From: a plasmid
DNA length: 64,000 bases
Sequence record: NZ_CP016173.1
Strand: one strand, 5' to 3'
Each line of letters begins with the position of its first letter. Position 1 is the stretch's first letter. Shown piece by piece: positions 1 through 64,000 of the stretch. The translations under genes and the position numbers were made by a program. The notes under the pieces are model-generated. The model ran no database searches. It saw nothing but the letters and a program-made list of their open reading frames with translations, and was not told the DNA's origin.

Positions 1-177
1 TGAGTTCGCCCCGGTTTATAGGCCGGTCCTGGGACCGGCCTACGCGCCTTGTTTGCGAGGGGATCGAAAATGCACCAGGTGCACCAGACCAATTTCTGAA
101 GGTGCGGGGCGGCAGCGGCTATGCCGCGCCACATCACAGCGGTGGAGTGCTTCCGGCAAAGATAGGGCGTTCGCCCA

Positions 178-951
178 CTACATGCCAGCCGACAAGCTCT
201 CCGTCTTGTCTTCCTGGGCCATGACCAGCAGATCGGCGATAAATTGCCTTGTCTTAGGCAAATATCGGTCGAAGGTGGGGTCGAGATCAGGCGCCATCTT
301 GATGGTGCCTTGTTGGAGGCCCTTATCCACCTCACGGGCATACTTTTCCGCGAACAGCTCCCTGGCATGTTGTGCCTGGGGCGTGTTTTCGCGCGTCAAT
401 TCCTCTAGGACGCCTCCGACGGCCGAGACGAAGACCATGGTGCGGTTGTATTGCCAGAGCTGATCTGCGTACTGCTGGGTGCGCTCCCTATAGCTGGCAT
501 CTAGTTCTTTCACCTGCTGTTGCAGCTTCTCGTTCGCGCTCCGAAGCGAGATGATGAGCTCCCGCAGGCTGGTATCGGCTTTGCGAAGCAAGCCGTTCTC
601 TTGGCGTAGCCGCTGATTCTCCTCTTCCATTGCGGCAACTCGCGCTTCCAGGGCGTCGATTATCTTGGCTTGCTTGTCCAGCTCTGCCTTCAGGCGCTCT
701 TTGTCGGCGACATGCTGTGCAGTGAAGGCGAGCTGCTGACGCAACCGATCATTCGCTTCCCGGACTGCCTCGTCCCACCCCTCTTGACGACCTTGAGCAT
801 ACGCTTGGTCTGCTGCCACAGTCGCCTCCTCAGCCAGCCTGCGCAGCTCCATGGCATGGCCCGCATCAGATGCCAAGGCATGCTGATAGGATCCGATATA
901 GGACGTATTGCTGCGATTGCCGCCGCCTGCCGGGATGCCGTTGTTGATCAT
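178..951 (-). CDS. coiled-coil protein (heptad-rich, Glu/Arg/Leu/Gln; no recognised domain)
   Basis: 257-aa ORF. AAGGA RBS ~6 nt upstream of the ATG at 951. Long alpha-helical coiled-coil style repeats (…LKAELDKQAKIIDALEARVAAMEEENQRLRQENGLL…). The overlapping plus-strand ORF 53..463 is Arg/Cys-rich and judged spurious. Confidence 0.6.
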   Translation of the reverse strand: MINNGIPAGGGNRSNTSYIGSYQHALASDAGHAMELRRLAEEATVAADQAYAQGRQEGWDEAVREANDRLRQQLAFTAQHVADKERLKAELDKQAKIIDALEARVAAMEEENQRLRQENGLLRKADTSLRELIISLRSANEKLQQQVKELDASYRERTQQYADQLWQYNRTMVFVSAVGGVLEELTRENTPQAQHARELFAEKYAREVDKGLQQGTIKMAPDLDPTFDRYLPKTRQFIADLLVMAQEDKTESLSAGM

Positions 952-1031
952 GTCGCGTCCTTGTGCACGAGAGGTGAGTGCAAATTGTACTGCGGATAGT
1001 GTGCGGCGTTAATGTGTAAACAATGCGTAAA

Positions 1032-1634
1032 CTACGCGGCGCCTGACTTCTGCACAACTACCCGCTCTGCGGCCAGCACCGCCTTGTCGGTTGACAAGCC
1101 GAATGACGCCGCGCGGGCGAGTGCAGCTGGCACCCAGTCGGAAAATCGGCTGTCATCCAGCACAGACCGAAGCGCGAGCAAAGGGACGCAGTGTTCGACC
1201 GACGCGTCCACGTAAAACAGGGCGAACCATTCTGGGATAAGCCACCGCTGGTCGTCATGCTCTTCGATCGAGAACGGAATGGCAAGCAGACCCGGCATGG
1301 AGGCAAGCTTGGGGCTTTGAAACCCTTGGCACAGCCAGTACGCAACCAGGTCCAGCTCACCCGCCTGTATAGGCACTAGCGCGATTACTTGGCGCGAGGT
1401 GGAACGGACGTAGATCCCTGGCGCCAGTGCAAGGCTCGCGTCCTCGGTCGCCTGATACGGGAGCCTATCCATGAAGTGCCGGAGCAGCCCAAGCATCTCG
1501 GCCGCCACGGGAATGTCCTGGGCGACATGGGGATTCGATTTTCCCCCCATCAGTGCCAGTACAGATCCCGCCTCTGCGGCCTCGGCGACATCAAGCAGGT
1601 GCAGCAGCTCATTACGCATGGGGTTCTCGGTCAT
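1032..1634 (-). CDS. hypothetical protein (~200 aa)
   Basis: ORF 1032..1874 trimmed to the internal Met (MTENPMRNELL…). Its ATG overlaps the stop of the upstream membrane-protein gene in an ATGA arrangement, suggesting translational coupling. Confidence 0.5.
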   Translation of the reverse strand: MTENPMRNELLHLLDVAEAAEAGSVLALMGGKSNPHVAQDIPVAAEMLGLLRHFMDRLPYQATEDASLALAPGIYVRSTSRQVIALVPIQAGELDLVAYWLCQGFQSPKLASMPGLLAIPFSIEEHDDQRWLIPEWFALFYVDASVEHCVPLLALRSVLDDSRFSDWVPAALARAASFGLSTDKAVLAAERVVVQKSGAA

Positions 1635-2140
1635 GCCAACGCGGGATGGTTTCGCAGGCTCAGGGAAACCGCCCAGCGCACGATGAAAGACCAGATGAGC
1701 CCTACGACAAGGGCTGTAGGAACCAAGGCCAAGAACGCCAGGATCCGGTCCTCCATGCTCAGTGCAGACACAAACATGACCGGGCACCACACAAAACAGG
1801 CCGTGATGATAGGCATAACCAACAGGCGCCGCCCCACGTCGGCGTCGCGGGGGCTCGTCCCCAGGCAGAACCACACGAAGCCCACCATGTAGGCGGGCGA
1901 GTATAGGAAAGCCAGGATGAGATAGGCAAAAGACGCAATGCCAGTGGCTTTCAAGGCGCCTGTGAAATCACTCGGCACGACCTGTTGACCGATGATGGCC
2001 GTGGCCACCACAAAGGCCATCACAGCGAGGAGGATGGGCAAGGATAGAAGCCATAAGGCGCGGCGCCGGAAGCTGCGCTGAAAAGCCGCATTGCGACCCG
2101 TAGTGTATATCGTGGAAACGAACTGGCGTTGCGCAAGCAT
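1631..2140 (-). CDS. small integral membrane protein (~4 predicted TM helices)
   Basis: 169-aa ORF with four long hydrophobic stretches (LLSLPILLAVMAFVVATAII…, FAYLILAFLYSPAYMVGFVWF…). ATGA coupling to the downstream gene. Confidence 0.55.
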   Translation of the reverse strand: MLAQRQFVSTIYTTGRNAAFQRSFRRRALWLLSLPILLAVMAFVVATAIIGQQVVPSDFTGALKATGIASFAYLILAFLYSPAYMVGFVWFCLGTSPRDADVGRRLLVMPIITACFVWCPVMFVSALSMEDRILAFLALVPTALVVGLIWSFIVRWAVSLSLRNHPALA

Positions 2141-2240
2141 GCGGGCCTCGATATGGTTAAAAATGTTTTTCTAACACCCAATTCTAACCAAACCAACAGA
2201 TTTATTGTGTTTCCGTAGCAACTTTCTCCGGGGCGGCGCG

Positions 2241-2271
2241 GCAAAAAAAAAGCATCCGGGCAGGATGCTTT
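2241..2271 (-). terminator. rho-independent terminator candidate for the parDE operon
   Basis: Perfect hairpin AAAGCATCC-gggca-GGATGCTTT. On the transcribed minus strand it is followed by the complement of the plus-strand A9 run, i.e. a T-run, ~120 nt downstream of the toxin stop. Confidence 0.5.
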
Positions 2272-2391
2272 AAGCGAAAGGGCAACACGTTGGCATGCAG
2301 CGCATTGCAGAGGCACAGCTTACCATGTGGCTTCACCCTCAAAGGCCACTGCGCTGACGCGCTTCGCTTGTCGCCTTGCCAAAGTAGCGCG

Positions 2392-2685
2392 CTACTTCGC
2401 CAAGGTCCGGGGAGGGTACTCTTGTCGGGCGTGCAGCACCGATAGGACTTCGACGTAATCGGCCTGGACGCGATAGATGACGATGTAGTTGGGGTGCGCC
2501 ACGATCTCCCGCGTGCCCGGCACCCGGCCGCGTTTGAAGATGTACGGGTGGTCCGCAACGGGATGCACGGCGCTTTCAATCAGCTCATGGATGGTGATGG
2601 CGGCATACACATCGAACTCTGCGATGTGGTCCGTGATGCGATCCAAATCATCGAGCGCGGGCGCACTCCAGAAGATGGGAAGCAT
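2392..2685 (-). CDS. parE: type II toxin, RelE/ParE superfamily
   Basis: 97 aa. Typical ParE/RelE layout (N-terminal L.W…A..DL..I, …GTREIVAHPNYIVIYRV…VEVLSVLHARQ). An antitoxin-sized gene lies immediately upstream on the same strand. Confidence 0.8.
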   Translation of the reverse strand: MLPIFWSAPALDDLDRITDHIAEFDVYAAITIHELIESAVHPVADHPYIFKRGRVPGTREIVAHPNYIVIYRVQADYVEVLSVLHARQEYPPRTLAK

Positions 2686-2717
2686 GACCTATCGGGCTAC
2701 CCGGCGGGCAGGTAAAG

Positions 2718-2930
2718 TCATGCCTGCGAAGGCGCTATGGGATTGCTTTCCGCATCTGCCAGCTTCGCGGCAAGTTTTTGACGAATCAGCGCCATAGCCT
2801 CGTCGTGCGGGATGCTGGGCCGAGGGTCGTCAAGACTGGCTTGCACCTTCGCACGGAACCAGCGGTCATAGCTATCCGCTTGTTCTTGCGTCTCGAACTC
2901 AGAGACTATCGGGGAGAGGGCAGTGCTCAT
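2718..2930 (-). CDS. type II antitoxin (ParD/CC2985-like) partner of ParE
   Basis: ORF 2718..3002 trimmed to MSTALSPIVSEFETQEQADSYDRWFRAKVQASLDD… (70 aa). Small acidic protein directly upstream of parE with a 33-nt gap. The alternative start at 2954 cannot be excluded. Confidence 0.65.
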   Translation of the reverse strand: MSTALSPIVSEFETQEQADSYDRWFRAKVQASLDDPRPSIPHDEAMALIRQKLAAKLADAESNPIAPSQA

Positions 2931-3028
2931 GGCAAGCTCCTTGTGTCTCTTCATTTTAAGGCATTCCGGGGATGATAGGGGCCCCCGCTCCCCGGCCTGC
3001 ATGGAGGTTTCACGCCATTCTGGGCCAG

Positions 3029-4159
3029 TCAGGGCAGGGCGCCAAGGTTGGCTTGCAGGTCGGCCAATTTCTGGGCATCTTCCTGGCGCTTGCGGTCAAT
3101 CGTCTTGGCGTAGATCCGTGTCGTGCGCGGGTCGGCATGCCCTAGCTCGTCTTGGGTCGTTTCAAGCGAGGCTCCCGCTGCCAGGCGGTGGGTGGCATTG
3201 GTATGTCGCATCCAATGCGTGGTCATTCGCATGACTTGGCTGCGGATGTGCTCATCCGGACAGTCGCCTGCGGCCGATTTTGCCAATTCGTGCACGATCA
3301 AGCCGATGGAGCGAGGCGTCAAGGCCCGCGAACGGGCTCCCACGTTGATTGTCGCCACGAGTGGGATGTTCTCGCCAGGCAGCGGGAAATCTGCCAGGCC
3401 CCAGCTTTTTCGGTAGCGCATGAGCTCCTGCAGCAAGCTGGAATTCACGGCCACCATGCGCTCTTTTTGCCCTTTGCCAATGACGCGCAACAGCCAGCCG
3501 CTGTCCGTCCGTAAGAAATCTCCCATCACGCCGTTGGCCGCTTCTTCACGGCGCAGTCCGGCATGGTAGAGCAGGGCGAATAGCCATCTGGCGCGAGCGG
3601 CGACCGCGCGGTCGCGTGTGCTGCGCTCCGGCCGGTTGCACACCCAATCCCAAAGCCAAAACCAGCTATCGAGGTGCAGAGCTCGTTGCTGCCGCTCCGA
3701 ACTGATAACAGCAGGCTTCATCGACAGCTTGAACACGTTGAATTGCAGATAGCCCGCGTCCTGCAGGTATGAGCACATGCCGCCTAGAATCGTCCTGGTC
3801 TGGGCTATCGAGGCTGATGATAGCGGCGCCGCGAGCACCTGCGTTGGTGCTAGGACAACACCGCGCGGCGGCTTTCGAGGCCGGAGCCAATGAGCTGGAG
3901 GATTGGCCAGGTGGGCGTAGAACAGATGGGCGTGGTCCACCTTCATTTCCTTAAGCGACAGGCCGTTCTCGCCTAGCCACAGCAGTAGCCTGATGGCTTC
4001 ACGGCGGTACGCGTCAAAGGTGTTCGCGGTGCGACTGCCCTTGGCCCTGATCCAGACCGCAGCCGCCTGGGCATCTGTTTGGACGCCCAGGGCATCGCCA
4101 ACCGCCTGATCGGCACCAGGCGCAAGCAAGCGTCCGGGATCCAGTTCGGCCAAATTCAT
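3029..4159 (-). CDS. int: tyrosine-type site-specific recombinase / integrase
   Basis: 376 aa. C-terminal catalytic signature …MRHTNATHRLAAGASLETTQDELGHADPRTTRIYAKT… (HxxR…H…Y). N-terminal SAM-like core-binding region. Confidence 0.9.
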   Translation of the reverse strand: MNLAELDPGRLLAPGADQAVGDALGVQTDAQAAAVWIRAKGSRTANTFDAYRREAIRLLLWLGENGLSLKEMKVDHAHLFYAHLANPPAHWLRPRKPPRGVVLAPTQVLAAPLSSASIAQTRTILGGMCSYLQDAGYLQFNVFKLSMKPAVISSERQQRALHLDSWFWLWDWVCNRPERSTRDRAVAARARWLFALLYHAGLRREEAANGVMGDFLRTDSGWLLRVIGKGQKERMVAVNSSLLQELMRYRKSWGLADFPLPGENIPLVATINVGARSRALTPRSIGLIVHELAKSAAGDCPDEHIRSQVMRMTTHWMRHTNATHRLAAGASLETTQDELGHADPRTTRIYAKTIDRKRQEDAQKLADLQANLGALP

Positions 4160-4365
4160 TGCGTGAGAGTCCAGGTACCATCGGACGAGAGCCGCACGAC
4201 GGTGGGGGTGTCAACGCCCTCGATAGTGACTCGAAACCATTCAGCACGACCCGGGACCGTGGGGTCAAGCGCCCAGCTTTGTCCGCGCCCATCCGCTGCC
4301 ACTGCATGTTTTGCCAAGGCCGCTGCGGCTTCCTCTCCAGTCAGCGTTTTTTTCTTCATGCTCAT
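4156..4365 (-). CDS. small hypothetical protein overlapping int start (possible excisionase or regulator)
   Basis: ORF 4156..4410 trimmed to MSMKKKTLTGEE… (69 aa). Its stop overlaps the int start in an ATGA arrangement. No recognisable motif. Confidence 0.45.
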   Translation of the reverse strand: MSMKKKTLTGEEAAAALAKHAVAADGRGQSWALDPTVPGRAEWFRVTIEGVDTPTVVRLSSDGTWTLTQ

Positions 4366-4388
4366 CTCCAACAGACCGACATTGCCGC

Positions 4389-5252
4389 TCATGCGGCCTC
4401 GGGTTCCCATGCTTCGAGCTTCTTTTCTAGAAAAGGGATCTCTCTTTTAAGCCCCGCAATTTCGCCTTCCAATTGAGCCACGTGACGGCGGAACGCCTGG
4501 GGCCAGAGCGGATCATCACGAGTGACCCTTTCGAGAGGTCCGTTGTACATGCGTTTCACGAGCAAAAATTCGGGATGCGTCCCTCGGCTGTCATAGGCAC
4601 GGGTGGCGGTCGCAAGTTGCGCGTGCAGGGTCGAGATCAGCCATTCCAGTCCTTCGCTGGAGACCTCAAGTGGCTTGAATTGGATGCCAGGGCAGCTGGC
4701 CGTCTGCCAACCGGAGCCAGGCCGCTCGTAGCCGTGATGAGCCATGGTTCCTCGCTGCACGGCAATACGGCGGAAGCATACCGGGCAGGTTTTGACGACC
4801 TTGTTGGGGTTCACCGGCTTGGACGGTGCCAGGCTCGGGGCTCGCCCTTTGACCACCTTATTTTTAAGGGACGCAACAGCCTCTGAAAGGGGCAACACCT
4901 CGGCGCAGAAGGTTCGCATCGCGTCCACGGCTGGCCCTGACGCTTTCGACCTGCTGACCTTCTTGCTCGTAGAGATGATGTCGTGCAGCCCCATAACCAT
5001 GATGCTGTTGTAGAGCAGCCGCACGTCTTCCGGGTGGGATTCCCATTTTCCATAAAAAAAGGGCTCGCTCACGTGCAGCTTCCACGCCTTGTCGACAATC
5101 CGCGAGAGGGTTTCCTTGGCGTCGCGCCATACGACATTCCGAATGGAGCCTGCCTCCACCCCAGCTAGTACCTGTTCCACAGCCATATCGAACCGACTGG
5201 GATCCGCCAAGGAGTCGCGAAGGATGGGGAACTGCCGTGGAGTCATGAGCAT
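4389..5252 (-). CDS. hypothetical protein with Cys4 zinc-ribbon (CPVCF…x19…SCPG), 287 aa
   Basis: ATG at 5252 with an AAAAAGGA RBS. Zinc-ribbon-like CPVC…C.PG spacing and a C-terminal coiled-coil (AQLEGEIAGLKREIPFLEKKLEAWE). Confidence 0.6.
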   Translation of the reverse strand: MLMTPRQFPILRDSLADPSRFDMAVEQVLAGVEAGSIRNVVWRDAKETLSRIVDKAWKLHVSEPFFYGKWESHPEDVRLLYNSIMVMGLHDIISTSKKVSRSKASGPAVDAMRTFCAEVLPLSEAVASLKNKVVKGRAPSLAPSKPVNPNKVVKTCPVCFRRIAVQRGTMAHHGYERPGSGWQTASCPGIQFKPLEVSSEGLEWLISTLHAQLATATRAYDSRGTHPEFLLVKRMYNGPLERVTRDDPLWPQAFRRHVAQLEGEIAGLKREIPFLEKKLEAWEPEAA

Positions 5253-5436
5253 GTCCTTTTTCTAGGCTGGAGCGGAGGGGTCGCATCCCGCTGATTTTGT
5301 TCCACGGGAATCTCGCGAGTCCGCATCTATCGCTTCAACCCATTGAAAACTAAAAAGCTTTTGGGATTTCATCGACATTGAGGCCGTGGAACATTTTCGT
5401 TGTCGGCGACCTGCCGCCGACCATCACCCCCGATAT

Positions 5437-5460
5437 TTCCCATAATAACAGTTATGGGAA
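5437..5460. promoter_or_regulatory. perfect palindrome TTCCCATAA-N6-TTATGGGAA (operator candidate) in divergent intergenic region
   Basis: 9-bp perfect inverted arms with a 6-bp spacer. It lies between the divergent genes starting at 5252 (minus) and 5579 (plus). A second IR, TGAAC-N7-GTTCA, sits at 5486..5502. Confidence 0.4.
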
Positions 5461-5510
5461 GAAGAGCGCAAGAGAAGTACCAAAATGAACCATGTACGTT
5501 CATATATGTA

Positions 5511-5539
5511 TTGACATCGGGCCGGAGCGGGCTCACAAT
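5511..5539 (+). promoter_or_regulatory. sigma70-like promoter candidate (TTGACA-17-CACAAT) for the 5579..10743 operon
   Basis: Consensus -35 TTGACA with a 17-nt spacer to CACAAT. The predicted +1 falls at the GTAAACAATGCGTAA motif (5548..5562), which is also found at 1016..1030. Confidence 0.35.
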
Positions 5540-5578
5540 GCCAATACGTAAACAATGCGTAAGCAGAGAGTGATCACG

Positions 5579-5884
5579 ATGAACAAGCCGCTTTATCCGA
5601 TCGACATCGACGCGCTGGCCGAAGACGCCCTGAACGCCGCGTGCCTGCTCATCCAGCAACGCCTGGGGGTTAAAGACGGCGACCTCGCGGGCGTTTTCTT
5701 CTCCGACGACACCACCCGCAACGAGCTGCGGACCTACATCAAGCAAGAGCTGGAGATCGGTGAGGGCGATGTGGCCAGGCGCCTGCGCGGAGGCAGCGAG
5801 GATCACGATGCTGACGATGGCGACGAGGCCGAATGCCATCCTGATAACCACGGGCCGCTGTCCAACCTCCCGCACGACGCCTGA
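5579..5884 (+). CDS. hypothetical acidic protein (101 aa)
   Basis: ORF 5555..5884 trimmed to the Met with a GAGAG RBS (MNKPLYPIDIDALAEDALN…). First gene of a co-directional run of small genes. Confidence 0.5.
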   Translation: MNKPLYPIDIDALAEDALNAACLLIQQRLGVKDGDLAGVFFSDDTTRNELRTYIKQELEIGEGDVARRLRGGSEDHDADDGDEAECHPDNHGPLSNLPHDA

Positions 5885-5909
5885 GGCAGCACGAACCGGA
5901 GCAATGACC

Positions 5910-6131
5910 ATGCGCGCCAAAACCAAGAAAGTAAAAGACGCACTCGCTGGCCTGCCGAGGCTTTGGGTTCGCACTTGGCCGAACGGCGTGTGTTTGGTCG
6001 GCCAAGAGGGCGTGCAAAGCGAAGAACGCCGCCAAGCAGCGCTTACCGCCCTGAAGAAAGCAGGAATTGCCGGCCGCGCTATAGGTGAACGCGGAACTAG
6101 CGGCGAGTACGGTATCGAGATTGATGATTAA
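5910..6131 (+). CDS. small basic hypothetical protein (73 aa)
   Basis: ORF 5760..6131 trimmed to MRAKTKKVKDALAGLPRLWVRTWPNGV…. A GGAG RBS lies 9 nt upstream. The start at 5904 is also possible. Confidence 0.45.
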   Translation: MRAKTKKVKDALAGLPRLWVRTWPNGVCLVGQEGVQSEERRQAALTALKKAGIAGRAIGERGTSGEYGIEIDD

Positions 6132-6173
6132 CAACGCCGCCCCGGTTCGCCGGGGCAGCACGAAGGAAGGACC

Positions 6174-6404
6174 GTGAACAAAGACCGCCGTGCCAAACTG
6201 GCCGACCTGCAAGGCAAGATCGAAGACCTGAAGAGCGAGCTGGAATCGCTGCGCGACGAAGAGCAGGAGTATTACGACAACATGCCCGAAAACCTCCAAC
6301 AGGGCGATAAGGGGCAAGGCGCCGAGAGCGTCGTATCCAGCATGGACGAGGCGATCTCAAGCCTGGATGACGCCATTTCCTCGATTGAATCCGCTTCGGA
6401 GTAG
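6174..6404 (+). CDS. small acidic coiled-coil protein (76 aa)
   Basis: GTG start with an AAGGAAGGA RBS. KLADLQGKIEDLKSELESLRDEEQEYY. Confidence 0.5.
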   Translation: MNKDRRAKLADLQGKIEDLKSELESLRDEEQEYYDNMPENLQQGDKGQGAESVVSSMDEAISSLDDAISSIESASE

Positions 6405-6409
6405 TCGCG

Positions 6410-6775
6410 ATGTCCAAGACCAGCTTCAACACGCGTCACTTTCGCTGGGCCATATGCGAATGCTGTAGCGGCCACGGTAAGGTTGAGCATCCTGCCTTCA
6501 AAAATGGGTTCACATCCCAGGAATGGAGCGACATGGCGAACGACTGGGACGCCGAAGGCGAGACGAACGGCCAAGATCGCTACCTCGCCGGAGCGTATGA
6601 CGTTCCGTGCGACGCTTGCGAAGGAACCGGCAAGGTGCAGCAGCCGGACTTCCGCGCCATGGGCCGTGATGAGCGGCGCGCCTATGTGAGCTACCTACGC
6701 GAACAGCGCGAGGTCGCCGAAATCGATCGCGTCATAAGCGCAGAATCGGCGGCGGAGCGCCGCCTGGGAGGCTAA
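6410..6775 (+). CDS. small protein with two DnaJ-type CxxCxGxG zinc-finger motifs
   Basis: 121 aa. CECCSGHGKV and CDACEGTGKV repeats. GGAG RBS. Confidence 0.55.
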   Translation: MSKTSFNTRHFRWAICECCSGHGKVEHPAFKNGFTSQEWSDMANDWDAEGETNGQDRYLAGAYDVPCDACEGTGKVQQPDFRAMGRDERRAYVSYLREQREVAEIDRVISAESAAERRLGG

Positions 6776-6779
6776 AGCT

Positions 6780-7127
6780 ATGGGGTCAAAACTGATCAGC
6801 ACCGAGGATTTGGAGTCGATATCCGAACTCGAAGTGGTTTTTGGCACGACGCGCTTTCTGCCTGCGGCAGAAGAAGTACCCAGCGCGTTTCACAGCAGGG
6901 GAAGCGTCTACAGCCGCCTCGCCGAGGCGCTGTTCTATGGTGGAGAGCTGCCGAAGGGCGAAGTGCTCTTCCGCAAGGATTTGGCCGAAGATTCTTTGAA
7001 GACGGGCGCACTGGTTGTCCGCTTTGCGACGGCACATCTGCGATCGTTTGAGCCGAAGCACGAACATAAGATCGCAGGCGTCGCCTACCTCCTATCGCAA
7101 CTGTGCGAAATCAGGGAGTCGATCTGA
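6780..7127 (+). CDS. hypothetical protein (115 aa)
   Basis: GGAGG RBS 6 nt upstream of the ATG. Stop overlaps the next start (TGATG). Confidence 0.55.
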   Translation: MGSKLISTEDLESISELEVVFGTTRFLPAAEEVPSAFHSRGSVYSRLAEALFYGGELPKGEVLFRKDLAEDSLKTGALVVRFATAHLRSFEPKHEHKIAGVAYLLSQLCEIRESI

Positions 7128-7384
7128 TGTGCATCTATCCCTTTGCGGCGCAGCGTGCGGACCACCTGCAGGGCCATGTTGCGAAAGCCGTTGTGCGCTA
7201 CACGCCCTGGTGGGGCATCCCGTCCGCCGTGCGAGTGCGGTTCAACCCCTGGTTGTGCGTGTTCCATGATGAACCAGGTGGCCCGAAGCCGTTCGTAGCG
7301 TTCGGTGGACGCGAAGGCATGGAGGCTGCCGTAGAGCACGTGATCGGACCCGCAATTTCCTCACGCCAGGAAGCCCCCCGATGA
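7127..7384 (+). CDS. hypothetical protein (85 aa)
   Basis: ORF 7103..7384 trimmed to MCIYPFAAQRADHLQG…. GGGAG RBS. Stop overlaps the start of the 1120-aa gene (ATGA). Confidence 0.45.
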   Translation: MCIYPFAAQRADHLQGHVAKAVVRYTPWWGIPSAVRVRFNPWLCVFHDEPGGPKPFVAFGGREGMEAAVEHVIGPAISSRQEAPR

Positions 7385-10300
7385 ATGATCTCATCAAGAC
7401 GAACGAACGTATCGAGAGCGTCGCCCGGTTTCAGTCTTTGCAAGCGGGCCAGTATTGGCGCGCCCTCGACACGATAGCCCACGAGGGCATTGACAAGGGA
7501 ACGGTGCTGCTCATCCAGTCTATCCGCTGGATCGAGGACAAACCACACACTGTCGTCTTGCGGGCGCACCCTACCAAAATCGGCTTGCAGACCACGGTGA
7601 AATTCATCGACGCCGACGGCGTGGAGCAAGAGCGTTGGCTGCGCTACGACGAGCATCGCTTCCTCCTGAAGGAGTTCCTTGACCGATTCGAGCACGAGCC
7701 CGATCACCAACGAGTGCGCACTGCGGAAATTCAAGAAGTGCAAGGCCGCATCGGCGCCCTGCAGACTGAGCTGCTGCAAGCGCAGTCCGACCCGACTGTG
7801 CTTGCCCGAGTCGTGCAGGATCAACTCAATGCGCAACCTGCACTATCCAACACAGCCATTGCCGACATGGCAGTCATACCGACTAGCACATCGCACACTG
7901 ATCCGGAGCTTGCAGGCGTCGTTACCGGAACCGTGGCCGACGCCATCGGCGCGGGGATCACCCCTGACTCGATCGATGCGCTCAGGCAAGCGGCCGGTCG
8001 TGAGCACCAAATCGCGACGATTAAAGCCCAGTGGATCCAAGGGAAAACTGCCGAGATCGCCGCGACGATCAAGGCCATTACGCCCTTCTATGAAGAGCAA
8101 GCTGCCGCCGCGCTGGCGCAGACCGAAGATGTCCGCACCTACGTCGCCCAGTTGATGGAGGGCATTGAATCCCTCGACCTGTATGTGGGCAAGGGCGTGG
8201 AAGTGACCACAATCCGCGAGGGCCAAGCGGCGCCGAGAGCGGTGCCCCTGACGTTTGTCCAGAAGAAACTCATGATGGACGAAGAGCTCGCCGTGTGGGC
8301 CGACATCGATGAGTGGTTCGACTTTTCCAAGGAGTCTTTGTTCTTCGACGCACTGCGAAACCACGATGACCTGGTGCGTCAAATCTTCCCGACTGAGCGT
8401 TGTGTCCTCGTGATGGCAACCACCCGACGCTATATAGACTATGGGGACACCTGGGCCAACAATGTTCGAAACAAGGAGAGCCACAACGTCTTCCTGATGA
8501 TCCGCAACGGCATGAACATCCATCGGGTCTTTTCGCCGGTAGAAAGCCACTTGGGAAGCGCTCGATTGTTCCCCTCGCGCGACGATCAGGAACGGATCTT
8601 CCGTGGCCTGGACGGTAGCCAAATCAAGTTCGAGGACGTAGCCTACTCCGATCGGCATGCAGCGCACGAGCGGTTCGCATTGCACTACAAGCGATTCCTA
8701 CTTTTGGCATGTGGGCTGGATCATCGGCTCAAGTTGTTCGGCGACTTCTACGAAGGCCCTCCCAATCTGGATTTTGTTTCGCAACGGTTCCAGGAGCTGT
8801 ATTGCCGCTTTCTGCATGACGACGATGGCTCGGGCATGCTGCCGGGTGAAGCGCGCATGCCCCTACAGGAGTGGATCAACGAGAAAAACGCCTTTCTTCG
8901 GTCGGGCTCGCGCGTTCTATGCAATTGGGCAGAAGTGATGAACCCTTCGACGGCCCCGGCCGCGTGCAAGCCCTACGGCAACCACGACCGATTCGAGCGC
9001 CGTTACCGCCCCGCCGAGGGCATGGGCGTCGCCATCGCGTATCGGAGCGCGCAGTCATTATGCGTGGATGTTCAGGTTGCTGGGCATACGGCCAGCTATG
9101 ACGATCGCACATTCAATTGCAAGGTCAACCTGACGAAATTTTCGAACGGCCATTGGGCCTATACGGACCTGCCCTACCTCTGCCTGGACGCCGTACAGCC
9201 CGAAGATCTGCACTGGTACATCCATAACCGCGACACGCGTCAAGACCACCTCTCTTACATTCGATTCTTCAAGCATGCGTTGAAGTTCCTGCAGAACGAA
9301 CTGGCGCGTGAGCGAGATACTCGGCAGCGCCTAGCTCAAGCGCTACATGATGGCGCTATCGCGTCGGGCGAGGAAGCTTCCGCGATCGTCCAACAATCCG
9401 TCATCGCCTGGCGCGCGGCGCACCGTGGCAAGCCGCTGCCTCAATTTCACGATGGAGCGTCATCCGGCGCCTGGAAGTCCCTGCTCGACCAGATGTACAT
9501 GCTTGCGGGTGAAGGTAAGCGCCAGGCCACGGAAGTCGCTCATTTTGTCGCCATGCTGGGCTACCAGCCACTGCGTCTTACCCTGTCGGGCGCCGCCAAG
9601 CTGGTCATATACGCGGCCCCCATACAGTCCGAGATGGATGATCGCCTTGAACCTCACCTATGGGTGCATCGAATCTCCGTACAGCGCGGCAAGACCGGGT
9701 ACACGGAAAAGTCACGCGGATGGGCAATATTGCCTCAAGCGCTGGCGTCCGAAACGACGATCCACCAGTGGCCGGAGGCCGAAGCCTGGATTGGCAAGAC
9801 ATCCATCTTCCAGTCTTTCGAGAATAAACAGGCCTTGTTCGCTACCGTAAGGGGTTCCACTGCTCGATTGCGCCCCTTCTCGAAAACCATGGATCCAGCC
9901 ACGCATGCCCGCGAACTTTCTTTGTGGGGGGACTTACGTAGGGAACTGCTCGCCGCTGATAAGAAGTACGTACTCAATCCGGATTTCGCCGTGCCATTCG
10001 GTCTGGTCTACTATCCCCGCAGCAAACAACTCGGCTTTCTGTGTGTTGGTACATGGAAGCCTCACACCGTTTTGCACCGCCTTGCCCCTGACGAGGCTTC
10101 GCGCGCACACGTGCACGCAAGCTACTTGCGGCCCTATGCCAATAAGGAAGCGGCCTCGGAAAGGCTGACCGACGATGACCCTTATCCGTGGTCCCTCATA
10201 GAGGCCGCTGTTCCGTTCACTGGCGCCCTCCATCAAAACTATGTGCACAGCAAGGTGGGCGCCAGGCTGATGACGGCCAACGGCCGCAGCCCGATCAAGC

Positions 10301-10743
10301 CGCTGTTGCAACAGTGGTTCGTCGGATGGAAGGCTGATGCAGCCAAGGCCGGAGCGCGCTACTGGATTTCGGAAGAAGCGATCTCTGAAAACGGAGAGCT
10401 CGTCTTTGACGAACTGTTGGGTATGAAACTGCCGGTAGACTACGAGCCCGTCACGGTGAAGGAGATCGAACTCCATGGCAGCGACCCACACACCACTATC
10501 AGCCATTGGTTTGACATCTGTCCCATCGGAACCGAAAGCGAGGCGCTATTGATTGGCGCTCAATACACGGGGTATAGCAGTCGCGAGCACATGGCCCATT
10601 CTCTGGCCGAAGCTCGGACCTTCATACAATCGCAAGCCACAGCCCATGGCGCGATCGCATTCCGCGAGACGAACGTGCCTGACGCGGCGCCGCCACCGCT
10701 CGGCATCGAACGATGGTTCGTTTCCTCTAACGCCCAAAAATAG
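7381..10743 (+). CDS. large uncharacterised protein (1120 aa)
   Basis: Long ORF with balanced amino-acid composition. AGGAAG RBS. Last gene of the 5579..10743 operon. No catalytic motif recognised by eye. Confidence 0.8.
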   Translation: MNDLIKTNERIESVARFQSLQAGQYWRALDTIAHEGIDKGTVLLIQSIRWIEDKPHTVVLRAHPTKIGLQTTVKFIDADGVEQERWLRYDEHRFLLKEFLDRFEHEPDHQRVRTAEIQEVQGRIGALQTELLQAQSDPTVLARVVQDQLNAQPALSNTAIADMAVIPTSTSHTDPELAGVVTGTVADAIGAGITPDSIDALRQAAGREHQIATIKAQWIQGKTAEIAATIKAITPFYEEQAAAALAQTEDVRTYVAQLMEGIESLDLYVGKGVEVTTIREGQAAPRAVPLTFVQKKLMMDEELAVWADIDEWFDFSKESLFFDALRNHDDLVRQIFPTERCVLVMATTRRYIDYGDTWANNVRNKESHNVFLMIRNGMNIHRVFSPVESHLGSARLFPSRDDQERIFRGLDGSQIKFEDVAYSDRHAAHERFALHYKRFLLLACGLDHRLKLFGDFYEGPPNLDFVSQRFQELYCRFLHDDDGSGMLPGEARMPLQEWINEKNAFLRSGSRVLCNWAEVMNPSTAPAACKPYGNHDRFERRYRPAEGMGVAIAYRSAQSLCVDVQVAGHTASYDDRTFNCKVNLTKFSNGHWAYTDLPYLCLDAVQPEDLHWYIHNRDTRQDHLSYIRFFKHALKFLQNELARERDTRQRLAQALHDGAIASGEEASAIVQQSVIAWRAAHRGKPLPQFHDGASSGAWKSLLDQMYMLAGEGKRQATEVAHFVAMLGYQPLRLTLSGAAKLVIYAAPIQSEMDDRLEPHLWVHRISVQRGKTGYTEKSRGWAILPQALASETTIHQWPEAEAWIGKTSIFQSFENKQALFATVRGSTARLRPFSKTMDPATHARELSLWGDLRRELLAADKKYVLNPDFAVPFGLVYYPRSKQLGFLCVGTWKPHTVLHRLAPDEASRAHVHASYLRPYANKEAASERLTDDDPYPWSLIEAAVPFTGALHQNYVHSKVGARLMTANGRSPIKPLLQQWFVGWKADAAKAGARYWISEEAISENGELVFDELLGMKLPVDYEPVTVKEIELHGSDPHTTISHWFDICPIGTESEALLIGAQYTGYSSREHMAHSLAEARTFIQSQATAHGAIAFRETNVPDAAPPPLGIERWFVSSNAQK

Positions 10744-10778
10744 CACTACACAAGCAAAGTTCCTCATAAAGAAAACCG

Positions 10779-11024
10779 ATGAAAGTCGATCGAAACTTCA
10801 ACAAGCGTTCCGCACCGCTAATCGATTGTGGCCCGCTAATCAAACATGGCCGAGGTGATGCCCTAGGCATCTGTGTCACGTTGATCCCCTCGGCTGACCA
10901 GGTAGACCGGGTGGATATCGGTGATCTTCGAATGCACATGACCCCAGCCGATGCCATTCAATTTGGCCTGGATCTGATCGCTGCTGGCCGCGATCGCCTC
11001 AAGGCCATTGGGAAGCTCGAATGA
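10779..11024 (+). CDS. small hypothetical protein upstream of kfrA-like gene (81 aa)
   Basis: Stop overlaps the kfrA-like ATG (ATGA). Weak RBS. Contains two CCGCTAATC direct repeats, which may instead be regulatory DNA. Confidence 0.3.
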   Translation: MKVDRNFNKRSAPLIDCGPLIKHGRGDALGICVTLIPSADQVDRVDIGDLRMHMTPADAIQFGLDLIAAGRDRLKAIGKLE

Positions 11025-12019
11025 TCGACCTGAATGAAGTTTCCACCTCCCTGGCTGCGACGGCAGGGTGGGACAAGATGAGCGCCTACGAGCGCGCAAA
11101 GCTCGCCTGCGGCGCGCTGACGCGCGCGGGCGCTGCTGTTCCAAGCTGGACGACCATCCGCGACATCATAGGCAAAGGTAGCGCCGGGGACATCAATCGG
11201 GCCAAGAAAGACTTTCGTCTTGAGCACGCGGATACGCTGCGCAAACTGGAAGGGTTCTCTGCCGATGGGGTTCCGCAGTCCCTTACGCCCTATGTCGTCG
11301 GCTTATGGCGTGAAGCCATCTCGCACGCGCAACGCGCGTTTGCCGACAAGGAGCGAGTATGGGAAGAGGAAGTCGAGCAGGCCGTGGCGGGACATCAGCA
11401 CGCTGAAGCGGAGCTTGAGCGCGCCCAGGCCGCAGCGCATGCAATGCAGGCAAAAATCGATGGCCTGGAGCAAGCGCGCCTCGCCCTGCAGGAGCAGTTG
11501 CAATCGGAACAAGCAGCTCGCATTCAGGCCGAGAAAATGATTGACCAGATCCGCGCCGACCTGGTTGGACAGCGCAATCGCCTTGATGCCGCACTGGCGA
11601 ATGCGCAAACTGAGCTGGGGAAAGCCATCACCAGGCTCGAAGCGACTGAGAAACGGTCGATGATGGAAATCGAGCGAGCGCGGCAGGATGCCGCGCAGAA
11701 AATCGCAGACGCGAATGCTCGCCTGAAGGGTGAGCAGGACAAGTTGCTGTTGGAAACGACGCGCCTCTCCAAGCAGCTCCAGGACGGTCGTGACAACGCC
11801 AAGCGCATACAAGACCGGAACATCGTGCTTGAACGAGAGAACCGCACGCTTATTGACCGCGCCCAGCGAGCTGAGGCGCGCGCCAATGACCTGCAGGAAC
11901 AGAACGCAAAACTACTTGCCAAACTAGGAAAGCCGGAGTTCGGCAGCGGCCGGGGAATCGTGAGAAGGCTCCGTCGCAAGAAAGGACAGCGCGCCCTCCC
12001 CGGCACCAACCGTAGCTAA
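11021..12019 (+). CDS. kfrA: KfrA-like protein (N-terminal DNA-binding helix domain + long coiled-coil)
   Basis: 332 aa. The N-terminus (…SWTTIRDIIGKGSAGDINRAKKDFR…) resembles the KfrA_N DNA-binding domain. The remainder is >200 aa of Ala/Gln/Glu/Arg coiled-coil, as in plasmid KfrA proteins. Confidence 0.6.
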   Translation: MIDLNEVSTSLAATAGWDKMSAYERAKLACGALTRAGAAVPSWTTIRDIIGKGSAGDINRAKKDFRLEHADTLRKLEGFSADGVPQSLTPYVVGLWREAISHAQRAFADKERVWEEEVEQAVAGHQHAEAELERAQAAAHAMQAKIDGLEQARLALQEQLQSEQAARIQAEKMIDQIRADLVGQRNRLDAALANAQTELGKAITRLEATEKRSMMEIERARQDAAQKIADANARLKGEQDKLLLETTRLSKQLQDGRDNAKRIQDRNIVLERENRTLIDRAQRAEARANDLQEQNAKLLAKLGKPEFGSGRGIVRRLRRKKGQRALPGTNRS

Positions 12020-12078
12020 CTTACAGCGCACCCATCGGCGAGCGCCGCGCTGGATGCAGCATGGTGTTTTCCGTCCTG

Positions 12079-12591
12079 TTAGGCCGATACCGCTCGGGCC
12101 ACCGCGTCACGGTTCTCGGCGACGAACGCGTGAACTTGGCCCCTTACTTCCGTATCGGAGAATCCCCATGCGAGGCCCTGTCCAATCACATTGGCGGGTA
12201 GCATCATGAACAGGATGCGTCGTTGCTCAACGGTCGGATCAGAGGCGATTCCGGCCGCGCTGAGTGCATCGGACAAGGCGTATAAATCTGAATCCGACTC
12301 GTCCGTGTTGACCCAATATGCCTTGCGGACCGCATCGAGCCGCTGGGCGTCGCGACGATCCTCTTCCTCCTGCCGCATACGTGCACGCTCCTTCTGTTCG
12401 GGAGTCGGTTCCAGTCGACGTTCAAGCTCTTCATAGGAGATTCCAAGTCTGTCCGCCTCCGCTTGCAGCAGTTGGCTCCTCCCCTTGCCCGTCGGCCCGA
12501 TGATCATGAAGTGCTGGGGGCCATGCCCGATGATCATGAAGTGCTGGGGGCCATCACCCTCGTTCATAGCAGCCCAAGTTGGGGTGTTCAT
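12079..12591 (-). CDS. hypothetical protein with internal 10-aa tandem duplication (170 aa)
   Basis: ATG at 12591 with an AAGGAA RBS. Sequence GPQHFMIIGH-GPQHFMIIG-PTGKGRS. The GPTGKGRS stretch is only Walker-A-like (GxxGKGxS), not canonical. Confidence 0.6.
   Translation of the reverse strand: MNTPTWAAMNEGDGPQHFMIIGHGPQHFMIIGPTGKGRSQLLQAEADRLGISYEELERRLEPTPEQKERARMRQEEEDRRDAQRLDAVRKAYWVNTDESDSDLYALSDALSAAGIASDPTVEQRRILFMMLPANVIGQGLAWGFSDTEVRGQVHAFVAENRDAVARAVSA
12496..12555. repeat. perfect-but-one 30-bp in-frame tandem duplication (2 units) inside the 12079..12591 gene
   Basis: Unit cccgatgatcatgaagtgctgggggccatg at 12496..12525 is repeated at 12526..12555 with 29/30 identity. Confidence 0.8.
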
Positions 12592-12642
12592 ACGTGTTTC
12601 GTTCCTTGGTTTCCGAGCTGGTTAAGCTGCCACCTTTGTATC

Positions 12643-13053
12643 TCACCACCCTAATGGGTATGCCGGAAAGGTCACCCAAAAGGAAAGGGTCATATTGCTT
12701 TCCGGCTCCTTCGCCCAGATATAGATCCCCGCCTCGTCGATATAAAACACCGGCTGGCCCTCGATCTCCCCGATCTTGGCCGTGTGCGCCTTATAGCGCG
12801 GCGCATTGATCACTTCACCGATCTTGGCGCCCCACTCCTCCGAGACCGCCCATTTCAACAGCGATTCACGCGTCTCGTCGGCAATGACATAAGACTTATC
12901 CAGGGCTCGCACGGTCCCCTCGACGGTGCATCCGCGATGGCGATAGAACTCCCATTGCTCGTCCGGCATAGCGGTCAAATGAGCCAGCACGATGGCGCTG
13001 AACTGCGGAAGGTACGGCTGAAGGTTGAGGCTGTCCATAGTGGCGCCCGTCAC
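12643..13053 (-). CDS. hypothetical protein (136 aa)
   Basis: ATGA overlap with the stop of the upstream lipoprotein gene. No motif recognised. Confidence 0.55.
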   Translation of the reverse strand: MTGATMDSLNLQPYLPQFSAIVLAHLTAMPDEQWEFYRHRGCTVEGTVRALDKSYVIADETRESLLKWAVSEEWGAKIGEVINAPRYKAHTAKIGEIEGQPVFYIDEAGIYIWAKEPESNMTLSFWVTFPAYPLGW

Positions 13054-13238
13054 TTGATCATGCTCTTGACGGCGTTCTTGCGCGCGAGATCGGCATTGTG
13101 CTTTTCAAGTGCGGCCTGGTCAGCATTCGGCTGGCTGCTGGCAGCAGCTTTTTCATCGTTGCACCCGGAAAGAAGCGAACTGGATATCACGATCGCGGTG
13201 CACAGCAGGACGCGGCACAGAATGGCATTGGGCATGAT
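13050..13238 (-). CDS. small lipoprotein (lipobox LLSGC)
   Basis: ORF 13050..13463 trimmed to MPNAILCRVLLCTAIVISSSLLSGCNDEK…. Signal peptide plus lipobox cysteine. Confidence 0.5.
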   Translation of the reverse strand: MMPNAILCRVLLCTAIVISSSLLSGCNDEKAAASSQPNADQAALEKHNADLARKNAVKSMIK

Positions 13239-13567
13239 TCCCTCCACTAAAAAGTTGACGACATACGTACTATAGTCCACAATCCTCGCATCGCAAAACG
13301 TGTTTTCTGATGGGTATACCTTGTGCTGGACACAGAAATCGAAGATCGCTGCAAGTCTGTACAAAGTGGGTGGCTTGAAGCCCTCATCGCCACCACTAAA
13401 AAGGACTGGCAGAGCTCTCTGCCGAGCTCGCATACGGCAATGCCGGCGCAAGCTGCTTTTCATCCCACTACACGCCGCAGTAGCCGCGCACGCACCCTTG
13501 AGGCCGAGCTTGTCCGCTAGGCAGATCCCAAAACCCTGCGCCGTGTAGCGGCGGCTGCTTTCCCCGG

Positions 13568-14143
13568 ATGTACAAGAGCCTCATGAATTTTCCCTGCAAT
13601 TTTCTCGTTGTGGCCCTCATTTCCATGCAGGGCGTGGCGCAGGCGCGCCCCGACGCCCAAGACCCCCAAACCAGCAGAGGTCAGTTGGAAATGGCCCTGT
13701 CCTGCCATGGCGGTGCACAGCCTCACGAGCTGATCAGTTGGATATCGAACTTGGGCGGAGGGCCCATCATGGATTCCGCTCGCTCTACCACCGGAGCGGA
13801 GTACACAATACCCAATCCCGTCTACGTCCTTGGCTTCCCCGCGACGCGGTTCAATATCCGGTCCTTTCGTGGGCAGGACCGGGATTTCGCTGTCTACGAA
13901 ACGGTCTTCACAGACAAATCATTCAGGTCGATCGCAAGCATCGCGGGGCTTTCTCCCGATGTGGCGGGCAACTATGAGCGAAGGGTCGGGAACAACCACC
14001 TCTTCCTGCGGCAGCAGGGCGACGTCACATACGTGACGTGCGCGATGGGAGTGCATGGCCCCGGGCTCGCCCAAGCGCTGCATGCGCCCGAAACCGATGC
14101 TCCGCTCAGCAATATGGAGAGTCAGGATGCAGAGCCCCGGTGA
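13568..14143 (+). CDS. secreted hypothetical protein (signal peptide, 191 aa)
   Basis: N-terminal FLVVALISMQGVAQA followed by mature protein. Divergent from the lipoprotein gene. Confidence 0.55.
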   Translation: MYKSLMNFPCNFLVVALISMQGVAQARPDAQDPQTSRGQLEMALSCHGGAQPHELISWISNLGGGPIMDSARSTTGAEYTIPNPVYVLGFPATRFNIRSFRGQDRDFAVYETVFTDKSFRSIASIAGLSPDVAGNYERRVGNNHLFLRQQGDVTYVTCAMGVHGPGLAQALHAPETDAPLSNMESQDAEPR

Positions 14144-14474
14144 GCTGAGCATCGACACGCTCAGCGCTATCCGAGAGGTCAACCTCTCATACCTGTTGGT
14201 GGCAAAGCACCTGCTGCGGGACAATCGCGCGAGCGCGATGTTTCGCCTGGGGCTGGATGAAGAGACCGCACAAATTCTGCTCGCATTGACTCCAGCTCAG
14301 ACTGTCCAAATCGCGAGTGCAGGTAGCCTGCTGTGCGGTTTCCGCTTGAATGAAGCGAACCTTCGAGCGCTCGGGCTGGATGAAAGTCGCCCCGCCGCGC
14401 GAGTCGCTGGTCATTACCTCCACCACGTGACCATACTGCTTGCCAAACAGGCGCTGGCCGGCGAAACGCGGTAA
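14127..14474 (+). CDS. hypothetical protein (115 aa)
   Basis: ORF 14055..14474 trimmed to MQSPGELSIDTLSAIREV… with a GGAG RBS. 17-nt overlap with the previous gene. Confidence 0.45.
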   Translation: MQSPGELSIDTLSAIREVNLSYLLVAKHLLRDNRASAMFRLGLDEETAQILLALTPAQTVQIASAGSLLCGFRLNEANLRALGLDESRPAARVAGHYLHHVTILLAKQALAGETR

Positions 14475-14500
14475 AAACTTGGGTCCACAAGGAGGTATCC

Positions 14501-15196
14501 ATGGGGGTCAACAATAGCGGTAGTGCGCGCTGCCAATTCTGCGGCGCGGAGTACCGACTGTTCACCATCTTCAATCGGGATATGCAAGGCCTATGCAAGG
14601 CATGGCGCCGCAGACATGAACGCGCGTGCAGCAGCCGCACCCCGGCCCAGCGCCGAAAATGGGCCAGGCCATACATCGGTAAAGGTATGACCGAGAGCAG
14701 TTTGACTGTGGATCTGAAGCACCCGGGTTTCCTTGAAAGCACTGCCGAAACTCCTACCGAAAGAAACCAGGTGAGCAAAGCGCGCGGTAAGCCCGCGATC
14801 GTCGCTATCACGCCGGCAGGTGCCGACCACCAAGTGGTGACGGTGCAGGGCGGGCAAATGCTATATCGGCGTACACCGTGCTCGGATTGCCCGTGGCGCG
14901 TAGACGCCACAGGTGAATTCCCCCCCGAAGCCTTTCGGCACTCCGCCACGACCGCATATGACATGGCGTCAAACACCTTCGCGTGCCATCAATCAGGTGC
15001 CAAGAAGCCTGCCATCTGTGCAGGCTTCCTATTGCGGGGCGCAGACCACAATCTGCGTGTTCGCGTCGCTCGAATCAAAGGCGAGATTCGCGATGACGTA
15101 ACGGATGGTGGCCATGAGCTCCATGAAAGCTACAGAGACATGGCCGTCGCCAACGGCGTCGATGAAGACGACCCTATACTGAGACCCTGCAGGTAA
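14501..15196 (+). CDS. Cys-rich hypothetical protein (231 aa)
   Basis: Perfect AGGAGG RBS. N-terminal CQFCGAEY…CKAWRRRHERAC and further CSDCPW…C…C cysteines suggest metal binding. Confidence 0.6.
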   Translation: MGVNNSGSARCQFCGAEYRLFTIFNRDMQGLCKAWRRRHERACSSRTPAQRRKWARPYIGKGMTESSLTVDLKHPGFLESTAETPTERNQVSKARGKPAIVAITPAGADHQVVTVQGGQMLYRRTPCSDCPWRVDATGEFPPEAFRHSATTAYDMASNTFACHQSGAKKPAICAGFLLRGADHNLRVRVARIKGEIRDDVTDGGHELHESYRDMAVANGVDEDDPILRPCR

Positions 15197-15199
15197 TCC

Positions 15200-15397
15200 A
15201 TGATCGAAACCTGGAAGCAATATACCTGCGATGGGTGTGGCGAGACGGAACACTATCCAACGCCCAACGCCACAAACGCGGATGTCCGGCAGTACATGCG
15301 GCGTTATGGCTGGCAGAATCATGGACGCCTTGACTATTGTTCTAAATGCGTGAAAAACGGCAATGCCGCGCGCCGCGTTGATGACATGAACCATTGA
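15200..15397 (+). CDS. small zinc-ribbon protein (CDGCGE…CSKC), 65 aa
   Basis: CxxC…(36)…CxxC spacing. Immediately downstream of the 14501 gene. Confidence 0.5.
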   Translation: MIETWKQYTCDGCGETEHYPTPNATNADVRQYMRRYGWQNHGRLDYCSKCVKNGNAARRVDDMNH

Positions 15398-15408
15398 CGA
15401 GACACCAC

Positions 15409-15813
15409 ATGATCCAGGACGAGTTCCCCAAACCCGCGACAGCCAGCACCTTGGACCCCAGCCATGTCCGCATAACTGAGGTCAGCCAAGACCTTGCTCA
15501 GCTGCGAGCAGCCTACGATGAAACCCCACCGACAGAAGAAGAACGGACCGCGCTTCTGCGCCTGGTAAAGCACGCCCAGGGGAACACTGGTCAAAGCCGC
15601 CGCGTGGCAGACTTCCTTCTAGCGTGGTGGGATGCAGGCCGTTGTGGTGGTTTTGACATGACCAACCTGTGGGGCATAGACCGCGCCATCGCTCGTGACA
15701 TAGTGACTGTGTTCGGCCTCATCGCGAGGCTGGCGAAATACCCGGACCATATCGACCAAGCGCTGGAAGCCGAATTCCAGGCTATCTCCAAGACCTGGGG
15801 GCCAGACGCATGA
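15409..15813 (+). CDS. hypothetical protein (134 aa)
   Basis: ORF 15394..15813 begins with TTG. Trimmed to the first ATG (MIQDEFPKPATAS…). Confidence 0.45.
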   Translation: MIQDEFPKPATASTLDPSHVRITEVSQDLAQLRAAYDETPPTEEERTALLRLVKHAQGNTGQSRRVADFLLAWWDAGRCGGFDMTNLWGIDRAIARDIVTVFGLIARLAKYPDHIDQALEAEFQAISKTWGPDA

Positions 15814-16082
15814 TGTCTGGCCAGCAGTTTGAAGAACTGTCGCTGCCTGAACAAATCAAGGCAATGGGCGGCAACACTTATCTCGACGTTCGTCAGCTTG
15901 ATGATGGCACGATTGTCGGCTTGGGTAAGCTGCTATACACGACTGCCGTCTATATTGATATGTCGCTTTGGGGGTGGGCCCATAGGTACTGTTTCAAGGA
16001 CCGCGATCTCGCCATCGCGGAATACCGCAAGCTCAAAAACGGCGATGAAACGCCAACGGGCTGGATCGCACATCGCCCGTGA
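15810..16082 (+). CDS. hypothetical protein (90 aa)
   Basis: ATGA overlap with the previous stop. Confidence 0.5.
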   Translation: MMSGQQFEELSLPEQIKAMGGNTYLDVRQLDDGTIVGLGKLLYTTAVYIDMSLWGWAHRYCFKDRDLAIAEYRKLKNGDETPTGWIAHRP

Positions 16083-16142
16083 AGTCGCACCTCCTTAGGC
16101 ACGTTCCGTTCTACCTAAACCGCTGTTCAACCACCAACGATA

Positions 16143-16478
16143 ATGGACAAGAAGCTCAAGCAGATAGAAAGCGAAATCGCGAAACTGGAGGCGCAGAAAG
16201 AACGGCTTATCCGGAACAAAGCGATCCCAGCCATCATCGCCCAAATGCGCAACGCCGGCATCACGCCGCAGGATATCGCCAACGCCTGGGAGCCCTACGC
16301 CGCCAAGCGGACGCGCCAGGATGGGCGCATCCTCGCTACCAAAGCGGCTAAGAGGAAACGAACGCCCAAGTACCGGAATCCAGAGACAGGGGCTACCTGG
16401 AGCGGCATGGGCAAGCGCCCCTTTTGGTTGCGCGACGCCTTGACGGCGGGCCGCAGCCTTGAAGATTTCCTGGCCTGA
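16143..16478 (+). CDS. H-NS-like nucleoid-associated protein (xenogeneic silencer family)
   Basis: 111 aa. N-terminal coiled-coil (MDKKLKQIESEIAKLEAQKERL…) plus the C-terminal H-NS DNA-binding motif …KRKRTPKYRNPETGATWSGMGKRPFWL…. Confidence 0.8.
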   Translation: MDKKLKQIESEIAKLEAQKERLIRNKAIPAIIAQMRNAGITPQDIANAWEPYAAKRTRQDGRILATKAAKRKRTPKYRNPETGATWSGMGKRPFWLRDALTAGRSLEDFLA

Positions 16479-16520
16479 CCCAAGATCGGCTGCTCAACAG
16501 GCCCCGCCATAGCAGGTCAT

Positions 16521-16557
16521 GAAGAAAGCCCCTCGTCCAGCGTGCTGGGCGAGGGGC
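16521..16557 (-). terminator. terminator candidate at convergent junction (ArdC block / hns-like)
   Basis: Hairpin GCCCCTCG-N14-CGAGGGGC (16528..16557). It is followed by TTTCTTC on the minus strand. Confidence 0.4.
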
Positions 16558-16925
16558 CGACAAGCGGAGCGCGTCAGTGTTTGTATGACGCAAACCCGAC
16601 ATCCCTTTCGTTTTCCGTGCTGCTTTCAGACTGTCGGCGGAGCCGGTGGCTCTGGATCGCAGCAATGCGTTGGGTACTCCGAGCGCGCGTCTTCGAGCTT
16701 CGCACCGCCTTGGTAAAACCATTCGAAGTCGTCTCCGCTGTCCGCTATCGCCAGCCGAGGCTTTTCCCAAGTCGGTGCCCACACCCAAAGCACCCTTCCT
16801 GCAAACCACTCTTCCCCATCGTCAAACTCGCGCCATTCCGGTTGCATCACTTGCCTCTGCTCTTTGAAATATTCTCCGGTCTTCGTGCAGCGATTCGAGC
16901 GTGATACTAACCTGACCGGCCGGTT

Positions 16926-18596
16926 TTAGATGCTGGGGCTCGGGCGGGCCATCCGCTCATCGTCCACGATGCCGGCGTCCTCCGGCAGCACGTCAGACAT
17001 GCCCAAGGGCATCAGCACGTCATCATCGTCCTCATCGGACGCTGTCGTCAGCGCCTTGGCTGCGGGGCTTGCGTCCACAAGACGCTGAACAAACGCCGCG
17101 TCGATCACCGCGCCGGCATTGTCCTGACCGTACAGCACCTGGTGCAATGCCTGCTGTGTCTTCTGCGCGTCCCAACGGGCGTTCACGCTTTCGACCAGTA
17201 CCTTCTGATAGCGGCTGTTGATCTCCTGCAACGCCGACTCCACGACCTCGACCTCGATTCCGTTCGCCGATGTCCGCACCTTGCCGGCGAACTCCTCCCA
17301 CTTTTGGTGGTGCACGTCGGCTTGCTTCATCTCGTCAATGATCTGGGCGCCGATCATCTGGTAGACCATATCCTCATCTACGCCCTTGGTTTTCATCCCA
17401 TCCATGATCGTCGTGAAGTTCGGTTCGATCATGTCGAACACGGGGGCAATCGCCTCCGCGTTCAGCCCAGCTTTCTTGGCGGTTTCCAGCAGCGCTTTCT
17501 CGAATCCAGCCCAACGTGGATCGGCGCGCCCAGTTCGCACGACTGGCGCGGCCGGTTCAACGCCTGCAGGAATGAAATTGGGCAGTTCATCGCCGATCGG
17601 CAGCCGACGCTTTGAGCGATTTTCCGGCAGCATATTTGCTGCCAGTGCCCCGTCCACAATCTCACGCAACTCCGGGGCGTAGCCAAAAATGTGATCCACG
17701 ATCAGCTCCGCGTCGCGCGCGGCACGGAAGATCTCGTGCTGATCACCCTTGAGCATCTCGCGCCACACACCGGCATACCTGCCGCCGTCGTCTTGTTTGC
17801 CTTGGATGCCAAGCATCGATGTCAGGAAAACCGTGGCAATATGAGCCCGCAGCTCTTCGCGCGCATGCGCCGCATCCCCGACAATATGCGGTAGGACTGG
17901 GGCTTTTCGATCCAAGCGCGACGCATGGCCGGTCCAGCGTGCCAGCATGCCTATCACCGTAGCGTAATAGTCGTCCTGGCTCTTAAAGGCGTTGCGTGGA
18001 GGTACTAAGATTTTGTCTGGCTCACGCGTGTAGTACGCGCCATTCACGACTACGTACGATCCGATCTGACTGGAGCTTTCATGCTCTATGTCGGCACCAG
18101 TGGCCCTGATCAGCTTTTCAGCCACCTCATGTGCCTGCCAGGTTCGCTCGCGCACAATCTCCGGCAGACCCAACACGTCGGCGCCGTTGAAGAGGGCGGC
18201 ATAGAATGGACGGGGCTTGGTGCGAGCACGGGCCTGCTCTTCCGTTTCATCGTCTTCTGCTGAGGCATCTTTGTCATCGGCCTTGTTCAGCTTGAGCCAG
18301 GGCACGCCCCAGTCCCAGTATTCGACATAGGCTGCTTTCGCGCCTGCGCGGATGCGGTACCCGGCTTCATTGGCCTGCTTAAGCGTCATCCAGCGAGGAT
18401 CCGAAGATCCGCGCCGCAACTGCTCCAGCAGCAAGCCCACATTGTTGCCACCTTTATATTTGACGCCAGACACGGGATTGAACGGGCGCGAAACCACATT
18501 GTTCCGCACCTGTGCCCAAGGAAGTCCATCGTGCTCTTCCAGCCCCTGAATGAGCCCCTTCGTCAGCCGTTGCCGAAAACTGTCACGGGTCGCCAT
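16926..18596 (-). CDS. ardC: ArdC-like antirestriction protein (N-terminal ArdC_N ssDNA-binding domain, extended C-terminus)
   Basis: 556 aa. The N-terminus (…LPWAQVRNNVVSRPFNPVSGVKYKGGNNVGLLLEQL…DPRWMTLKQANEAGYRIRAGAKAAYVEYW) matches the ArdC/TraC1 N-terminal domain. No HExxH motif is visible in the C-terminal part. Acidic tail. Confidence 0.75.
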   Translation of the reverse strand: MATRDSFRQRLTKGLIQGLEEHDGLPWAQVRNNVVSRPFNPVSGVKYKGGNNVGLLLEQLRRGSSDPRWMTLKQANEAGYRIRAGAKAAYVEYWDWGVPWLKLNKADDKDASAEDDETEEQARARTKPRPFYAALFNGADVLGLPEIVRERTWQAHEVAEKLIRATGADIEHESSSQIGSYVVVNGAYYTREPDKILVPPRNAFKSQDDYYATVIGMLARWTGHASRLDRKAPVLPHIVGDAAHAREELRAHIATVFLTSMLGIQGKQDDGGRYAGVWREMLKGDQHEIFRAARDAELIVDHIFGYAPELREIVDGALAANMLPENRSKRRLPIGDELPNFIPAGVEPAAPVVRTGRADPRWAGFEKALLETAKKAGLNAEAIAPVFDMIEPNFTTIMDGMKTKGVDEDMVYQMIGAQIIDEMKQADVHHQKWEEFAGKVRTSANGIEVEVVESALQEINSRYQKVLVESVNARWDAQKTQQALHQVLYGQDNAGAVIDAAFVQRLVDASPAAKALTTASDEDDDDVLMPLGMSDVLPEDAGIVDDERMARPSPSI

Positions 18597-18597
18597 G

Positions 18598-18744
18598 TCA
18601 CTCTTCCTCTTCTTCCACGATGCCGATCCCGTTGTATACGGGGTTGCTCAGGATCTCCTGAGGCATGTCCGCTTCGCACATCTCGGCGGGCAGCCGCTCG
18701 CCCGTTTCCATCACTGCCTGGACGTATTCGTCACTGTATTGCAT
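18598..18744 (-). CDS. small acidic hypothetical protein (48 aa)
   Basis: ORF 18598..18780 trimmed to the Met with a GAGGTG RBS (MQYSDEYVQAVMETGERLP…EEEEE). Confidence 0.35.
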   Translation of the reverse strand: MQYSDEYVQAVMETGERLPAEMCEADMPQEILSNPVYNGIGIVEEEEE

Positions 18745-18982
18745 GACACACCTCAAAATGCTCAATGGTTTCGATTGCAATCAGATGGTCTTTCCCATCG
18801 GCACTCATCACATGGATGAATGGCTCCTTGGGCATGCCGACAGCGCCAACGAGCTCGATCCCCAGGAACGTCCGCATCTTCGTCTCACCAAGAATCAGAT
18901 CGCCCAATGGCGAGCGCCAATCGCGGATTTTGAATTCATAGGCCTGGTTGGGCACCAGGTGTACCGCCTCGCTTAGTTCCAT
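18731..18982 (-). CDS. hypothetical protein (83 aa)
   Basis: Compact ORF between topB and ardC on the same strand. Confidence 0.45.
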   Translation of the reverse strand: MELSEAVHLVPNQAYEFKIRDWRSPLGDLILGETKMRTFLGIELVGAVGMPKEPFIHVMSADGKDHLIAIETIEHFEVCHAIQ

Positions 18983-18998
18983 ATCAGCGTCGGCCCAC

Positions 18999-21458
18999 TC
19001 AACGCGGCTCGAAAACGAATTCGACCTTGCTGTTGTCGGCCGTCAATCGCAGGCCAGCAGAGAATGGTCGTTTCGTCTTGCTGCTGATAAAGCCGTGAAC
19101 CGCACCCAAACTGCCATTGGTGAGGAGTTCACGAGCCTCGTCATCGGACAAGTCCCGGCCCGCGACCTTGCGCCACAGTTTGAAATCGCCGTTTTCGCAC
19201 ACGAACTGAGGATGCTCACCCCACTTCACGTGTACGACACTGCCACAGTTCGGGCACGGCGCTCCAATCGAATTGCCCAGCGGCACCGGCTCGCGTTCCG
19301 CGAACTCGAACTCAACCTTACTTTCGGCGCCAAGCTTCAGACCAGCTGAAAACTTCCGATTCGTCTTGCTGCTCACGAAGCCATCAAGCGGCTTGATGGA
19401 CCCGTTCTGCAACAGTTCCTGCGCTTCCGCGTCGCTGAGATCGCGCTTGGCGATCTCGCGCCACATCTTCCAACCACATGCCGCCGCACACTCGAAGGTG
19501 CGAACCTTTGCCTGGACACCAGGGTTTCCGCACTTCGGGCACGGCACGGCCAGTTGCGCGACGGGCGCGACGGGCATATCTGAAGCTTTGCGCCGGATCA
19601 CGTCGATCATGTCGCGCGTCATCGCGGCGATTTCGTCCATGAAGGCACGACGGCTGTATTGCCCCTTCTCCATCAGCCGAAGCTTTTGCTCCCATTCCCC
19701 TGTCATCTTGGGCGAGGTCAACGAGCCCACGCCATTGGTCTCCAGGAAGGTCACCAGGCCCATGCCCTTCTCGGTAGGCACCAGGTGCTGTTCCTTGCCC
19801 TCGCGGCGCAAGTAGGGTTCTTTTGCACGCCCCTGGCCGTCCTGGTCCGACAGCAGCCCTTCGATCGTCGCGGCACGCGTTGCCGGCGTGCCTAGCCCAC
19901 GCTCGCTCATGGCGTGGCGCAGCTCGTCTTCATCCACGAGTTTGCCGGCGCCTTCCATAGCGGCCAGGAGCGTAGCTTCGGTGAAGCGTGCGGCAGGCTT
20001 GGTCTGCAACCCCTTTGCCTCCACGCCTCGCGTCTGCACGGGCTCACCCGGCTGTACGGCGCAAAGTGCCGGCGTTCTGTCGTCGTCTCCCTGGCCACCG
20101 TAAACCACACGCCAACCCGGATCCACAAGCACCTTGCCGGTGGACTTGAACGTCTCACCGGCCACCACGGATATCCGAGTGGTCAGGCTGTACTGTGCTG
20201 CCGGGTGAAACACGGCGATGAACCGCCGTACCACCAGGTCGTAAATCTTGGCTTCATCCGGATCCAGCCCGCTGGGCGCGGTTTCGGTCGGGATGATGGC
20301 AAAGTGGTCGGAAATCTTGCTGTTGTCGAAAATCCGCTTGTCTGCGCGCACCCATCCGCTGTCCAATACACGCTTGGCGTGTTCGCCAAACGCTGCACGC
20401 GAACCCAAGCTTCCGAGCACCTGCTTTGCCGTGTCGATATAGTCCTCGGGCAGCGCCGTCGCATCCGTTCGCGGATAAGTCGTGGCCTTGTGTTTTTCGT
20501 ACAACGCCTGTGCAATATCAAGGGTACGCTTGGCAGAGAACTTGAACCGCTTGTTCGCTTCCCGCTGCAACGTGGTCAGATCGAACAATCGGGGCGCAGC
20601 GTTCGAAGTGGTCTTGGACTCATCGGTAACCGAGCTGGGCGCCACGCCATCGCACATCGCGACGATCGCCAAGGCTTGGCCCTTATCGAAGATGCGGGCA
20701 CCCGCCGCATCAGGGTCTTCACCCTCGCCTGCCTTTTCCCCCTGTCGCATCCATCGGCCCGAATAGGTTCCGGCCTGTGCAGCGAAGGTCGCATGCACCT
20801 CCCAGTAATCCTTCGGCACGAAATTGCGGATCTCACTTTCACGATGAACCACAATTGCCAGCGTGGGAGTCTGGACCCGCCCTGCCGTCATTTGCTCATA
20901 GGCGCCTTTCTGCCGCTCGCGCAGGCGCGTGATGCCACGCGAGCCGTTGATGCCGACCAGCCAGTCCGCCTCGCTGCGACATTTCGCGGCGTCGGCCAGC
21001 GCATTGAACTCGTCCCCCGGCCGCATGCCTTCATAGGCCTGGCGGATCGCGTCCGCCGTCATGGATTGCAACCACATGCGTCGGATTGGCTTTTTGCAGC
21101 CAGCCGCCTCGTAGATCAGCCGAAAGATGAGCTCACCCTCGCGGCCCGCGTCGCAAGCGTTCACGACTTGCGTCACGTCTTCTCGCTTCATGAGCCGTGC
21201 GAGCAAATTGAATTGGGGCTTGGCGCGGTCCAGGACTTGAAGGCCGAAGCGCGGCGGAATTACCGGCAGCGTGTCGAGGTCTTTCCCTGTGGTCTGCGCT
21301 TCAGGCACATGCAGAGTTACCAGATGCCCAACGGCAGAAGACACCAGCGCGTCGCCGCGTTCGAGCCAGCCGCCCTCGGCCTTTGAGAAACCGCCCAGGG
21401 CCTGCGCAATATCGCGGGCGACCGACGGCTTTTCCGCGATGACAAGTATCTTCGACAT
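18999..21458 (-). CDS. topB: DNA topoisomerase III (type IA) with C-terminal zinc ribbons
   Basis: ORF 18999..21584 trimmed to MSKILVIAEKPSVARDIA… with an AAGGGG RBS. Toprim motifs (EKPS, DAGREGE). Active site …ALYEKHKATTYPRTDATALPE…. C-terminal Cys4 repeats (CPKCG…C…C, CPNCGS…). Confidence 0.9.
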   Translation of the reverse strand: MSKILVIAEKPSVARDIAQALGGFSKAEGGWLERGDALVSSAVGHLVTLHVPEAQTTGKDLDTLPVIPPRFGLQVLDRAKPQFNLLARLMKREDVTQVVNACDAGREGELIFRLIYEAAGCKKPIRRMWLQSMTADAIRQAYEGMRPGDEFNALADAAKCRSEADWLVGINGSRGITRLRERQKGAYEQMTAGRVQTPTLAIVVHRESEIRNFVPKDYWEVHATFAAQAGTYSGRWMRQGEKAGEGEDPDAAGARIFDKGQALAIVAMCDGVAPSSVTDESKTTSNAAPRLFDLTTLQREANKRFKFSAKRTLDIAQALYEKHKATTYPRTDATALPEDYIDTAKQVLGSLGSRAAFGEHAKRVLDSGWVRADKRIFDNSKISDHFAIIPTETAPSGLDPDEAKIYDLVVRRFIAVFHPAAQYSLTTRISVVAGETFKSTGKVLVDPGWRVVYGGQGDDDRTPALCAVQPGEPVQTRGVEAKGLQTKPAARFTEATLLAAMEGAGKLVDEDELRHAMSERGLGTPATRAATIEGLLSDQDGQGRAKEPYLRREGKEQHLVPTEKGMGLVTFLETNGVGSLTSPKMTGEWEQKLRLMEKGQYSRRAFMDEIAAMTRDMIDVIRRKASDMPVAPVAQLAVPCPKCGNPGVQAKVRTFECAAACGWKMWREIAKRDLSDAEAQELLQNGSIKPLDGFVSSKTNRKFSAGLKLGAESKVEFEFAEREPVPLGNSIGAPCPNCGSVVHVKWGEHPQFVCENGDFKLWRKVAGRDLSDDEARELLTNGSLGAVHGFISSKTKRPFSAGLRLTADNSKVEFVFEPR

Positions 21459-21468
21459 GCCGCGCCCC

Positions 21469-21903
21469 TTACTGCTGGACGCTGTACTGCGCAGCGCGCG
21501 CGTGAATCCTGAGTGCCGCTGCTTCCTGTGCTTGTGCCGCCCGTACGGCCTGCCCATAGAGCGCGTCACCGGACATAGATTCATCGCTGTTCCGCGCCAT
21601 TTCCCACAGCACGCGCATCACGAAAAGCGCATTACCTTCCGGGTCCAGGCCTTGATCGCGCAGATGGTCGATCACACCCTGGGCCGTATCCTGCAGACCG
21701 CTCGCCTGGAGAAAATCGGCGATGGATCCCAGACCTTTCGGATTCTGACTGGGGTGAATCACGATTGGCGTGATGCGATCCGCGTCGAGCATGTCCCAGT
21801 ACGTCGAGCCGTCGCGCCCGACGCAGACGACCTTTCGGCCACCGGCCAGGTCGTCCATTTCAAGGTAAGTACCCGGCTGAAACTTCATCGTTTTCATTGT
21901 CAA
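21469..21903 (-). CDS. hypothetical protein (144 aa)
   Basis: Sits between the two topoisomerase genes. Its start region overlaps the 3' end of the upstream ORF by ~40 nt, so the start is uncertain. Confidence 0.5.
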   Translation of the reverse strand: MTMKTMKFQPGTYLEMDDLAGGRKVVCVGRDGSTYWDMLDADRITPIVIHPSQNPKGLGSIADFLQASGLQDTAQGVIDHLRDQGLDPEGNALFVMRVLWEMARNSDESMSGDALYGQAVRAAQAQEAAALRIHARAAQYSVQQ

Positions 21904-23389
21904 AATCCTGATGTCGGTCGGTAGAAATGGTGCTCAAACCACACATTTCTATCATATCAGCAACCATCATAGATGAGTCTTTTTTATTGACTTCGAGGTA
22001 ATTCTCGATCAATTTTGACAAATTTTGATGTCCGAAATGCCGCCCAACATTGGCGCTCCATTCCATGCCTTTCTTAGTCAAATCAAAGGATTGTGTGACA
22101 AGTTCGCGTGTCAGAAATTTGTTCACGTGATCGACCATCGTAGATGGTCGACCCAACCCGTTCTTGCTCATGAAATGCAGCAGCGACTGGGCCGGAGTCC
22201 ACGCCTGGAATCCCGGCGAGATCGGCTCGTTCCACAAGATCGACCCCTTTGCATCCCGTCGATGCCAAGCCAGGCCTTGCGCGGAAGAAGGCAACGTCGA
22301 AGTCTGCGCGGCATTTGGCATTTGCAGCTCACACGGCACGCCGCATTCGATCAAGCGCCTTGTCAGGTGTACAAGCACCCGCTCCTCAAAAGGCAGCAAG
22401 GAAAGCTCACGGTTCAACGCCAAACCGATGACCATGGGGTTAGGGGCTTCATGCGCATACTCGCCTCCAGGTTCACGCACAGCCGTAAAGAGGCCAGGCA
22501 CGAATCCGGCGCCGCTTGCGCGCGCGATCGCGGTAATTCGCCGCACCGCCTCGGGCGTAATCGCACAGTCCCTGGCCCTCGGGTAGGTCATCTGCCCACG
22601 CTCGTAGAGGTCTTGCATAGCGCTTGAGACCTCGGACACCTCACGCCCCGTCGCCAGGCTTGCGGACAACAAAATTTCATCGTGGTTCATCGGACGGCTC
22701 GCCATGGTGCCCTGTTTCACTGAACCCACGGACAGCCGCGCATCAAAGTGCGTGACATCAGGCACCGCCTCACCAGCGAAAATGGGTCTTCTGGCGATCC
22801 AATCCCCTTTCCCATCATCACTTGATGCTGCAAAAGTGACGATGCCCACGACCGGCACCTTCGATTGCAGCTCAAGCAGCAATGAACCCTGCACCCGCCC
22901 GACTGCCCCCTCTTCCCCCGACAGCGACCCGATAAGGCGATCCACAATGCGCCTGGCGTCACCACGGCAAGCCGTCATTTCATCGAATGGCCCGGCCGCA
23001 GCCAATGCAGCCTTCACTTCTGACGGGGCCAGCGATTTCAGCCGCACGCGCAACACCTTTGACCGATCCTTATCAGCGATGCAAAAGCGAAGCACGTCAC
23101 GGGCGATCACGTCCCCCTCTTGGTCGTCATCAGAGGCGAGATACACGTGCTTGGCTGACCTGGCCGCTTGCTCGATCTCCAAAGCGACACACTCGCGGTC
23201 GGGCTTCAGTCGATAGGCCAACTCGCGATACCTATCATCGATACCTATCGGCTTGAAGCCATCGGGATTGGTGCCGATATGCCCCACTGTAGCCAATACG
23301 CTGACATCCCGCATTCCGGCCGCGCGCAGCGCCGCAATCAACGCCTTGCGCTTTCCAGGCGCTTCAATCACAAAGACATTGGCAGGCAT
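21860..23389 (-). CDS. compact type IA topoisomerase-like protein (Toprim + catalytic core, no zinc ribbons)
   Basis: 509 aa. AAGGGA RBS. VFVIEAPGKRKAL (Toprim Glu). YLASDDDQEGD (DxD). GRVQGSLLLEL corresponds to TopB GRVQTP. LYERGQMTYPRARDCAITPEA retains the catalytic Tyr of the TYPRTD motif. AHEAPNP and GLGRPSTMVDHVNKF match the topo IA C-terminal core motifs. Confidence 0.7.
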   Translation of the reverse strand: MPANVFVIEAPGKRKALIAALRAAGMRDVSVLATVGHIGTNPDGFKPIGIDDRYRELAYRLKPDRECVALEIEQAARSAKHVYLASDDDQEGDVIARDVLRFCIADKDRSKVLRVRLKSLAPSEVKAALAAAGPFDEMTACRGDARRIVDRLIGSLSGEEGAVGRVQGSLLLELQSKVPVVGIVTFAASSDDGKGDWIARRPIFAGEAVPDVTHFDARLSVGSVKQGTMASRPMNHDEILLSASLATGREVSEVSSAMQDLYERGQMTYPRARDCAITPEAVRRITAIARASGAGFVPGLFTAVREPGGEYAHEAPNPMVIGLALNRELSLLPFEERVLVHLTRRLIECGVPCELQMPNAAQTSTLPSSAQGLAWHRRDAKGSILWNEPISPGFQAWTPAQSLLHFMSKNGLGRPSTMVDHVNKFLTRELVTQSFDLTKKGMEWSANVGRHFGHQNLSKLIENYLEVNKKDSSMMVADMIEMCGLSTISTDRHQDFDNENDEVSAGYLP

Positions 23390-23397
23390 AGATTCCC

Positions 23398-25092
23398 TTA
23401 CATGCTTAGGGTCGGACGCGACTCATCGGACAGCACGTCGTTCTGTTGGGCCTGGACGGCGCGCCCTATTTCGATGGCGCCGATGACCAGGCCGTTTTCG
23501 TCTTCCACTCCTCTCTCACCAGCCAGCGCTGCCCGTGCCACCAAAGCAGCTACCTCCGATGCTGATCTTCCAGGAGAAAGCCGGATGGAGATCCGCACAT
23601 CATCGTCTGCCACAGCTTGCTCCGGCTCTGCAAAAGAAATGGAACCGACCGTGTTTCCGTTGATGTCGCATACGTCAACCTCCTCCCCTGGCGTGCGGTC
23701 CATCTGCTCAGCAACCGCACGAACGATATTGGCAAGCTCATTGCGCATGCCCACGTCCATGAAAGCCGCGGTATCGGGGCGAATCGTGATCACCGCGACG
23801 GAAGGCGCAACCTCGACCTCGGCGTCCAGCCAACGATCGACCTTCAGGTGCGAGACCTCGGTAACCGCAACCCCTTTGTATTCGCCATGCTTTTTCACCT
23901 TGAAGCGTGCCGCAAAGGTGCGGTCCACAGCTTGAGGCTTGAGCAGATCGTCGGGCGGACTGGAGGTGCGCCATGACAGCCGATTTCCGTTTGAATCCCG
24001 GAAATTTAAACGCCATTGCAACCCGTACTGGGTATCCCAGCTCGTCACAGAGTGGAACGTGAGCGGTTCATCACGCTTCTGGCCAACCTCACCGACATGA
24101 ACCGATGGAATCTCGGCGTCACGTTCCTTGGCGTGCTGCCGCTGGTGCCCTGCTACCGCGCCCGCCGCAAAGGCCAGATACTTGCTCTTGAGCTCTATGT
24201 TTTCGTTTGAGAACAGGGTCTTTACGTTGCTCGTGAATGAGTCGTCGTTCTCCGATTTCAGCCACCAAGCAATGATCTTATCGGCGTATTGGGCGTGACG
24301 CTCGTAGTCCTGATAGAAGCGATCGCGACGCCTTGCATCCCGTTGAAGCTCTCGATCAAGCCCAGCGGCACGTTCATACGTGGCGAGCACGAAAGCCTCT
24401 TTGGCCTTGGCAGCCGACACAAAGCCCTTATCTACTTCCATGCAGAAGAGAACACGAGCAAGATAACCTTTGACCGGCATCGCGGTCACGCGCCCGGTGT
24501 CGGCGCTGAACGATTCTTCACCGTAGTCGCTCCAGAACGCATGCATCTGCTGCGTGAAAAGCGCAATGCTCGGATCGACTCCGGCGAAATCTTCCAGGCA
24601 GGTAGAGCCAACTTCTTTGTAATTGCCTTGTCGATCTTTGAGCAAGTAACTGAGCTTCCTGGCACGCTTCGTGTTGCAGTGCTCGCAATTGATTGCGCAG
24701 TTAGCATGTGAGCGCATCACTTCCACGTCATCGGGATCGGTAGAGACGGAGAACAACAAGTTGCCCGCTTCTGTCGCCTCGATCTGACCCACAACGGACC
24801 AGTCGCCCAACTTGACAATCGGGTAGTCCAACGAAAGGCGATTGACCAGGAATACCGCGCGTCCGAAGGGCGGCTCATCTCCCTCCATGAGCCGGACAAT
24901 ATATGCCTCGGTACCCGCGCTCGTATCCTGCGTCTTCCAGTAGTAGCGTTGCTGGCTTGTTGCGACCACCTTTATGGGGTCGAGCCCAAAGGCCTCCGCC
25001 TTCTTGTTCAACCGTGCAAGCGAAGACTCGAAATCGTCCATCCCGTGAAGGGGAACAAGGACATCGCTTTGAAGACGCGTAGCCATAGTCAC
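23398..25092 (-). CDS. uncharacterised protein with Cys4 motif and one C-terminal 'DINGN' repeat domain (564 aa)
   Basis: CAINCEHCN…STCLEDF cysteines. C-terminal …RPDTAAFMDVGMRNELANIVRAVAEQ…DVCDINGNTVGSISF… matches the repeat found twice in the 733-aa protein. ATGA overlap with the upstream gene. Confidence 0.7.
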   Translation of the reverse strand: MTMATRLQSDVLVPLHGMDDFESSLARLNKKAEAFGLDPIKVVATSQQRYYWKTQDTSAGTEAYIVRLMEGDEPPFGRAVFLVNRLSLDYPIVKLGDWSVVGQIEATEAGNLLFSVSTDPDDVEVMRSHANCAINCEHCNTKRARKLSYLLKDRQGNYKEVGSTCLEDFAGVDPSIALFTQQMHAFWSDYGEESFSADTGRVTAMPVKGYLARVLFCMEVDKGFVSAAKAKEAFVLATYERAAGLDRELQRDARRRDRFYQDYERHAQYADKIIAWWLKSENDDSFTSNVKTLFSNENIELKSKYLAFAAGAVAGHQRQHAKERDAEIPSVHVGEVGQKRDEPLTFHSVTSWDTQYGLQWRLNFRDSNGNRLSWRTSSPPDDLLKPQAVDRTFAARFKVKKHGEYKGVAVTEVSHLKVDRWLDAEVEVAPSVAVITIRPDTAAFMDVGMRNELANIVRAVAEQMDRTPGEEVDVCDINGNTVGSISFAEPEQAVADDDVRISIRLSPGRSASEVAALVARAALAGERGVEDENGLVIGAIEIGRAVQAQQNDVLSDESRPTLSM

Positions 25093-25922
25093 GGCTCCAG
25101 CCCGCGTGCGTCCAAATCAATTTCATTGCCATCCGCATCAGTGATGAATAGCTCCTTGTCATCACTCCCTGCGTAGTCGCCGAACCATGCTTTGCGGTAA
25201 ACACCTATCGCATCGCCTCCGGCATCGCGAACATAGAACTCCTTGGTAAGGAATCCATCCAGCTCGACCCAACCCGTCAGAGACACATCGGGATAAAGCG
25301 CGCCATGCTCGTTCTTATCCCGGTTCCACGCTGCGATCTCGGCTTCCGACAGGATCTCCAAGCCGAGAGCTCGAAGCCGCCGCTCCGCTTCGTCCACACG
25401 AGCCGACACATCGTCCGGGCCCACGCTGGCGTGCTGCCCAAGCGCGGTGGCCGGGCGTACATCATCAAGCGTCAATCCGCATGCGCGCGCCGACTTCACA
25501 TACTCGATGCAGAAATGGGACAACATCACGCTACCGAACACCCGCGTGATCTCCGAATCGGCCAAGCTCGCGATATCCTGAGTCCTCATCGTCTCAATCA
25601 ACTGATCAAGCCATTTCGGATCATCCCCGCCCTGGGCGAGCCGATTTTTTATGCCATTAATGCGTTCGTACCGATCGACCTGAGGGCTCTTCTGCAATTC
25701 CGGCACGCGATACTTCATCAGCCATTCCGGGCCGAGCGTGTTGCGCACCCGCTGCAACGCCGCCGAGTGCTCCTCTGTCATTCCGGGATAACGGGCTCGC
25801 TCCCAGCAATCTCGCAGCGCGGATTTCCAGTTTCGGCCGTTCTTGTCGCGAAAGGTCGCCAGCGCTTCCTCCTGCAAAGGCGTCAGCGCTTCTACCTCGT
25901 GGGATTTCGGGTGCTCGGCCAT
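25089..25922 (-). CDS. uncharacterised protein, paralogue A (277 aa)
   Basis: Shares a ~60-aa core with the next gene (DPKWLDQLIETMRTQDIASLADSEITRVFGSVMLSHFCIEYVKSARACGLTLDDV). Confidence 0.65.
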   Translation of the reverse strand: MAEHPKSHEVEALTPLQEEALATFRDKNGRNWKSALRDCWERARYPGMTEEHSAALQRVRNTLGPEWLMKYRVPELQKSPQVDRYERINGIKNRLAQGGDDPKWLDQLIETMRTQDIASLADSEITRVFGSVMLSHFCIEYVKSARACGLTLDDVRPATALGQHASVGPDDVSARVDEAERRLRALGLEILSEAEIAAWNRDKNEHGALYPDVSLTGWVELDGFLTKEFYVRDAGGDAIGVYRKAWFGDYAGSDDKELFITDADGNEIDLDARGLEP

Positions 25923-25929
25923 ACGTCAC

Positions 25930-26886
25930 CTACATCGGGCTCGGGGCATCGTCGTCTGCACGATTGCCGTTCTTCTTGGCCGCTTCCACGGCCTCCTCCA
26001 CGCTGCCGACTGAAGAAAGAAAATCGCGCATGTCTTGTGTGATCGTCAGTTGATCCGATTCGCGTACCCACTCACCCTTCCCACGAATGGTCACATAATC
26101 GGTACTCCAGCCGTCGGTGATGGCAATATGCCCGTTCGGCATTTGGGCGACATAGCTTTCGCAAGACGGCGACGTGTACAGGACGAGCTCGCCACTTTCA
26201 TCGCGCAGCCCATTCCGTGCCTCACCGCTGCTAACAACCAGCTCATCTTCGATGTCGCGATCCAGCGCTGTGAGAGGATAAAGGTCATCGAGGATCAAGC
26301 CACACTGGCGCGCAGCTTTCGCATACTCAATGCAGAATCCTGACAGCACAACTTGGTCAAATACGCGCTCGATTTCCGCATCATCCAGGCTCGTAATTTT
26401 CTCGGCCTGCATCTTTCCCAAGATCCCATCCAGCCATCGGGGATCCTGGCCATTGGTGGCGAGCCGCTCCTTCAGGTCTTCTTTCCAATTGAGCGCATCG
26501 AGCAGGGCATCGCCATCGATGGCTTCGAGCATTTCGGCGCTTACGGAAATCCCCCAACTGCCGTCCATCCGATTCGCATGCCCGGACGCGAGGCGCAAAT
26601 TCACGGTGGTCGCACGGGGGTCGAATCCGAACTCCACGTCTTGGATCAGTGCGAAGTTGCCGCTCTCAATCGTCACGCGGTTCACTTCTTGCAGCAGCTC
26701 CCGTACGTGAGCGCGCGCCATCTCTTTCGCGATATCCAACCGATCCTGGTCGTACCCGCCCTCTGAAGCCATTACGGCCAGCTTCGTATGCCTTTCAGCC
26801 AAGTAGGCGAGCCGTACAGAAAAATTGTGCGCGTCGGCATTCTTCATGCCGCGCTCCTGAAGGCGCAAGGCCAAATCACGATCCAT
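25930..26886 (-). CDS. uncharacterised protein, paralogue B (318 aa)
   Basis: GAGGAAA RBS. Core DPRWLDGILGKMQAEKITSLDDAEIERVFDQVVLSGFCIEYAKAARQCGLILDDL is homologous to paralogue A. Confidence 0.65.
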   Translation of the reverse strand: MDRDLALRLQERGMKNADAHNFSVRLAYLAERHTKLAVMASEGGYDQDRLDIAKEMARAHVRELLQEVNRVTIESGNFALIQDVEFGFDPRATTVNLRLASGHANRMDGSWGISVSAEMLEAIDGDALLDALNWKEDLKERLATNGQDPRWLDGILGKMQAEKITSLDDAEIERVFDQVVLSGFCIEYAKAARQCGLILDDLYPLTALDRDIEDELVVSSGEARNGLRDESGELVLYTSPSCESYVAQMPNGHIAITDGWSTDYVTIRGKGEWVRESDQLTITQDMRDFLSSVGSVEEAVEAAKKNGNRADDDAPSPM

Positions 26887-26924
26887 GTTGTTTCCTCTCG
26901 GCTTCCGGCAAGGATGATGGTTAA

Positions 26925-29126
26925 TTACGCTAGTTCAGGCGCATCGCCACTCATGCGGCGCTCGTACTCTTCGAAGGAGACACGCCCCAGCACGACATCT
27001 TCAAGCGATTTAAATTGGTCGCCACTGAGCTTGTCGAACTGGTTTTCTCGCACTATCTGCGGCTCTTCATAGCCGTTGGCGACCTCGCCCTTGGCGTTCA
27101 CAAGCCACACCTCGCCCTCGCCCTGCCCGTATCCTGGCTCGAAATCGGGCGCAGTCACCACGTACCGATACTCGTCTTCGGCAATGCCCGAGTAGCCATC
27201 TTCGGCGAGATAGACCCGGCCCTCGGCAAGGGCCTTTCTCATGTCAATCACGCCATCTTGCTCCAACGACGGCGCGGCCTGGTACAGGTAGGAGCCGACG
27301 ACATTGCCATTGATATCAGTCAGCGGAAAATCATCTTTCCCACTACGGACTGTCGAGGCAGCGTCCCGCAGGATGCGGGCCACTTCACTTGCAGCATCGT
27401 TTTCGAATGCCGCATTGCCAGTCTCGATAACAACTCGCACCGCTCCATCCTGCAAGGGTCCGTCTGGGAGCTTGTCCGCGACATCCATGCAGCCAACGCG
27501 ATTGCCATTGATGTCGTATAGCTTGAAGTCGGCGCCCCAAAGGCCTGGCAGCGATTTGATCTTGTCGCCGGCATTTTGGATGATGCGAGCAACCTCTTCA
27601 TTGCGTCCCGTATCGACAAAAGCGGCATTGCCCGTATCTTCGATCAAGAGCGTCACATACAGCTTTTTCATTTGAAAATCCTCCCAAAACCGTTCGTCGC
27701 TCAGTTCCCGCACGCGCTTTTCATCCAGGGGCACCCAAAGCGGTTGACCCCGAAGATCAATCTTGATGGTGCGGTCATGCGGATCGTCGTGGAAGGTCAG
27801 ACCATCCACACCAGGCAAGTCACCAAATAGCGCCTTTACGCTCGCCTCGATTGTGCAAATGGCATGGTCCTCCTTACTACTGAGCCCCCCTTCGTGAGCG
27901 CTCAGCCGCGCCAAAATGCAATGTTGCGCCGCGAGCTCTCGCATCTGCTCCTGCAATTGCAACGCGGCCGAGAGCGATAGCCCAGTCCCTTCGCGCAGCG
28001 CCTCCACGAATTGCCGCTGATTCTCTGCGAGGTTTGCCATCCGCGCGGCATCGCCGACCGCTTGTATCTGCCCGATCAACTCAAGAGACTCGTCACATTG
28101 CTCTTGGGCATACTCTTGGAAGTCGCATACAACAAACGGCCCTTCTTCCGGGCACGCTTTCATGAGCTCCGCCATCGCATATTCGGCTCCTGTCTTGGAG
28201 AGAAGGGTCACGCCCTCGAAGTCGGGGTCCGGCAATTTCAGGCTTAGGGATGTCTTACCGTTCGCATATAGTCTGCCAAACGCGCGGCCATGCTTATCCA
28301 GCACGATAAGGCGGTTCGTGGTGAGTACGTTGGGAGGCCGGTTGGCGGCTTCTTGCCACGCATTTGCGTGCTGTCGCAGTGTGGCGATGGTCTCAGTGCG
28401 AAGGTCTTCGGTGTCCTTCACCACGAGCGTCTCGCCGTCCATGTCGAAGGAAAGCTGGACGGTCTCTCCAAGCTGATTTTTCACCTGCACATGCTTATGG
28501 CTCTCGACTAGCTCCGCCAATTGATCCTCTGGGACGTTGGCGCCATGGGCGGTCAAGCCGTCTTCATCCCGCGTCGTCTGCACCACCACCGGCTTTCCGT
28601 CCACCAGCCAGAAGCCGTCTTTGCCTTGCGAGATCTCCATACGAATTCCTTGCTCGTTCATAAAATAAGCGCGCACCTGCGCTGACTCTTCGGGCGACAA
28701 CCGGCGAACATTCTGGATGTCCCAGACAAAGACGCTTGAAGGCGAAGCCCAATCGTCGTTCTCCCATACTTGGATCCCCCCGTACCCAAGCTGCCGCGCC
28801 GCTTGAGGAAGCGGAAGCTCGTCGGCCAGGAAGTAGTCCACGAAAGGCTTTCCGCGCTGCGCGGATTCCAGCGCTTCGGTCAGTCTCTCGCGATCCTGCT
28901 CAAACAATCCTGGGTGCTCCAACGCCCTGGTCAGAATCGACTCGGCGACATCTTTGTCTGTGGTGTCCGCTATGCGTACCTGACCCAGGTCATAGACCTC
29001 GACGCCGGCGTTGGTCGGATCGAAATAGGTGCTACTTCCCTGCGTGGAAAAATAGGCACCATTGGGGCCTATATCGCCGCGCCTGACGCCCAGCAGACCC
29101 ACAGAACGTGGAAGTTCAAAAGCCAT
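26925..29126 (-). CDS. large uncharacterised protein with two tandem 'TGNAAF…EVARI…DINGNxVG' repeat domains (733 aa)
   Basis: Repeats at aa ~489-560 and ~561-632 (nt ~27231..27662): …EDTGNAAFVDTGRNEEVARIIQNAG…LYDINGNRVGCMDV… and …ETGNAAFENDAASEVARILRDAAS…LTDINGNVVGSYLY…. Confidence 0.75.
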   Translation of the reverse strand: MAFELPRSVGLLGVRRGDIGPNGAYFSTQGSSTYFDPTNAGVEVYDLGQVRIADTTDKDVAESILTRALEHPGLFEQDRERLTEALESAQRGKPFVDYFLADELPLPQAARQLGYGGIQVWENDDWASPSSVFVWDIQNVRRLSPEESAQVRAYFMNEQGIRMEISQGKDGFWLVDGKPVVVQTTRDEDGLTAHGANVPEDQLAELVESHKHVQVKNQLGETVQLSFDMDGETLVVKDTEDLRTETIATLRQHANAWQEAANRPPNVLTTNRLIVLDKHGRAFGRLYANGKTSLSLKLPDPDFEGVTLLSKTGAEYAMAELMKACPEEGPFVVCDFQEYAQEQCDESLELIGQIQAVGDAARMANLAENQRQFVEALREGTGLSLSAALQLQEQMRELAAQHCILARLSAHEGGLSSKEDHAICTIEASVKALFGDLPGVDGLTFHDDPHDRTIKIDLRGQPLWVPLDEKRVRELSDERFWEDFQMKKLYVTLLIEDTGNAAFVDTGRNEEVARIIQNAGDKIKSLPGLWGADFKLYDINGNRVGCMDVADKLPDGPLQDGAVRVVIETGNAAFENDAASEVARILRDAASTVRSGKDDFPLTDINGNVVGSYLYQAAPSLEQDGVIDMRKALAEGRVYLAEDGYSGIAEDEYRYVVTAPDFEPGYGQGEGEVWLVNAKGEVANGYEEPQIVRENQFDKLSGDQFKSLEDVVLGRVSFEEYERRMSGDAPELA

Positions 29127-29130
29127 CGCG

Positions 29131-29553
29131 TCACTGCATCACAGATGCCGACGTGCCGCCCAGATAGCTGGCATATAGCCGGAGCACATCATCCAGGCGC
29201 CGCAAGCTGCTTTCGTCCACCTTCGCGTCGAAGTTGTAGTCCATATCGGCTTCTGACACCACATTGAGCAACACTTCCTCGTCATCGAGCACCACCGTCG
29301 CGTAGAGGACGTTGCGCGCTTCATCCCCTTCGCGCTGGAGCAGCCCGAACTCGATGACGTTATCTCGATGGCTCAGGGTCGCCGAGAGACTGGACTCATC
29401 CGGCGAACGGCGGACCACCCATTGACGTCCGAACTCCCGCACACCGTCGGGGCGCACGATCACCTCTTCGTCTTTCTCCTCGCCTGGTCCAGGCAGCGAG
29501 CTCATAAACGACAGGACGTGCTCCCGCACCATCCGGCAGGTTGCTGCGGTCAT
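29131..29553 (-). CDS. hypothetical acidic protein (140 aa)
   Basis: ORF 29131..29571 trimmed to the Met that overlaps the upstream stop (ATGA). Confidence 0.5.
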   Translation of the reverse strand: MTAATCRMVREHVLSFMSSLPGPGEEKDEEVIVRPDGVREFGRQWVVRRSPDESSLSATLSHRDNVIEFGLLQREGDEARNVLYATVVLDDEEVLLNVVSEADMDYNFDAKVDESSLRRLDDVLRLYASYLGGTSASVMQ

Positions 29554-30104
29554 GTTGATGCTCCTTCGCAAAAAAGGCGCGACCCGTCAAAGACGAGTGC
29601 CGCGCCCGATTGATGTTCCAGTTTGGCGATCGCAACATCCAACGGATGCCCTTCAAGCCATGATGATCGCTGGTGATAAAGCCGCACGAAAGCGGCCAAC
29701 CCGTCCAGGGTGTCGAACTGTTGCGCCCGCGACGCTCCCAAGCTCACCAGCTCGATAGGTAGGCCAAGGTCGAACAGGTAACGCACCGTCTGCTGCGGCG
29801 CGCGCGCTTGTATTTCAGCGTGAGTTTCCCCAAGTACTGTGGGCTGCATTTCAGCGGTCACCACAAGGAGGCGACTCGTATCCGCGCACATTGATCGCGC
29901 GAAAGTCCCGGCCACAAGGTGCCCGCCTGCGCAGGCAAAGGCTCGTGTACGGCACAAGGCCTTCCCCAGCCCTGCCGCCTCGTACTCGGGCAAGGCAAGC
30001 TCAACGATTGGGGTGCCAGGCAGCGTGGGCAAGTTTTGGCCAGGCGGAATCCAGGCCGACATCGCCTTCGCGCTTAGTTGTGGGCCAAGCAGATCCGTTC
30101 CCAT
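29550..30104 (-). CDS. hypothetical protein (184 aa)
   Basis: Co-directional ORF. Weak RBS, so the start is uncertain (alternative at 30062). Confidence 0.45.
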   Translation of the reverse strand: MGTDLLGPQLSAKAMSAWIPPGQNLPTLPGTPIVELALPEYEAAGLGKALCRTRAFACAGGHLVAGTFARSMCADTSRLLVVTAEMQPTVLGETHAEIQARAPQQTVRYLFDLGLPIELVSLGASRAQQFDTLDGLAAFVRLYHQRSSWLEGHPLDVAIAKLEHQSGAALVFDGSRLFCEGAST

Positions 30105-30210
30105 GAGCCACCATTTCTTAGCATGGCCGCATGTTAACTCACATGGACATCAAAAAACAATTTTTTTGACGGGTCAGATTGACACACTACCGACGAGGCC
30201 CCGCCGTTTT

Positions 30211-30366
30211 TTAGAATAGCAGCGGGCCAGCAACCCACACCAAGGCATAAAGCGCACCCCCACCACAATATATGTGCTGGGGGTCTCCCTCCGGCTCAGC
30301 GCTCACTGCGAACAGCACGGCAAGCAGCGACGTGCCCACGCCAAAGAGCGCGGCTGGCAGATTCAT
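30211..30366 (-). CDS. small membrane peptide (52 aa)
   Basis: ORF 30211..30492 trimmed to MNLPAALFGVGTSLLAVLFAV…ALYALVWVAGPLLF with an AAGGA RBS. Two hydrophobic helices. Confidence 0.3.
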   Translation of the reverse strand: MNLPAALFGVGTSLLAVLFAVSAEPEGDPQHIYCGGGALYALVWVAGPLLF

Positions 30367-30421
30367 GTTCATCCTTGATTCGACGGTGGGTGGCCCCGCA
30401 TAACGTCCGCTTGTCCGGACG

Positions 30422-31168
30422 CTATGGTTCAAACTCCTGACGCTCAGCAGGAGCGATATCCCACACGTCATCGAGCACGGCTGTCGATGCAAGCGTTTCC
30501 TCGGCGTTCATGACGTGGGTCTGCGGCGCCCGATCAATCGCCTCTACTGTGCGCCATAGCTGTTTTCCCAGAGCTGCGGAAACGCTATCCTGGCCCGCTG
30601 AGCCGATGGCTCTCACACCAGCGCTGATGAGCGTCTCCGCGCGGCAACCCGCTTCGACGCCAAGTGCGGCCTCTACGGTTTCTATCGTCCGCGATGCACG
30701 CGCAAGCACCGCGTAGGTGTGCCCGGCCAGCCAACCCACATCTGGCGTATGCCCCACTTGGACCGATTGCTCTAGATGCTGCGCAACATCGCGTAGATAG
30801 GTTTCGTAATCCACGATGGCGCCATTAAGGAACACGGCGGCCGCACCGGCATAGCCTCGCACGCCAGTGGTTTCGTCACCCTCTTCCTTCAGGCGAGCAT
30901 AAAGCTCCAGAACGGCCGCTATAACTGCACTGCGCTTGCGCGAGCTGCGCTCTTCCGGATCCTCGCTATCCCCGTTTGCCGCCGTGAATGCCTCTGCGAG
31001 CCTATCGCGGCATTCGGCGAGCACCCGCATCACATAGCCGTCCTGAGCAAAGAGCAATACATCCCGATCAAACGCCCCGCTACGTTCCGCGTCCTGCAGG
31101 TCCGCGATCACAAGCTCCTTTAGGAAGGGCTGGTAAACGGGGGTAGGACATTTGCGATCCGGTTCCAT
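30422..31168 (-). CDS. hypothetical protein (248 aa)
   Basis: GAAGGTAGAGGGG RBS region. No motif recognised. Confidence 0.55.
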   Translation of the reverse strand: MEPDRKCPTPVYQPFLKELVIADLQDAERSGAFDRDVLLFAQDGYVMRVLAECRDRLAEAFTAANGDSEDPEERSSRKRSAVIAAVLELYARLKEEGDETTGVRGYAGAAAVFLNGAIVDYETYLRDVAQHLEQSVQVGHTPDVGWLAGHTYAVLARASRTIETVEAALGVEAGCRAETLISAGVRAIGSAGQDSVSAALGKQLWRTVEAIDRAPQTHVMNAEETLASTAVLDDVWDIAPAERQEFEP

Positions 31169-31175
31169 GTCCCCT

Positions 31176-31667
31176 CTACCTTCCCAGGCTAAGGCCCCCG
31201 GTGCCCATCACGGCGCGACGGTTGTCCATCGCCCCTGCCGGGATCGCCGGCACATCATCGCGCGCGGGCCGCTCCATGCTCTCGGGCAGGACGTAACCCA
31301 TCTGCTCGACTGCCAGCGCATATACCCGCACCAGGTCGTGCCGCAGGTGGAAGATGACGCCTTCAAACACATCGGTGACGTAAGGCGCAACCTCGGAAAA
31401 AGCTCGGGGCTTCACCGGAATCGCATGCACCGGAAATACCGGATTCGGTGCGCCGAGCTCAAACTCATAACCGCAGCCACCCATGCCAAGACGGCGCGAC
31501 AGCGAATCTGCCATGACCAAGGCACAAGGCAAGGCGATTTCGGCTACATCACTGGCGAAAAGCCGCCCACCGTCATAAATGAAATTTGCCCCAGCTTTGA
31601 TTTTTTGGTCAGCCAAGCCCGTCATCAGCGCTGTCAGTTGCGCGCCCAATCCTACGTGTGAATCCAT
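31176..31667 (-). CDS. hypothetical protein (~163 aa)
   Basis: ORF 31176..31676 starts with GTG. The ATG at 31667 is preferred. Confidence 0.5.
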   Translation of the reverse strand: MDSHVGLGAQLTALMTGLADQKIKAGANFIYDGGRLFASDVAEIALPCALVMADSLSRRLGMGGCGYEFELGAPNPVFPVHAIPVKPRAFSEVAPYVTDVFEGVIFHLRHDLVRVYALAVEQMGYVLPESMERPARDDVPAIPAGAMDNRRAVMGTGGLSLGR

Positions 31668-31681
31668 AATCCTCACCAGTT

Positions 31682-32590
31682 TCAGCGTCTCTTCTGAGAC
31701 TCGACAATGAGCTCCGACATCTCGGATACTCGTTCAAGCGTCCTCGAATGGGCCTCGATAACATGGTCATACGACATGCCACCAAGGCGCTCGTACTGCG
31801 CGATCATGATGGACCGATCCACCGGCGCCATCGACCGCAGGCGCATTACGTCCCGCGCGGCGTGGTGCTTGTAGACTTCACACATCAGCCCGACGCTCAC
31901 ACCGTAAAGACGTTGGAGCACAGACTGCCTGGTGAACTCGATCGCGTCGGAGGGAGTCAGCATGTTTGCGTGCTTCTCCGCTTCGGCCACCACAGCCAGC
32001 AACAAACGATTTACCAGGGCCTCATGGTCGGCTTGGTAGTAGTCAAAGAGATTGACCAGCCCATAGACCTTCGGCAAAGCCTCCATCGCGCATAGCTTGC
32101 GCGCGCGCTCAAGATCAGGCGCCTCGGGGTATCCGACCATCACCCCGATGGCCTGATGGTTCACGACCTGCTCGAAAAGCCGCAGTAGCACCGGTTTGGA
32201 TAGCGAACGGCTCTTGCCAGGAGCAAGTTGGGCCCACTTCCATTCCTCTGTCACAACATCCAACGCAATGTTGGTCAAAGCGTTGAAGGCGGGCGCAAAG
32301 TCGCTGCTATCGGAACGGACACCAAGCAAGCCGAGCCCAGCCTCGCGAATGGAGGCGACACGATCCATTATGGAATCCAAACTGCGCAGCAGATCGGCAT
32401 CGATCACGTCACCGCTCATCGCCGTGGCCATGCCCACGACGCGCGACGCGAGTTTGATTCCGGCGCACCGGCGCCGCGTCTCGGCCGCAGCGATCCGACG
32501 AACCTCGTCGTCATCGACCTGGACGATTGTGCTGTCATCGTCCAGCGTCTGATCAAGGCCATACAGCGCCTGGGGATCAAAGTTGGTCAC
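31682..32590 (-). CDS. hypothetical protein (302 aa), N-terminus (V/M)TNFDP…
   Basis: GTG start with a GGTGGAG RBS. The N-terminal TNFDPQAL resembles the SNFDPSKL N-terminus of the 62318..63622 gene. Confidence 0.55.
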   Translation of the reverse strand: MTNFDPQALYGLDQTLDDDSTIVQVDDDEVRRIAAAETRRRCAGIKLASRVVGMATAMSGDVIDADLLRSLDSIMDRVASIREAGLGLLGVRSDSSDFAPAFNALTNIALDVVTEEWKWAQLAPGKSRSLSKPVLLRLFEQVVNHQAIGVMVGYPEAPDLERARKLCAMEALPKVYGLVNLFDYYQADHEALVNRLLLAVVAEAEKHANMLTPSDAIEFTRQSVLQRLYGVSVGLMCEVYKHHAARDVMRLRSMAPVDRSIMIAQYERLGGMSYDHVIEAHSRTLERVSEMSELIVESQKRR

Positions 32591-32734
32591 AACAACTCCA
32601 CCACTGAATCAAAACGTATCATTTGATACTTTATATGAATTTATCAGTTCTTTTCTGTTTATCGGCTTACGGAAGGCCTTCTTAAATTTGTCTGCTTTCC
32701 AAGACAAAGCGCCCATATTCCCCGAACTTGGCCC

Positions 32735-33538
32735 TTACTGAGACAATTTGGCCCACATCATCACTCCAACGCACGTTACAAAAAAAATCACAAGTATGTT
32801 GAATTGATACCGCATCCATAGCTGCCGACATGCCCAGCGCAGCGGCCTGGCCCGAGCAGCCTCAATTTCGGCCACCAAGTCGCGACGGACGCGCTCCAGG
32901 CGATTGTTGCTATACGACAGGTCTTTTATCTGCGCGCAGCCGTGCCGGAGATACTCCACTAAGCCCCATTCCTCAATGTTCTCGCCCCATACCTCCGGGG
33001 CAACGGGGGTCAGCTGCGCAGCGACCATCGTGGAGAGCGATACCCCAGATCGACGGTCTGGGGTGTATTCGAAGACGATGCCGAATTGCTCATATAAGCG
33101 GTTCCTCCGCTCACGATTCTCGTCGGACCCATCCACAGTCGATAGCGAAATCTGGCGCACTTGCGCTGTCGGCCATTGCTTGGCCCAGCGCACCACCTCG
33201 TCAAGCAGGTATGTGCCGATGTGAGCGCCACGGGGAATCCCCTCGCCATTGACCATCACGCTGCCGCCCGTGATGCTTACTCTTCCTGACCCGTCGGGAG
33301 ACCAATCCCATCTCCCCATAAAACGGTGGTTGTTGAATCCCCCGCGCGCCCCATCAAGCGCCACATAGGAAAGCGTAATCGCCGCGTGATGCTCGCTGCG
33401 GGACTCTTCGCGGTACACCAGCAAACGACATTGAATGCGGCTTGGCTCCTTTCGATCCCTTACCACCAGCACTCTCGCCGACGGTGGCATTTCATCGCTG
33501 GATCGGCCACGCCAGTTTTTCCAGAACAGGAGCGACAT
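32735..33538 (-). CDS. GNAT-like acetyltransferase-fold protein with C-terminal TM helix (267 aa)
   Basis: ORF trimmed to MSLLFWKNWRG…. Motif …NGEGIPRGAHIGTYLLDEVVRWAKQ…NRLYEQFGIVFEY resembles GNAT motif A (R/QxxGxG/A) and motif B. C-terminal hydrophobic tail FNILVIFFVTCVGVMMWA. Confidence 0.45.
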   Translation of the reverse strand: MSLLFWKNWRGRSSDEMPPSARVLVVRDRKEPSRIQCRLLVYREESRSEHHAAITLSYVALDGARGGFNNHRFMGRWDWSPDGSGRVSITGGSVMVNGEGIPRGAHIGTYLLDEVVRWAKQWPTAQVRQISLSTVDGSDENRERRNRLYEQFGIVFEYTPDRRSGVSLSTMVAAQLTPVAPEVWGENIEEWGLVEYLRHGCAQIKDLSYSNNRLERVRRDLVAEIEAARARPLRWACRQLWMRYQFNILVIFFVTCVGVMMWAKLSQ

Positions 33539-33548
33539 GCCCGCGCCC

Positions 33549-34736
33549 TCAAATGAATTGACCGTAGGAGCCGAGCACGTATTCGGCTTGCCGATCCACG
33601 CAGATCCAGCGACGCCCCAACCTTTCGGCGGCAAGTCCTACCTTGCACCGACCGGCCAGGCAATCGACAACCAGTTGGCCCCTCTCCGTCAAAAACTCGA
33701 TGAGAAACTGAGCCAGGCGCACGGGCATCGATGCGCCATGAGTGGCCAGGCCATGCTCCGCGCAATACCGGCGATACGCGGCGTCACGATCGTCTGCACA
33801 GCGCGCAAATTCAAGGACATTCTTCGGAATTCTTCCTTCGGTTTGCCTGGAATACGCCCCCACGCGCTTTCTATAGGCGCCGTCGGAATGCACCGCGCCT
33901 GCCTTTATCCCGCCCGCCCGCACGAAGCGGGAGTGCTGCTCGCTATGCGGCTCCAAAACCCTCCGGTTGTCCGCGAGAACGCGGTCCGGATCGTTGGTAA
34001 GCCAGTACACGGGCTCATATGCCGTATTGAGCTGCACGCGCTTCTTGCTCGCCCATGCGACCGGGCCAGGTGGCTTGGGAGAAGTCCAAATGATCTCGTC
34101 CATCTTGTACAAGCCCAGGCGAGCGTGCAACGCCAGTATCAACCGTTCCCGATACAGCGAACGTGCCGGCGACCTCTGCATGAAAACGTCATTGCCGACG
34201 TTCAAGCAAATGGATCCGCCTTGCACCAGGTTGCGCACGACAGGCTCAAGAACCTTGCACAGCCAATCGACATAGCGCGATTCGGGCACATTGCCATAGG
34301 CGCGTGGCTGTGCAAGTGGATATGGCGGCGATGTCACGATCAAGTGGATGGGCTCCGAGATCTTCGTGAAGAAATGCTCGCACGATGAAATAACAGCGAT
34401 ACCCAGCTCCGTCGAAAAGCCGAGGATAGCGGCGCCATCGGCAATCAACGGCAGTCCGCTTCCGTCAATGCCCTTTCCTGTCAATTGCCACAAACCACGC
34501 TGGCCTGCAGGTTCAATTACCCCGGCATGCTTTAACGTCTGCTGATACCACCGCACGCGGCGTTTCAAGAGACTCACGGGGGACTGCGCCTGGCCCACAG
34601 GCCGCCGCTCCTCAAAAGCCTCGCTACTGATACCTGTTGCCCTCGCCACAGCGTCGTAAAGACGCTCCTGGCTCACGGGTTCACCGGCCTGCACGTAAGT
34701 CTCAGCCACCGCCGCGAAGAGATTCAAATCCTTCAC
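33549..34736 (-). CDS. orphan DNA methyltransferase, beta-class (N6-adenine/N4-cytosine; motif IV before motif I) with ~130-aa N-terminal extension
   Basis: IVTSPPYP (motif IV, S/DPPY/F) upstream of C-terminal VVDCLAGRCKVGLAAERLGRRWICVD (FxGxG-like motif I). No restriction endonuclease nearby. GTG start with an AAGGGG RBS. Confidence 0.8.
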   Translation of the reverse strand: MKDLNLFAAVAETYVQAGEPVSQERLYDAVARATGISSEAFEERRPVGQAQSPVSLLKRRVRWYQQTLKHAGVIEPAGQRGLWQLTGKGIDGSGLPLIADGAAILGFSTELGIAVISSCEHFFTKISEPIHLIVTSPPYPLAQPRAYGNVPESRYVDWLCKVLEPVVRNLVQGGSICLNVGNDVFMQRSPARSLYRERLILALHARLGLYKMDEIIWTSPKPPGPVAWASKKRVQLNTAYEPVYWLTNDPDRVLADNRRVLEPHSEQHSRFVRAGGIKAGAVHSDGAYRKRVGAYSRQTEGRIPKNVLEFARCADDRDAAYRRYCAEHGLATHGASMPVRLAQFLIEFLTERGQLVVDCLAGRCKVGLAAERLGRRWICVDRQAEYVLGSYGQFI

Positions 34737-34787
34737 TCTAGCCCCTTAATCAAAGAAGGTATTCTGAAAATAAGGTTGATGGATGTT

Positions 34788-35105
34788 CTAGCGGCGGTCC
34801 CGCAGCCACCACTCCCGCCCAGGTGCCCATTCCTTTTCTGGAACAGGCGGGGCGTCTATGCGTTGATATTGCTGACGCCCCATCCACTCGTAGTCGTCGC
34901 AGGTTTCGAGAAAAACGAACTTCCCTTCTGAATGAAGAAACGCAGGCATCTTCGGTGCTGGGTCTTCCCGGAACGGACCGCTCACGATGGCGATATTGTC
35001 CACTTCGCTGGCTTCCGAATTTGCCGCGATGCAGATTGGTGTATCAGGGCTTACGCCCGACTTCAGCAGCGCATCAAGATAGTCACGCAATTGTTGGACG
35101 TTCAT
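34788..35105 (-). CDS. hypothetical protein (105 aa)
   Basis: ATG with a GGAAG RBS. Confidence 0.5.
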   Translation of the reverse strand: MNVQQLRDYLDALLKSGVSPDTPICIAANSEASEVDNIAIVSGPFREDPAPKMPAFLHSEGKFVFLETCDDYEWMGRQQYQRIDAPPVPEKEWAPGREWWLRDRR

Positions 35106-35219
35106 TTTTAAGCTTCCATGAAAGAACTACGCCTTTTACAAGCGGCTTTTTTTGTATACCGTCCATAGAATGCGGCACGCCGCGCACTCGCTGGCGTTTC
35201 ATATCCGGGCACCCGCCCA

Positions 35220-35423
35220 TCAGATCCCGGCGTCTCGCAGGGCAACGCACTGCTTCGTCGTAAGGGATTCTTCCGCGACCGTTTCGAGACCTTCGTAGAC
35301 CATCACGGCCCAGATGTCGGCAAGGAGGCCAACCACCGGGCCCACCGAAACGCCATCGCCAGGGCCTTCACGCTCGCCCCAATACGCCAATGCGAGCTGA
35401 ATCTGATTCAGCGTGTACTGCAT
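35220..35423 (-). CDS. small hypothetical protein (67 aa)
   Basis: ORF 35220..35456 trimmed to MQYTLNQIQLALAYWGEREG…. Confidence 0.35.
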   Translation of the reverse strand: MQYTLNQIQLALAYWGEREGPGDGVSVGPVVGLLADIWAVMVYEGLETVAEESLTTKQCVALRDAGI

Positions 35424-36067
35424 GCGTCCTCCCGCAGAAACGCTGCTACACCGCACTTGTCAAAACCGTGCTTTGCCTCCCACTGGCGCGCTGCCGATTC
35501 CAGCACACCATGCTTGTCGACTTGGCTCAAGGTTCCACCCCAATCGCGGATGGCATCGATAGTCCTCCCGATAGCGAAAGCGCCTTTCGCCGCACCATCG
35601 GCCCTGGCGTCCCCGTACTCCTGAATGCACGCGATGATGTGCTCCGGTACGCGAGGCCGTTTGTCGTCCTGGGCAACGGGATTCGGCTCTATCTGGCGTT
35701 GTTGCAACAAGCGGGCCTCATGAGGCCCGCCGTCGCCGGTCCCCTCCATCGGATCGACACCGATCACTTCGACATCACGTTTGTCAGAAGCTTCCATCAC
35801 AAGAGGACGGAGTTGCCGAATCGACTTCAGGCGCAGCCGCTGCGCCCCGTCCTCCACGGAGCTATACGCGGCGCCGATAGCACCGCTCATTAAGTGAAGG
35901 AGATCCGCCTTGGCGACAACGTACTCCTCGCTTTTCGGCATAACCACGCCGGCAATGATCTCTGTGAAGGCCTCATGCGCCCTCACTGCATTGGCTGTGT
36001 CGCCCTTGAAGTGCCGAGCGATGATAGTGCTCGCGTAAGCAAGCAGTTCCTGGGGACTATTCGCCAT
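35408..36067 (-). CDS. hypothetical protein (219 aa)
   Basis: ORF 35408..36169 trimmed to MANSPQELLAYASTIIARHF…, starting 10 nt downstream of the ParB-like stop. Confidence 0.5.
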   Translation of the reverse strand: MANSPQELLAYASTIIARHFKGDTANAVRAHEAFTEIIAGVVMPKSEEYVVAKADLLHLMSGAIGAAYSSVEDGAQRLRLKSIRQLRPLVMEASDKRDVEVIGVDPMEGTGDGGPHEARLLQQRQIEPNPVAQDDKRPRVPEHIIACIQEYGDARADGAAKGAFAIGRTIDAIRDWGGTLSQVDKHGVLESAARQWEAKHGFDKCGVAAFLREDACSTR

Positions 36068-37025
36068 TGTCCACCCCCAGTTCTTGCTGCGACGCCGCTT
36101 GGGCGCTATCGCGCTTACGAGAAGCAATCTTCGCTTCGGCCTCTTTGATCTCGGCGGTCGCACGAACAAGGTTCAGCAACGTCAGGGCATCAACCTCGAT
36201 CCGCTCACCCTTCAGGTCTTCAGGATTTTTCTTCTCCATAGCTGCCAGGCGACGGCGCGTCGCGCTGTCGAAGCTCTCAACTGCGCCGCGCAGGGCGGTC
36301 ACCACAGACCCGACCACTTTCGGGGGCAGCGTGGGCCCGCGCATCGTGCTCCGCGTTACCTTGGCCTTCCCTTGCGCAACCGCTTTCTCGTACTCCCCTC
36401 GCAAGAATGCGCCTGCCTTCTCCCGGTACTTGCGCACAGCTTCGATAGCCACGTCGGCAGTCACGACCCCATCGCGTACCAGCTGATGCACATCCGGCTC
36501 GGCCGTCGCCAACAGCAGCATCTGCTCGACGCGGGCGGGCGTGACGAGCTGCTTCCTGGCGATATCGACGTTCGAGTGCCCGTTCCGGTGGAGACGCAAG
36601 TACCCCTCAGCAATCTTCAACGGCTTGAACTTCAGGCCATCGTTGCTCTTGAGCATCATATGGACCCGATCGGACTCGTTCCCACGGAAGGGCACGGTAT
36701 CAACGAAAGGCAGCTCTGCACCCCGTTCGATGGCCAACAGGGCACCGCGCCGACGGCAATGCCCCTCGACAACAAGGATGCGCCCGTCGCCGTCCGTGCG
36801 AACAATCCAGGGCGGTACGAAGTTACCCGCCATATAGGACTGCGCGAATCCCTCGATATGGGCGATCACCTCGGGATCGTCATAGTCCCTCAGATTGAAT
36901 CCCTCTTCCTCTTCCACCAAACGGGGATCGATGCGGTAGAGGTCGTTCTTCTTGACGCCAGGGATATTGGTGTCAGCGGCCATGCTTTTCAGGGACCGGG
37001 ACTTTTCAGGTTGAGACGAAGCCAT
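36057..37025 (-). CDS. ParB/Srx-like nuclease-domain protein
   Basis: 322 aa (trimmed to MASSQPEKSRS…). ParB N-terminal domain motif …RILVVEGHCRRRGALLAIERG… (GxRR box). No parA partner is adjacent. First gene of the 20-kb minus-strand block. Confidence 0.75.
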   Translation of the reverse strand: MASSQPEKSRSLKSMAADTNIPGVKKNDLYRIDPRLVEEEEGFNLRDYDDPEVIAHIEGFAQSYMAGNFVPPWIVRTDGDGRILVVEGHCRRRGALLAIERGAELPFVDTVPFRGNESDRVHMMLKSNDGLKFKPLKIAEGYLRLHRNGHSNVDIARKQLVTPARVEQMLLLATAEPDVHQLVRDGVVTADVAIEAVRKYREKAGAFLRGEYEKAVAQGKAKVTRSTMRGPTLPPKVVGSVVTALRGAVESFDSATRRRLAAMEKKNPEDLKGERIEVDALTLLNLVRATAEIKEAEAKIASRKRDSAQAASQQELGVDNGE

Positions 37026-37077
37026 GATCACTCCTTTGTTGGGTCGGGCGAGGTTGCGATATGGACTATAGTACATG

Positions 37078-37111
37078 TTGCACGATCATTTTGCAAGACT
37101 ATAATCCACAT
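37078..37111 (+). promoter_or_regulatory. strong sigma70-like promoter candidate: TTGCAC-16-TATAAT followed by CCACAT
   Basis: -35 TTGCAC (37078..37083), a 16-nt spacer, and -10 TATAAT (37100..37105). It sits ~90 nt upstream of the 37198 gene and lies in the divergent region shared with the ParB-like gene. Confidence 0.5.
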
Positions 37112-37197
37112 TAGATGCATTGATCATGCTCCATCCTTATTTTGCCGCGTCACCCACGGGTTGGCGCTCATTTTTTCGTCTCAAGGAATAGCCGTTC

Positions 37198-37410
37198 ATG
37201 AGCAAGCCCGATCCCACCGCGACACGACTATCCCAGCACGATTTCAAGACTGAAGTAACAAAGCGCGGCTGGACGTATGCCGCGCTGAGTAAGCGTTGGG
37301 GCGTCTCAGCGAATTGGATTAGCAAGCTTTCCCGGGACACCGACCGGGCGATGCACTGGGATGACGCCGTGCGTGGCCTGCCGTATGTCACCGAGAAGGC
37401 TGGACCATAA
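37198..37410 (+). CDS. small putative DNA-binding/regulatory protein (70 aa)
   Basis: AAGGAA RBS. Basic protein with a helix-turn-helix-like segment (…AALSKRWGVSANWISKLSRD…). Confidence 0.5.
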   Translation: MSKPDPTATRLSQHDFKTEVTKRGWTYAALSKRWGVSANWISKLSRDTDRAMHWDDAVRGLPYVTEKAGP

Positions 37411-37418
37411 TCATTTCG

Positions 37419-37451
37419 TTTCATCTTATAAAAGTGGCGTATAATCCACAT
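37419..37451 (+). promoter_or_regulatory. second promoter candidate with identical extended -10 TATAATCCACAT
   Basis: TATAATCCACAT at 37440..37451, an exact copy of 37100..37111. Weak -35 TTTCAT. Lies 20 nt upstream of the RBS and ATG of the ATPase gene. Confidence 0.35.
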
Positions 37452-37471
37452 AAAAATCGAAGGAGCACGCC

Positions 37472-38968
37472 ATGCATGTTCGCTTTGGCACGGACGCCGG
37501 GGCGCGAAGTCGCGGTCAAAGCCAACCCATCACATGGGACAGCACAAAGGTAGTGAACGGTCACTGCCTCATCGTCGGGATGTCTGGCGCCGGAAAAACT
37601 CACCGGCTCCGTGACCTGATTCGACAGATGCAAGACACTTGCGGCGGGAAACCGCTGCGGGTCCACGTATTCGATGTGCATGGCGATATCGAGCTGCCCC
37701 AGGCCAGCAGCGTCATGTTCAGCGAACAGACTTCTTACGGCATGAATCCGCTGCGGGTTAATCCTGATCCGCACTATGGCGGCGTGCGCAAGCGCGTCCA
37801 GGGCTTCATCGCCACGGTAAATCGCGTCATGCGGGCTCTCGGCCCCAAGCAAGAGGCCGCGCTTCGCAACATCCTCTACGACTTGTACGCCCGGCACGGT
37901 TTCAAGCACGACGATCCCAGCACCTGGGTCATCGATGAGGGTAAGGCCCAACTCGTTTCAGATGGGTCCGACGGCAAGCTGTACATTGATGTGCCCCTAG
38001 CGGAAATCCCTGATGCCAAGGCACTGGGTGCCGAATGGTGCCCAACGCAGCGCTGCTTGCGCGTTGCCACGGACCAGTACACCGGAGCCATCACACGATG
38101 GCCCCCAAAGATCGCCGCGCAAACGCACCCCGCGATTAGCGATGCCCTGCGCATGGCACGCCACATCCTCCAGATGAGTTTCCTGGGTACTGGGGTGGAG
38201 GCAATCACCAAGCTGGAAATTGCGAACAAAGCCGCCGCTGCGTACCAACGCAAACGCATGGAGGCGCTGCGTCGCGGCGACAAGTCATTCGCGGACGAGA
38301 AGCTAGAGGCGGATCTCACGAAGGCCAAGACGAAGGCGATCGAGGCCTATAGCGCTTATGCGGAAGCCATCATGACCGGGAACGAGCTCACCGATGTCAT
38401 GAAGTACGACTCCACTGACGTACTGAAATCCGTCGTTGACCGCCTGGAGAACCTGAATGCCATCGGCGTATTCAAGGCCCAGCAACCGCCTTTTGATCCC
38501 GACAATCAGGTCTGGCGCTACAACATCAAGGCGCTTTCGATGGAAGAGCGCAAGTTGTTTGTACTCTTCCGACTGGAAGAGCTCTTCGCCCAGGCTGTGC
38601 AGCGCGGCGAGCAAGACGACATCGTAGAGGTGGTGGTTCTCGATGAGGCGCACATCTATGCAGACGATGACCCTGAGAACATCATCAACACTATCGCCAA
38701 GGAAGCTCGTAAATTTGGCATGGCACTGATCTGCGCGAGCCAGTCGCCCACCCATTTCCCTGAAGACTTCATTTCATCGGTCTCCACCAAGATCATTCTC
38801 GGGATCGATGAAAGTTACTGGCGCGGCTCAATAGCCAAGATGCGCGTGACAGAAGAAGCGCTGGCTTGGATCAAGTTGCGCAAAAGCATGCTTGTGCAGA
38901 TGAAGCGCAGCGGCGAGACCCGCAACGAATGGCTTTGGACATACCTCGAACAATCCCCGCAGAACTGA
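37472..38968 (+). CDS. FtsK/HerA-superfamily P-loop ATPase (soluble, 498 aa)
   Basis: AAGGAG RBS. Walker A LIVGMSGAGKTHRL. Walker B VVVLDEAHIY. Downstream FtsK/HerA-like …ARKFGMALICASQSPTHFPEDFISSVSTKIILG…. No TM segments. Confidence 0.8.
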   Translation: MHVRFGTDAGARSRGQSQPITWDSTKVVNGHCLIVGMSGAGKTHRLRDLIRQMQDTCGGKPLRVHVFDVHGDIELPQASSVMFSEQTSYGMNPLRVNPDPHYGGVRKRVQGFIATVNRVMRALGPKQEAALRNILYDLYARHGFKHDDPSTWVIDEGKAQLVSDGSDGKLYIDVPLAEIPDAKALGAEWCPTQRCLRVATDQYTGAITRWPPKIAAQTHPAISDALRMARHILQMSFLGTGVEAITKLEIANKAAAAYQRKRMEALRRGDKSFADEKLEADLTKAKTKAIEAYSAYAEAIMTGNELTDVMKYDSTDVLKSVVDRLENLNAIGVFKAQQPPFDPDNQVWRYNIKALSMEERKLFVLFRLEELFAQAVQRGEQDDIVEVVVLDEAHIYADDDPENIINTIAKEARKFGMALICASQSPTHFPEDFISSVSTKIILGIDESYWRGSIAKMRVTEEALAWIKLRKSMLVQMKRSGETRNEWLWTYLEQSPQN

Positions 38969-38976
38969 GCAGGAAC

Positions 38977-39279
38977 ATGAACCGTCAAGAGCTGATCGAA
39001 ATCGTTGCGGCCCAAACCGAGCAATCTCAACGTGCCGTCGATCGCATGTTGGCCGCACTGATCAACACCATACAGGACACCGTAGCCGGCGGCGAGAAAG
39101 TGTCCATCCAAGGTTTCGGAACCTTTGAACCGAAACATCAGCAGGCGCGGACCGGTCGCAACATCGCGACCGGCGATCCCGTTGAAATTCCAGCCACTAT
39201 CAAGCCCCGGTTCAAGCCTGGCGTGAACTTTCGCAAGATTGTCGCTCCAGGTTCTTTTCCGGAACAAATTTCTGAATAG
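38977..39279 (+). CDS. HU/IHF-family DNA-binding protein
   Basis: ORF trimmed to MNRQELIEIVAAQTEQSQRAVDRML…GFGTFEPKHQQARTGRNIATGDPVEIPATIKPRFKPGVNFRKIV. This is the canonical HU fold signature. Confidence 0.9.
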   Translation: MNRQELIEIVAAQTEQSQRAVDRMLAALINTIQDTVAGGEKVSIQGFGTFEPKHQQARTGRNIATGDPVEIPATIKPRFKPGVNFRKIVAPGSFPEQISE

Positions 39280-39287
39280 GGAATGCC

Positions 39288-39854
39288 ATGAGAAAAGCCA
39301 TCACACTCGCCCTCGTCACCCTGTTTGCGCCCGCAGTAGCGTGCGCATCTCCGGTATCACAAGACACACATGGACCGACTGACGGCATGGGGCAGTACGT
39401 CATCACGTCTCAAATGTTGAAAAACGGCACGTCAATGCATCAAAGCAAGATATCGACATTTGGCGACGGAACTGCCGGGGGAGAAGAACAGTTCGAATAT
39501 CCAATTATCAGCGGCGCCACGTGGCGTGCTTCGTCTACAGAGCCAGAAATCCAACGTAGTGTGGTAAAGACTGGCTACGCGTTTTTTGCCACCTGCAAGC
39601 CCGCTGCGGCTCCGGACGTGGGCAAAATAGAGTGCCTGTTGCAAGGTCATGTCACCGACCTTGAGAACCCACAGATGGTTTCTCCGGAAACCCAGGACGC
39701 GATAGAGAAGGCCATCAAGAAGGGTTACTTGACGCTTGCGCTGCCCACAGTTGACACCCATTACTGGAGCCAGTCGGTCGTGCTGCGTGACGGCGAGCAA
39801 GCTGTCCTGAAGATGGAGCCATACGAGCTCAAGGTGACGGTCCAGAAACACTGA
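39288..39854 (+). CDS. secreted hypothetical protein (signal peptide)
   Basis: MRKAITLALVTLFAPAVACASP… signal peptide. 188 aa. Confidence 0.6.
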   Translation: MRKAITLALVTLFAPAVACASPVSQDTHGPTDGMGQYVITSQMLKNGTSMHQSKISTFGDGTAGGEEQFEYPIISGATWRASSTEPEIQRSVVKTGYAFFATCKPAAAPDVGKIECLLQGHVTDLENPQMVSPETQDAIEKAIKKGYLTLALPTVDTHYWSQSVVLRDGEQAVLKMEPYELKVTVQKH

Positions 39855-39856
39855 TT

Positions 39857-40195
39857 ATGGATCACACGACATCAATCAATCGCGGCATCGAATTGTTGGC
39901 ATTGTGCCAAGCGCTTCAGAGCGAAAAGGACGGCGTTGTCCGGCCCGCGCCGTCCACGGTGGACAGGTCAAAGACGCTTGACCAGTTCGCGAAGGACATC
40001 GATGCAGCGACAACCTATATGGCTGCGCTGCACAAACTGATTCCGCAGATGTTGCGCCTGGCAGAGCTTGGCCGGAAGCTTGAGACCGAAGGCAAGCTGA
40101 AACTTGAAAACGGCGATGATTATTCAGCCGCTGCGCTGAATTTCGTCCTGCAGGAATATGGCCTCGCCCAAAAAGCTCACGACGAAAGGAAGTGA
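39857..40195 (+). CDS. hypothetical protein (112 aa)
   Basis: Co-directional gene 2 nt after the previous stop. Confidence 0.5.
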   Translation: MDHTTSINRGIELLALCQALQSEKDGVVRPAPSTVDRSKTLDQFAKDIDAATTYMAALHKLIPQMLRLAELGRKLETEGKLKLENGDDYSAAALNFVLQEYGLAQKAHDERK

Positions 40196-40200
40196 AGAAC

Positions 40201-41361
40201 ATGACCAGGACTCCCACGCCACACGACCGCTTGCAGCGCTTTGCGCTAGGTGGCCGAGAAACTTGGAAAGCCTACTGGCACAGAGGCACAACGCTTCTGT
40301 GTGACCACGGGGGTCGCACGCTTTGGATGGCTGTTCTGCTGATAATTACTGGCATGGCATACAGCACGCGCCACTACCCAGTCGAGCTGGGTGTGCAACG
40401 CGTGGTAGCTATCGTGGAGGCACTCGGCCTCGCCATTACGCTTTCGTTGCCGGTGATTGGCGCATTAGCACATGCCCACAATTCGTGGAGCTGGCATACA
40501 GTTCACGGCGAACTTTATCGTTTCATACATGGCTTGGCGATTTATGTCATCACACTTTGGACGATTGGAGCTGTGGGTGATGACACCTATCGTTGGATCT
40601 CAGCAAATCCAAACGATGCGGCAGCGGCTGCGGTGGCAGTGTGGATCTGTTGGCTCATGCTACGCGTCACATTAAGACCGGCACACAACCCGAGCTTCGC
40701 TCGCAGCGACGCCGCTGTGGCGCCCGGTATTGCGCTTCTGCCTCGCAGAGCCACAGCGCGGGACGCTAGGTACACCGCTGCCCATGAAGCCGGACATGCA
40801 CTGGTGTATGCCGCACTCGGTAGGCTCCCACCAAATGTGCGGTTAGTTGTGAATCCGCATGCCGATGAGAACGGCGTCATCGGGTTTGTCACGGCCATCG
40901 ACAGCGAGCACAGGCTAGACGAAACATCTTTCGTGGAATGGCACATGCTGGCTTTGTTGGCCGGAAAACTCGGCGAGACTTCCCTGTATCGCGAATCCAC
41001 GCTAGGAAGCCGTAACGACCATACACGATGGCTCAACATTGCACGCGTTTATCTTTCCAATCACCATCGTGGCATCTACTACACCGAACCCCAGAACAAG
41101 TTTGAGCAGGAGCAAAATGAGGCCAAGCTCAACGCACTACGCAGCGAGCACTTGAAGCTGCTGGAGGCGCTTTTCGAGCGTAATGCTGACGTGTTCAAGC
41201 AACTTGCGGCAGCGCTACTGGACAAGCGGAGCTTGGGCCGCGAAGACCTACTCCCGTTTCTCGCCCGCGTGCAGCTCCCTCCACGCTTCCCTCTTCCGTT
41301 CGGCCCCTTCCAGCAGTTCAGCAATGAATGGCCCATGAGGGCAGAGACAGCCGAAAGTTAG
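40201..41361 (+). CDS. membrane-anchored FtsH-like (M41) zinc metallopeptidase domain protein lacking the AAA ATPase module
   Basis: ORF 40192 (GTG) trimmed to the ATG at 40201 with an AAGGAA RBS. ~4-5 N-terminal TM helices. C-terminal …YTAAHEAGHALVYAALGRLPPNVRLVVNPHADENGVIGF…LAGKLGETSLY…GSRNDHTRWLNIARVYL… matches the FtsH peptidase HEAGH and GxxNDxxxATxIAR motifs. No Walker motifs. Confidence 0.7.
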   Translation: MTRTPTPHDRLQRFALGGRETWKAYWHRGTTLLCDHGGRTLWMAVLLIITGMAYSTRHYPVELGVQRVVAIVEALGLAITLSLPVIGALAHAHNSWSWHTVHGELYRFIHGLAIYVITLWTIGAVGDDTYRWISANPNDAAAAAVAVWICWLMLRVTLRPAHNPSFARSDAAVAPGIALLPRRATARDARYTAAHEAGHALVYAALGRLPPNVRLVVNPHADENGVIGFVTAIDSEHRLDETSFVEWHMLALLAGKLGETSLYRESTLGSRNDHTRWLNIARVYLSNHHRGIYYTEPQNKFEQEQNEAKLNALRSEHLKLLEALFERNADVFKQLAAALLDKRSLGREDLLPFLARVQLPPRFPLPFGPFQQFSNEWPMRAETAES

Positions 41362-41362
41362 C

Positions 41363-42355
41363 CTACTTCTGGTCGGGGGGCCCATCCACTAACGAAAGCC
41401 ATCGCGGGATTTCCTTCGAGAGTAGGTCGCCGAAAGACACGGGGCTGTTCGGCCCGATTGGGATTCCGTATCCCATCCTGATGAAGTCTTGCTGTAACTC
41501 AGGCACCATTAGTGCGGTGTTCAGCATCCTGTTCAGGCGAGCTACCACCTGCGGCGGCGTGCCCGCTGGCACCATAAGCCCACCCCAGGTATCGACGTTC
41601 AAGTTCGGATAACCCAATTCCTGCACCGTCGCTATGTCCTTCGCGATTGGGATCCTGCGATTTGACAAGACTGCGACCACTCGCACTGTTCCGGCCCGTA
41701 TGTGAGCCATCGTTGCTGCCAAGTTCTCGAACTGGACATCGACCCGCCCTCCAATCACTTCGACAAGCGCGGGCGCGCTGCCGGTGTGGGGAACGTGCTC
41801 CATGACGACGTTCGCTTCACGTTGGAACAACTCACACAGAAGATGTCCGGTCGATCCAACACCTGAGGACGCACACGTCAACGCCCCTGGGTGCGCTTTC
41901 GCCAAGCTGATCAGATCCGAAATGTTTTTGATCGGGGAATCTGCTCGGGTGACTATCAGATTGGGGGTGACTGCCAAAAGCCCGACCGGCAGCAGATCCC
42001 TCGAAAAGTCATAATCCGCGTTCGCGCCTAGTGCTTTATGGAGCACGTTCGGCCGCCCGCTCAAGAAGAGGGTATAGCCATCAGGCGCGGCGCGTGCCAC
42101 GGCCTTGGCTGCAATGTTGCTGGCCGCGCCTGGGCGATATTGGATGATCATCCTGTGGCCGAACAGGGCGGTCATATGCTTTCCGAGAGTTCGCACCAGC
42201 CTATCTCCCCCGCCGCCTGGAGGGTAGCCGATAACAATCGTGATTGGCCCCTGTGGGAATACGGGCTCCGTCGCCGATCCTGCCTCCGCCGCGAATGGGG
42301 CTACCCCGGCCGCTGCCAGCATCACTGCGGCCAATTCTCGCCTTGTAAGCTGCAT
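41363..42355 (-). CDS. Bug-family (TctC-like) tripartite tricarboxylate transporter substrate-binding protein
   Basis: ORF trimmed to MQLTRRELAAVMLAAAGVAPFAAEA… (signal peptide). Characteristic …ASSGVGSTGHLLCELFQREANVVMEHVPHTGSAPALVEVIGGRVDVQF…. This family is expanded in Bordetella, Achromobacter and Cupriavidus. Confidence 0.85.
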   Translation of the reverse strand: MQLTRRELAAVMLAAAGVAPFAAEAGSATEPVFPQGPITIVIGYPPGGGGDRLVRTLGKHMTALFGHRMIIQYRPGAASNIAAKAVARAAPDGYTLFLSGRPNVLHKALGANADYDFSRDLLPVGLLAVTPNLIVTRADSPIKNISDLISLAKAHPGALTCASSGVGSTGHLLCELFQREANVVMEHVPHTGSAPALVEVIGGRVDVQFENLAATMAHIRAGTVRVVAVLSNRRIPIAKDIATVQELGYPNLNVDTWGGLMVPAGTPPQVVARLNRMLNTALMVPELQQDFIRMGYGIPIGPNSPVSFGDLLSKEIPRWLSLVDGPPDQK

Positions 42356-42584
42356 CACTGTCTCAATCGTCCTTTGGTCAGGTGGCGCAACGCTACGCCA
42401 TCCAAGACGCGCGCGCGCAACCATGAATAGAAATCGGACGAACCCCGGCCTCGGGGCCCTTAGGCGCGCTGCCTGGTCCCCTGCTACCCCTCCCGATGAG
42501 CTGGCGAAATTTCGGCCTATAATTCATTGTTTTTATTGAGTTTTACCTGTAAATTGGAAAACACGCACCCATACAGGTAAAACC

Positions 42585-43658
42585 ATGCAATTTGTAGAGC
42601 TGGAAGACGAGCAACGGCTGAACTTCGTCAATTCCGAGCAGCTATATCGGGCCTGGCGGGAAGCCCGGGAATCCCTGCTCCAATACCGTTACGGTATGCG
42701 TTGGGTCGACCGTAATGGCAAGCGATACCTGGTCCGGTTCATAGACGCAAAGGGCAATGGCCGATCCCTGGGGCCGGAAAGCGCCAAGACACATGAAGTG
42801 CTGAAAAATTTTGACGCCGGCAGGATTCAAGCCCGCGAGAAGTATGACGGGCTCTCGCAACGGCTTCTCACGCAAATCAGGCTCAATCGTGCCCTACGCC
42901 TCGGCCGCGTACCGCGCCAGGCCGCCGAGATCCTTTCAGCGATGAACGTCTCGGGGCTCGATCGTGAATTTCTGGTGGTCGGCACGCATGCGCTATTTGC
43001 CTACGAGGCCATGGCCGCTGTACATGTGCATCCCGGCGCCCTTGCATCGGATGACCTGGATCTGTGCTTTGACGCAAGGCGCCCCCTGCAGCTCGTCAGC
43101 GACAAGCTGAAACGGCATGATGCCGAAGGGCTTCTTGGTTTCCTTCAGAGCGTAGACAAGACCTATGCCCCGATGAAAGCAAAGGGCGTTTTCCGAGCCG
43201 TCAACGCCACGGGCTTTATGGTGGATCTGATCACCCCTGAGCGGTCTATGAGGCACGCGGACGCCGTGACCTTCGGCGCGGAGGATCTCGTCGCCGCCGA
43301 GGTGCCCAACTTACATTGGCTGATCAATGCGCCCAAGGTGCAACAGGTCGCGATTGCGTCCAATGGCCGTCCTGTGATGATGCAAGTTCCTGACCCCAGG
43401 GCCTTCGCCTTGCACAAGGCATGGCTGTCGCAACAGCCCACCCGCGAACCCGTAAAGCGGCAGCGAGACAAGGGCCAAGCCATGATCGCGGTAGCGATCG
43501 TGGGCCAATACCTCCCTCACCTGCCCTTCTCCCCAGACCAACTGCGATACCTGAGCTTGGATATGCTCCACCTGGCTACAAACGCCATTGCGCCTGAATC
43601 CGAGGACGACATCCTGAAAGATCTGCGGGACATGGGAGATGATGGCCCGTCACCCTAA
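42585..43658 (+). CDS. nucleotidyltransferase-fold protein (pol-beta superfamily signature GT…x21…SDDLDL), 357 aa
   Basis: …FLVVGTHALFAYEAMAAVHVHPGALASDDLDLCF… fits the hG[ST]…D.D minimal NTase pattern. The rest is uncharacterised. Confidence 0.5.
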   Translation: MQFVELEDEQRLNFVNSEQLYRAWREARESLLQYRYGMRWVDRNGKRYLVRFIDAKGNGRSLGPESAKTHEVLKNFDAGRIQAREKYDGLSQRLLTQIRLNRALRLGRVPRQAAEILSAMNVSGLDREFLVVGTHALFAYEAMAAVHVHPGALASDDLDLCFDARRPLQLVSDKLKRHDAEGLLGFLQSVDKTYAPMKAKGVFRAVNATGFMVDLITPERSMRHADAVTFGAEDLVAAEVPNLHWLINAPKVQQVAIASNGRPVMMQVPDPRAFALHKAWLSQQPTREPVKRQRDKGQAMIAVAIVGQYLPHLPFSPDQLRYLSLDMLHLATNAIAPESEDDILKDLRDMGDDGPSP

Positions 43659-43999
43659 AGCGACTTGTCGGATGCCGAGCAGACTACCGGGGTAACAAGC
43701 CAGGATTGTGCGTATTCGATCACACGCAAGCCCTGCTCTACCCTTTCGAGCCCGGTCAAGGTCCAACACTCCGGCCGCGCGCAAACGAGCACAGCATCGA
43801 AGAGCGCCCCGGCATCATCTATCGGCGCACCGGACCTCGCATCCTGTAGCCGCGCAACCTTCGACGTACGGTTCCACTCGGGAACATGCTCTTCGGCCAT
43901 GAGCAGCACGCCTCGGTGTGGGCGGGTCATGCATGAGCGGAATCGAGGGAGCGTCCACCCTTCATGGCGTAACGCAAAGACTTCGACAACAAAAGGCAT
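43655..43999 (-). CDS. hypothetical protein (114 aa)
   Basis: ORF 43655..44050 trimmed to the Met with an AAGGAA RBS (MPFVVEVFALRHEGW…). Convergent with the NTase gene, with a 4-nt overlap. Confidence 0.4.
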   Translation of the reverse strand: MPFVVEVFALRHEGWTLPRFRSCMTRPHRGVLLMAEEHVPEWNRTSKVARLQDARSGAPIDDAGALFDAVLVCARPECWTLTGLERVEQGLRVIEYAQSWLVTPVVCSASDKSL

Positions 44000-44080
44000 G
44001 GCTGTTCCTTGTACTGTATAAATATACAGCCATCTGAAAGAGCCATGCATGCCGCGCCTGGGCGTCAGCAGTCACAGCGC

Positions 44081-44401
44081 TTACAGGCCCTCAATATCGA
44101 AGTTTGAGGCTTTCGCGCAGTGCTTGAACGCGTTTAGGTAGCCCACCGCTGCGTCATGAGAACCACCGCACTTCTCGTAAAGGATGCCGGCAAAGTCTGC
44201 TTCCGGGATGTGATCGATGTCCGCCGCGCTTACGTTGGGGTCGAGGAGCTTCTGCTGGTTTATGTGATCACGGCCGATATAGATTGCCGCAATTAGCTGC
44301 CGCTGCACCTTTGCCGGATACTTACTGAGCAAGGTCGCAGCGTCGGCTTTGGTCTGCGGGGGGCTGGCCAGCACGTCTTGGATGGCGCTAGAAAGGGTCA
44401 T
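44081..44401 (-). CDS. hypothetical protein (106 aa)
   Basis: Compact ORF. No motif. Confidence 0.45.
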   Translation of the reverse strand: MTLSSAIQDVLASPPQTKADAATLLSKYPAKVQRQLIAAIYIGRDHINQQKLLDPNVSAADIDHIPEADFAGILYEKCGGSHDAAVGYLNAFKHCAKASNFDIEGL

Positions 44402-44500
44402 ACTGATCTCAGTGGATGATGGGCCAAAGAGGATAGCGCGAGTTACGCATCAGCATAAGTCCTTGCGTCCCCAGCAATTTACCTTCGCAATAAATCCTGG

Positions 44501-44779
44501 CTACATGCGCATACCGCCACACGCAATGCAATGTTCCGTCCACTCCGAATTCGGCCTGATATCGAACATGACATGCGGCGCGGTACGGATGGCCTCACGC
44601 GCCTGCGCCTCATTATCAAAGCGCACAGGCAGATGCCAGCCCGCAAGCTCCCGTTCGTAGGGCTCGCACAACGTCGAGCCGGGACCATCCGCGATACTCC
44701 ATCCTCCCGTGCTCAGCTCCACGGCGTAAATGCCACCGTCGAATTCGACCGCTTGCACGTAGTCATTGGTTCCGCGCAT
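44501..44779 (-). CDS. hypothetical protein (92 aa)
   Basis: Compact ORF. CIACGG C-terminus. Confidence 0.45.
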   Translation of the reverse strand: MRGTNDYVQAVEFDGGIYAVELSTGGWSIADGPGSTLCEPYERELAGWHLPVRFDNEAQAREAIRTAPHVMFDIRPNSEWTEHCIACGGMRM

Positions 44780-44792
44780 CTCCCTCGCTCCA

Positions 44793-45089
44793 TTAATCTA
44801 ACGTCAGCTCATCGTCGTTTTGCTGGCCTTCAAGGCGACGCTCGAACTCCGGCATGGCCAGCACCGTTGCATCGGAGGGGATGATGGAAAGCGAACGCAG
44901 ATAATCGGTCAGCCCGGACACATCGCGTTTGTCTCGCATGAAACCATCATCAAAGATGCTGGCCTCGTCATCGTCCAAGCGACCGCCCGCGCGAATTTCG
45001 TACACTGTGCGCCCATCCACGTCACGCACGTCGGCCAGGAAATCGCCACGCTCATCAAGGTCGATGTAGTAGCCATAGATTGCAGCCAT
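44793..45089 (-). CDS. hypothetical acidic protein (98 aa)
   Basis: Compact ORF downstream of the large zincin-like gene. Confidence 0.45.
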   Translation of the reverse strand: MAAIYGYYIDLDERGDFLADVRDVDGRTVYEIRAGGRLDDDEASIFDDGFMRDKRDVSGLTDYLRSLSIIPSDATVLAMPEFERRLEGQQNDDELTLD

Positions 45090-45114
45090 GATTATTTTCC
45101 TTCATTGGTATGAG

Positions 45115-48100
45115 TTACGGCTCAAGCACGGCTTCTTGCTCAGCTTCCTTCAAGCAAGCAAGCCGGTATTCGGCCATGAGCGCATCAAAGAATGCAGCAA
45201 GATCCCGTCTGTCCTCGCCCGTAGGATTCGGATTGCCCACGGGGTGCTCGGCGTAGCGCGCCTCATCGGAACCGAACACCAGGTAATCGCTACGCCCGCC
45301 TGCCTCGGTTATCTTATCGATCACGTAGGCGGCGCCCGCGCGCGCGAACAGCTCTCGCGTCGTCGCCCAGTATGGGCTTGATCGGGTCTTGTCGAGCTTT
45401 TCGGCCTCCTTCACAAACTCCGAAGGCAAGCAGTTAGATCGGCCACGGAACGCCGCAGGCAACTCCACCCCCAGATCTTTGGCCGCTTTCACCGACACAA
45501 CCTTCGCCAGATTAGTCATCATGAACTGCAGGTTGCCCTCGATCTTGCCCTTCACCTTGGTGAGTGCCGACTTCGACGTGCAATGGGCACGCAGCGTCTG
45601 GTACACCTTGTCGGCGAAGTCAAACTGTCGCGAGAAATTTACCGCGCCGTCGTCGCGAAAGCCGTCTTGCGCGAAATCCGGCCGCGAGCGTGCGGCCTCA
45701 ATATGCCGGCGCGCCTCGTCGTAGAGCGCAGCCTCCGCGTTCTCATACTCGGCCTGCAAAACGTCGAAAAGCCTGTCCCGCACCTCCTGCGGCTGACCGT
45801 AGAGCCAACTACGGGTGTATTCCAGGCCCTTTTTGGCATTGGCCTCGGTCCGCTCCAGGATCTCATGCGCCTGGGCCAGGCGCCTATGCATCCGTCCGGA
45901 TAGATTTGCCATCACGGTCCCCGTGCCTACGACCGCTTCGCTTAGGTATCCGCGTTCGCCCCCGAGGTGGTGATCCAACGCGTGCATCCACTCGTGAGCA
46001 AGAAAACCAGCGCCATTCATCCGGGTCAGATTGATAACCCGCCTTGCCGGCTCATAGTGCGCGAGCGCGGCGTTCCTTCCGCCGCTTCCTCGCGAGCCGA
46101 ACGCCACCCCCAAGTTGCCCCCCAAGGACAACCCCTTGGGCGGCACCTTCAGCGCTGCGGCCAGGTCGCAAAGGGCGTCAAACGCCATATTGAGCACCTG
46201 TTGCCGCTCATCCTGAGGCAGCCAGTTCCCAAACTCCACGCCCCGAAAACCGAAATGCTCCAGCAGATCGTCTGCCTGGATATCGCGACCACCCCGCCAG
46301 TCCTGGCCAGATCGCTCCACCCGATCCAGGTGCGGCCGATGCAGCTCTCGGTCCACCTCCGCCTTGGCCTTCTCCTCGTCGCGCTTCTCTTGGGTTTTCT
46401 CGGCCTTCGGCTTGATCATCGACCGCCACTTCTCATCTTCCGTCGGTTCTCGGTTCCAGATCTCGATCTTGCGCCGAATCTCGCGATACACCTGAGAGGG
46501 AGTGCGCCCATTGCTGCCGCTGTAGAACACGTCACAGGCCTTTGATCCCCATTGCACCTGTATCGGCCTGCCGAAGATAGTATTTGTGGGATTGCCCTCG
46601 TGGTCTCGGTTTCCGATGACGAATAGCTCTTTGCAGGCAGCGTTGAAGTCGTCCAACGTCTTCACCGTCGCCATACGGTCACGCACGATGGATATGGCTT
46701 TGATGTAAAGGGCGTCCGCCTCGCTGTTATCCGAGGGAGTCGCGTAAAAAGTCGAGCCCCTACGGGTAGGCGCGGGCAACAGTTTGTCTTTGACGACCTT
46801 TATTCCAAGCGCTGCCTCGGCCTGGACGCCATCAGCGCGCATCGCCGCATAGTCCAATGGAGCCCAGATATTTTTCTTGACCACATACAAATCGCGTTCT
46901 GCCTCGTTCATCACCTCCAAGTCGTCGGCGACCATCGCACGTTTGGCGAAATCCTTTCTTGCTCCACCAATCTTTTCGCCCGCATCTTCATGACGGACCT
47001 TCTTCTCTTTGGATGGGTTAACCACCTGGCCATCCGACACGGACGTACTATTCTCCGAGCTGGCCGTAAAGCCACTCGCAGCTCCGCGTACGACATTCGA
47101 CACCGCCGCGAGCTCTTCGCGCGCCAAGGCCTGCGCATGCTCACCCATGAGTTCGTGGCCGCGCGCAAGCGCCTTGTTGAGATCGGCCTGCAGGGCTGTG
47201 ACTTCATCATCGCGCAAGCTCGCATAACGGGCGCACAGGCGCGACAGCCAATACATGGCGCCTGACTCCATCTCGATCAAGGGCTTGGCACGGAAGGTGC
47301 CGCGACGCTCGTGCTCCATCCCGTCGGAGAGATCGGACAATCCGGATGTCACAACCGTGGGGTACTTTTCGCAAAGCTCCGCGTGCGCTCCTGCGACTTC
47401 AGTAATAGATCCCCATAGAAAATCCGGCAACTCAAGCGAAGCGGGGTTCGCTGCCCACGCCCTCCACTGCGCCATGTTGCGCTTCACGATTTGCCCGATA
47501 GCGTGCGCTTCGCGTAGCGCCCCGGCAATTACGCCATTCTTGACCACACCAAGATAGTGGGCAGGGTCAGCGTCCATGAGCTCGTGCACATATCGCACAT
47601 CTTGGAGGGCCTGTATCTGTCCTTTGTCCGATACCCAGAGCGGCAGAGCATAGGGAAGATCGACCTTCTCTATCTCCCCAGGACGCCAGCCGTCTGCCAG
47701 CGCCGTGGACTCATCCACATAGAAAGGCACCAGCGCGTTGGTGCGGTAGCCCGCAGCATTCAGCGCGTGGCGCACTTGTGACGCGTTGCCCAAGCCACGC
47801 CGGGTAATGAGCGGATTGGCTCGCTCACTGGCTCGCTGTGCCTTCCAGAACTCTTCGATAGACTGCGCCTCGTCCCACGGACGGTTGAAGGGATTGATCT
47901 TCGGCGTCCACACGCCGACAGCCTCTATCGCAAGCACGTCGCGCACGAAGGCGTGCCAGATCTGCGGCATGTCGGGCACAGGCGCCGTCCGTAGCGCAAT
48001 GTCCTCGACATCCATTTCCTTCAGATCACCCGCATCCACGCCTGGCACTAAGGCCTGGATATCTCTCAGGGTGAACTGCGAACGGGCAGACATAAAGCGC

Positions 48101-48366
48101 GTCGCGCGCACTGCGCCACCGTCAGGCGAGGGCTCGTACACCACCAGCGACTTATCGCCAAACCCCAGCCGCTCGCACGTGTTCAACCATGCTTCCTGCA
48201 ACGCGGCGCGGTGTGCCTGGGTCCGATCCCACTTCCAGTGGGCAGTAAAGGCCTCTTGGTCGAACACGTCCAGACATGTAAGGGATGCGCCGCGCAACGG
48301 CGATTTCGGCAAAACCCTAAGCTTTGCGCCAAACCGTGAAAGATCAAACCACCTCACCGTTGCCAC
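45115..48366 (-). CDS. large protein with zincin-like HExxH region (…GFLAHEWMHALDHH…), polyvalent-protein-like (1083 aa)
   Basis: Central …GGRDIQADDLLEHFGFRGVEFGNWLPQDERQQVLNMAFDALCDLAAAL…NGAGFLAHEWMHALDHHLGGERGY… with an HExxH motif. Lys/Glu-rich linker. Large multi-domain architecture typical of transferred 'polyvalent' proteins of conjugative elements and phages. Confidence 0.65.
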   Translation of the reverse strand: MATVRWFDLSRFGAKLRVLPKSPLRGASLTCLDVFDQEAFTAHWKWDRTQAHRAALQEAWLNTCERLGFGDKSLVVYEPSPDGGAVRATRFMSARSQFTLRDIQALVPGVDAGDLKEMDVEDIALRTAPVPDMPQIWHAFVRDVLAIEAVGVWTPKINPFNRPWDEAQSIEEFWKAQRASERANPLITRRGLGNASQVRHALNAAGYRTNALVPFYVDESTALADGWRPGEIEKVDLPYALPLWVSDKGQIQALQDVRYVHELMDADPAHYLGVVKNGVIAGALREAHAIGQIVKRNMAQWRAWAANPASLELPDFLWGSITEVAGAHAELCEKYPTVVTSGLSDLSDGMEHERRGTFRAKPLIEMESGAMYWLSRLCARYASLRDDEVTALQADLNKALARGHELMGEHAQALAREELAAVSNVVRGAASGFTASSENSTSVSDGQVVNPSKEKKVRHEDAGEKIGGARKDFAKRAMVADDLEVMNEAERDLYVVKKNIWAPLDYAAMRADGVQAEAALGIKVVKDKLLPAPTRRGSTFYATPSDNSEADALYIKAISIVRDRMATVKTLDDFNAACKELFVIGNRDHEGNPTNTIFGRPIQVQWGSKACDVFYSGSNGRTPSQVYREIRRKIEIWNREPTEDEKWRSMIKPKAEKTQEKRDEEKAKAEVDRELHRPHLDRVERSGQDWRGGRDIQADDLLEHFGFRGVEFGNWLPQDERQQVLNMAFDALCDLAAALKVPPKGLSLGGNLGVAFGSRGSGGRNAALAHYEPARRVINLTRMNGAGFLAHEWMHALDHHLGGERGYLSEAVVGTGTVMANLSGRMHRRLAQAHEILERTEANAKKGLEYTRSWLYGQPQEVRDRLFDVLQAEYENAEAALYDEARRHIEAARSRPDFAQDGFRDDGAVNFSRQFDFADKVYQTLRAHCTSKSALTKVKGKIEGNLQFMMTNLAKVVSVKAAKDLGVELPAAFRGRSNCLPSEFVKEAEKLDKTRSSPYWATTRELFARAGAAYVIDKITEAGGRSDYLVFGSDEARYAEHPVGNPNPTGEDRRDLAAFFDALMAEYRLACLKEAEQEAVLEP

Positions 48367-48405
48367 GACTATTCCCCCCTCACCTGGTCACACCACTACA
48401 CGCTG

Positions 48406-48792
48406 TCAATCACACAGTACGGACACTCCGGCCAGGGCCAGGGTGCCTTCAAGACGCCGTAAAAACCGCTGCGCTCCGCATTGCTTTCCATCAATCAAGA
48501 TGGACTGCACCTGACCGAACGTGCCCTCTTCGCGGTTCCACTGTGCCTTGAAACCAGCTGTCGGATGACGGCTAGACTCATCCTGCACACCGAGCTCGAT
48601 CCGGACGCTGGGGCGAATGTCACCAGGGTCAGTGCATAACGAGAACGACACATAGGCCTCGCCGCAATCAAATGTGCGCTCGACCTCAGACCAGTCATCG
48701 TCAGCAGAATCAAACGCGCATTCAAGGACGATGCGCTCGATGCTCCTGAGCGCTTGCCGAACATCGGCTACCAATTCCAGCTCAAGGCTCAT
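48406..48792 (-). CDS. hypothetical protein (128 aa)
   Basis: ORF trimmed to MSLELELVADVRQ… with a G-rich RBS. Confidence 0.45.
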   Translation of the reverse strand: MSLELELVADVRQALRSIERIVLECAFDSADDDWSEVERTFDCGEAYVSFSLCTDPGDIRPSVRIELGVQDESSRHPTAGFKAQWNREEGTFGQVQSILIDGKQCGAQRFLRRLEGTLALAGVSVLCD

Positions 48793-50188
48793 AGTCAGCC
48801 CCCCGATCCTGCTCGGGCTCAGCATTGCGGCCCCGAAGGAATTCAGCCACCCCTTCGAGCATTTCCCTGATCTTGAGCGCAATCCGCTCTATGGCTTCAC
48901 GGAACCGCTCTGCATGGGATTTCTGTTCGCCCGCAAAGACTGGGCTTTGGGTAACAAGCCCTTCCATCTTCTCGCGTGTCCCCTCAAAGCGCATACGCAT
49001 ATCGTCATAATCAGGGTTCTGGCCCGTCTCCAGGTTTAGCAGTTCCTCGCTGCCTCGCCCATATTGACGTATCCAGCTCTCCAGGGCCCGATCCATCCCC
49101 TTCTTGCTCTCTTGGGCATCCTGGCTTTCGCCCACTGCCTCAATAAACTGCGTGCGAAGACCTTCCAACTCACCACCCGGAACCATCTTCGCCATCACGT
49201 CGGCCACATTGGCGCCGGTCTGGCTTGCGTGCTCTTCGATCGCACGGCGGACATCAGGCAGCTTGCCGCTGGACCAGAACTTCGTCAGCGAGCTCTCGTA
49301 GGCATTGGCCATTTTCTCGGCCTGCTCCACGCGGTACTGCGAGATCTTGGGCAGCACCGAAATTCCAGGCGCAACGCGCGGAGTACCCTCAGTTGCACCC
49401 AAGCGCGCCTGACGCCGCGCCTCGACATCCGAGGCGATGCCACGCGCTGCGTTGCCGATGCCGCGCCCCACGGCCCCTGCCAGCGCCGCCACGCCTCCAA
49501 CCAACCCCAGCCCCCCTTCAGCGAGGTTCCGCAACCCAGATTGCGCTGCTTGCGCGCCTTCCCCTGCCGCCGTCGGCGCACTGCTCGCGGCCACCCCCGA
49601 CATGCCCGCGCCTGGCGACGGGTGGGACTGCGGCTGCTGTGGCGCCGCTGCTTGCGCTGCGGCAAGCAGCGCCTTGATGAGCTCCGGGTCCACAACCCCT
49701 TCAGGCAGAGCTTGGCCGTCATCCGGTGCATTGTCGCCAGGCGCCGTAGGGGTGGAGGCCCGCGCATCAGCTGTGGACGTGGCACGGGCCTTCTCAGGCA
49801 GAACAACATCCTCCAACTCGATTCTGCGTTCACCGTTTATCCACCGTTCCTGCGTACCATCAGCACGTGTCACGGCGGGCCCATTCTCACGATGCAGCTT
49901 TCCATTCTGGAACCACTGTTCCTCACGGGTGCCGTCCGGGAATACCTTGATCAAGGCAGGGGCGCCATCCCGATGGATATGCTCTCCCGCGTACCAGGTC
50001 TCCACGCTAGTGCCGTCGGCCAATGTCTCGCGGGTGACCGGCTCGGCGCGGCGCGTCGAGCCGGGATCCTTCGTATCGGCTTCCCCCTGCGCTTCACGTG
50101 GCTTCATCTCGGGCGCATCTTTGGGGATGAAATCCGGCATGGAGCCGGGCTTCAACTCGTTGCCGTCATCATCGTGGTCCGGTGCCAT
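48782..50188 (-). CDS. protein with MORN-like repeats and Ala/Gly-rich low-complexity linker (468 aa)
   Basis: ORF begins with TTG. Trimmed to the ATG at 50188 with an AAGGAA RBS. Repeats …TWYAGEHIHRDGAPALIKVFPDGTREEQWFQNGKLHRENGPAVTRADGTQERWINGER…. Confidence 0.6.
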   Translation of the reverse strand: MAPDHDDDGNELKPGSMPDFIPKDAPEMKPREAQGEADTKDPGSTRRAEPVTRETLADGTSVETWYAGEHIHRDGAPALIKVFPDGTREEQWFQNGKLHRENGPAVTRADGTQERWINGERRIELEDVVLPEKARATSTADARASTPTAPGDNAPDDGQALPEGVVDPELIKALLAAAQAAAPQQPQSHPSPGAGMSGVAASSAPTAAGEGAQAAQSGLRNLAEGGLGLVGGVAALAGAVGRGIGNAARGIASDVEARRQARLGATEGTPRVAPGISVLPKISQYRVEQAEKMANAYESSLTKFWSSGKLPDVRRAIEEHASQTGANVADVMAKMVPGGELEGLRTQFIEAVGESQDAQESKKGMDRALESWIRQYGRGSEELLNLETGQNPDYDDMRMRFEGTREKMEGLVTQSPVFAGEQKSHAERFREAIERIALKIREMLEGVAEFLRGRNAEPEQDRGADYEP

Positions 50189-50212
50189 CTTCAATTTCCT
50201 TATCAATACTGT

Positions 50213-51349
50213 TCACTTAATCTGATTGACTTCTTCACGCCCCGCGACATCCGCATTGCGCTGCGCCTCCGCAGACAGCCGATTCGACCGCGCGGCGGTT
50301 AGTGCAGCGAGCAGTGCATTGATTCGCTCCTTCTTGCGGAGGATTTCCGCATCCAACCGCGTGGAGACGCCCTCGGCCAGGTTGTAATCCACCCAGAGCG
50401 CACGACTCGATACCTGTGTAAGGTTCGTGTTCCACTGCGCCGATGCAAAGCGACGCATACCTTCAGTCTGCAACATCTCAAATGGGCTCATAGCGTCATA
50501 CTCGCCCAAAGGCGGCTGCGGCAGCGCTCCATAGCCGTCACTATCGGAAAGCCGCGTCGCAGGCGACTGTCCTGCCGCTTGCGCCGCTTTCGCATCCATG
50601 TTGGCCGCTGCAACGGCAACATCGTCAAACTGCGCATTTGGCGCTACGCCACCATCCGGCACATCGCCGAAGAGGATGTCGTGCTGCGCCTTTGTATCGC
50701 GGCCCAGAATGGGGTACTGCTCCGGATGACCGTCTTCGATCGGAAAGGTCGCGCAGAAGTACGGGGCAGGATCCGTGCGCCACCCCAAGCCGGAGGCCTG
50801 GTTCACAACGGACGGCAACTGCGCCGGATCGAATGGGCCGAGCTGCGCTTTCTCACTGAACGCCTTCGCGCGAGCTTCGTCGCGCTGGGCGGTGCCGTAC
50901 TCGAAGTGCAGATGCTTTGCCATGCTCGTGGCGGGCGTGTTGCCCGAGATGCCGATTTGCTGACCGGCCCTGATCTTCGCTCCTGGCTTGATGCCGTCGG
51001 CAAACCCCGCCAAATGGAAATAGCTCACCACATCGCCATTATCGCGCTTGATAAAAACCATGTTGCCTGCGGACTGGCTAAAACTCGCAACCGTCACTAC
51101 CCCATCGGTGGTCGCATACAGCGGCTGCGATTGCCCGCTGGTCGAGAAATCCAACCCGCTGTGGATGTGCGGGGTCTGGACGGCCGAACCATGATTGCCG
51201 GCCCCACCCGGGCGAAACTTACCGAATCGACCCGAAACTACCTCCTTCTGCGTCGGCGGAATCATGCAGGTGGACTGCGCTTGCGCTTGGCTTGTCACCA
51301 AGGCCAGGAATGTCACAAGAACCGTCGCCGCAGTCCTCAAGCGCATCAC
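50213..51349 (-). CDS. secreted M23-family (LytM-like) metallopeptidase
   Basis: Signal peptide MMRLRTAATVLVTFLALVTSQAQA. Catalytic motifs HSGLDFS…, GNMVFIKRDNGDVVSYFHL, and …ISGNTPATSMAKHLHFEY. Confidence 0.85.
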   Translation of the reverse strand: MMRLRTAATVLVTFLALVTSQAQAQSTCMIPPTQKEVVSGRFGKFRPGGAGNHGSAVQTPHIHSGLDFSTSGQSQPLYATTDGVVTVASFSQSAGNMVFIKRDNGDVVSYFHLAGFADGIKPGAKIRAGQQIGISGNTPATSMAKHLHFEYGTAQRDEARAKAFSEKAQLGPFDPAQLPSVVNQASGLGWRTDPAPYFCATFPIEDGHPEQYPILGRDTKAQHDILFGDVPDGGVAPNAQFDDVAVAAANMDAKAAQAAGQSPATRLSDSDGYGALPQPPLGEYDAMSPFEMLQTEGMRRFASAQWNTNLTQVSSRALWVDYNLAEGVSTRLDAEILRKKERINALLAALTAARSNRLSAEAQRNADVAGREEVNQIK

Positions 51350-52536
51350 TTGATCCCCCGCCGTGCAGCATCTTTCGCTGCCTGGGTAGCGTCGGCCTGG
51401 ACCCGTGCTGCGCCGACCGCGCTATTGGACTGAGCCTCGGCAGCCAGGAGCGCGGCCAGATTGGCCTCGATGCGCTCATACTGGCGCAACTGGCGCGCTT
51501 GTATGGCCAAGTCAAGCGCCTTGATTTTCAGGTTCTCTATCAGCGCGCCGCGCTCATTTTGAGCGGCCATCACACGCGACCAGGCCTCATTGGCGTCAGA
51601 CCCACCAGCATAGCGGGCGACTTCATCACGGAACATCTGCGACAGCGGCACGCCTTTCCCCGTCTCATCACCTTCAACGCCGGAATGCTCAAGCTGAATC
51701 GACTTGAAGGACGCCACCGCAGGCGACAACACCGCGTCTTTTCGCGCTTTTGCAAGCATGTAGGCCTCTTGCGCTGGACCCTTCAACGTATCAAGGGGAG
51801 GATCCGGCAAACCTACGATGTTGTTGATGAAAGCGTTCTTCGCTTGATATGTTGCGTCTCCCTCATCAGCGGTGTCGAACAGGGTTGCCAGTGACATGCT
51901 GGCCCCGGGCGTAGCCCCAATCGATGTACACAGCCCGGCTTTGACCATATCCGCCGTGCAGGACGCTTGATTGTCCTTGAAGAGCTGCGCCGCCGCTTCC
52001 ACTCGCGAGGCATAGCGACCCGGTGCCGCCATCACTTCAGACTGAATGCGTGAATTGAGCTGCCCTGCCATATCCGCATCGCGACTGGCCATGACGGAAC
52101 GCGTCGCATAGACCTCACACGGCGAGAATCCTTGACCGAACTCCCCACCATAATCAAATCGCGCCGCCTTCACGCGTTCGGTCTGCGCGATGACGCCGAG
52201 TCCGGTCGCAACCTGCTGTGCCGTCGTCCGATTCACGTCGGCCAACTGGCTCGCCGCTAACGCCTTTTGCTTCGTAAGAACGGCCACCGCAGAAGTCAAG
52301 CGTTCGCTTTGAAATTGCAACTGCGCCGAGAGAGACGAATCCACAGATTGCAAGGCTGCATTGAGCACTTGTGTTGCGTTGGCGAACTGCGGTTCAACCC
52401 AGCTATTTTCGTACTGCGGAGGGCAGACTGCGGCCCGCGCTATCGTGGATGCCCCGATTCCGATAGCGATCAAAATCCCGAGCCGCGTGCATTTCGCGAC
52501 GGCTACGAGTTTCGGCGTCACCCGGATTGCCATCAT
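51346..52536 (-). CDS. secreted protein, paralogue 1 of 3 (396 aa)
   Basis: Signal peptide. C-terminal …RQLRQYERIEANLAALLAAEAQ… shared with the next gene. ATGA coupling. Confidence 0.65.
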   Translation of the reverse strand: MMAIRVTPKLVAVAKCTRLGILIAIGIGASTIARAAVCPPQYENSWVEPQFANATQVLNAALQSVDSSLSAQLQFQSERLTSAVAVLTKQKALAASQLADVNRTTAQQVATGLGVIAQTERVKAARFDYGGEFGQGFSPCEVYATRSVMASRDADMAGQLNSRIQSEVMAAPGRYASRVEAAAQLFKDNQASCTADMVKAGLCTSIGATPGASMSLATLFDTADEGDATYQAKNAFINNIVGLPDPPLDTLKGPAQEAYMLAKARKDAVLSPAVASFKSIQLEHSGVEGDETGKGVPLSQMFRDEVARYAGGSDANEAWSRVMAAQNERGALIENLKIKALDLAIQARQLRQYERIEANLAALLAAEAQSNSAVGAARVQADATQAAKDAARRGIK

Positions 52537-53681
52537 TTCACCTCGCCGCGCACTGCGCCCTTGCGAGCAAGCTCATGCTCGGCCACCGGATCCTGCGCGC
52601 TGCGATCAGCGGCAAGGACCAACAACGCCGCCAAGTTAGCCTCGATTCGTTCACCCTGTTCATACTGCCGCTGACGCACCCAGGCCTGGAGCCCTGCCAT
52701 CTTCGCATGCTCCACCAACAGGCCTCGCGTACTTTGCCGCGCCATGGAGCCGGACCATTCCTTCGCTTCACTGCCACCAAAGTATTGGTTCACGCGCAAG
52801 GCCAGAACTTCGTTGGGAGACTTCCCACCATATTCCGGGCTCTGCGTGTTGGCCGCATCGATCATGGCTAGGCTATAAGCCGGGATCGATTTCATGGCCG
52901 ATTCCCGAGCCACTGCTACGGTCAACGGCTCTTTGGCCACATCACCCGCTTTTTTCACCGTCTCCGGTATGGCAATAGGCTCTCCGACCACGTTCTGAAT
53001 GTACGCCTGCCTGGCCTTTGCCTTCAGCGTGTCGGGCGAGGCTGGCTCGAACAATAAGGCTGCATTGAGATCGCCTCCTGGAAGTTCGCTCACTGAGCAC
53101 AATCCGGCCTTCGCCTCGTCGGGAGTGCAAAAATTCTTCTGGTGATCTGCCAGCCTGGCGACCGCTGGCGATACCCCGGACCCTGAGGAAAAGACCCGAC
53201 CAGGCGCGACATCCAGCGAAGCAAGCTTCGCTTTGGCGGCATCCGCTGCGCCTGAGAACGCTTGAACAAGCGTCTTGTTCTTTGCCATCGTTCCGCAGGG
53301 ATCGTAGCCCTGGCCGGTCGCTGGATTGAAAGCCAGATAGGCCTTAGCGGTTTGGTCGCTCAACCGTTGAGCGCGAACCGCATTCACCAACTGCCGTGCA
53401 GCTTCACGAGTGCCGTCGGCCACCACGCTGGCCGACAACGCCTCCTGAGAGGTCGCAACCGAGATCGCGGAAATGATCTGCTCGAACTTGTTCTGCATCT
53501 GAGTGGCAAACGATGCCCCGAACGAGGCAATATTTCCAGATACTTCCGAAGTTTCCTTGGCGATCTCCTGGATCGTCCAGGTTTCGGCAGGACCACCGCC
53601 GTATATAGCCGCGTGAGCACCTTGGGCCGACGTACACAGGGCGCATATCAGGATCCACCGGGACGCTTTGCGAATCATCAT
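52533..53681 (-). CDS. secreted protein, paralogue 2 of 3 (382 aa)
   Basis: Signal peptide MMIRKASRWILICALCTSAQGAHA. Shares …KAGLC…, …QNVVGEP/IVGLPDP… and the C-terminal QYEQGERIEANLAALL with paralogue 1. Confidence 0.65.
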   Translation of the reverse strand: MMIRKASRWILICALCTSAQGAHAAIYGGGPAETWTIQEIAKETSEVSGNIASFGASFATQMQNKFEQIISAISVATSQEALSASVVADGTREAARQLVNAVRAQRLSDQTAKAYLAFNPATGQGYDPCGTMAKNKTLVQAFSGAADAAKAKLASLDVAPGRVFSSGSGVSPAVARLADHQKNFCTPDEAKAGLCSVSELPGGDLNAALLFEPASPDTLKAKARQAYIQNVVGEPIAIPETVKKAGDVAKEPLTVAVARESAMKSIPAYSLAMIDAANTQSPEYGGKSPNEVLALRVNQYFGGSEAKEWSGSMARQSTRGLLVEHAKMAGLQAWVRQRQYEQGERIEANLAALLVLAADRSAQDPVAEHELARKGAVRGEVK

Positions 53682-53682
53682 C

Positions 53683-54450
53683 TTACTGTCCTGTCAACAC
53701 GGGAACGCGCCGGTCGGTCACCTGACCGACAAGCGAATTTGCAGCGAGCGAACTCATTGCTGCCAACCGCATCTGATTCGCGGCAGCACCTTGGCAGGCA
53801 GCACTTGAACAATCCACAGCCGCACTTGCGCGGACATCCGTCAGCATTGCAGTGTAGGCATAGCCTGCGAGCTCCCCTTCAGGGGACAGCGTTGATTGCG
53901 AGAAGGCACCAGCGTAATTGCTATCCCAACCTTGCATGGCATTCGGCACGAGGTCGCATGCACCACTCCTGGCCTCCGACACCGTGCAGTAGGTGTTCTT
54001 TCGCTGCGCGATGATGGCCGCATCCGCCTTCGCCTGCGAGCTTACCCGTGAGCTTGAAAAGCTTTGCATAAGCCTGGTCGCATCACGATCTCGCTGTCCC
54101 AAAGCCTCTACGCGCAATGCGCCCTCCGTCTGTGCCTCGCACAGCAGCGTGCTCGGTTGTCCCACCGCTGGGTCCACCGACACAACGGCATTACCCACTC
54201 GCTCTGACATCTCGATAGCGCCGATCGCCGACGCAAGCAAGCTTTCCGATCGCACGCGGCTATCGTTCTGTTGCTGCGCTGACACTGCCGTCTGCTGTGT
54301 TGTGACCGACCAGGACGAGGCCTCGCCTCGCAAGGTGTTCACAAACGTGACCACGGACTCCCAGGAGAGAGCAGCGGCACTTGCCGGCGAAGCTGCAAGC
54401 CATCCCAACATAAGCGCGATGGCGAGTCGTTTGTAATTCATCGCCATCAT
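53683..54450 (-). CDS. secreted protein, shorter paralogue 3 (255 aa)
   Basis: Signal peptide MMAMNYKRLAIALMLGWLAASPASA. Related Ser/Ala/Gln-rich composition with conserved Cys pairs. Confidence 0.55.
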   Translation of the reverse strand: MMAMNYKRLAIALMLGWLAASPASAAALSWESVVTFVNTLRGEASSWSVTTQQTAVSAQQQNDSRVRSESLLASAIGAIEMSERVGNAVVSVDPAVGQPSTLLCEAQTEGALRVEALGQRDRDATRLMQSFSSSRVSSQAKADAAIIAQRKNTYCTVSEARSGACDLVPNAMQGWDSNYAGAFSQSTLSPEGELAGYAYTAMLTDVRASAAVDCSSAACQGAAANQMRLAAMSSLAANSLVGQVTDRRVPVLTGQ

Positions 54451-55478
54451 CAGTTGAATAAGGAACCAAGACGGTCAATCACGGATGATCCGGTGCTCGA
54501 CGCAGGGGAAGCTGAGGGCACAGATGATGCGGAGTACCCAGATAGTTGGCCTTTCAGCGCGCCTATGGAGCTGTTCAGCCCATTGAGTTGAGCCTGCGCA
54601 TTTTGCAGCGCCGACTGGTAGTTTGAGCAATTGTTGTAGGTCTGCGACAGACAACTCGACAAGCGTGACTGCGCCTGCGAGACGGCCTGTTGCGCGGGGC
54701 CTACCTGCGCCTGGAGATTCGCAAGCTGGCTGTTGACGTTGTTGATCTGGCTGTTGCCCGTGCTGATTTGGCCCAGTGCTCCCGACGAGTCAAGACCGGC
54801 ACCAGGCGACCCACTCGAACCGCTCGAACCGCTGCCACCGAAATCAAGCGGCGTGCCGCTGAACGGGTTGAGGTTCACGTCGTAGTCCGTCTGCGCAGGA
54901 GGCTTGGAGTATTGCGAGCCCAAATTGGGGTCGATGGTCGCAAGCGCTCCGGACATCAGGCCATTGCTAAGACCATTCAGATCACCGATTCCACCCATCC
55001 CGGTGCCCGAAGACAGACCATAGATCGCCTGATTGATAGACGATGTGGTCATCATCCTGGCCTGGTCCACCGCCGAGCAAACTTTCTTCTTGGCGAATTT
55101 CACCAGTGCATTTGCAACCGCATCCCGGACGGAAGAAAGGCTGGGAATCGCAAAAGACAGATCCCATGTTCCCAGTAGGCTCGAAAAGCAGTCACCCGAT
55201 GGCGAGAAAAGCGCCTCCGTGTTCGGCATGGCCGAGGCCAACTCCGTATGGATCTTCAGCGCATTCTGGATGGCGTTGCCAATAGTCCCGGGCGTGTTGC
55301 CGGTCGCGCAAAGCTCGGCCTCCTTCTTGATGCTGTCGGCGACGACTGAAGTCTGCTGAGAAAGCAGGTTGCTAGAGCCAAGAGCTGCATGCGCCGCAGG
55401 CATGCCGCCCAACAACAGCACAACCACACTCGCGCGCACCGCCGAGGCAGCCGCACCCAAGCGGAAATCACACGACAT
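54450..55478 (-). CDS. secreted Gly/Ser/Asn/Gln-rich protein (342 aa)
   Basis: ORF trimmed to MSCDFRLGAAASAVRASVVVLLLGGMPAAHA with a GGGGAG RBS. Long GSGSSGSSGSPGAG… and QLANLQAQ… low-complexity C-terminal half. Confidence 0.6.
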   Translation of the reverse strand: MSCDFRLGAAASAVRASVVVLLLGGMPAAHAALGSSNLLSQQTSVVADSIKKEAELCATGNTPGTIGNAIQNALKIHTELASAMPNTEALFSPSGDCFSSLLGTWDLSFAIPSLSSVRDAVANALVKFAKKKVCSAVDQARMMTTSSINQAIYGLSSGTGMGGIGDLNGLSNGLMSGALATIDPNLGSQYSKPPAQTDYDVNLNPFSGTPLDFGGSGSSGSSGSPGAGLDSSGALGQISTGNSQINNVNSQLANLQAQVGPAQQAVSQAQSRLSSCLSQTYNNCSNYQSALQNAQAQLNGLNSSIGALKGQLSGYSASSVPSASPASSTGSSVIDRLGSLFN

Positions 55479-56019
55479 CACGGTAGCTCCCCATAATCTG
55501 CATAATCCGAAGCAGCCTGGCGCCGGAAAAAATGCGCCCAAGCATTTGCGCACGTTCGAACACAACGAGCCTGTGACGCACGGTGGATACCATCACGTCA
55601 TCTCGGCTGGTGGATTCAAGGGTGCTCGCCAACTGCTCGATGAAACGGTCATTTTTCTGGGCCAGATACCGCAAAATCAGCATGCAACGAGAGGTGGTCA
55701 GCCCTGCGAGCAACGTAACAAGCGGATCCACTAGATGGTCCAGCACGGCGGCGTGCTCTTGCATCACGTGCTGAAGGTTCCCAATGAAAGCCCGCAGGAG
55801 CATGCTGTCCTCGCTCGACAGCGTATGCTCGCGGTAGTCCACAGCCCAGCGATCCACGCCGTCAAGGCCGAGAAGAAAGTTGAGCGTTCGGGCCGCGTCA
55901 CCGCCGCTCGCGCCTGCCACGAAGTGCGACAGCACCGACTGGCTATCGAGATCCAACTCGCGGATAGCCGCGCCGTCCCAGACGGCTTCATCTTGTTGCG
56001 CCATTTTAATTGCAGCCAT
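55468..56019 (-). CDS. hypothetical protein (183 aa)
   Basis: Co-directional ORF directly downstream of the giant helicase gene. Confidence 0.5.
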   Translation of the reverse strand: MAAIKMAQQDEAVWDGAAIRELDLDSQSVLSHFVAGASGGDAARTLNFLLGLDGVDRWAVDYREHTLSSEDSMLLRAFIGNLQHVMQEHAAVLDHLVDPLVTLLAGLTTSRCMLILRYLAQKNDRFIEQLASTLESTSRDDVMVSTVRHRLVVFERAQMLGRIFSGARLLRIMQIMGSYRDVV

Positions 56020-56094
56020 CCGAAAACACCGTTTTGGACCGGACTTTTTGATTCTCTATCAAAAAAATGTCGTCGGCAACATTATGACATGCTT

Positions 56095-59000
56095 CTAAGG
56101 TGCAAAATCGACTTCTTTCTCAAGCGAGGCCGCTAATTGTTGCTCAAATTTCGCCTTCAAAGCTTGGAGCACCGCGTGGTCCGGTGTCGGCAAATAGAAC
56201 TTCCCGACATGCCGGTTGACCTGCAACCGTTTGAGCAGTTCTGGCATATCCTCCCGAGGCACATCGACGCTCATATATGCGCGCGTGCCAGCCAGCTTCA
56301 GACGCATACTGTGCACAGCGGACTTTTCGCCCAGATCGAATATTGTCCCGTCGCTCATCAAACTGCCCGCCCGCGACCGGGTGCCGGGGATGACGAACCG
56401 GAAGCTTCGGCCGTTGTTGAGCACCTCGAACATGATGCCATCCCCTTTTTTCATGTCCTTCACGCCCGCGTCATAGAACCGAAAGGCGCCTGACCGCGTT
56501 CGCTCGGCATAAGCGGGCTGGTTCGGGTCCAAGAACGCGTCGATGTAGTCGATCATGTCGGCCGCATCCAATCCGATGGGCAGCGCTTTCACCATGTCGG
56601 GCGTAATGCGGTCCTTCAACAGCACTGCCCGCTGCCGGTTTCCTTCCGCATCCGTAAAGAGCACGGCCGAGCCCAAGCGTTGCTCGTTGGCGAGCTCGCA
56701 AGCGCGGAAAATATTGCCTCGAAGAACATATTGGGTCCGATCCACCACGCCGTCAGGCGCCTGGTTATAGGCGTCCAGTAGCCGTGAGACGCTACGCTTG
56801 ATGTGGTCCGGCGCATTGGCAAAGTTATCGGGGTCCAACCGTTGCCATGCACCGCGACGTAGATCCTGATCCTGGTTCCGCACCGTAGCCAACGTAAGCT
56901 CGCGTACTTTGTCTTCCCCGGGAAAAGCTACTTTTGCACGGTACTTGGAGAGCAAGAACAACTCTTCACGTCCATTGGGAAAATGCACCGACGTGATGAT
57001 GCCGGTTCGCTCCCCTTGGAAGGTATCCTCGTGCACGACGGGCACTCCTGGGCGGAATGACGACAGATTAGCAATCAGCCAGTCCACCCGCTCCGCCGCG
57101 CTTTTCGCCGCCGCCGCTTCCTGGCTCGCCAGGATGGAGGCCAATGGCGCCTCACTTTCCCGCATCTTCGCCGGCAGCTGCTTGCGCACCCAACCATCCC
57201 GCGATCCAACCAGTTGGTCGCGCAGCGTGTGCAACCCCGCGCCGTCGGCACCAATCGCCTCCGCGTAAAGCTCGTTTCCGATCGATATCAACTTCTTGAG
57301 CTGATCTGCCCGAATGGGCTTGACCTCCTGTTCGTACTTCAAGGTGACCAGCTTCACTGGCTGATCGAAGGTGCTGCCCGATGAACGGATAACGCCGCTC
57401 TGGAGCTCTTCTTCGCGCACCACCCGGGCGCCCCAGTCGAAAACGTCCACCTTAAACGGGTTGATGCCACGTTGGGTCAACTCTTCGAGCTTGTCGGCAA
57501 AGCGCAGCGATATCTCGCGCAAGATTTCCTCTTGTCGCGATACGCTGACCATCATGAGCCGGCCCATAAGCTTGTTGATGTACTCGCACTCCTGGTTGAA
57601 GCGGCGCACGTCATCGTCGTCATCGCCAGGCAAGTCGATGTCCAGGCTATGAGCCACGTCCGGATTCTCCAGCAGCCATTCAAGAGCAACCCGGTCGCCT
57701 ACATCGTTCAACAAGTCGAAGTCTTCGCCTTCTAGATTGGCGTTTTGGCGATTGCTCGTCGTATTCGCCGACAGCCTGCGCAGCTTCGCGTTGTGCATCA
57801 TCGTCGCCCGCAGTTCTGCGGGCAGACCTGATTCTAGGCTCGTGATGCGCGGCGCAACGACCTGGCCCTTGCGATTCACCCTTCCCATCCACTGGAGAAA
57901 TTCGGCAATATTGGCGGCTTTCTGCGCGACGATGAAATTGCGTTGCCGGATATCGGAGTCGTCAAACCTATCGGTCGCATGCAGCGAAATACCCGTCGAA
58001 CCGGAACGGGTGATGATGATGGCCTCGTAGCGTCCATTCTGGAACCCAGCGACATTTGCCACGGCATCGCTCTTGCCATGAAACTGCACGCTCCAGCGAT
58101 CTGCGTCGGCCTCTTGAGGCACAAGCGAAGCCTTGCGCCCGGACACCTCGGCCACCGGGAACCCGCGCTGGGTGAGCTCCTTCTTGATGACGTCAATAGG
58201 GGTGAGACTCAGGTCTGGAAATGCCCGGATTCGCTCGCGCAGCGCCTCTTCCGCTTCCCCATACTCTTCGCTGCTCGCCTTTTCGCGCTGCACGTCACCA
58301 TATCGACCTTGAATCTTTATGATCGCAACACGGTCTAGCATGATCTCCAGTAGTTCGCGGTATTGCGGCGGGCTATCCAGTGTGGCAGTACGCAGCGAGT
58401 CATTGATCGACGCAACGAGCTCATCGCGTCGAGCCAATTCCTCCGCAGTCAATGAACCACTGCGTTCGTCCAGATCAGCGAGCTCTGCTTCAAGGTGATC
58501 GATCCCAAGACGACGAGAGAGCACCTGGCGCAGCAACGACTCGCCGGTGTTTTCTACCGCAATCACCGGCTTTCTGCCGTTGGCGAGATCTTCAAGTGCT
58601 GTCTGAACCGCCTCTTCAATCTTTATGGCAAGAAGAAACTGTCGATTGAGGTTGTACAGACGGGAACCGAAGTTCATTGACGAGGCCTGCAACCGCGCGC
58701 CCTTTCGGTCTTGTTCCGGGATCGACTCCCACTCCTTCTTATAGCCCCTGTTGAGCACAGCAACTTCTCGCGCCACGTCTCCAGCCAGATAGGCCAAACC
58801 GGACACAATCTCCGCCAGTTCATCGGCAAGCTGACGGTTCCTGGCCTCTCGCTCGGGCGCAGGAAGCCGCGTATGGAACACAAGGTCAGAGAAGTCGAGC
58901 TCGCGCCGGATGAGCACACCATCCCTGGCCATGTTTGCGCTGATGGCCTCTTGAAGCGCCTCACCGCCCGTGCGCAACGTCTCGGGCAGCGACTTGAGAT

Positions 59001-62000
59001 CGACGGAAGCAGGGAACACCTTGCAGTAGAGCCCGAAGTTCTCGACCCCTTTCAGCGGCGTTGCGGAGGCATACATTGTCGCAGTGCTGTTCGCCACTGC
59101 TTGCTGTACCGTCGCGCCGAGATTCGATGAGCCAGCAGCAACATGGGACTCATCAAGCACAAGCATGCCGTCATTGGCTGCGATCTCGGTCAGCAGTTGC
59201 GCCTTTCGATTTTTTGCGTAAGCACGCATGAACTGCGAATAGGTGCCGAGCACCAAGTCCACATCCGGTTCAAGCATGCCAGTCTTCAACGCGGTCTCAC
59301 GTTCGGCAGGCGTGGTCGCGCGGTAAAGCACTTCCGACTCGGTTCCGAACTTTTTGACGTTCACGCCATCGTTGAAGATAAAGAGCTTTTTAAACAGCTC
59401 GCCGCTACCGATGTCGTTGATGTCACGGAAGATATCGGTGAACAGCTCCGGGGTTATGGTCAGAAAGATTGGCTTCTTGCCGTGCAGCTTCGCATAGCGC
59501 AATAGTCCAGCGACATACCTTCCCTTGCCCACACCGGTCATATCCGCGTTGATAATTCCACGGCCCTTCTCCACGGCATTGATACCAAGCGCGAGCGCAT
59601 CGACCTGCTCAGGGCTGAAGTAGGAGCCGAGCTCATCCAATGGGTATCGAAGTTTCGTCGCTACATACTCGTCCACCGACCCCACCCGTGCCTCCAATGC
59701 GTTCAACGCCGCATAGGTGGCACCGGCCATGTTGATCGGAATCATTGTGCTGGGTTCGCCCACCCGCGATGCAGCTTGATAGGGAGCCTGGAATTCATTC
59801 ACGCGCCGCTCGTCGGCCACTTGCATGTCCGGATAATCGGACAGCACCGACGCGGGCACTTCTTTGCCAGCGGCCAGCGCCTGCTCTACCACGTCGCGAT
59901 GGGTGACCGGCGTATTGAGCCTGTCCATCACCTCGGCCAGTTCCTGCTCCGACAACGGAGCCTTGCCACCCTCATGCAGATCCAGCTTTTCCTGCGCCCA
60001 TGTAGTCACGTCACCCCGAAGACGGATTGCGCGCGCGCCGTCGGCTTGCGCCAAGGCTTGCTCCCATTCTGCGCGGGACATTTGCCACGGATCTCGGTCC
60101 GCGCCGTCAGGATGTACAAAAGTATCTTGCGGCGCGGACAATGCAACGCTCGCGTCATGAGGCTCAGCGTCATGGACGATAGGGTCAGGCTGCTTGCCCT
60201 GTGAATCAGGCTCGTTCCTGAAGTCGTTGCCGCTGGTTAGCTCGCCCGTTGGTGCTTCAGCGTTGACCCAGCCGTCGGCGAACTCCAGCAAGCGATCGGC
60301 CTCGCCATCATCAAGACGCGGATCCATGCGGATCTGCTCGCGCATGCCTGCGGGCGGGTTGCCGTTGTTTTCGATCCATTCACGATAAATTCGCGCCTGG
60401 ACTGATGCGGCCGCTTCTTCACCATGATCCTCGCCGATTCTTGCTGACGTGCGCGTAGCAGTGGCTTGTTCATCACCGGTGTACGGCTCGCGGCTGACTT
60501 CCTTCGACGCGCTGTCGATCAGCGGGCTGCTATCCGTACCTGGGCTCTCCACAGTCGTCGCATCGCCAAGGAACACGCGCGCCGCAGCGTCAACGTCAAA
60601 GGTCGGCGCCACGGAGATGTCCGGCACCACAACGACCTCATCGCTGTCTTGGACTGCCAGATCGACCGAAGACATAGCGTAGCTTTCAATTACTCGCTCG
60701 CCCCATTGCCACACTTCATCGTAGGAGGTCAGTATCGTGAGCTTTTCCGGCACGTGCGCCTGAATGGGCGCGGCACGACGAGCGCCTACAACCAGCATGC
60801 GGACATTGAAGCCAGATCCTTGCCGCGAGTACATCCGCCCGTCCAGCTCCACCAGGCCAGGAACCTCATAGTGGTCGTAGATGTAATTCAGGAAGCTTTT
60901 CGTGCCGCCTCTTATCGTGCCATCCGACCGACTACTATCTGCTCCGAAAATGAGCACAGATCGTCCGCCGCGTTTGCGTGCTTCTAGCGTGCGCAAAGCG
61001 ATGAAGTGATCTTGCCTGCGAACCGATGGCAATTTATCGAATGCGCGAGGCGAATCCAGCTCGCCAAACGGCGGATTGGCAATTGTGTAATCGAAGCCAT
61101 CGGCCTCACCAAATACGCGCTGGAAGGAGATCTGCGTGGCGTCACCCAGGTGGATATTGACGCGTCCAGATTCTTCTATTGCACCCAGACGCGTGGCATC
61201 GAGTTCATTGCCAAAAAGCCTCATCGTCTGGGGCATCAACGTTAGAAGTCCGCCATTGCCGACGGTAGGCTCAAGCACCGTCTTTCCATGTAATGCGTCC
61301 GAACCGATCAGCAGCCGCTGAGCAATAACCCCCATCGGCAAGGGAGTGGAGTATTGCTGTAGGAAAACGCTTTGCGCGGTGCGCATACGAGCTGTCGGCA
61401 GCCCATAGTAGAAGTCCGTCGCGGTTTTGAAGGCGTGCTCGTCGGGCGCCTTGGCCATGCGAGTGAAATGCTGGTACGCAGCGGCCTCGATCGCCTCTTG
61501 CAGCCGATGTAGTTGCTCGTCGCTGGGCTCGGCCTCTTCCTGTGATATCGAGTAGACAGTGCGCGCAAAGCGCACCACATCGGGCCAGGCCGTCTTGCCG
61601 CCCATTCGCACATACCACAGGAACCCTTCAGCACATGCACGCAGCTCCGCGTCATCGCTCGCACGCAGAAAGGCGCTTTGCCCCAGGCTTGTCGCCTGCG
61701 GCGATCCTTCGGCGATGGCGTTTTTGCCACTCACCGCGATAAATCGCCCAGCGGGGCCTTCATAGACCAAGCGACCAGATCTGTTGTAGCCCAGCTGCTT
61801 GGACCGCATGGTAACGGCATGGATATTTGCGCCGAACTTCTCCAGGGTCTTCTCTCGAAAAACCCTGTCGATCTCCTCGCGGTCCACCTCGACAAGCAAA
61901 CAAGACTCAATGCCAAATGCCCTTGCAAGGGCTTTAGGGCGAAGGCGCTGATCGTCGCCCTGCAGGTAATAGATTCCTCTGTCGTAACGGGGCGACCCGG

Positions 62001-62157
62001 CAAATGGCACCAGCCCCACTTCCCTCAGCTTTTCCGGGTCGCCGATGTCGTTCATATCGAGCACGACCAAGCGCTGTTTGCCATCTGCCATCTTCTGGTC
62101 GCCAAGGAATATGCCATGTGCAGCCAGGTCAATCCACTTCTGCTTTGTCGCCATCAT
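56095..62157 (-). CDS. giant N6-adenine DNA methyltransferase + SNF2/DEAD-like helicase fusion (DarB-like polyvalent protein, ~2020 aa)
   Basis: The N-terminal MTase has motif I …VLEPTVGNGGLL… and motif IV …DYTIANPPFGE…. The central helicase has …GVGKGRYVAGLLRY… (Walker A), …MLVLDESHVAAG… (DExH) and a helicase-C region. Start trimmed to MMATKQK…. Confidence 0.85.
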   Translation of the reverse strand: MMATKQKWIDLAAHGIFLGDQKMADGKQRLVVLDMNDIGDPEKLREVGLVPFAGSPRYDRGIYYLQGDDQRLRPKALARAFGIESCLLVEVDREEIDRVFREKTLEKFGANIHAVTMRSKQLGYNRSGRLVYEGPAGRFIAVSGKNAIAEGSPQATSLGQSAFLRASDDAELRACAEGFLWYVRMGGKTAWPDVVRFARTVYSISQEEAEPSDEQLHRLQEAIEAAAYQHFTRMAKAPDEHAFKTATDFYYGLPTARMRTAQSVFLQQYSTPLPMGVIAQRLLIGSDALHGKTVLEPTVGNGGLLTLMPQTMRLFGNELDATRLGAIEESGRVNIHLGDATQISFQRVFGEADGFDYTIANPPFGELDSPRAFDKLPSVRRQDHFIALRTLEARKRGGRSVLIFGADSSRSDGTIRGGTKSFLNYIYDHYEVPGLVELDGRMYSRQGSGFNVRMLVVGARRAAPIQAHVPEKLTILTSYDEVWQWGERVIESYAMSSVDLAVQDSDEVVVVPDISVAPTFDVDAAARVFLGDATTVESPGTDSSPLIDSASKEVSREPYTGDEQATATRTSARIGEDHGEEAAASVQARIYREWIENNGNPPAGMREQIRMDPRLDDGEADRLLEFADGWVNAEAPTGELTSGNDFRNEPDSQGKQPDPIVHDAEPHDASVALSAPQDTFVHPDGADRDPWQMSRAEWEQALAQADGARAIRLRGDVTTWAQEKLDLHEGGKAPLSEQELAEVMDRLNTPVTHRDVVEQALAAGKEVPASVLSDYPDMQVADERRVNEFQAPYQAASRVGEPSTMIPINMAGATYAALNALEARVGSVDEYVATKLRYPLDELGSYFSPEQVDALALGINAVEKGRGIINADMTGVGKGRYVAGLLRYAKLHGKKPIFLTITPELFTDIFRDINDIGSGELFKKLFIFNDGVNVKKFGTESEVLYRATTPAERETALKTGMLEPDVDLVLGTYSQFMRAYAKNRKAQLLTEIAANDGMLVLDESHVAAGSSNLGATVQQAVANSTATMYASATPLKGVENFGLYCKVFPASVDLKSLPETLRTGGEALQEAISANMARDGVLIRRELDFSDLVFHTRLPAPEREARNRQLADELAEIVSGLAYLAGDVAREVAVLNRGYKKEWESIPEQDRKGARLQASSMNFGSRLYNLNRQFLLAIKIEEAVQTALEDLANGRKPVIAVENTGESLLRQVLSRRLGIDHLEAELADLDERSGSLTAEELARRDELVASINDSLRTATLDSPPQYRELLEIMLDRVAIIKIQGRYGDVQREKASSEEYGEAEEALRERIRAFPDLSLTPIDVIKKELTQRGFPVAEVSGRKASLVPQEADADRWSVQFHGKSDAVANVAGFQNGRYEAIIITRSGSTGISLHATDRFDDSDIRQRNFIVAQKAANIAEFLQWMGRVNRKGQVVAPRITSLESGLPAELRATMMHNAKLRRLSANTTSNRQNANLEGEDFDLLNDVGDRVALEWLLENPDVAHSLDIDLPGDDDDDVRRFNQECEYINKLMGRLMMVSVSRQEEILREISLRFADKLEELTQRGINPFKVDVFDWGARVVREEELQSGVIRSSGSTFDQPVKLVTLKYEQEVKPIRADQLKKLISIGNELYAEAIGADGAGLHTLRDQLVGSRDGWVRKQLPAKMRESEAPLASILASQEAAAAKSAAERVDWLIANLSSFRPGVPVVHEDTFQGERTGIITSVHFPNGREELFLLSKYRAKVAFPGEDKVRELTLATVRNQDQDLRRGAWQRLDPDNFANAPDHIKRSVSRLLDAYNQAPDGVVDRTQYVLRGNIFRACELANEQRLGSAVLFTDAEGNRQRAVLLKDRITPDMVKALPIGLDAADMIDYIDAFLDPNQPAYAERTRSGAFRFYDAGVKDMKKGDGIMFEVLNNGRSFRFVIPGTRSRAGSLMSDGTIFDLGEKSAVHSMRLKLAGTRAYMSVDVPREDMPELLKRLQVNRHVGKFYLPTPDHAVLQALKAKFEQQLAASLEKEVDFAP

Positions 62158-62317
62158 CTGTACCCGTTCGCTGTCGGGGGAAATTGCACGCCTGAACCAT
62201 GTAGGCGCATAAGCGCAATTCCTAGGAGCCATACAAAAAGGAACGGCAAGGGCGATATCGCCCTGCCGTTCCTGCCCTACTTGATCAAGTCGCCTTGATC
62301 ATTCCCACCACCAGGAA

Positions 62318-63622
62318 TCACATGCTGGGCACTTGCGCTTCATCCTCGTGAGCCACGTCTGCTTGCGTAGCCATCGGCGGAATCTCGGCCGCATCGCTCT
62401 CGGCCGTATTGTCTGCGTCGGTCGTTGCTTCTGCCTCGGCAGCCGGTGCACCCGATTCCAAACGCAAATCCGCGAGCTTGTAGGCCTTCGGGAACATCTG
62501 CACGGGCGATGCGTAGACGGCGTAAGGCTCGCCATCTTCGTGTCGAAGGATTCCGATAACCGTATCGGTATAGCCCGCGACGGATCGGAAGCTCTGATCG
62601 CCCGTCGGCTCCTTGATCGTGTAGGCCGCCAATTGCGGCAGATCCTTGTCCTTCAGATAGGTCTTCCGGGAATCCGCGCCGAAGTCGATCTTCTCGGCGG
62701 ATATCACTTCCACCTGCAGGTGCCCCTCCTTTACTCCCCAGTACAGATTGCGCACGTCTTTGATGACCTCCGCGTCGGTGGAGGAAAACGCGGGCTCCGG
62801 CTCCCCCTTGATCGCTGCCACGGCGGCGCGGAACGAATCGCGCTGCGCGGTTTCGAGGTCGGTACGACCCTTCACACCTGACATCAATTCGGAGATCGTC
62901 TGATCAGCGTCGCAGGGCCGCGAGACATCCTTGTTCTCGCCCAGCGCTTGGTCAAAGACCTGCGTGGTACGCGTGGCGGGGTACATACGGGGCGCGCGGA
63001 CGACGGCGCCCTTGTGCGTGACGCGCATGATCATCAACGGGTCACGGGCGCGGCCCTGGGCGTCCTTGATCGTCAACGCCTCGGACATCAAATCGGTGAT
63101 GTTATCGGCCGTGGCCGTCGCGCTGCCCTTGATCAGTTCGACATACGCCTGCGCCTTGAAGCGCGTATCCGCGCGCTCGTACGCTTCACGCAAGCGAATA
63201 TGGGCCTTGCCCGTCAGGATTTCCGCATCCGGCTGCGTCGCGATGGTCTTCGGCCAGTGCGCCCGATATTCGGTCACGCCGTCAACCTCTCCCAAACGAC
63301 GGCAGTCATCGAATGCGATTAGTTTGATGCCGGCCTTGGCCTTGTCCGAGATGCTGTCCCGGGTGTTCTCGCCCGTGACGTACTGGGCCTTTACCGCGTC
63401 TTCCTTCAAGTTCGGACGGTCGGCAACCCGTTCCGCGACCGTGTTCAGCCGAACCTTGATTTTTTGGTCGGGATGACCAGCGCGATGCCCGATGGCGTAG
63501 TGGAACCCCGATTCGGGCGTCGAGTATTCGTCCACCACCATAAAGATACGCTCCGGCCTGGGGCCGCGCTGGGAGGTCTTGGGGGTGCGAGAGTTCAGCT
63601 TGCTGGGATCGAAGTTGGACAT
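62318..63622 (-). CDS. hypothetical protein (434 aa), N-terminus MSNFDPSKL…
   Basis: ORF 62318..63676 (GTG) trimmed to the ATG with an AGGAA RBS. Followed upstream by a ~380-nt AT-richer intergenic region (likely promoter). Confidence 0.6.
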   Translation of the reverse strand: MSNFDPSKLNSRTPKTSQRGPRPERIFMVVDEYSTPESGFHYAIGHRAGHPDQKIKVRLNTVAERVADRPNLKEDAVKAQYVTGENTRDSISDKAKAGIKLIAFDDCRRLGEVDGVTEYRAHWPKTIATQPDAEILTGKAHIRLREAYERADTRFKAQAYVELIKGSATATADNITDLMSEALTIKDAQGRARDPLMIMRVTHKGAVVRAPRMYPATRTTQVFDQALGENKDVSRPCDADQTISELMSGVKGRTDLETAQRDSFRAAVAAIKGEPEPAFSSTDAEVIKDVRNLYWGVKEGHLQVEVISAEKIDFGADSRKTYLKDKDLPQLAAYTIKEPTGDQSFRSVAGYTDTVIGILRHEDGEPYAVYASPVQMFPKAYKLADLRLESGAPAAEAEATTDADNTAESDAAEIPPMATQADVAHEDEAQVPSM

Positions 63623-64000
63623 GGTGAAGTTCCTGTTTTTGACGGGTGTGCAATTGGGGTACATCGCTACTGGCACGAAGGCCTTGTCCCTTACGGCTGG
63701 GTGGCGAAAATATAAGGCTGCTGTACACTGCCGTCAATATGTCCAAACCAAATTTCTTCTTTTTAATTTCAAGCACTTAGGTAGATTTTTGTCGTTTGCT
63801 GTTTCTGACACTGAGATAGTTTTCCTGTGGTTCAGTTTTTTTGATCCATGCTAAACTGATTCAAGGTAAATGAATTTGTTACGATGCCCTAGCCTTGCCC
63901 GCTGCCGGAACAACGACTACCATGCGCAAAATCGCCCGCAGACTATCCACCGAAACCTCCATATGGTGCTTGCCCCCTCACTGCCGCCCGGAGCATACCG

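Follow-up and report, generated by a model that had tools for sequence, protein, structure and literature searches.

A co-directional gene block with predicted DNA-handling and anti-restriction functions downstream of a shared operator on a Bordetella flabilis plasmid

The window, a stretch of 64,000 nucleotides from record NZ_CP016173.1, belongs to a Bordetella flabilis plasmid of ~119 kb, with 100% matches to B. flabilis plasmid proteins. A 20-kb block at positions 16926-37025 comprises 21 minus-strand ORFs, with starts refined against homologues, and has a coding share of 96.8%. An earlier note on this DNA had described about 25 tightly coupled genes on one strand; the single orientation and the coupling were borne out, whereas the count fell to 21. 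Overlaps or gaps of at most 16 nt make up 14 of the 20 junctions, and just three gaps are longer than 100 nt (302, 144 and 106 nt). Between 16926 and 37076 every long ORF supported by relatives lies on the minus strand, and plus-strand ORFs within the block are matched by relatives only as weaker antisense shadows. A promoter scan returned no minus-strand promoter-like sites internal to the block, and terminator-like sites were no more frequent than in shuffled sequence. By computed charge, several of the encoded proteins are very acidic and many have acidic tails.

Contigs of Castellaniella, Thauera and Achromobacter type preserve the synteny of the whole block, and Dot/Icm (T4BSS) plasmids of Pseudomonas savastanoi and Xanthomonas euvesicatoria retain its core. 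This indicates that the majority of the interior genes belong to the conserved backbone; the only variable parts are the slot after the first gene and two mosaic genes, g13 and g14. One relative carries an inserted 5'-3' exonuclease gene. Gene content of the relatives supports a predicted conjugation-type plasmid of the Dot/Icm-type (T4BSS) lineage, in agreement with the conjugative setting proposed earlier. In the Xanthomonas plasmid pXCV183, Icm/Dot secretes proteins, and a contribution to plasmid transfer was not detected (PMC10432156).

The first gene (36057-37025) encodes a ParB/KorB-like DNA-binding protein that matches phrog_1033 (1.8e-60) and, weakly, TIGR00180 (5.5e-4). It is 49-68% identical to its counterparts in relatives, which additionally have an FtsK_gamma domain, and 34% identical to a gene annotated ParB in an IncA/C-type backbone. 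No Pfam match was obtained, so of the ParB-like nuclease domain proposed earlier the ParB-like part stands, through PHROG only, and the nuclease part is putative. The variable slot that follows holds two orphans, a methyltransferase and a GNAT-like gene. The orphans g2 (219 aa, 35408-36067) and, after the 302-nt gap, g3 (105 aa, 34788-35105) had no family match, g2 having been compared with Pfam, NCBIfam, PHROG and PADLOC; g2 is missing from all relatives examined and g3 from relatives. The orphan N6/N4 DNA methyltransferase (33549-34736) combines an N-terminal Mrr_N winged helix with N6_N4_Mtase (Pfam E 1.8e-26); PADLOC assigned it to MTase_II (1.6e-47) and detected no partner nuclease, in keeping with the orphan label. 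It occurs only in betaproteobacterial relatives, at 77-81% identity, and its pairing with the GNAT-like gene (32735-33538) is constant. The GNAT label holds through a homologue: the window protein itself remains below threshold for Acetyltransf_1 (E 0.12), whereas homologue P0046 (E 2.7e-29 to the window protein) passes the Pfam cut-off. Homologues are named GNAT in their sources, the motif region RGxHIGTYL...NRFYEQFGI is invariant, and a C-terminal hydrophobic segment looks like a putative transmembrane helix.

The interior genes (23398-32590) gave no significant match in Pfam, NCBIfam or PADLOC, as expected from the earlier description of them as lacking recognisable function. Two core genes are conserved in all family members without a family match: g6 (302 aa, 31682-32590; 42-73% identity over the full length) and g7 (166 aa, 31176-31676; 49-67%). 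The acidic g8 product (248 aa, pI 4.6; 30422-31168) is found in betaproteobacterial and Xanthomonas relatives, as is that of g10 (184 aa, 29550-30104; 40-67% identity), and the acidic core protein g11 (140 aa, pI 4.5; 29131-29553) in all family members (47-64%). The weakest gene call of the block is g9 (30211-30372), a possible small hydrophobic protein of 53 aa with no homologue detected among relatives. The region g12 to g15 is modular and shuffled. The very acidic multidomain g12 protein (733 aa, 26925-29126) matches phrog_9027 twice (7e-16), and its C-terminal third, the only part conserved outside Betaproteobacteria, contains two copies of a ~60-aa module also present in g15 (BLASTP); a homologue search yielded only five, and AF2 modelled the protein poorly (pLDDT 62). 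The acidic mosaic protein g13 (318 aa, 25930-26886), for which relatives give partial matches only, shares a 71-aa module at 58% identity with the mosaic protein g14 (277 aa, 25089-25922), and both genes vary between relatives. For g15 (564 aa, 23398-25092), the structure model and conservation predict OB-fold domains plus a cluster of invariant Cys/His residues resembling a zinc ribbon, with two small modules after them at the C-terminal end; on this model g15 is probably an ssDNA binder. For the core proteins g6, g7, g8, g10, g11, g12 and g17, sequence gives no inferable function.

Both type IA topoisomerases noticed earlier were confirmed. The compact paralogue g16 (509 aa, 21860-23389) matches Toprim (9e-07) and Topoisom_bac (9e-12) in Pfam and has no C-terminal zinc ribbons. 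Its catalytic motifs are kept, with E9, the acidic SDDDQEGD motif, GRVQ, the TYPR tyrosine and LGRPST invariant in five homologues; the gene is missing from the P. savastanoi plasmid. The core gene g17 (142 aa, 21469-21897), of no assigned function and 50-68% identical in all family members, constantly precedes the large topoisomerase (18999 to about 21458), a full-length, TopB-like type IA enzyme with Topoisom_bac (2e-108), Toprim and two Toprim_Crpt zinc-ribbon repeats, 53-78% identical in relatives. Two small overlapping ORFs follow (18598-18982), one of 83 aa (18731-18982) with a homologue in one relative and a very acidic one of 60 aa (18598-18780) with homologues in four. The last gene (16926-18596) encodes an ArdC-like protein with an ArdC-N ssDNA-binding domain, which bears out its earlier naming, a zincin-like domain and a long acidic tail (Pfam ArdcN 6.6e-21 and MPTase-PolyVal 5.4e-28; phrog_7245, 'anti-restriction protein', 4e-50). 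Its HExxH motif is lost, with GMLAR in place of the HELAH kept in L008 and Xanthomonas; the protease motif is degenerate in 4 of the 6 family members compared.

Upstream of the ParB-like gene lies the promoter region (37062-37108, minus strand), in which two copies of a 14-bp operator-like palindrome, TGGACTATAGTCCA, flank TTGCAA-17 nt-TACTAT: TGGACTATAGT at 37062-37072 and TGGATTATAGT at 37098-37108. Each hexamer matches at only 4/6 positions, under the promoter-scan threshold. Four distant relatives have the motif at the same spacing upstream of the ParB-like gene, while their remaining spacer is unalignable, and the operator 11-mer occurs three times in the window against 0.00 expected. The third copy (13269-13279) is external to the block. 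It belongs to the promoter region of a convergent plus-strand operon (13568-16900), transcribed towards the ArdC-like gene, and has a counterpart in L006 and L010. Across the plasmid family the palindrome is also found at HerA/DUF5710, KfrA-like and convergent-operon promoters, and KfrA-like, H-NS-like and HU-like genes nearby have it in common with the block; it was not found in the unrelated plasmid loci searched. The predicted block start is an ordinary double-strand sigma-70-type promoter with repressor-like operators. Since the same palindrome marks other backbone promoters, the block would be part of a plasmid-wide repressor regulon with a logic comparable to IncP kil-kor, for which the ParB/KorB-like first gene is the most obvious candidate repressor and candidate autoregulator.

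We lean towards the view that the block is a repressor-controlled establishment and DNA-processing operon of a conserved T4BSS-type plasmid backbone. By prediction, it probably encodes DNA-handling and anti-restriction proteins, and the interior genes, as far as their roles are inferable, point to DNA handling, given the OB folds, the topoisomerases and the exonuclease of the relative. The block would be transcribed as one long, tightly coupled operon from the sigma-70-type promoter between the palindromes, and arrival of the plasmid in a repressor-free cell would transiently derepress it. Its product set (the ParB-like binder, the predicted OB-fold protein, acidic modular proteins, two type IA topoisomerases and the ArdC-like ssDNA-binding protein, with the orphan adenine/cytosine-N methyltransferase and its GNAT-like partner as a sub-lineage addition) could coat ssDNA or gapped DNA, pre-methylate incoming plasmid DNA, unlink newly replicated plasmid copies joined by single-strand catenanes or hemicatenanes, and weaken restriction in the new host cell. 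This reading is in line with R388 ArdC, which counters HsdRMS in the recipient and for which its protease is dispensable (PMC7213743), and with the described linkage of type IA topoisomerase and ArdC-N genes (PMC6222260).

The earlier note had proposed instead a leading region, in which the block enters the recipient first and is expressed early, possibly from ssDNA, with the interior genes as undescribed anti-defence proteins. We consider this possible but doubtful. The bracketing gene types do recur in leading regions, where ParB-family K03497, adenine methyltransferase K07319 and ArdC families are enriched (Samuel et al. 2024, Suppl. Table 1), and R388 ardC lies within the sector that its authors assign to the leading region (PMC7213743). 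The variable slot with its methyltransferase and GNAT-like gene, the strict co-orientation and the several very acidic proteins also fit, as does an IncA/C-type array in which the 34%-identical ParB-like gene and then a methyltransferase point at oriT-mobI-topB; in IncA/C plasmids oriT directly precedes mobI (PMC5587640, which gives position, not transfer direction). However, neither a relaxase nor oriT was located in the window or in the complete P. savastanoi relative (111.6 kb), which MOB-suite types as non-mobilizable; no 3H/HxH (HUH-type) motif was present in the 15 large window ORFs examined or in ORFs of at least 150 aa from three loci spanning that relative. Folding of the intergenic gaps was no stronger than that of shuffled sequence (z -0.9 to -1.1) and Rfam gave no match, with no sign of Frpo-type ssDNA promoters, and the block instead starts at a double-strand-type promoter with operators. 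Moreover, the interior consists mostly of conserved core genes and not of fast-turnover cargo, and the P. savastanoi plasmid carries its canonical ssb on the other strand within a converging operon.

A maintenance module, with the ParB-like protein serving partition or silencing and the topoisomerases decatenating replication products, without a special conjugation or anti-defence role, would fit a ParB-family first gene adjoining palindromes, a conserved backbone setting and neighbouring KfrA-like, H-NS-like and HU-like genes under the same operator. We think it improbable: no ParA gene is adjacent, the P. savastanoi relative has a separate ParM/StbA system, and ArdC-like proteins and orphan methyltransferases are typical of establishment and anti-restriction functions. 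More improbable still is that the block proteins are T4BSS substrates injected together with DNA, as proposed for polyvalent proteins, and not expressed early in the recipient. The window does encode an IcmW-like adaptor adjoining two large proteins, a polyvalent one with Sbno/SNF2 (2045 aa) and one with LPD1 (1083 aa); MPTase-PolyVal and ArdC-N both count among the domains of polyvalent proteins (PMC5512222), and shuffled modules in g12 to g15 and the many acidic tails are consistent with such a role. Acidic tails are unspecific, however, and R388 ArdC works when recipient-expressed (PMC7213743).

The proposed repressor-controlled establishment operon has parallels in several known systems. 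Like the establishment or leading-region modules of conjugative plasmids, among them the R388 stability-establishment sector with ardC and the leading-region anti-defence islands of Samuel et al. 2024, the block is a co-directional array with ArdC-family, orphan N6_N4 methyltransferase and ParB-family genes. Unlike them, it has no Frpo-like element, its ArdC-like protein is without HExxH, most of its genes are conserved core, and canonical SSB, ArdA, KlcA and PsiB are absent from the window. In the IncP-1 (RK2) kil-kor regulon, KorB, a ParB-family protein, is the global repressor. As there, one palindromic operator recurs at several backbone promoters, including that of a kfrA-like operon, and a ParB-family gene lies directly behind the operator pair; in contrast, the operator here is unrelated in sequence to OB, no KorA, IncC or ParA partner was seen, and the ParB-like protein is a candidate binder only. 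IncA/C plasmids have a MOBH relaxase and an F-type T4SS, unlike this T4BSS lineage. Their backbone likewise places the ParB-like gene and then a methyltransferase in a long same-strand array of genes without known function, with HU, ATPase and topoisomerase III genes nearby; sharing is established for the ParB-like gene only, the methyltransferase and topoisomerase being alike by presence alone. Finally, Krishnan et al. 2018 (PMC6222260) described a gene pair conserved in plasmids and conjugative elements, a type IA topoisomerase gene with an ArdC-N gene behind it. The block has the same order, with the ArdC-N gene downstream and one or two tiny ORFs between; it differs in the degenerate protease motif of its ArdC-like protein and in adding, upstream, the compact type IA paralogue and the conserved 142-aa gene.

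The 20-kb co-directional block (16926–37025) was found to contain 21 ORFs once starts had been refined against relatives, rather than the approximately 25 genes of the earlier note. Its placement on a single strand held, as all homologue-supported ORFs between 16926 and 37076 are on the minus strand. Transcription runs from 37 kb towards 16.9 kb, 96.8% of the block is coding, and at 14 of the 20 junctions neighbouring genes overlap or are at most 16 nt apart; just three gaps are longer than 100 nt (302, 144 and 106 nt). A promoter scan revealed no minus-strand promoter-like site within the block, terminator-like sites were no more frequent than in shuffles, and a repeat scan of the block yielded nothing above chance.

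The region upstream of the first, ParB-like gene does not align among B. flabilis, Thauera-type, Xanthomonas and Pseudomonas sequences except for two copies of GGAYTATAGT, spaced ~35 bp apart, which bracket the −35 element (TTGCAA, TTGCGT, TTGACA or TTGACC) and overlap the −10. In the window, where 0.00 copies of the 11-mer TGGAYTATAGT are expected, there are three, two at 37062–37108 and one at 13269–13279. The latter copy is in the promoter region of a plus-strand operon that runs convergently towards the ArdC-like gene and includes a DUF6283 gene and, as its last member, an H-NS-like gene (16143–16478) homologous to a Histone_HNS gene in two relatives (loci L006 and L010). In relatives, the motif is also found upstream of a HerA/DUF5710 gene and a KfrA-like gene, and it was not found in the unrelated plasmid loci searched. 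A 14-bp palindrome, TGGACTATAGTCCA, is present at several backbone promoters of Bordetella, Thauera-type, Pseudomonas and Xanthomonas plasmids: at 37062–37108 and 13269–13279 in the window, at 11384 and 11872 in L001 (from the Pseudomonas savastanoi plasmid), and in the relatives' loci L004 (7777, 8126, 8160 and 40536), L006 (21110) and L010 (684, 717 and 21298). On this sequence pattern, TGGACTATAGTCCA resembles an operator through which one plasmid-wide repressor would act on several backbone operons; a candidate for this regulator is the product of the ParB-like first gene. The recurrence of the operator-like motif at backbone promoters is a new finding.

Three proteins of the block are 100% identical to proteins that NCBI places in Bordetella flabilis, on contigs of ~118.6–118.7 kb, one of which bears a plasmid label. 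Near-identical DNA of the block was not detected among the plasmids or phages searched, and scans of genome contigs for relatives returned none with a first query and four loci with a second. The whole block, including its methyltransferase and GNAT-like pair, is syntenic in a Castellaniella sp., a Thauera MAG and metagenomes (contigs of ~116–122 kb), and a 120-kb contig of Achromobacter insolitus also carries a homologue of the GNAT-like protein. All 64 kb of the window are collinear with X. euvesicatoria p3191.2 and with the complete 111.6-kb P. savastanoi plasmid (NZ_CP032457.1), which has genes for DotA, B, C, D, G, H, I, L and O, IcmW and RepA. The genes for the ParB-like protein, g6, g7, g11, g15, g17 (numbered in transcription order), TopB and the ArdC-like protein are core in Betaproteobacteria, Pseudomonas and Xanthomonas, as is the C-terminal third, and only that third, of g12; a 60-aa ORF not detected in Xanthomonas is nearly core. 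Genes g8, g10 and g16 (a compact topoisomerase) are missing from P. savastanoi only, the methyltransferase and GNAT-like pair is confined to the betaproteobacterial lineage, and g2 and g3 are unique to the B. flabilis plasmid. The block has one lineage-specific accessory slot, made up of the methyltransferase, the GNAT-like gene and two orphans; this variable position directly follows the ParB-like gene, and in Xanthomonas ~12 other small genes are found there. In one relative, a 5′–3′ exonuclease gene is inserted after g7. Most of the interior unknowns are thus conserved backbone and not fast-turnover cargo. On balance, we favour, with modest confidence, a conserved, co-regulated establishment or DNA-processing operon of a Dot/Icm-type plasmid lineage.

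The genes flanking the interior largely matched their initial descriptions. The product of the first gene (36057–37025, minus strand) matches phrog_1033 (1.8e-60) and, weakly, TIGR00180, and its sequence contains a visible VVEGHCRRRGA motif; the ParB-like proteins of relatives additionally have an FtsK_gamma domain. It was recognized as ParB-like by these two models only. The nuclease part of the earlier ‘ParB-like nuclease’ assignment was not verified, because the Pfam ParBc model gave no match, nor did any other Pfam model at E ≤ 0.01. No ParA gene adjoins the ParB-like gene, and the palindromes upstream of it sit at promoters. The methyltransferase (33549–34736, minus strand) has Pfam Mrr_N and N6_N4_Mtase domains and proved to be an orphan as proposed: PADLOC classed it as a type II methyltransferase and recognized neither a partner nuclease that would form a restriction–modification pair nor any other defence system. 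Its constant neighbour is the GNAT-like gene (32735–33538, minus strand), the assignment of which depends on its relatives. The window protein is below threshold for Acetyltransf_1 (E 0.12) and gave no match when its profile was searched against the PDB; its homologue P0046 exceeds the Pfam cut-off for this family (23.7 versus 20.7 bits), homologues are named GNAT by their sources and the motif region is invariant.

Both proposed type IA topoisomerase genes were confirmed by Pfam and by their catalytic motifs. The full TopB-like enzyme (18999–21458, minus strand) and its compact 509-aa paralogue g16 (21860–23389, minus strand; Toprim/Topoisom_bac) each possess the Toprim acidic residues and the TYPR catalytic tyrosine. 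C-terminal zinc ribbons are absent from g16, and its Toprim glutamate, acidic motif, GRVQ, TYPR tyrosine and LGRPST are kept in all five homologues; as judged from these residues, g16 is probably catalytically active. The final gene (16926–18596, minus strand) is ArdC-like, as originally described, with Pfam matches to ArdcN (6.6e-21), the N-terminal ssDNA-binding domain of R388/pSa-type ArdC, and to MPTase-PolyVal; its PHROGs family is named anti-restriction protein. The order of a type IA topoisomerase gene followed by ArdC-N is a described conserved neighbourhood (PMC6222260). Within the matched MPTase-PolyVal fold, the glutamate-helix EE is retained and the HExxH metal site is lost, with GMLAR in its place; among relatives, HELAH is kept only in L008 and Xanthomonas and is lost also in L006, L010 and P. 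savastanoi. The metal of R388 ArdC is bound by the HExxH histidines, yet transfer into P. putida is still supported by an E229A mutant, and the protease is dispensable for protecting incoming DNA from type I restriction in the recipient (PMC7213743). Loss of the metal site thus departs from R388/pSa-type ArdC but is compatible with an ArdC-like protective role.

The interior genes had been described as lacking a recognizable function, and they had no significant match in Pfam, NCBIfam or PADLOC; the description no longer fits g15 (564 aa, 23398–25092), for which an OB fold is predicted. Homologues of this phrog_2319 member are encoded by 53 plasmids and by 91 phages, many of the latter being jumbo phages, and its residues C136, H138, C139 and C165 are invariant in a 30-sequence alignment. 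The modelled OB fold is the domain of SSB/RPA-like ssDNA-binding proteins, and g15 probably binds ssDNA. A small repeated module, phrog_9027, is common to g12 and g15, g13 and g14 are mosaics with a common 71-aa module, and g8, g11, g12 and g13 are strongly acidic (pI ~4.5). The AF2 model of g12 (pLDDT 62) was too poor for a structure search, and PDB sequence searches with g15, g12, a 1120-aa protein and an LPD1 protein of the window produced no usable match.

This family of plasmids encodes a complete Dot/Icm T4BSS, its DotL coupling protein included, yet shows no relaxase recognizable by annotation, MOB-suite typing or motif search. The earlier note had proposed to position the block relative to oriT and the relaxase; neither was located in the window or in the complete P. 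savastanoi plasmid. Regular-expression searches detected no 3H or HxH (HUH-type) motif in 15 large window ORFs or in ORFs of at least 150 aa from the loci spanning the P. savastanoi plasmid, and neither NCBIfam nor Pfam identified a relaxase among the large unknown proteins of the window. The NCBI annotations of the P. savastanoi and Xanthomonas relatives include no relaxase, the MOB-suite type is non-mobilizable, and we found no description in the literature of an oriT or relaxase of this family. The 1120-aa protein (7381–10743) was set aside as a relaxase candidate because it has no motif and no gene of comparable size appears to occupy the corresponding position in Xanthomonas; there, ~1.4 kb separates the counterpart of a non-coding element at 5437–5517 from the KfrA-like gene. 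This ~80-nt element, upstream of an operon ending in the KfrA-like gene, contains an inverted repeat, CCCATAAT..TTATGGG, followed by ATGAACCATGTACGTTCATATATGTATTGACA, and has been conserved in plasmids of Pseudomonas, Xanthomonas and Aeromonas. The arms of this repeat do not have the same sequence in Bordetella as in P. savastanoi but are complementary in both, and the element could be a regulatory site or oriT. Another sequence, ATCCTGCCCGG at 2236–2262, resembles the RP4 nick region; it was rejected as a nick site, being inside a minus-strand terminator-type hairpin (GCATCC-TGCCC-GGATGC, then T9) and not conserved in P. savastanoi, and the resemblance is probably due to chance. Nearby, 42 nt of non-coding DNA (2342–2383) matches, at 88% identity, the sequence between divergent genes on plasmids of P. 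savastanoi and P. syringae. Type IA topoisomerases cut ssDNA and stay attached to it through a 5′-phosphotyrosine, which is relaxase chemistry. Given this chemistry and the lack of a recognized relaxase, we considered a topoisomerase as the DNA-processing enzyme. If the universally conserved TopB-like candidate, possibly with the ParB-like protein, substituted for the missing relaxase, the block would be a transfer (Dtr) module rather than cargo; we regard this as highly improbable.

By analogy it is plausible, though less likely than the reading favoured here, that the block is a leading-region anti-defence island, as originally proposed. Its genes are co-oriented and include two known anti-defence or methyltransferase families (ArdC-like and N6_N4 methyltransferase), and leading regions show enrichment of the ParB, adenine methyltransferase and ArdC families (Samuel et al. 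2024). Furthermore, an IncA/C-type backbone carries a 34%-identical ParB-like gene and a methyltransferase in a long array facing oriT–mobI–topB. However, the canonical ssb of P. savastanoi is on the opposite strand, and in Xanthomonas pXCV183 the Icm/Dot system secretes proteins with no role in plasmid transfer detected (PMC10432156). Canonical SSB, ArdA, KlcA and PsiB were all absent from the window. The suggested Frpo-like hairpins were not borne out, as folding of the three largest intergenic gaps gave z of −0.9 to −1.1 against shuffled sequence and Rfam had no match. The analysis favours a repressor-controlled double-stranded promoter rather than ssDNA promoters.

Elsewhere in the window, an IcmW-like adaptor gene adjoins the gene for a 2045-aa Sbno/SNF2 polyvalent protein, and downstream is the gene for a 1083-aa LPD1 protein that partially matches CLCA_X (45115–48366 and 55468–62232); both proteins are possibly injected by the T4BSS. 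Three adjacent paralogous genes of unknown function (51346–54450; 396, 382 and 255 aa) are located between M23 peptidase and IcmW-like genes, with ~30% identity between the 396- and 382-aa products and 25–28% between the 382- and 255-aa products. The P. savastanoi plasmid has no equivalent of the genes for a TctC-family receptor and an NTP_transf_8 nucleotidyltransferase (41363–43658) that are situated between a HerA-like operon and the LPD1 gene; these two genes are probably cargo. Within a minus-strand ORF (12079–12591), 10 codons are doubled by a perfect 30-nt tandem duplication (12495–12554).

Should the operon be derepressed upon entry and help establishment, it would offer ~ten conserved uncharacterized proteins as candidates for roles in ssDNA protection, topology and counter-defence in a plasmid lineage of Bordetella, Pseudomonas and Xanthomonas. 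Among these candidates are the predicted OB-fold protein, a probable ssDNA binder that occurs in jumbo phages too, and a minimal type IA topoisomerase. The apparent absence of a relaxase from this T4BSS plasmid family is a separate question of interest. The common operator provides a direct experimental handle on the plasmid’s backbone regulon. The logic of the putative regulon described here resembles that of the IncP kil–kor regulon.

Follow-up and report, generated by a model that had tools for sequence, protein, structure and literature searches.

A widespread domain of about 60 residues in a four-gene locus of shuffled modules on a Bordetella conjugative plasmid

On a conjugative plasmid of Bordetella we found four adjoining genes that are assembled from shuffled modules, two of which encode copies of a domain of about 60 residues that is a real, conserved and widespread family. 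The domain is a new family inside a known kind of system, and the four genes probably help the plasmid to establish in a new host. In its full form, to which we assign a probability of roughly 0.45, our reading is that they are a modular accessory set of the polyvalent type on a type IVB (I-type) conjugative plasmid, that this set would serve establishment or anti-defence directed at the recipient, and that the C-terminal tails of its proteins would be translocation signals.

The locus lies within the window, by which we mean the whole 64,000-nucleotide stretch of sequence record NZ_CP016173.1 that was analysed, and all four genes are on the minus strand, with their open reading frames confirmed as first described. 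They encode p733 (26925..29126; 733 aa), a multi-module protein, p318 (25930..26886; 318 aa, ending ...DDDAPSPM) and p277 (25089..25922; 277 aa, ending ...DARGLEP), which are both three-module mosaics, and p564 (23398..25092; 564 aa, ending ...SRPTLSM). In p733, N-terminal modules at aa 1-167, 163-250 and 237-390 precede a tandem pair of the domain, a C-terminal region of 108 aa and an acidic tail (...SGDAPELA), while p564 has an N-terminal body of about 400 aa, belonging to the phrog_2319 family (E=1e-49), then a domain copy, a probable degenerate second copy and its tail. Five homologues of p733 were collected by a word-indexed search, and 31 of p564, the shorter of which (423-477 aa) are without the C-terminal domain region. 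All named matches are called 'hypothetical protein', p733 has no match in Pfam, NCBIfam, PADLOC or PDB sequences, and a megablast with this region found no match among plasmid sequences.

The coordinates of the repeat copies, all on the minus strand, were verified by translation. Copy 1 of p733 (aa 489-556, nt 27459..27662; LYVTLLIEDTGNAAFVDTGRNEEVARII...FKLYDINGNRVG) is supported by an HMM match, by alignment and by a match to phrog_9027, and copy 2 (aa 561-620, nt 27267..27446; AVRVVIETGNAAFENDAASEVARILRDAA...FPLTDINGNVVG) by an HMM match. The copy in p564 (aa 433-492, nt 23617..23796; AVITIRPDTAAFMDVGMRNELANIVRAVAEQ...VDVCDINGNTVG), supported by an HMM match and by phrog_9027 (E=2.9e-5), does lie towards the C-terminal part of the protein, where the sequence-only reading had placed it, but not at the extreme C-terminus, since a probable degenerate copy follows it at aa ~500-545 (nt 23458..23595; RISIRLSPGRSASEVAALVARAALAGERGVEDENGLVIGAIEIG). 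For this last copy, alignment of its family against the domain alignment with hhalign gave E=2.4e-4 at a probability of 43%, and with phmmer tandem-domain proteins align over aa 435-556 of p564. The copies are therefore probably four and not three as first counted, and the domain is closer to 60 than to 70 aa. Copies 1 and 2 of p733 have 46% identity across a stretch of 56 aa (E=2e-10), p564 and p733 share 30% identity across 128 aa (E=1e-8), and the motif h-I-E-T-G-N-A-A-F ... E-V-A-R-I-L ... L-x-D-x-N-G-N-x-V-G is kept in 21 homologue copies, so that the likeness spans the whole domain and is not confined to a DINGN pentapeptide. Five polar residues, E26, R29, D53, N55 and N57, are kept across very distant taxa. 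In the D-x-N-G-N stretch, D or N stands at positions 1, 3 and 5 and Gly at position 4, whereas EF-hand-like or DxDxDG calcium loops have Gly at position 6; the large repeat proteins P0037, P0123 and P0128 match this hairpin only, which suggests that it is a generic turn motif.

Moreover, the domain does not map to a known Pfam domain in the window proteins or in 113 relatives: the four window proteins have no Pfam or NCBIfam match at E<0.01, none of the 113 relatives (0/113) matches any Pfam or NCBIfam family over the domain itself, and PADLOC has no match for it. The initial proposal, of a repeated domain that was not recognised and of a gene-family structure suggestive of a functional module, is thus supported, with the qualification that, although the domain belongs to no Pfam or NCBIfam family, it is already indexed as phrog_9027 and phrog_33848, both without an assigned function. 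The 72-position phrog_9027 model matches two stretches of p733 (E=7.1e-16) and the stand-alone relatives at E values from 1e-8 to 7e-23. A literature search on the domain motif returned nothing relevant, and searches of PDB sequences with single proteins and with profiles A2 and A5 gave only noise, including weak HIRAN matches (E~0.1) that cover only the hairpin. Structure prediction, proposed at the outset together with a Foldseek search, gave confident AlphaFold models, both for copy 1 of p733, predicted to fold as β-α-α-β-β (pLDDT 87), and for the tandem pair modelled together with the C-terminal domain (pLDDT 90.7). Structure searches found no convincing match, and Foldseek against BFVD returned only small uncharacterised phage homologues.

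The domain is found far beyond this plasmid. A full scan of representatives of 50%-identity clusters gave 7,455 matches at E<=1e-3, 236 of them at E<=1e-10, and a scan with a degenerate DNA pattern located the domain in 41 genome contigs from diverse bacterial phyla and two archaeal MAGs. Relatives lie in phages, prophage-like regions and plasmids of many phyla, and stand-alone domain proteins of 58-76 aa occur in tailed phages and in diverse genomes, including those of Gram-positive bacteria and archaeal MAGs. The tandem pair is present in 117 of the 162 proteins collected and is N-terminal in many of them, with other regions such as KfrB behind it; besides KfrB, which we did not find discussed in the Aravind-lab papers compared, domain relatives are fused to ART-PolyVal, LPD11, Mob_Pre and a Tle1-like lipase.

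Shuffling of modules is evident in the two genes between p733 and p564, which had been taken for a tandem paralogue pair. They share a core of 71 aa, located in p318 at aa 138-208 (nt 26263..26475, minus strand; DPRWLD...EIERVF...LSGFCIEYAKAARQCGLILDD) and in p277 at aa 91-161 (nt 25440..25652, minus strand), which is 58% identical between them (E=3e-25). Since the two proteins are unrelated outside this core, they are better described as three-module mosaics with one common module than as whole-gene paralogues, the other modules being an N-module (aa 4-136) and a C-module (aa 228-303) in p318, and an N-module (aa 9-83) and a C-module (aa 176-277) in p277. Other elements encode larger proteins in which every module of both proteins is found again, fused upstream of a tandem pair, and this is the pattern of polyvalent proteins: the 71-aa core lies inside P0004, a p733 homologue, and a p733-like protein encoded by a Pseudomonas savastanoi plasmid has the N-module of p277 fused into it. 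The N-terminal modules of p733 likewise turn up piecemeal, and in different orders, in other proteins. The C-terminal region of p733 (aa 626-733, nt 26928..27251, minus strand), which comprises a β-rich domain, two helices and the acidic tail and has no PDB match, is in this subfamily always behind the tandem pair, and the resulting cassette is found in 48 collected proteins behind unrelated N-terminal regions of 0-760 aa.

The type of plasmid is indicated by an IcmW homologue at 55468..56019 on the minus strand (Pfam PF23130, 44.4 bits against a cutoff of 27), an adaptor of the type IVB coupling complex, which shows that Dot/Icm-type machinery is carried by the element. This gene is orthologous to one annotated IcmW in the P. 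savastanoi plasmid, with which the window is collinear and which encodes a Dot/Icm-type (type IVB) secretion system with DotL, DotO, DotG, DotH, DotI, DotA, DotD and IcmW; within the Bordetella window IcmW is the only Dot/Icm gene seen, the structural genes being those of the collinear plasmid. The window also holds genes for ArdC-MPTase, TopB, a toprim/topo-like protein, an Sbno-like helicase, LPD1, a methylase and NTP_transf_8, and the link with ArdC and TopB that had been suggested for the locus is corroborated by its synteny with ArdC, TopB and toprim genes in related plasmids. Single-domain relatives directly adjoin ArdC genes in marine contigs, and others adjoin ArdA and PcfJ or lie near ART-PolyVal. 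Across about 30 genome loci, in which 41 neighbouring proteins were scanned, the single-domain form has no conserved neighbour that would name a partner or target.

At their C-termini the four proteins and at least eight neighbours, among them ArdC, the Sbno-like helicase and LPD1, carry an acidic tail that has a hydrophobic residue or Pro at −3 and often a terminal Pro. Using a regular expression designed post hoc, after looking at the data, we found this pattern in 13 of 65 window ORFs against 4 of 190 off-frame controls (p=7e-6); in the related P. savastanoi plasmid, an independent and weaker test, the counts were 9/119 and 1/199 (p=8e-4). Over their last 25 aa the tail-bearing proteins have a net charge of −4.3 and the others one of +0.3 (p=8e-6), and the tail is absent from the M23 peptidase, IcmW and their neighbours, whose genes are collinear with the Dot/Icm region in the related plasmid. 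Being acidic, rich in small residues and hydrophobic near −3, the tails resemble a Dot/Icm translocation signal, a fit that is qualitative and involves a pattern defined post hoc. A terminal Pro (…LEP, …PSP, …FAP) is not known from the signals of Legionella. As ArdC, Sbno and LPD1 carry the same tail and not the domain, the tail is separable from the domain. Two further readings of the tails were dropped in view of known motifs: mimicry of a β-clamp ligand, as the Gln of the clamp motif is missing, and mimicry of an SSB tail, as the tip pattern of SSB (D-D-D-I-P-F) does not appear.

We infer from these observations a possible role for the four proteins. The common building block is a small domain of about 60 aa, predicted to fold on its own as β-α-α-β-β, that as a rule occurs in tandem; phages and conjugative elements of many phyla encode it alone as well. 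The tandem pair would be a putative binding module, in which each repeat presents a conserved polar pole made of a T-G-N helix-capping loop and the D-x-N-G-N hairpin. The pair may target some component of the cell that the plasmid has just entered, and a target there would imply a role in establishment or anti-defence and not in plasmid housekeeping, while variable modules, fused to the pair or encoded alongside, would add further activities. The shared acidic tails could act as Dot/Icm-type translocation signals, in which case conjugation would export the four proteins into the recipient along with ArdC, the Sbno-like helicase, LPD1 and others. Translocation cannot explain the domain generally, since many family members are in phages or chromosomal prophage-like regions, in which no T4SS plays a part. 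A more far-reaching possibility, which we regard as rather unlikely, is that the tails (…LEP, …PSP, …FAP, …PELx, …LSM) are a shared I-type signal that marks at least 12 plasmid proteins as an effector repertoire for recipient bacteria, that the tandem domain represents a new family of modules for inter-bacterial effectors, and that its stand-alone phage relatives share with it one conserved target in the host. The candidate repertoire comprises the four proteins, ArdC, the Sbno-like helicase, LPD1, the toprim/topo-like protein, NTP_transf_8 and others.

Other explanations could be considered for the same observations. The constancy of the cassette in 48 proteins with unrelated N-termini, on an element that encodes IcmW, is also what would be expected if the tandem pair, the 108-aa region and the tail together formed a secretion-targeting module with the N-terminal modules as cargo, and XVIPCD is likewise a C-terminal α/β domain of about 120 aa with a tail (PMC10432156). 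We consider this improbable, because the domain exists alone in the 58-76-aa proteins of tailed phages, Gram-positive bacteria and archaeal MAGs, the pair is often N-terminal with KfrB or other regions behind it, the same tail is carried by ArdC, Sbno and LPD1, all of which lack the domain, and the predicted order β-α-α-β-β differs from the ααβββ of XVIPCD (PMC10432156). Recognition of the cassette by the coupling complex of the type IVB system (DotL, IcmSW or DotM), as happens with XVIPCD and BID in type IVA, seems to us a similarly poor prospect.

The sequence of the domain itself could be read as that of an inert spacer or oligomerisation unit that has no specific ligand and is kept for robust folding and for separating modules in mosaics. 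Most invariant residues do fit structural roles, and the N-cap Asn, the hydrophobic Phe and the NG β-turn could be purely structural, which also counts against the role that we propose. Such a spacer has little chance of being the answer, given the thousands of stand-alone single- and double-domain proteins, which have nothing to space, and the conservation of the five polar residues over great evolutionary distances. The fusions to ART-PolyVal and to a Tle1-like lipase domain, together with one 69-aa member whose gene is separated by 3 bp from a HicA_toxin gene downstream, would also be compatible with an antitoxin or immunity module against toxins of the same elements, such as HicA, ADP-ribosyltransferases or lipases. 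This is very improbable: no toxin family recurs beside the 58-121-aa, mostly single-domain forms at about 30 genome loci, no toxin gene was recognised among the scanned window proteins, and there is no match to HicB or another antitoxin family. A HicB-type antitoxin was accordingly rejected, the HicA adjacency being single, with no recurrence in the 41 neighbour proteins and no HicB Pfam match.

The domain spans thousands of 50%-identity clusters and many phyla and has a confidently predicted fold, yet it is named in no curated database, which recommends it for structural and functional work and for registration as a new domain family. The locus in turn illustrates clearly how modules are shuffled in the establishment region of a plasmid, and the tails offer a concrete and cheap handle on whether type IVB plasmids inject a set of proteins that includes ArdC and a giant helicase. 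Injection into recipients, if true, would bear on how plasmids overcome recipient defences.

Compared with known systems, the four proteins share genomic neighbourhoods with the anti-restriction establishment proteins ArdA and ArdC, and by a hand count of residues the two p733 repeats are moderately acidic, but no relationship of sequence or fold to ArdA or ArdC was detected, nor any sign of DNA mimicry or ssDNA binding. With XVIPCD and BID the cassette has in common a conserved C-terminal domain of about 100-140 aa with a tail behind variable N-terminal effector regions; those belong to type IVA systems, whereas the present domain is also found alone in phages and at N-termini, and an XVIPCD-type recognition domain was set aside in view of the predicted β-α-α-β-β order and the often N-terminal or stand-alone position. 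The likeness to Dot/Icm effectors, whose C-terminal E-block-type signals are acidic, rich in small residues and hydrophobic near −3 (PMC10025392, PMC9302130), lies in qualitatively similar C-termini on proteins of an element with Dot/Icm-type machinery including IcmW, a coupling-complex component encoded in the window itself, with Dot genes in the collinear plasmid; the target here would be a bacterial recipient in conjugation and not a eukaryotic host, and the proteins are candidate substrates. The phrog_9027 and phrog_33848 families cover phage-encoded forms only and carry no annotation, and the plasmid tandem and fused architectures are not described there. The closest parallel is with the polyvalent proteins and LPDs of phages and conjugative elements (Iyer et al. 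2017, PMC5512222), small uncharacterised domains that occur in many orders within large proteins or in neighbouring stand-alone genes. The locus likewise shows variable combinations of domains and an association with signature domains, as the window holds ArdC-N/MPTase, an SNF2/Sbno-type helicase, a methylase and LPD1 and relatives of the domain are fused to ART-PolyVal and LPD11. What sets the domain apart, as judged by Pfam models, is that it matches no catalogued LPD or other Pfam family; furthermore, it is normally a tandem pair, and one large subfamily joins this pair to the 108-aa region in a fixed C-terminal cassette.

The genes of p564, p277, p318 and p733 form a block of four back-to-back ORFs on the minus strand (23398-29126; 564, 277, 318 and 733 aa). 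An HMM built from the three repeat copies pointed out by the sequence-only reading found all of them again, each on the minus strand, in p733 (aa 489-556, nt 27459-27662, and aa 561-620, nt 27267-27446) and in p564 (aa 433-492, nt 23617-23796), together with equivalents in every full-length p733 or p564 homologue. The repeated domain is real. The two p733 copies share 46% identity over 56 residues (E=2e-10), p564 and p733 align over 128 residues (E=1e-8), and across 21 aligned copies A17, F18, D53, N55, N57, V59 and G60 are invariant, with E26, I30 and G56 nearly so. Given these strong alignments and conserved residues, the similarity embraces a whole domain of ~60 aa and is not limited to the DINGN pentapeptide. 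Moreover, no Pfam, NCBIfam or PADLOC model matched the domain, no match was found among PDB sequences, and Pfam returned none for the four proteins or over the domain in 113 diverse relatives, which agrees with the claim that it lies outside the well-characterised Pfam families. The 72 residues C-terminal to the p564 copy (RISIRL...SEVAALVARAALAG...VEDENGLVIGAIEIG) look like a degenerate second copy, as they match the domain in a profile-profile comparison with E=2.4e-4 and a probability of only 43%, and the phmmer alignments of tandem-domain proteins extend over p564 aa 435-556.

The earlier reading was essentially right, subject to corrections, one of which concerns p277 and p318. These were taken for a tandem paralogue pair; outside a common 71-aa core (58% identity, E=3e-25) they share nothing. 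In phmmer searches against the collected proteins, both resolve into three mosaic modules apiece, and every one of these modules is found again within larger proteins that end in a tandem pair of domains. A p733 homologue (P0004) also contains the core shared by p277 and p318, the p733-like protein of a Pseudomonas savastanoi plasmid includes the N-terminal module of p277, the N-terminal half of p733 has pieces in common with various other proteins, and p564 family members of 423-477 aa are without the C-terminal domain region. The four-gene block consists of shuffled modules.

The domain is widespread, uncurated and usually tandem. When the 21-copy profile was run with HMMER over the full set of 1.84 billion representatives, 7,455 proteins matched at E<=1e-3, 236 of them reached E<=1e-10 and 13 reached E<=1e-30; the weakest of these tiers includes some partial matches, because a few giant repeat proteins match the hairpin only. 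Three such proteins (P0037, 5,362 aa; P0123, 2,423 aa; P0128, 1,684 aa) have 17-28 matches each, confined to profile positions ~38-61; the L-x-D-x-N-G-N-x-V-G motif is therefore also an independent repeat, which raises the low-score hit counts of the domain profile. Two adjacent copies occur in 117 of the 162 collected proteins. The architectures comprise single domains (58-76 aa), tandem pairs alone (125-160 aa), tandem pairs placed N-terminally in longer proteins, some with a terminal KfrB domain, and the p733 subfamily of 48 proteins, in which the tandem pair stands behind a variable N-terminus of 0-760 aa and ahead of a conserved C-terminal region (108 aa) and an acidic tail. AlphaFold predicts the topology β1, short helix, long helix, β2-β3 hairpin, with a pLDDT of 87 for one copy and 90.7 for p733 aa 486-733 (pTM 0.68). 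Structure searches returned nothing convincing, and Foldseek against viral models found only small uncharacterised phage proteins, all of them sequence homologues. At the same time, the domain matches the PHROGs clusters phrog_9027 (72 positions) and phrog_33848, and the N-terminal body of p564 matches phrog_2319, all three being of unknown function.

By tblastn the domain occurs in nine phage records representing eight phages, namely Brevundimonas jumbo phages, Bacillus phage FADO, a Gordonia phage and an Achromobacter phage, where its genes lie within series of small hypothetical genes. A scan with a degenerate DNA pattern added 41 genome contigs, the majority encoding single-domain proteins, from Alpha-, Beta- and Gammaproteobacteria, Deinococcus, Actinobacteria, Planctomycetes, Verrucomicrobia, Acidobacteria, Clostridiales and two archaeal MAGs. 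The archaeal single-domain homologues come from contigs that binning assigned to Methanobacteriota and Methanomicrobiales (L020 6321-6518, L034 3045-3350), and could be of viral or plasmid origin or reflect a binning error. On at least three independent marine contigs (L010, L012, L013) a 67-aa single-domain relative lies directly 3' of a ~300-aa ArdC gene (ArdcN + MPTase-PolyVal) and is followed by a conserved 100-aa ORF; a fourth (L011) has the same gene order with an upstream gene that has no Pfam record. Elsewhere the domain is found close to a giant ART-PolyVal protein and, on a Vogesella plasmid, next to RdgC and a T4CP-like gene.

The sequences of p733 and p564 are on record from Bordetella flabilis, where their contig measures 118,710 bases, and the window proteins are collinear, at 37-72% identity, with those of the P. 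savastanoi plasmid NZ_CP032457.1 (111.6 kb), which encodes DotI, DotH, DotG, DotO, DotL, IcmW, DotA, DotD, a T4P/T4SS ATPase, RepA and ParM; an IcmW homologue is encoded in the window at 55468-56019. The plasmid backbone is type IVB conjugative. The order p733-like, domain protein(s), p564-like, small ORF, TopB, ArdC is kept on the P. savastanoi plasmid, and an Aeromonas plasmid has a comparable layout in which no p564-like gene is annotated. The window also encodes ArdC-N + MPTase, an LPD1 protein, NTP_transf_8, a HerA/DUF5710 ATPase, a KfrA-like protein and a 2,045-aa Sbno-like helicase. A 509-aa toprim/topoisomerase-like protein (21860-23389, minus), with a Toprim domain and merely a partial Topoisom_bac match, adjoins full-length TopB (18999-21584) and had no tblastn match on the P. 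savastanoi plasmid. Because a 50% identical ORF occupies the same position on that plasmid, the 144-aa ORF (21469-21903, minus) that overlaps the end of this gene and the region where TopB starts is probably a genuine gene. A fusion of Mrr_N with an N6/N4 DNA methylase (33549-34736, minus) and an M41-peptidase-like protein beside a TctC-family solute receptor (40192-42424) are unusual cargo for the accessory region. Nine plasmids also carry the domain, and MOB-suite types all nine as 'non-mobilizable'; as these plasmids are so typed despite a Dot/Icm system, their relaxase may be unrecognised. One possible candidate is a 1,120-aa protein (7381-10743, plus) that adjoins a KfrA_N-like DNA-binding protein; it has no Pfam match but shares 51% identity with a protein of 1,131 aa encoded on the P. 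savastanoi plasmid.

Each of the four proteins closes with an acidic stretch, after which come a hydrophobic residue or Pro, a small or acidic residue, and then Pro, Leu or Met (p277 ...GLEP; p318 ...APSPM; p733 ...APELA; p564 ...PTLSM). A similar tail is found on the otherwise unrelated ArdC-MPTase, toprim-like, 248-aa, NTP_transf_8, LPD1, 474-aa, Sbno-like helicase and 452-aa proteins (16926-18596, 21860-23389, 30422-31168, 42585-43658, 45115-48366, 48782-50206, 56095-62232, 62318-63676), so that, with the four included, a dozen or more proteins of this region carry it. The tail is acidic, has a hydrophobic residue or Pro at −3 and in many cases closes with Pro (…LEP, …PSP, …FAP, …YEP, …PSM). 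For RalF, a hydrophobic residue at −3 was reportedly important (Nagai et al. 2005). The acidic tail is enriched: a pattern defined post hoc was present in 13 of 65 window ORFs versus 4 of 190 off-frame control ORFs (p=7e-6), and the same post-hoc pattern in 9 of 119 versus 1 of 199 for the P. savastanoi plasmid (p=8e-4). Mean net charge over the last 25 residues was −4.3 in tail-bearing and +0.3 in the remaining proteins (p=8e-6). The M23 peptidase, IcmW and their neighbours, whose genes are collinear with the related plasmid's Dot/Icm region, are without the tail. Many metagenomic relatives have the same kind of ending as the tail-bearing proteins. Dot/Icm signals are C-terminal, rich in small, polar and charged residues, and often contain a Glu-rich E-block that DotM recognises, IcmSW serving as the adaptor; I-type conjugation systems are close kin of type IVB systems (PMC10025392, PMC9302130). 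The shared tail may be a type IVB translocation signal.

We propose that the tails would direct export into the recipient and that the tandem pair would act as a binding module against a component of the invaded cell, in establishment or anti-defence. That the cassette itself serves as a secretion-recognition module is unlikely, because the domain also has stand-alone phage forms. We likewise doubt that the domain is an inert scaffold, as it makes up thousands of stand-alone proteins and its polar residues are conserved. An antitoxin role is more improbable still: integrases, NinX, DUF6876 and PAPS reductase-like proteins are among the products of genes flanking small domain genes on the degenerate-pattern contigs, and this neighbour survey revealed no recurrent partner family. 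On one metagenome contig (L008 8001-8419; ERZ27318118 k141_17641) a single-domain relative of 69 aa is encoded 3 bp 5' of a HicA_toxin gene, with ArdA, PcfJ and PC4-like genes in the same region; this adjacency was not seen again in about 30 other loci.

Computation alone assigns no function to the domain, which is common yet unnamed, and the proposal for the tails is open to direct experimental test. It is a new domain family inside a known kind of system, the polyvalent/establishment proteins of mobile elements. In the polyvalent proteins of phages and conjugative elements the same domains are joined in giant proteins or split among adjacent genes, and the four-gene block resembles them in that its modules are either fused or encoded separately in neighbours (PMC5512222).
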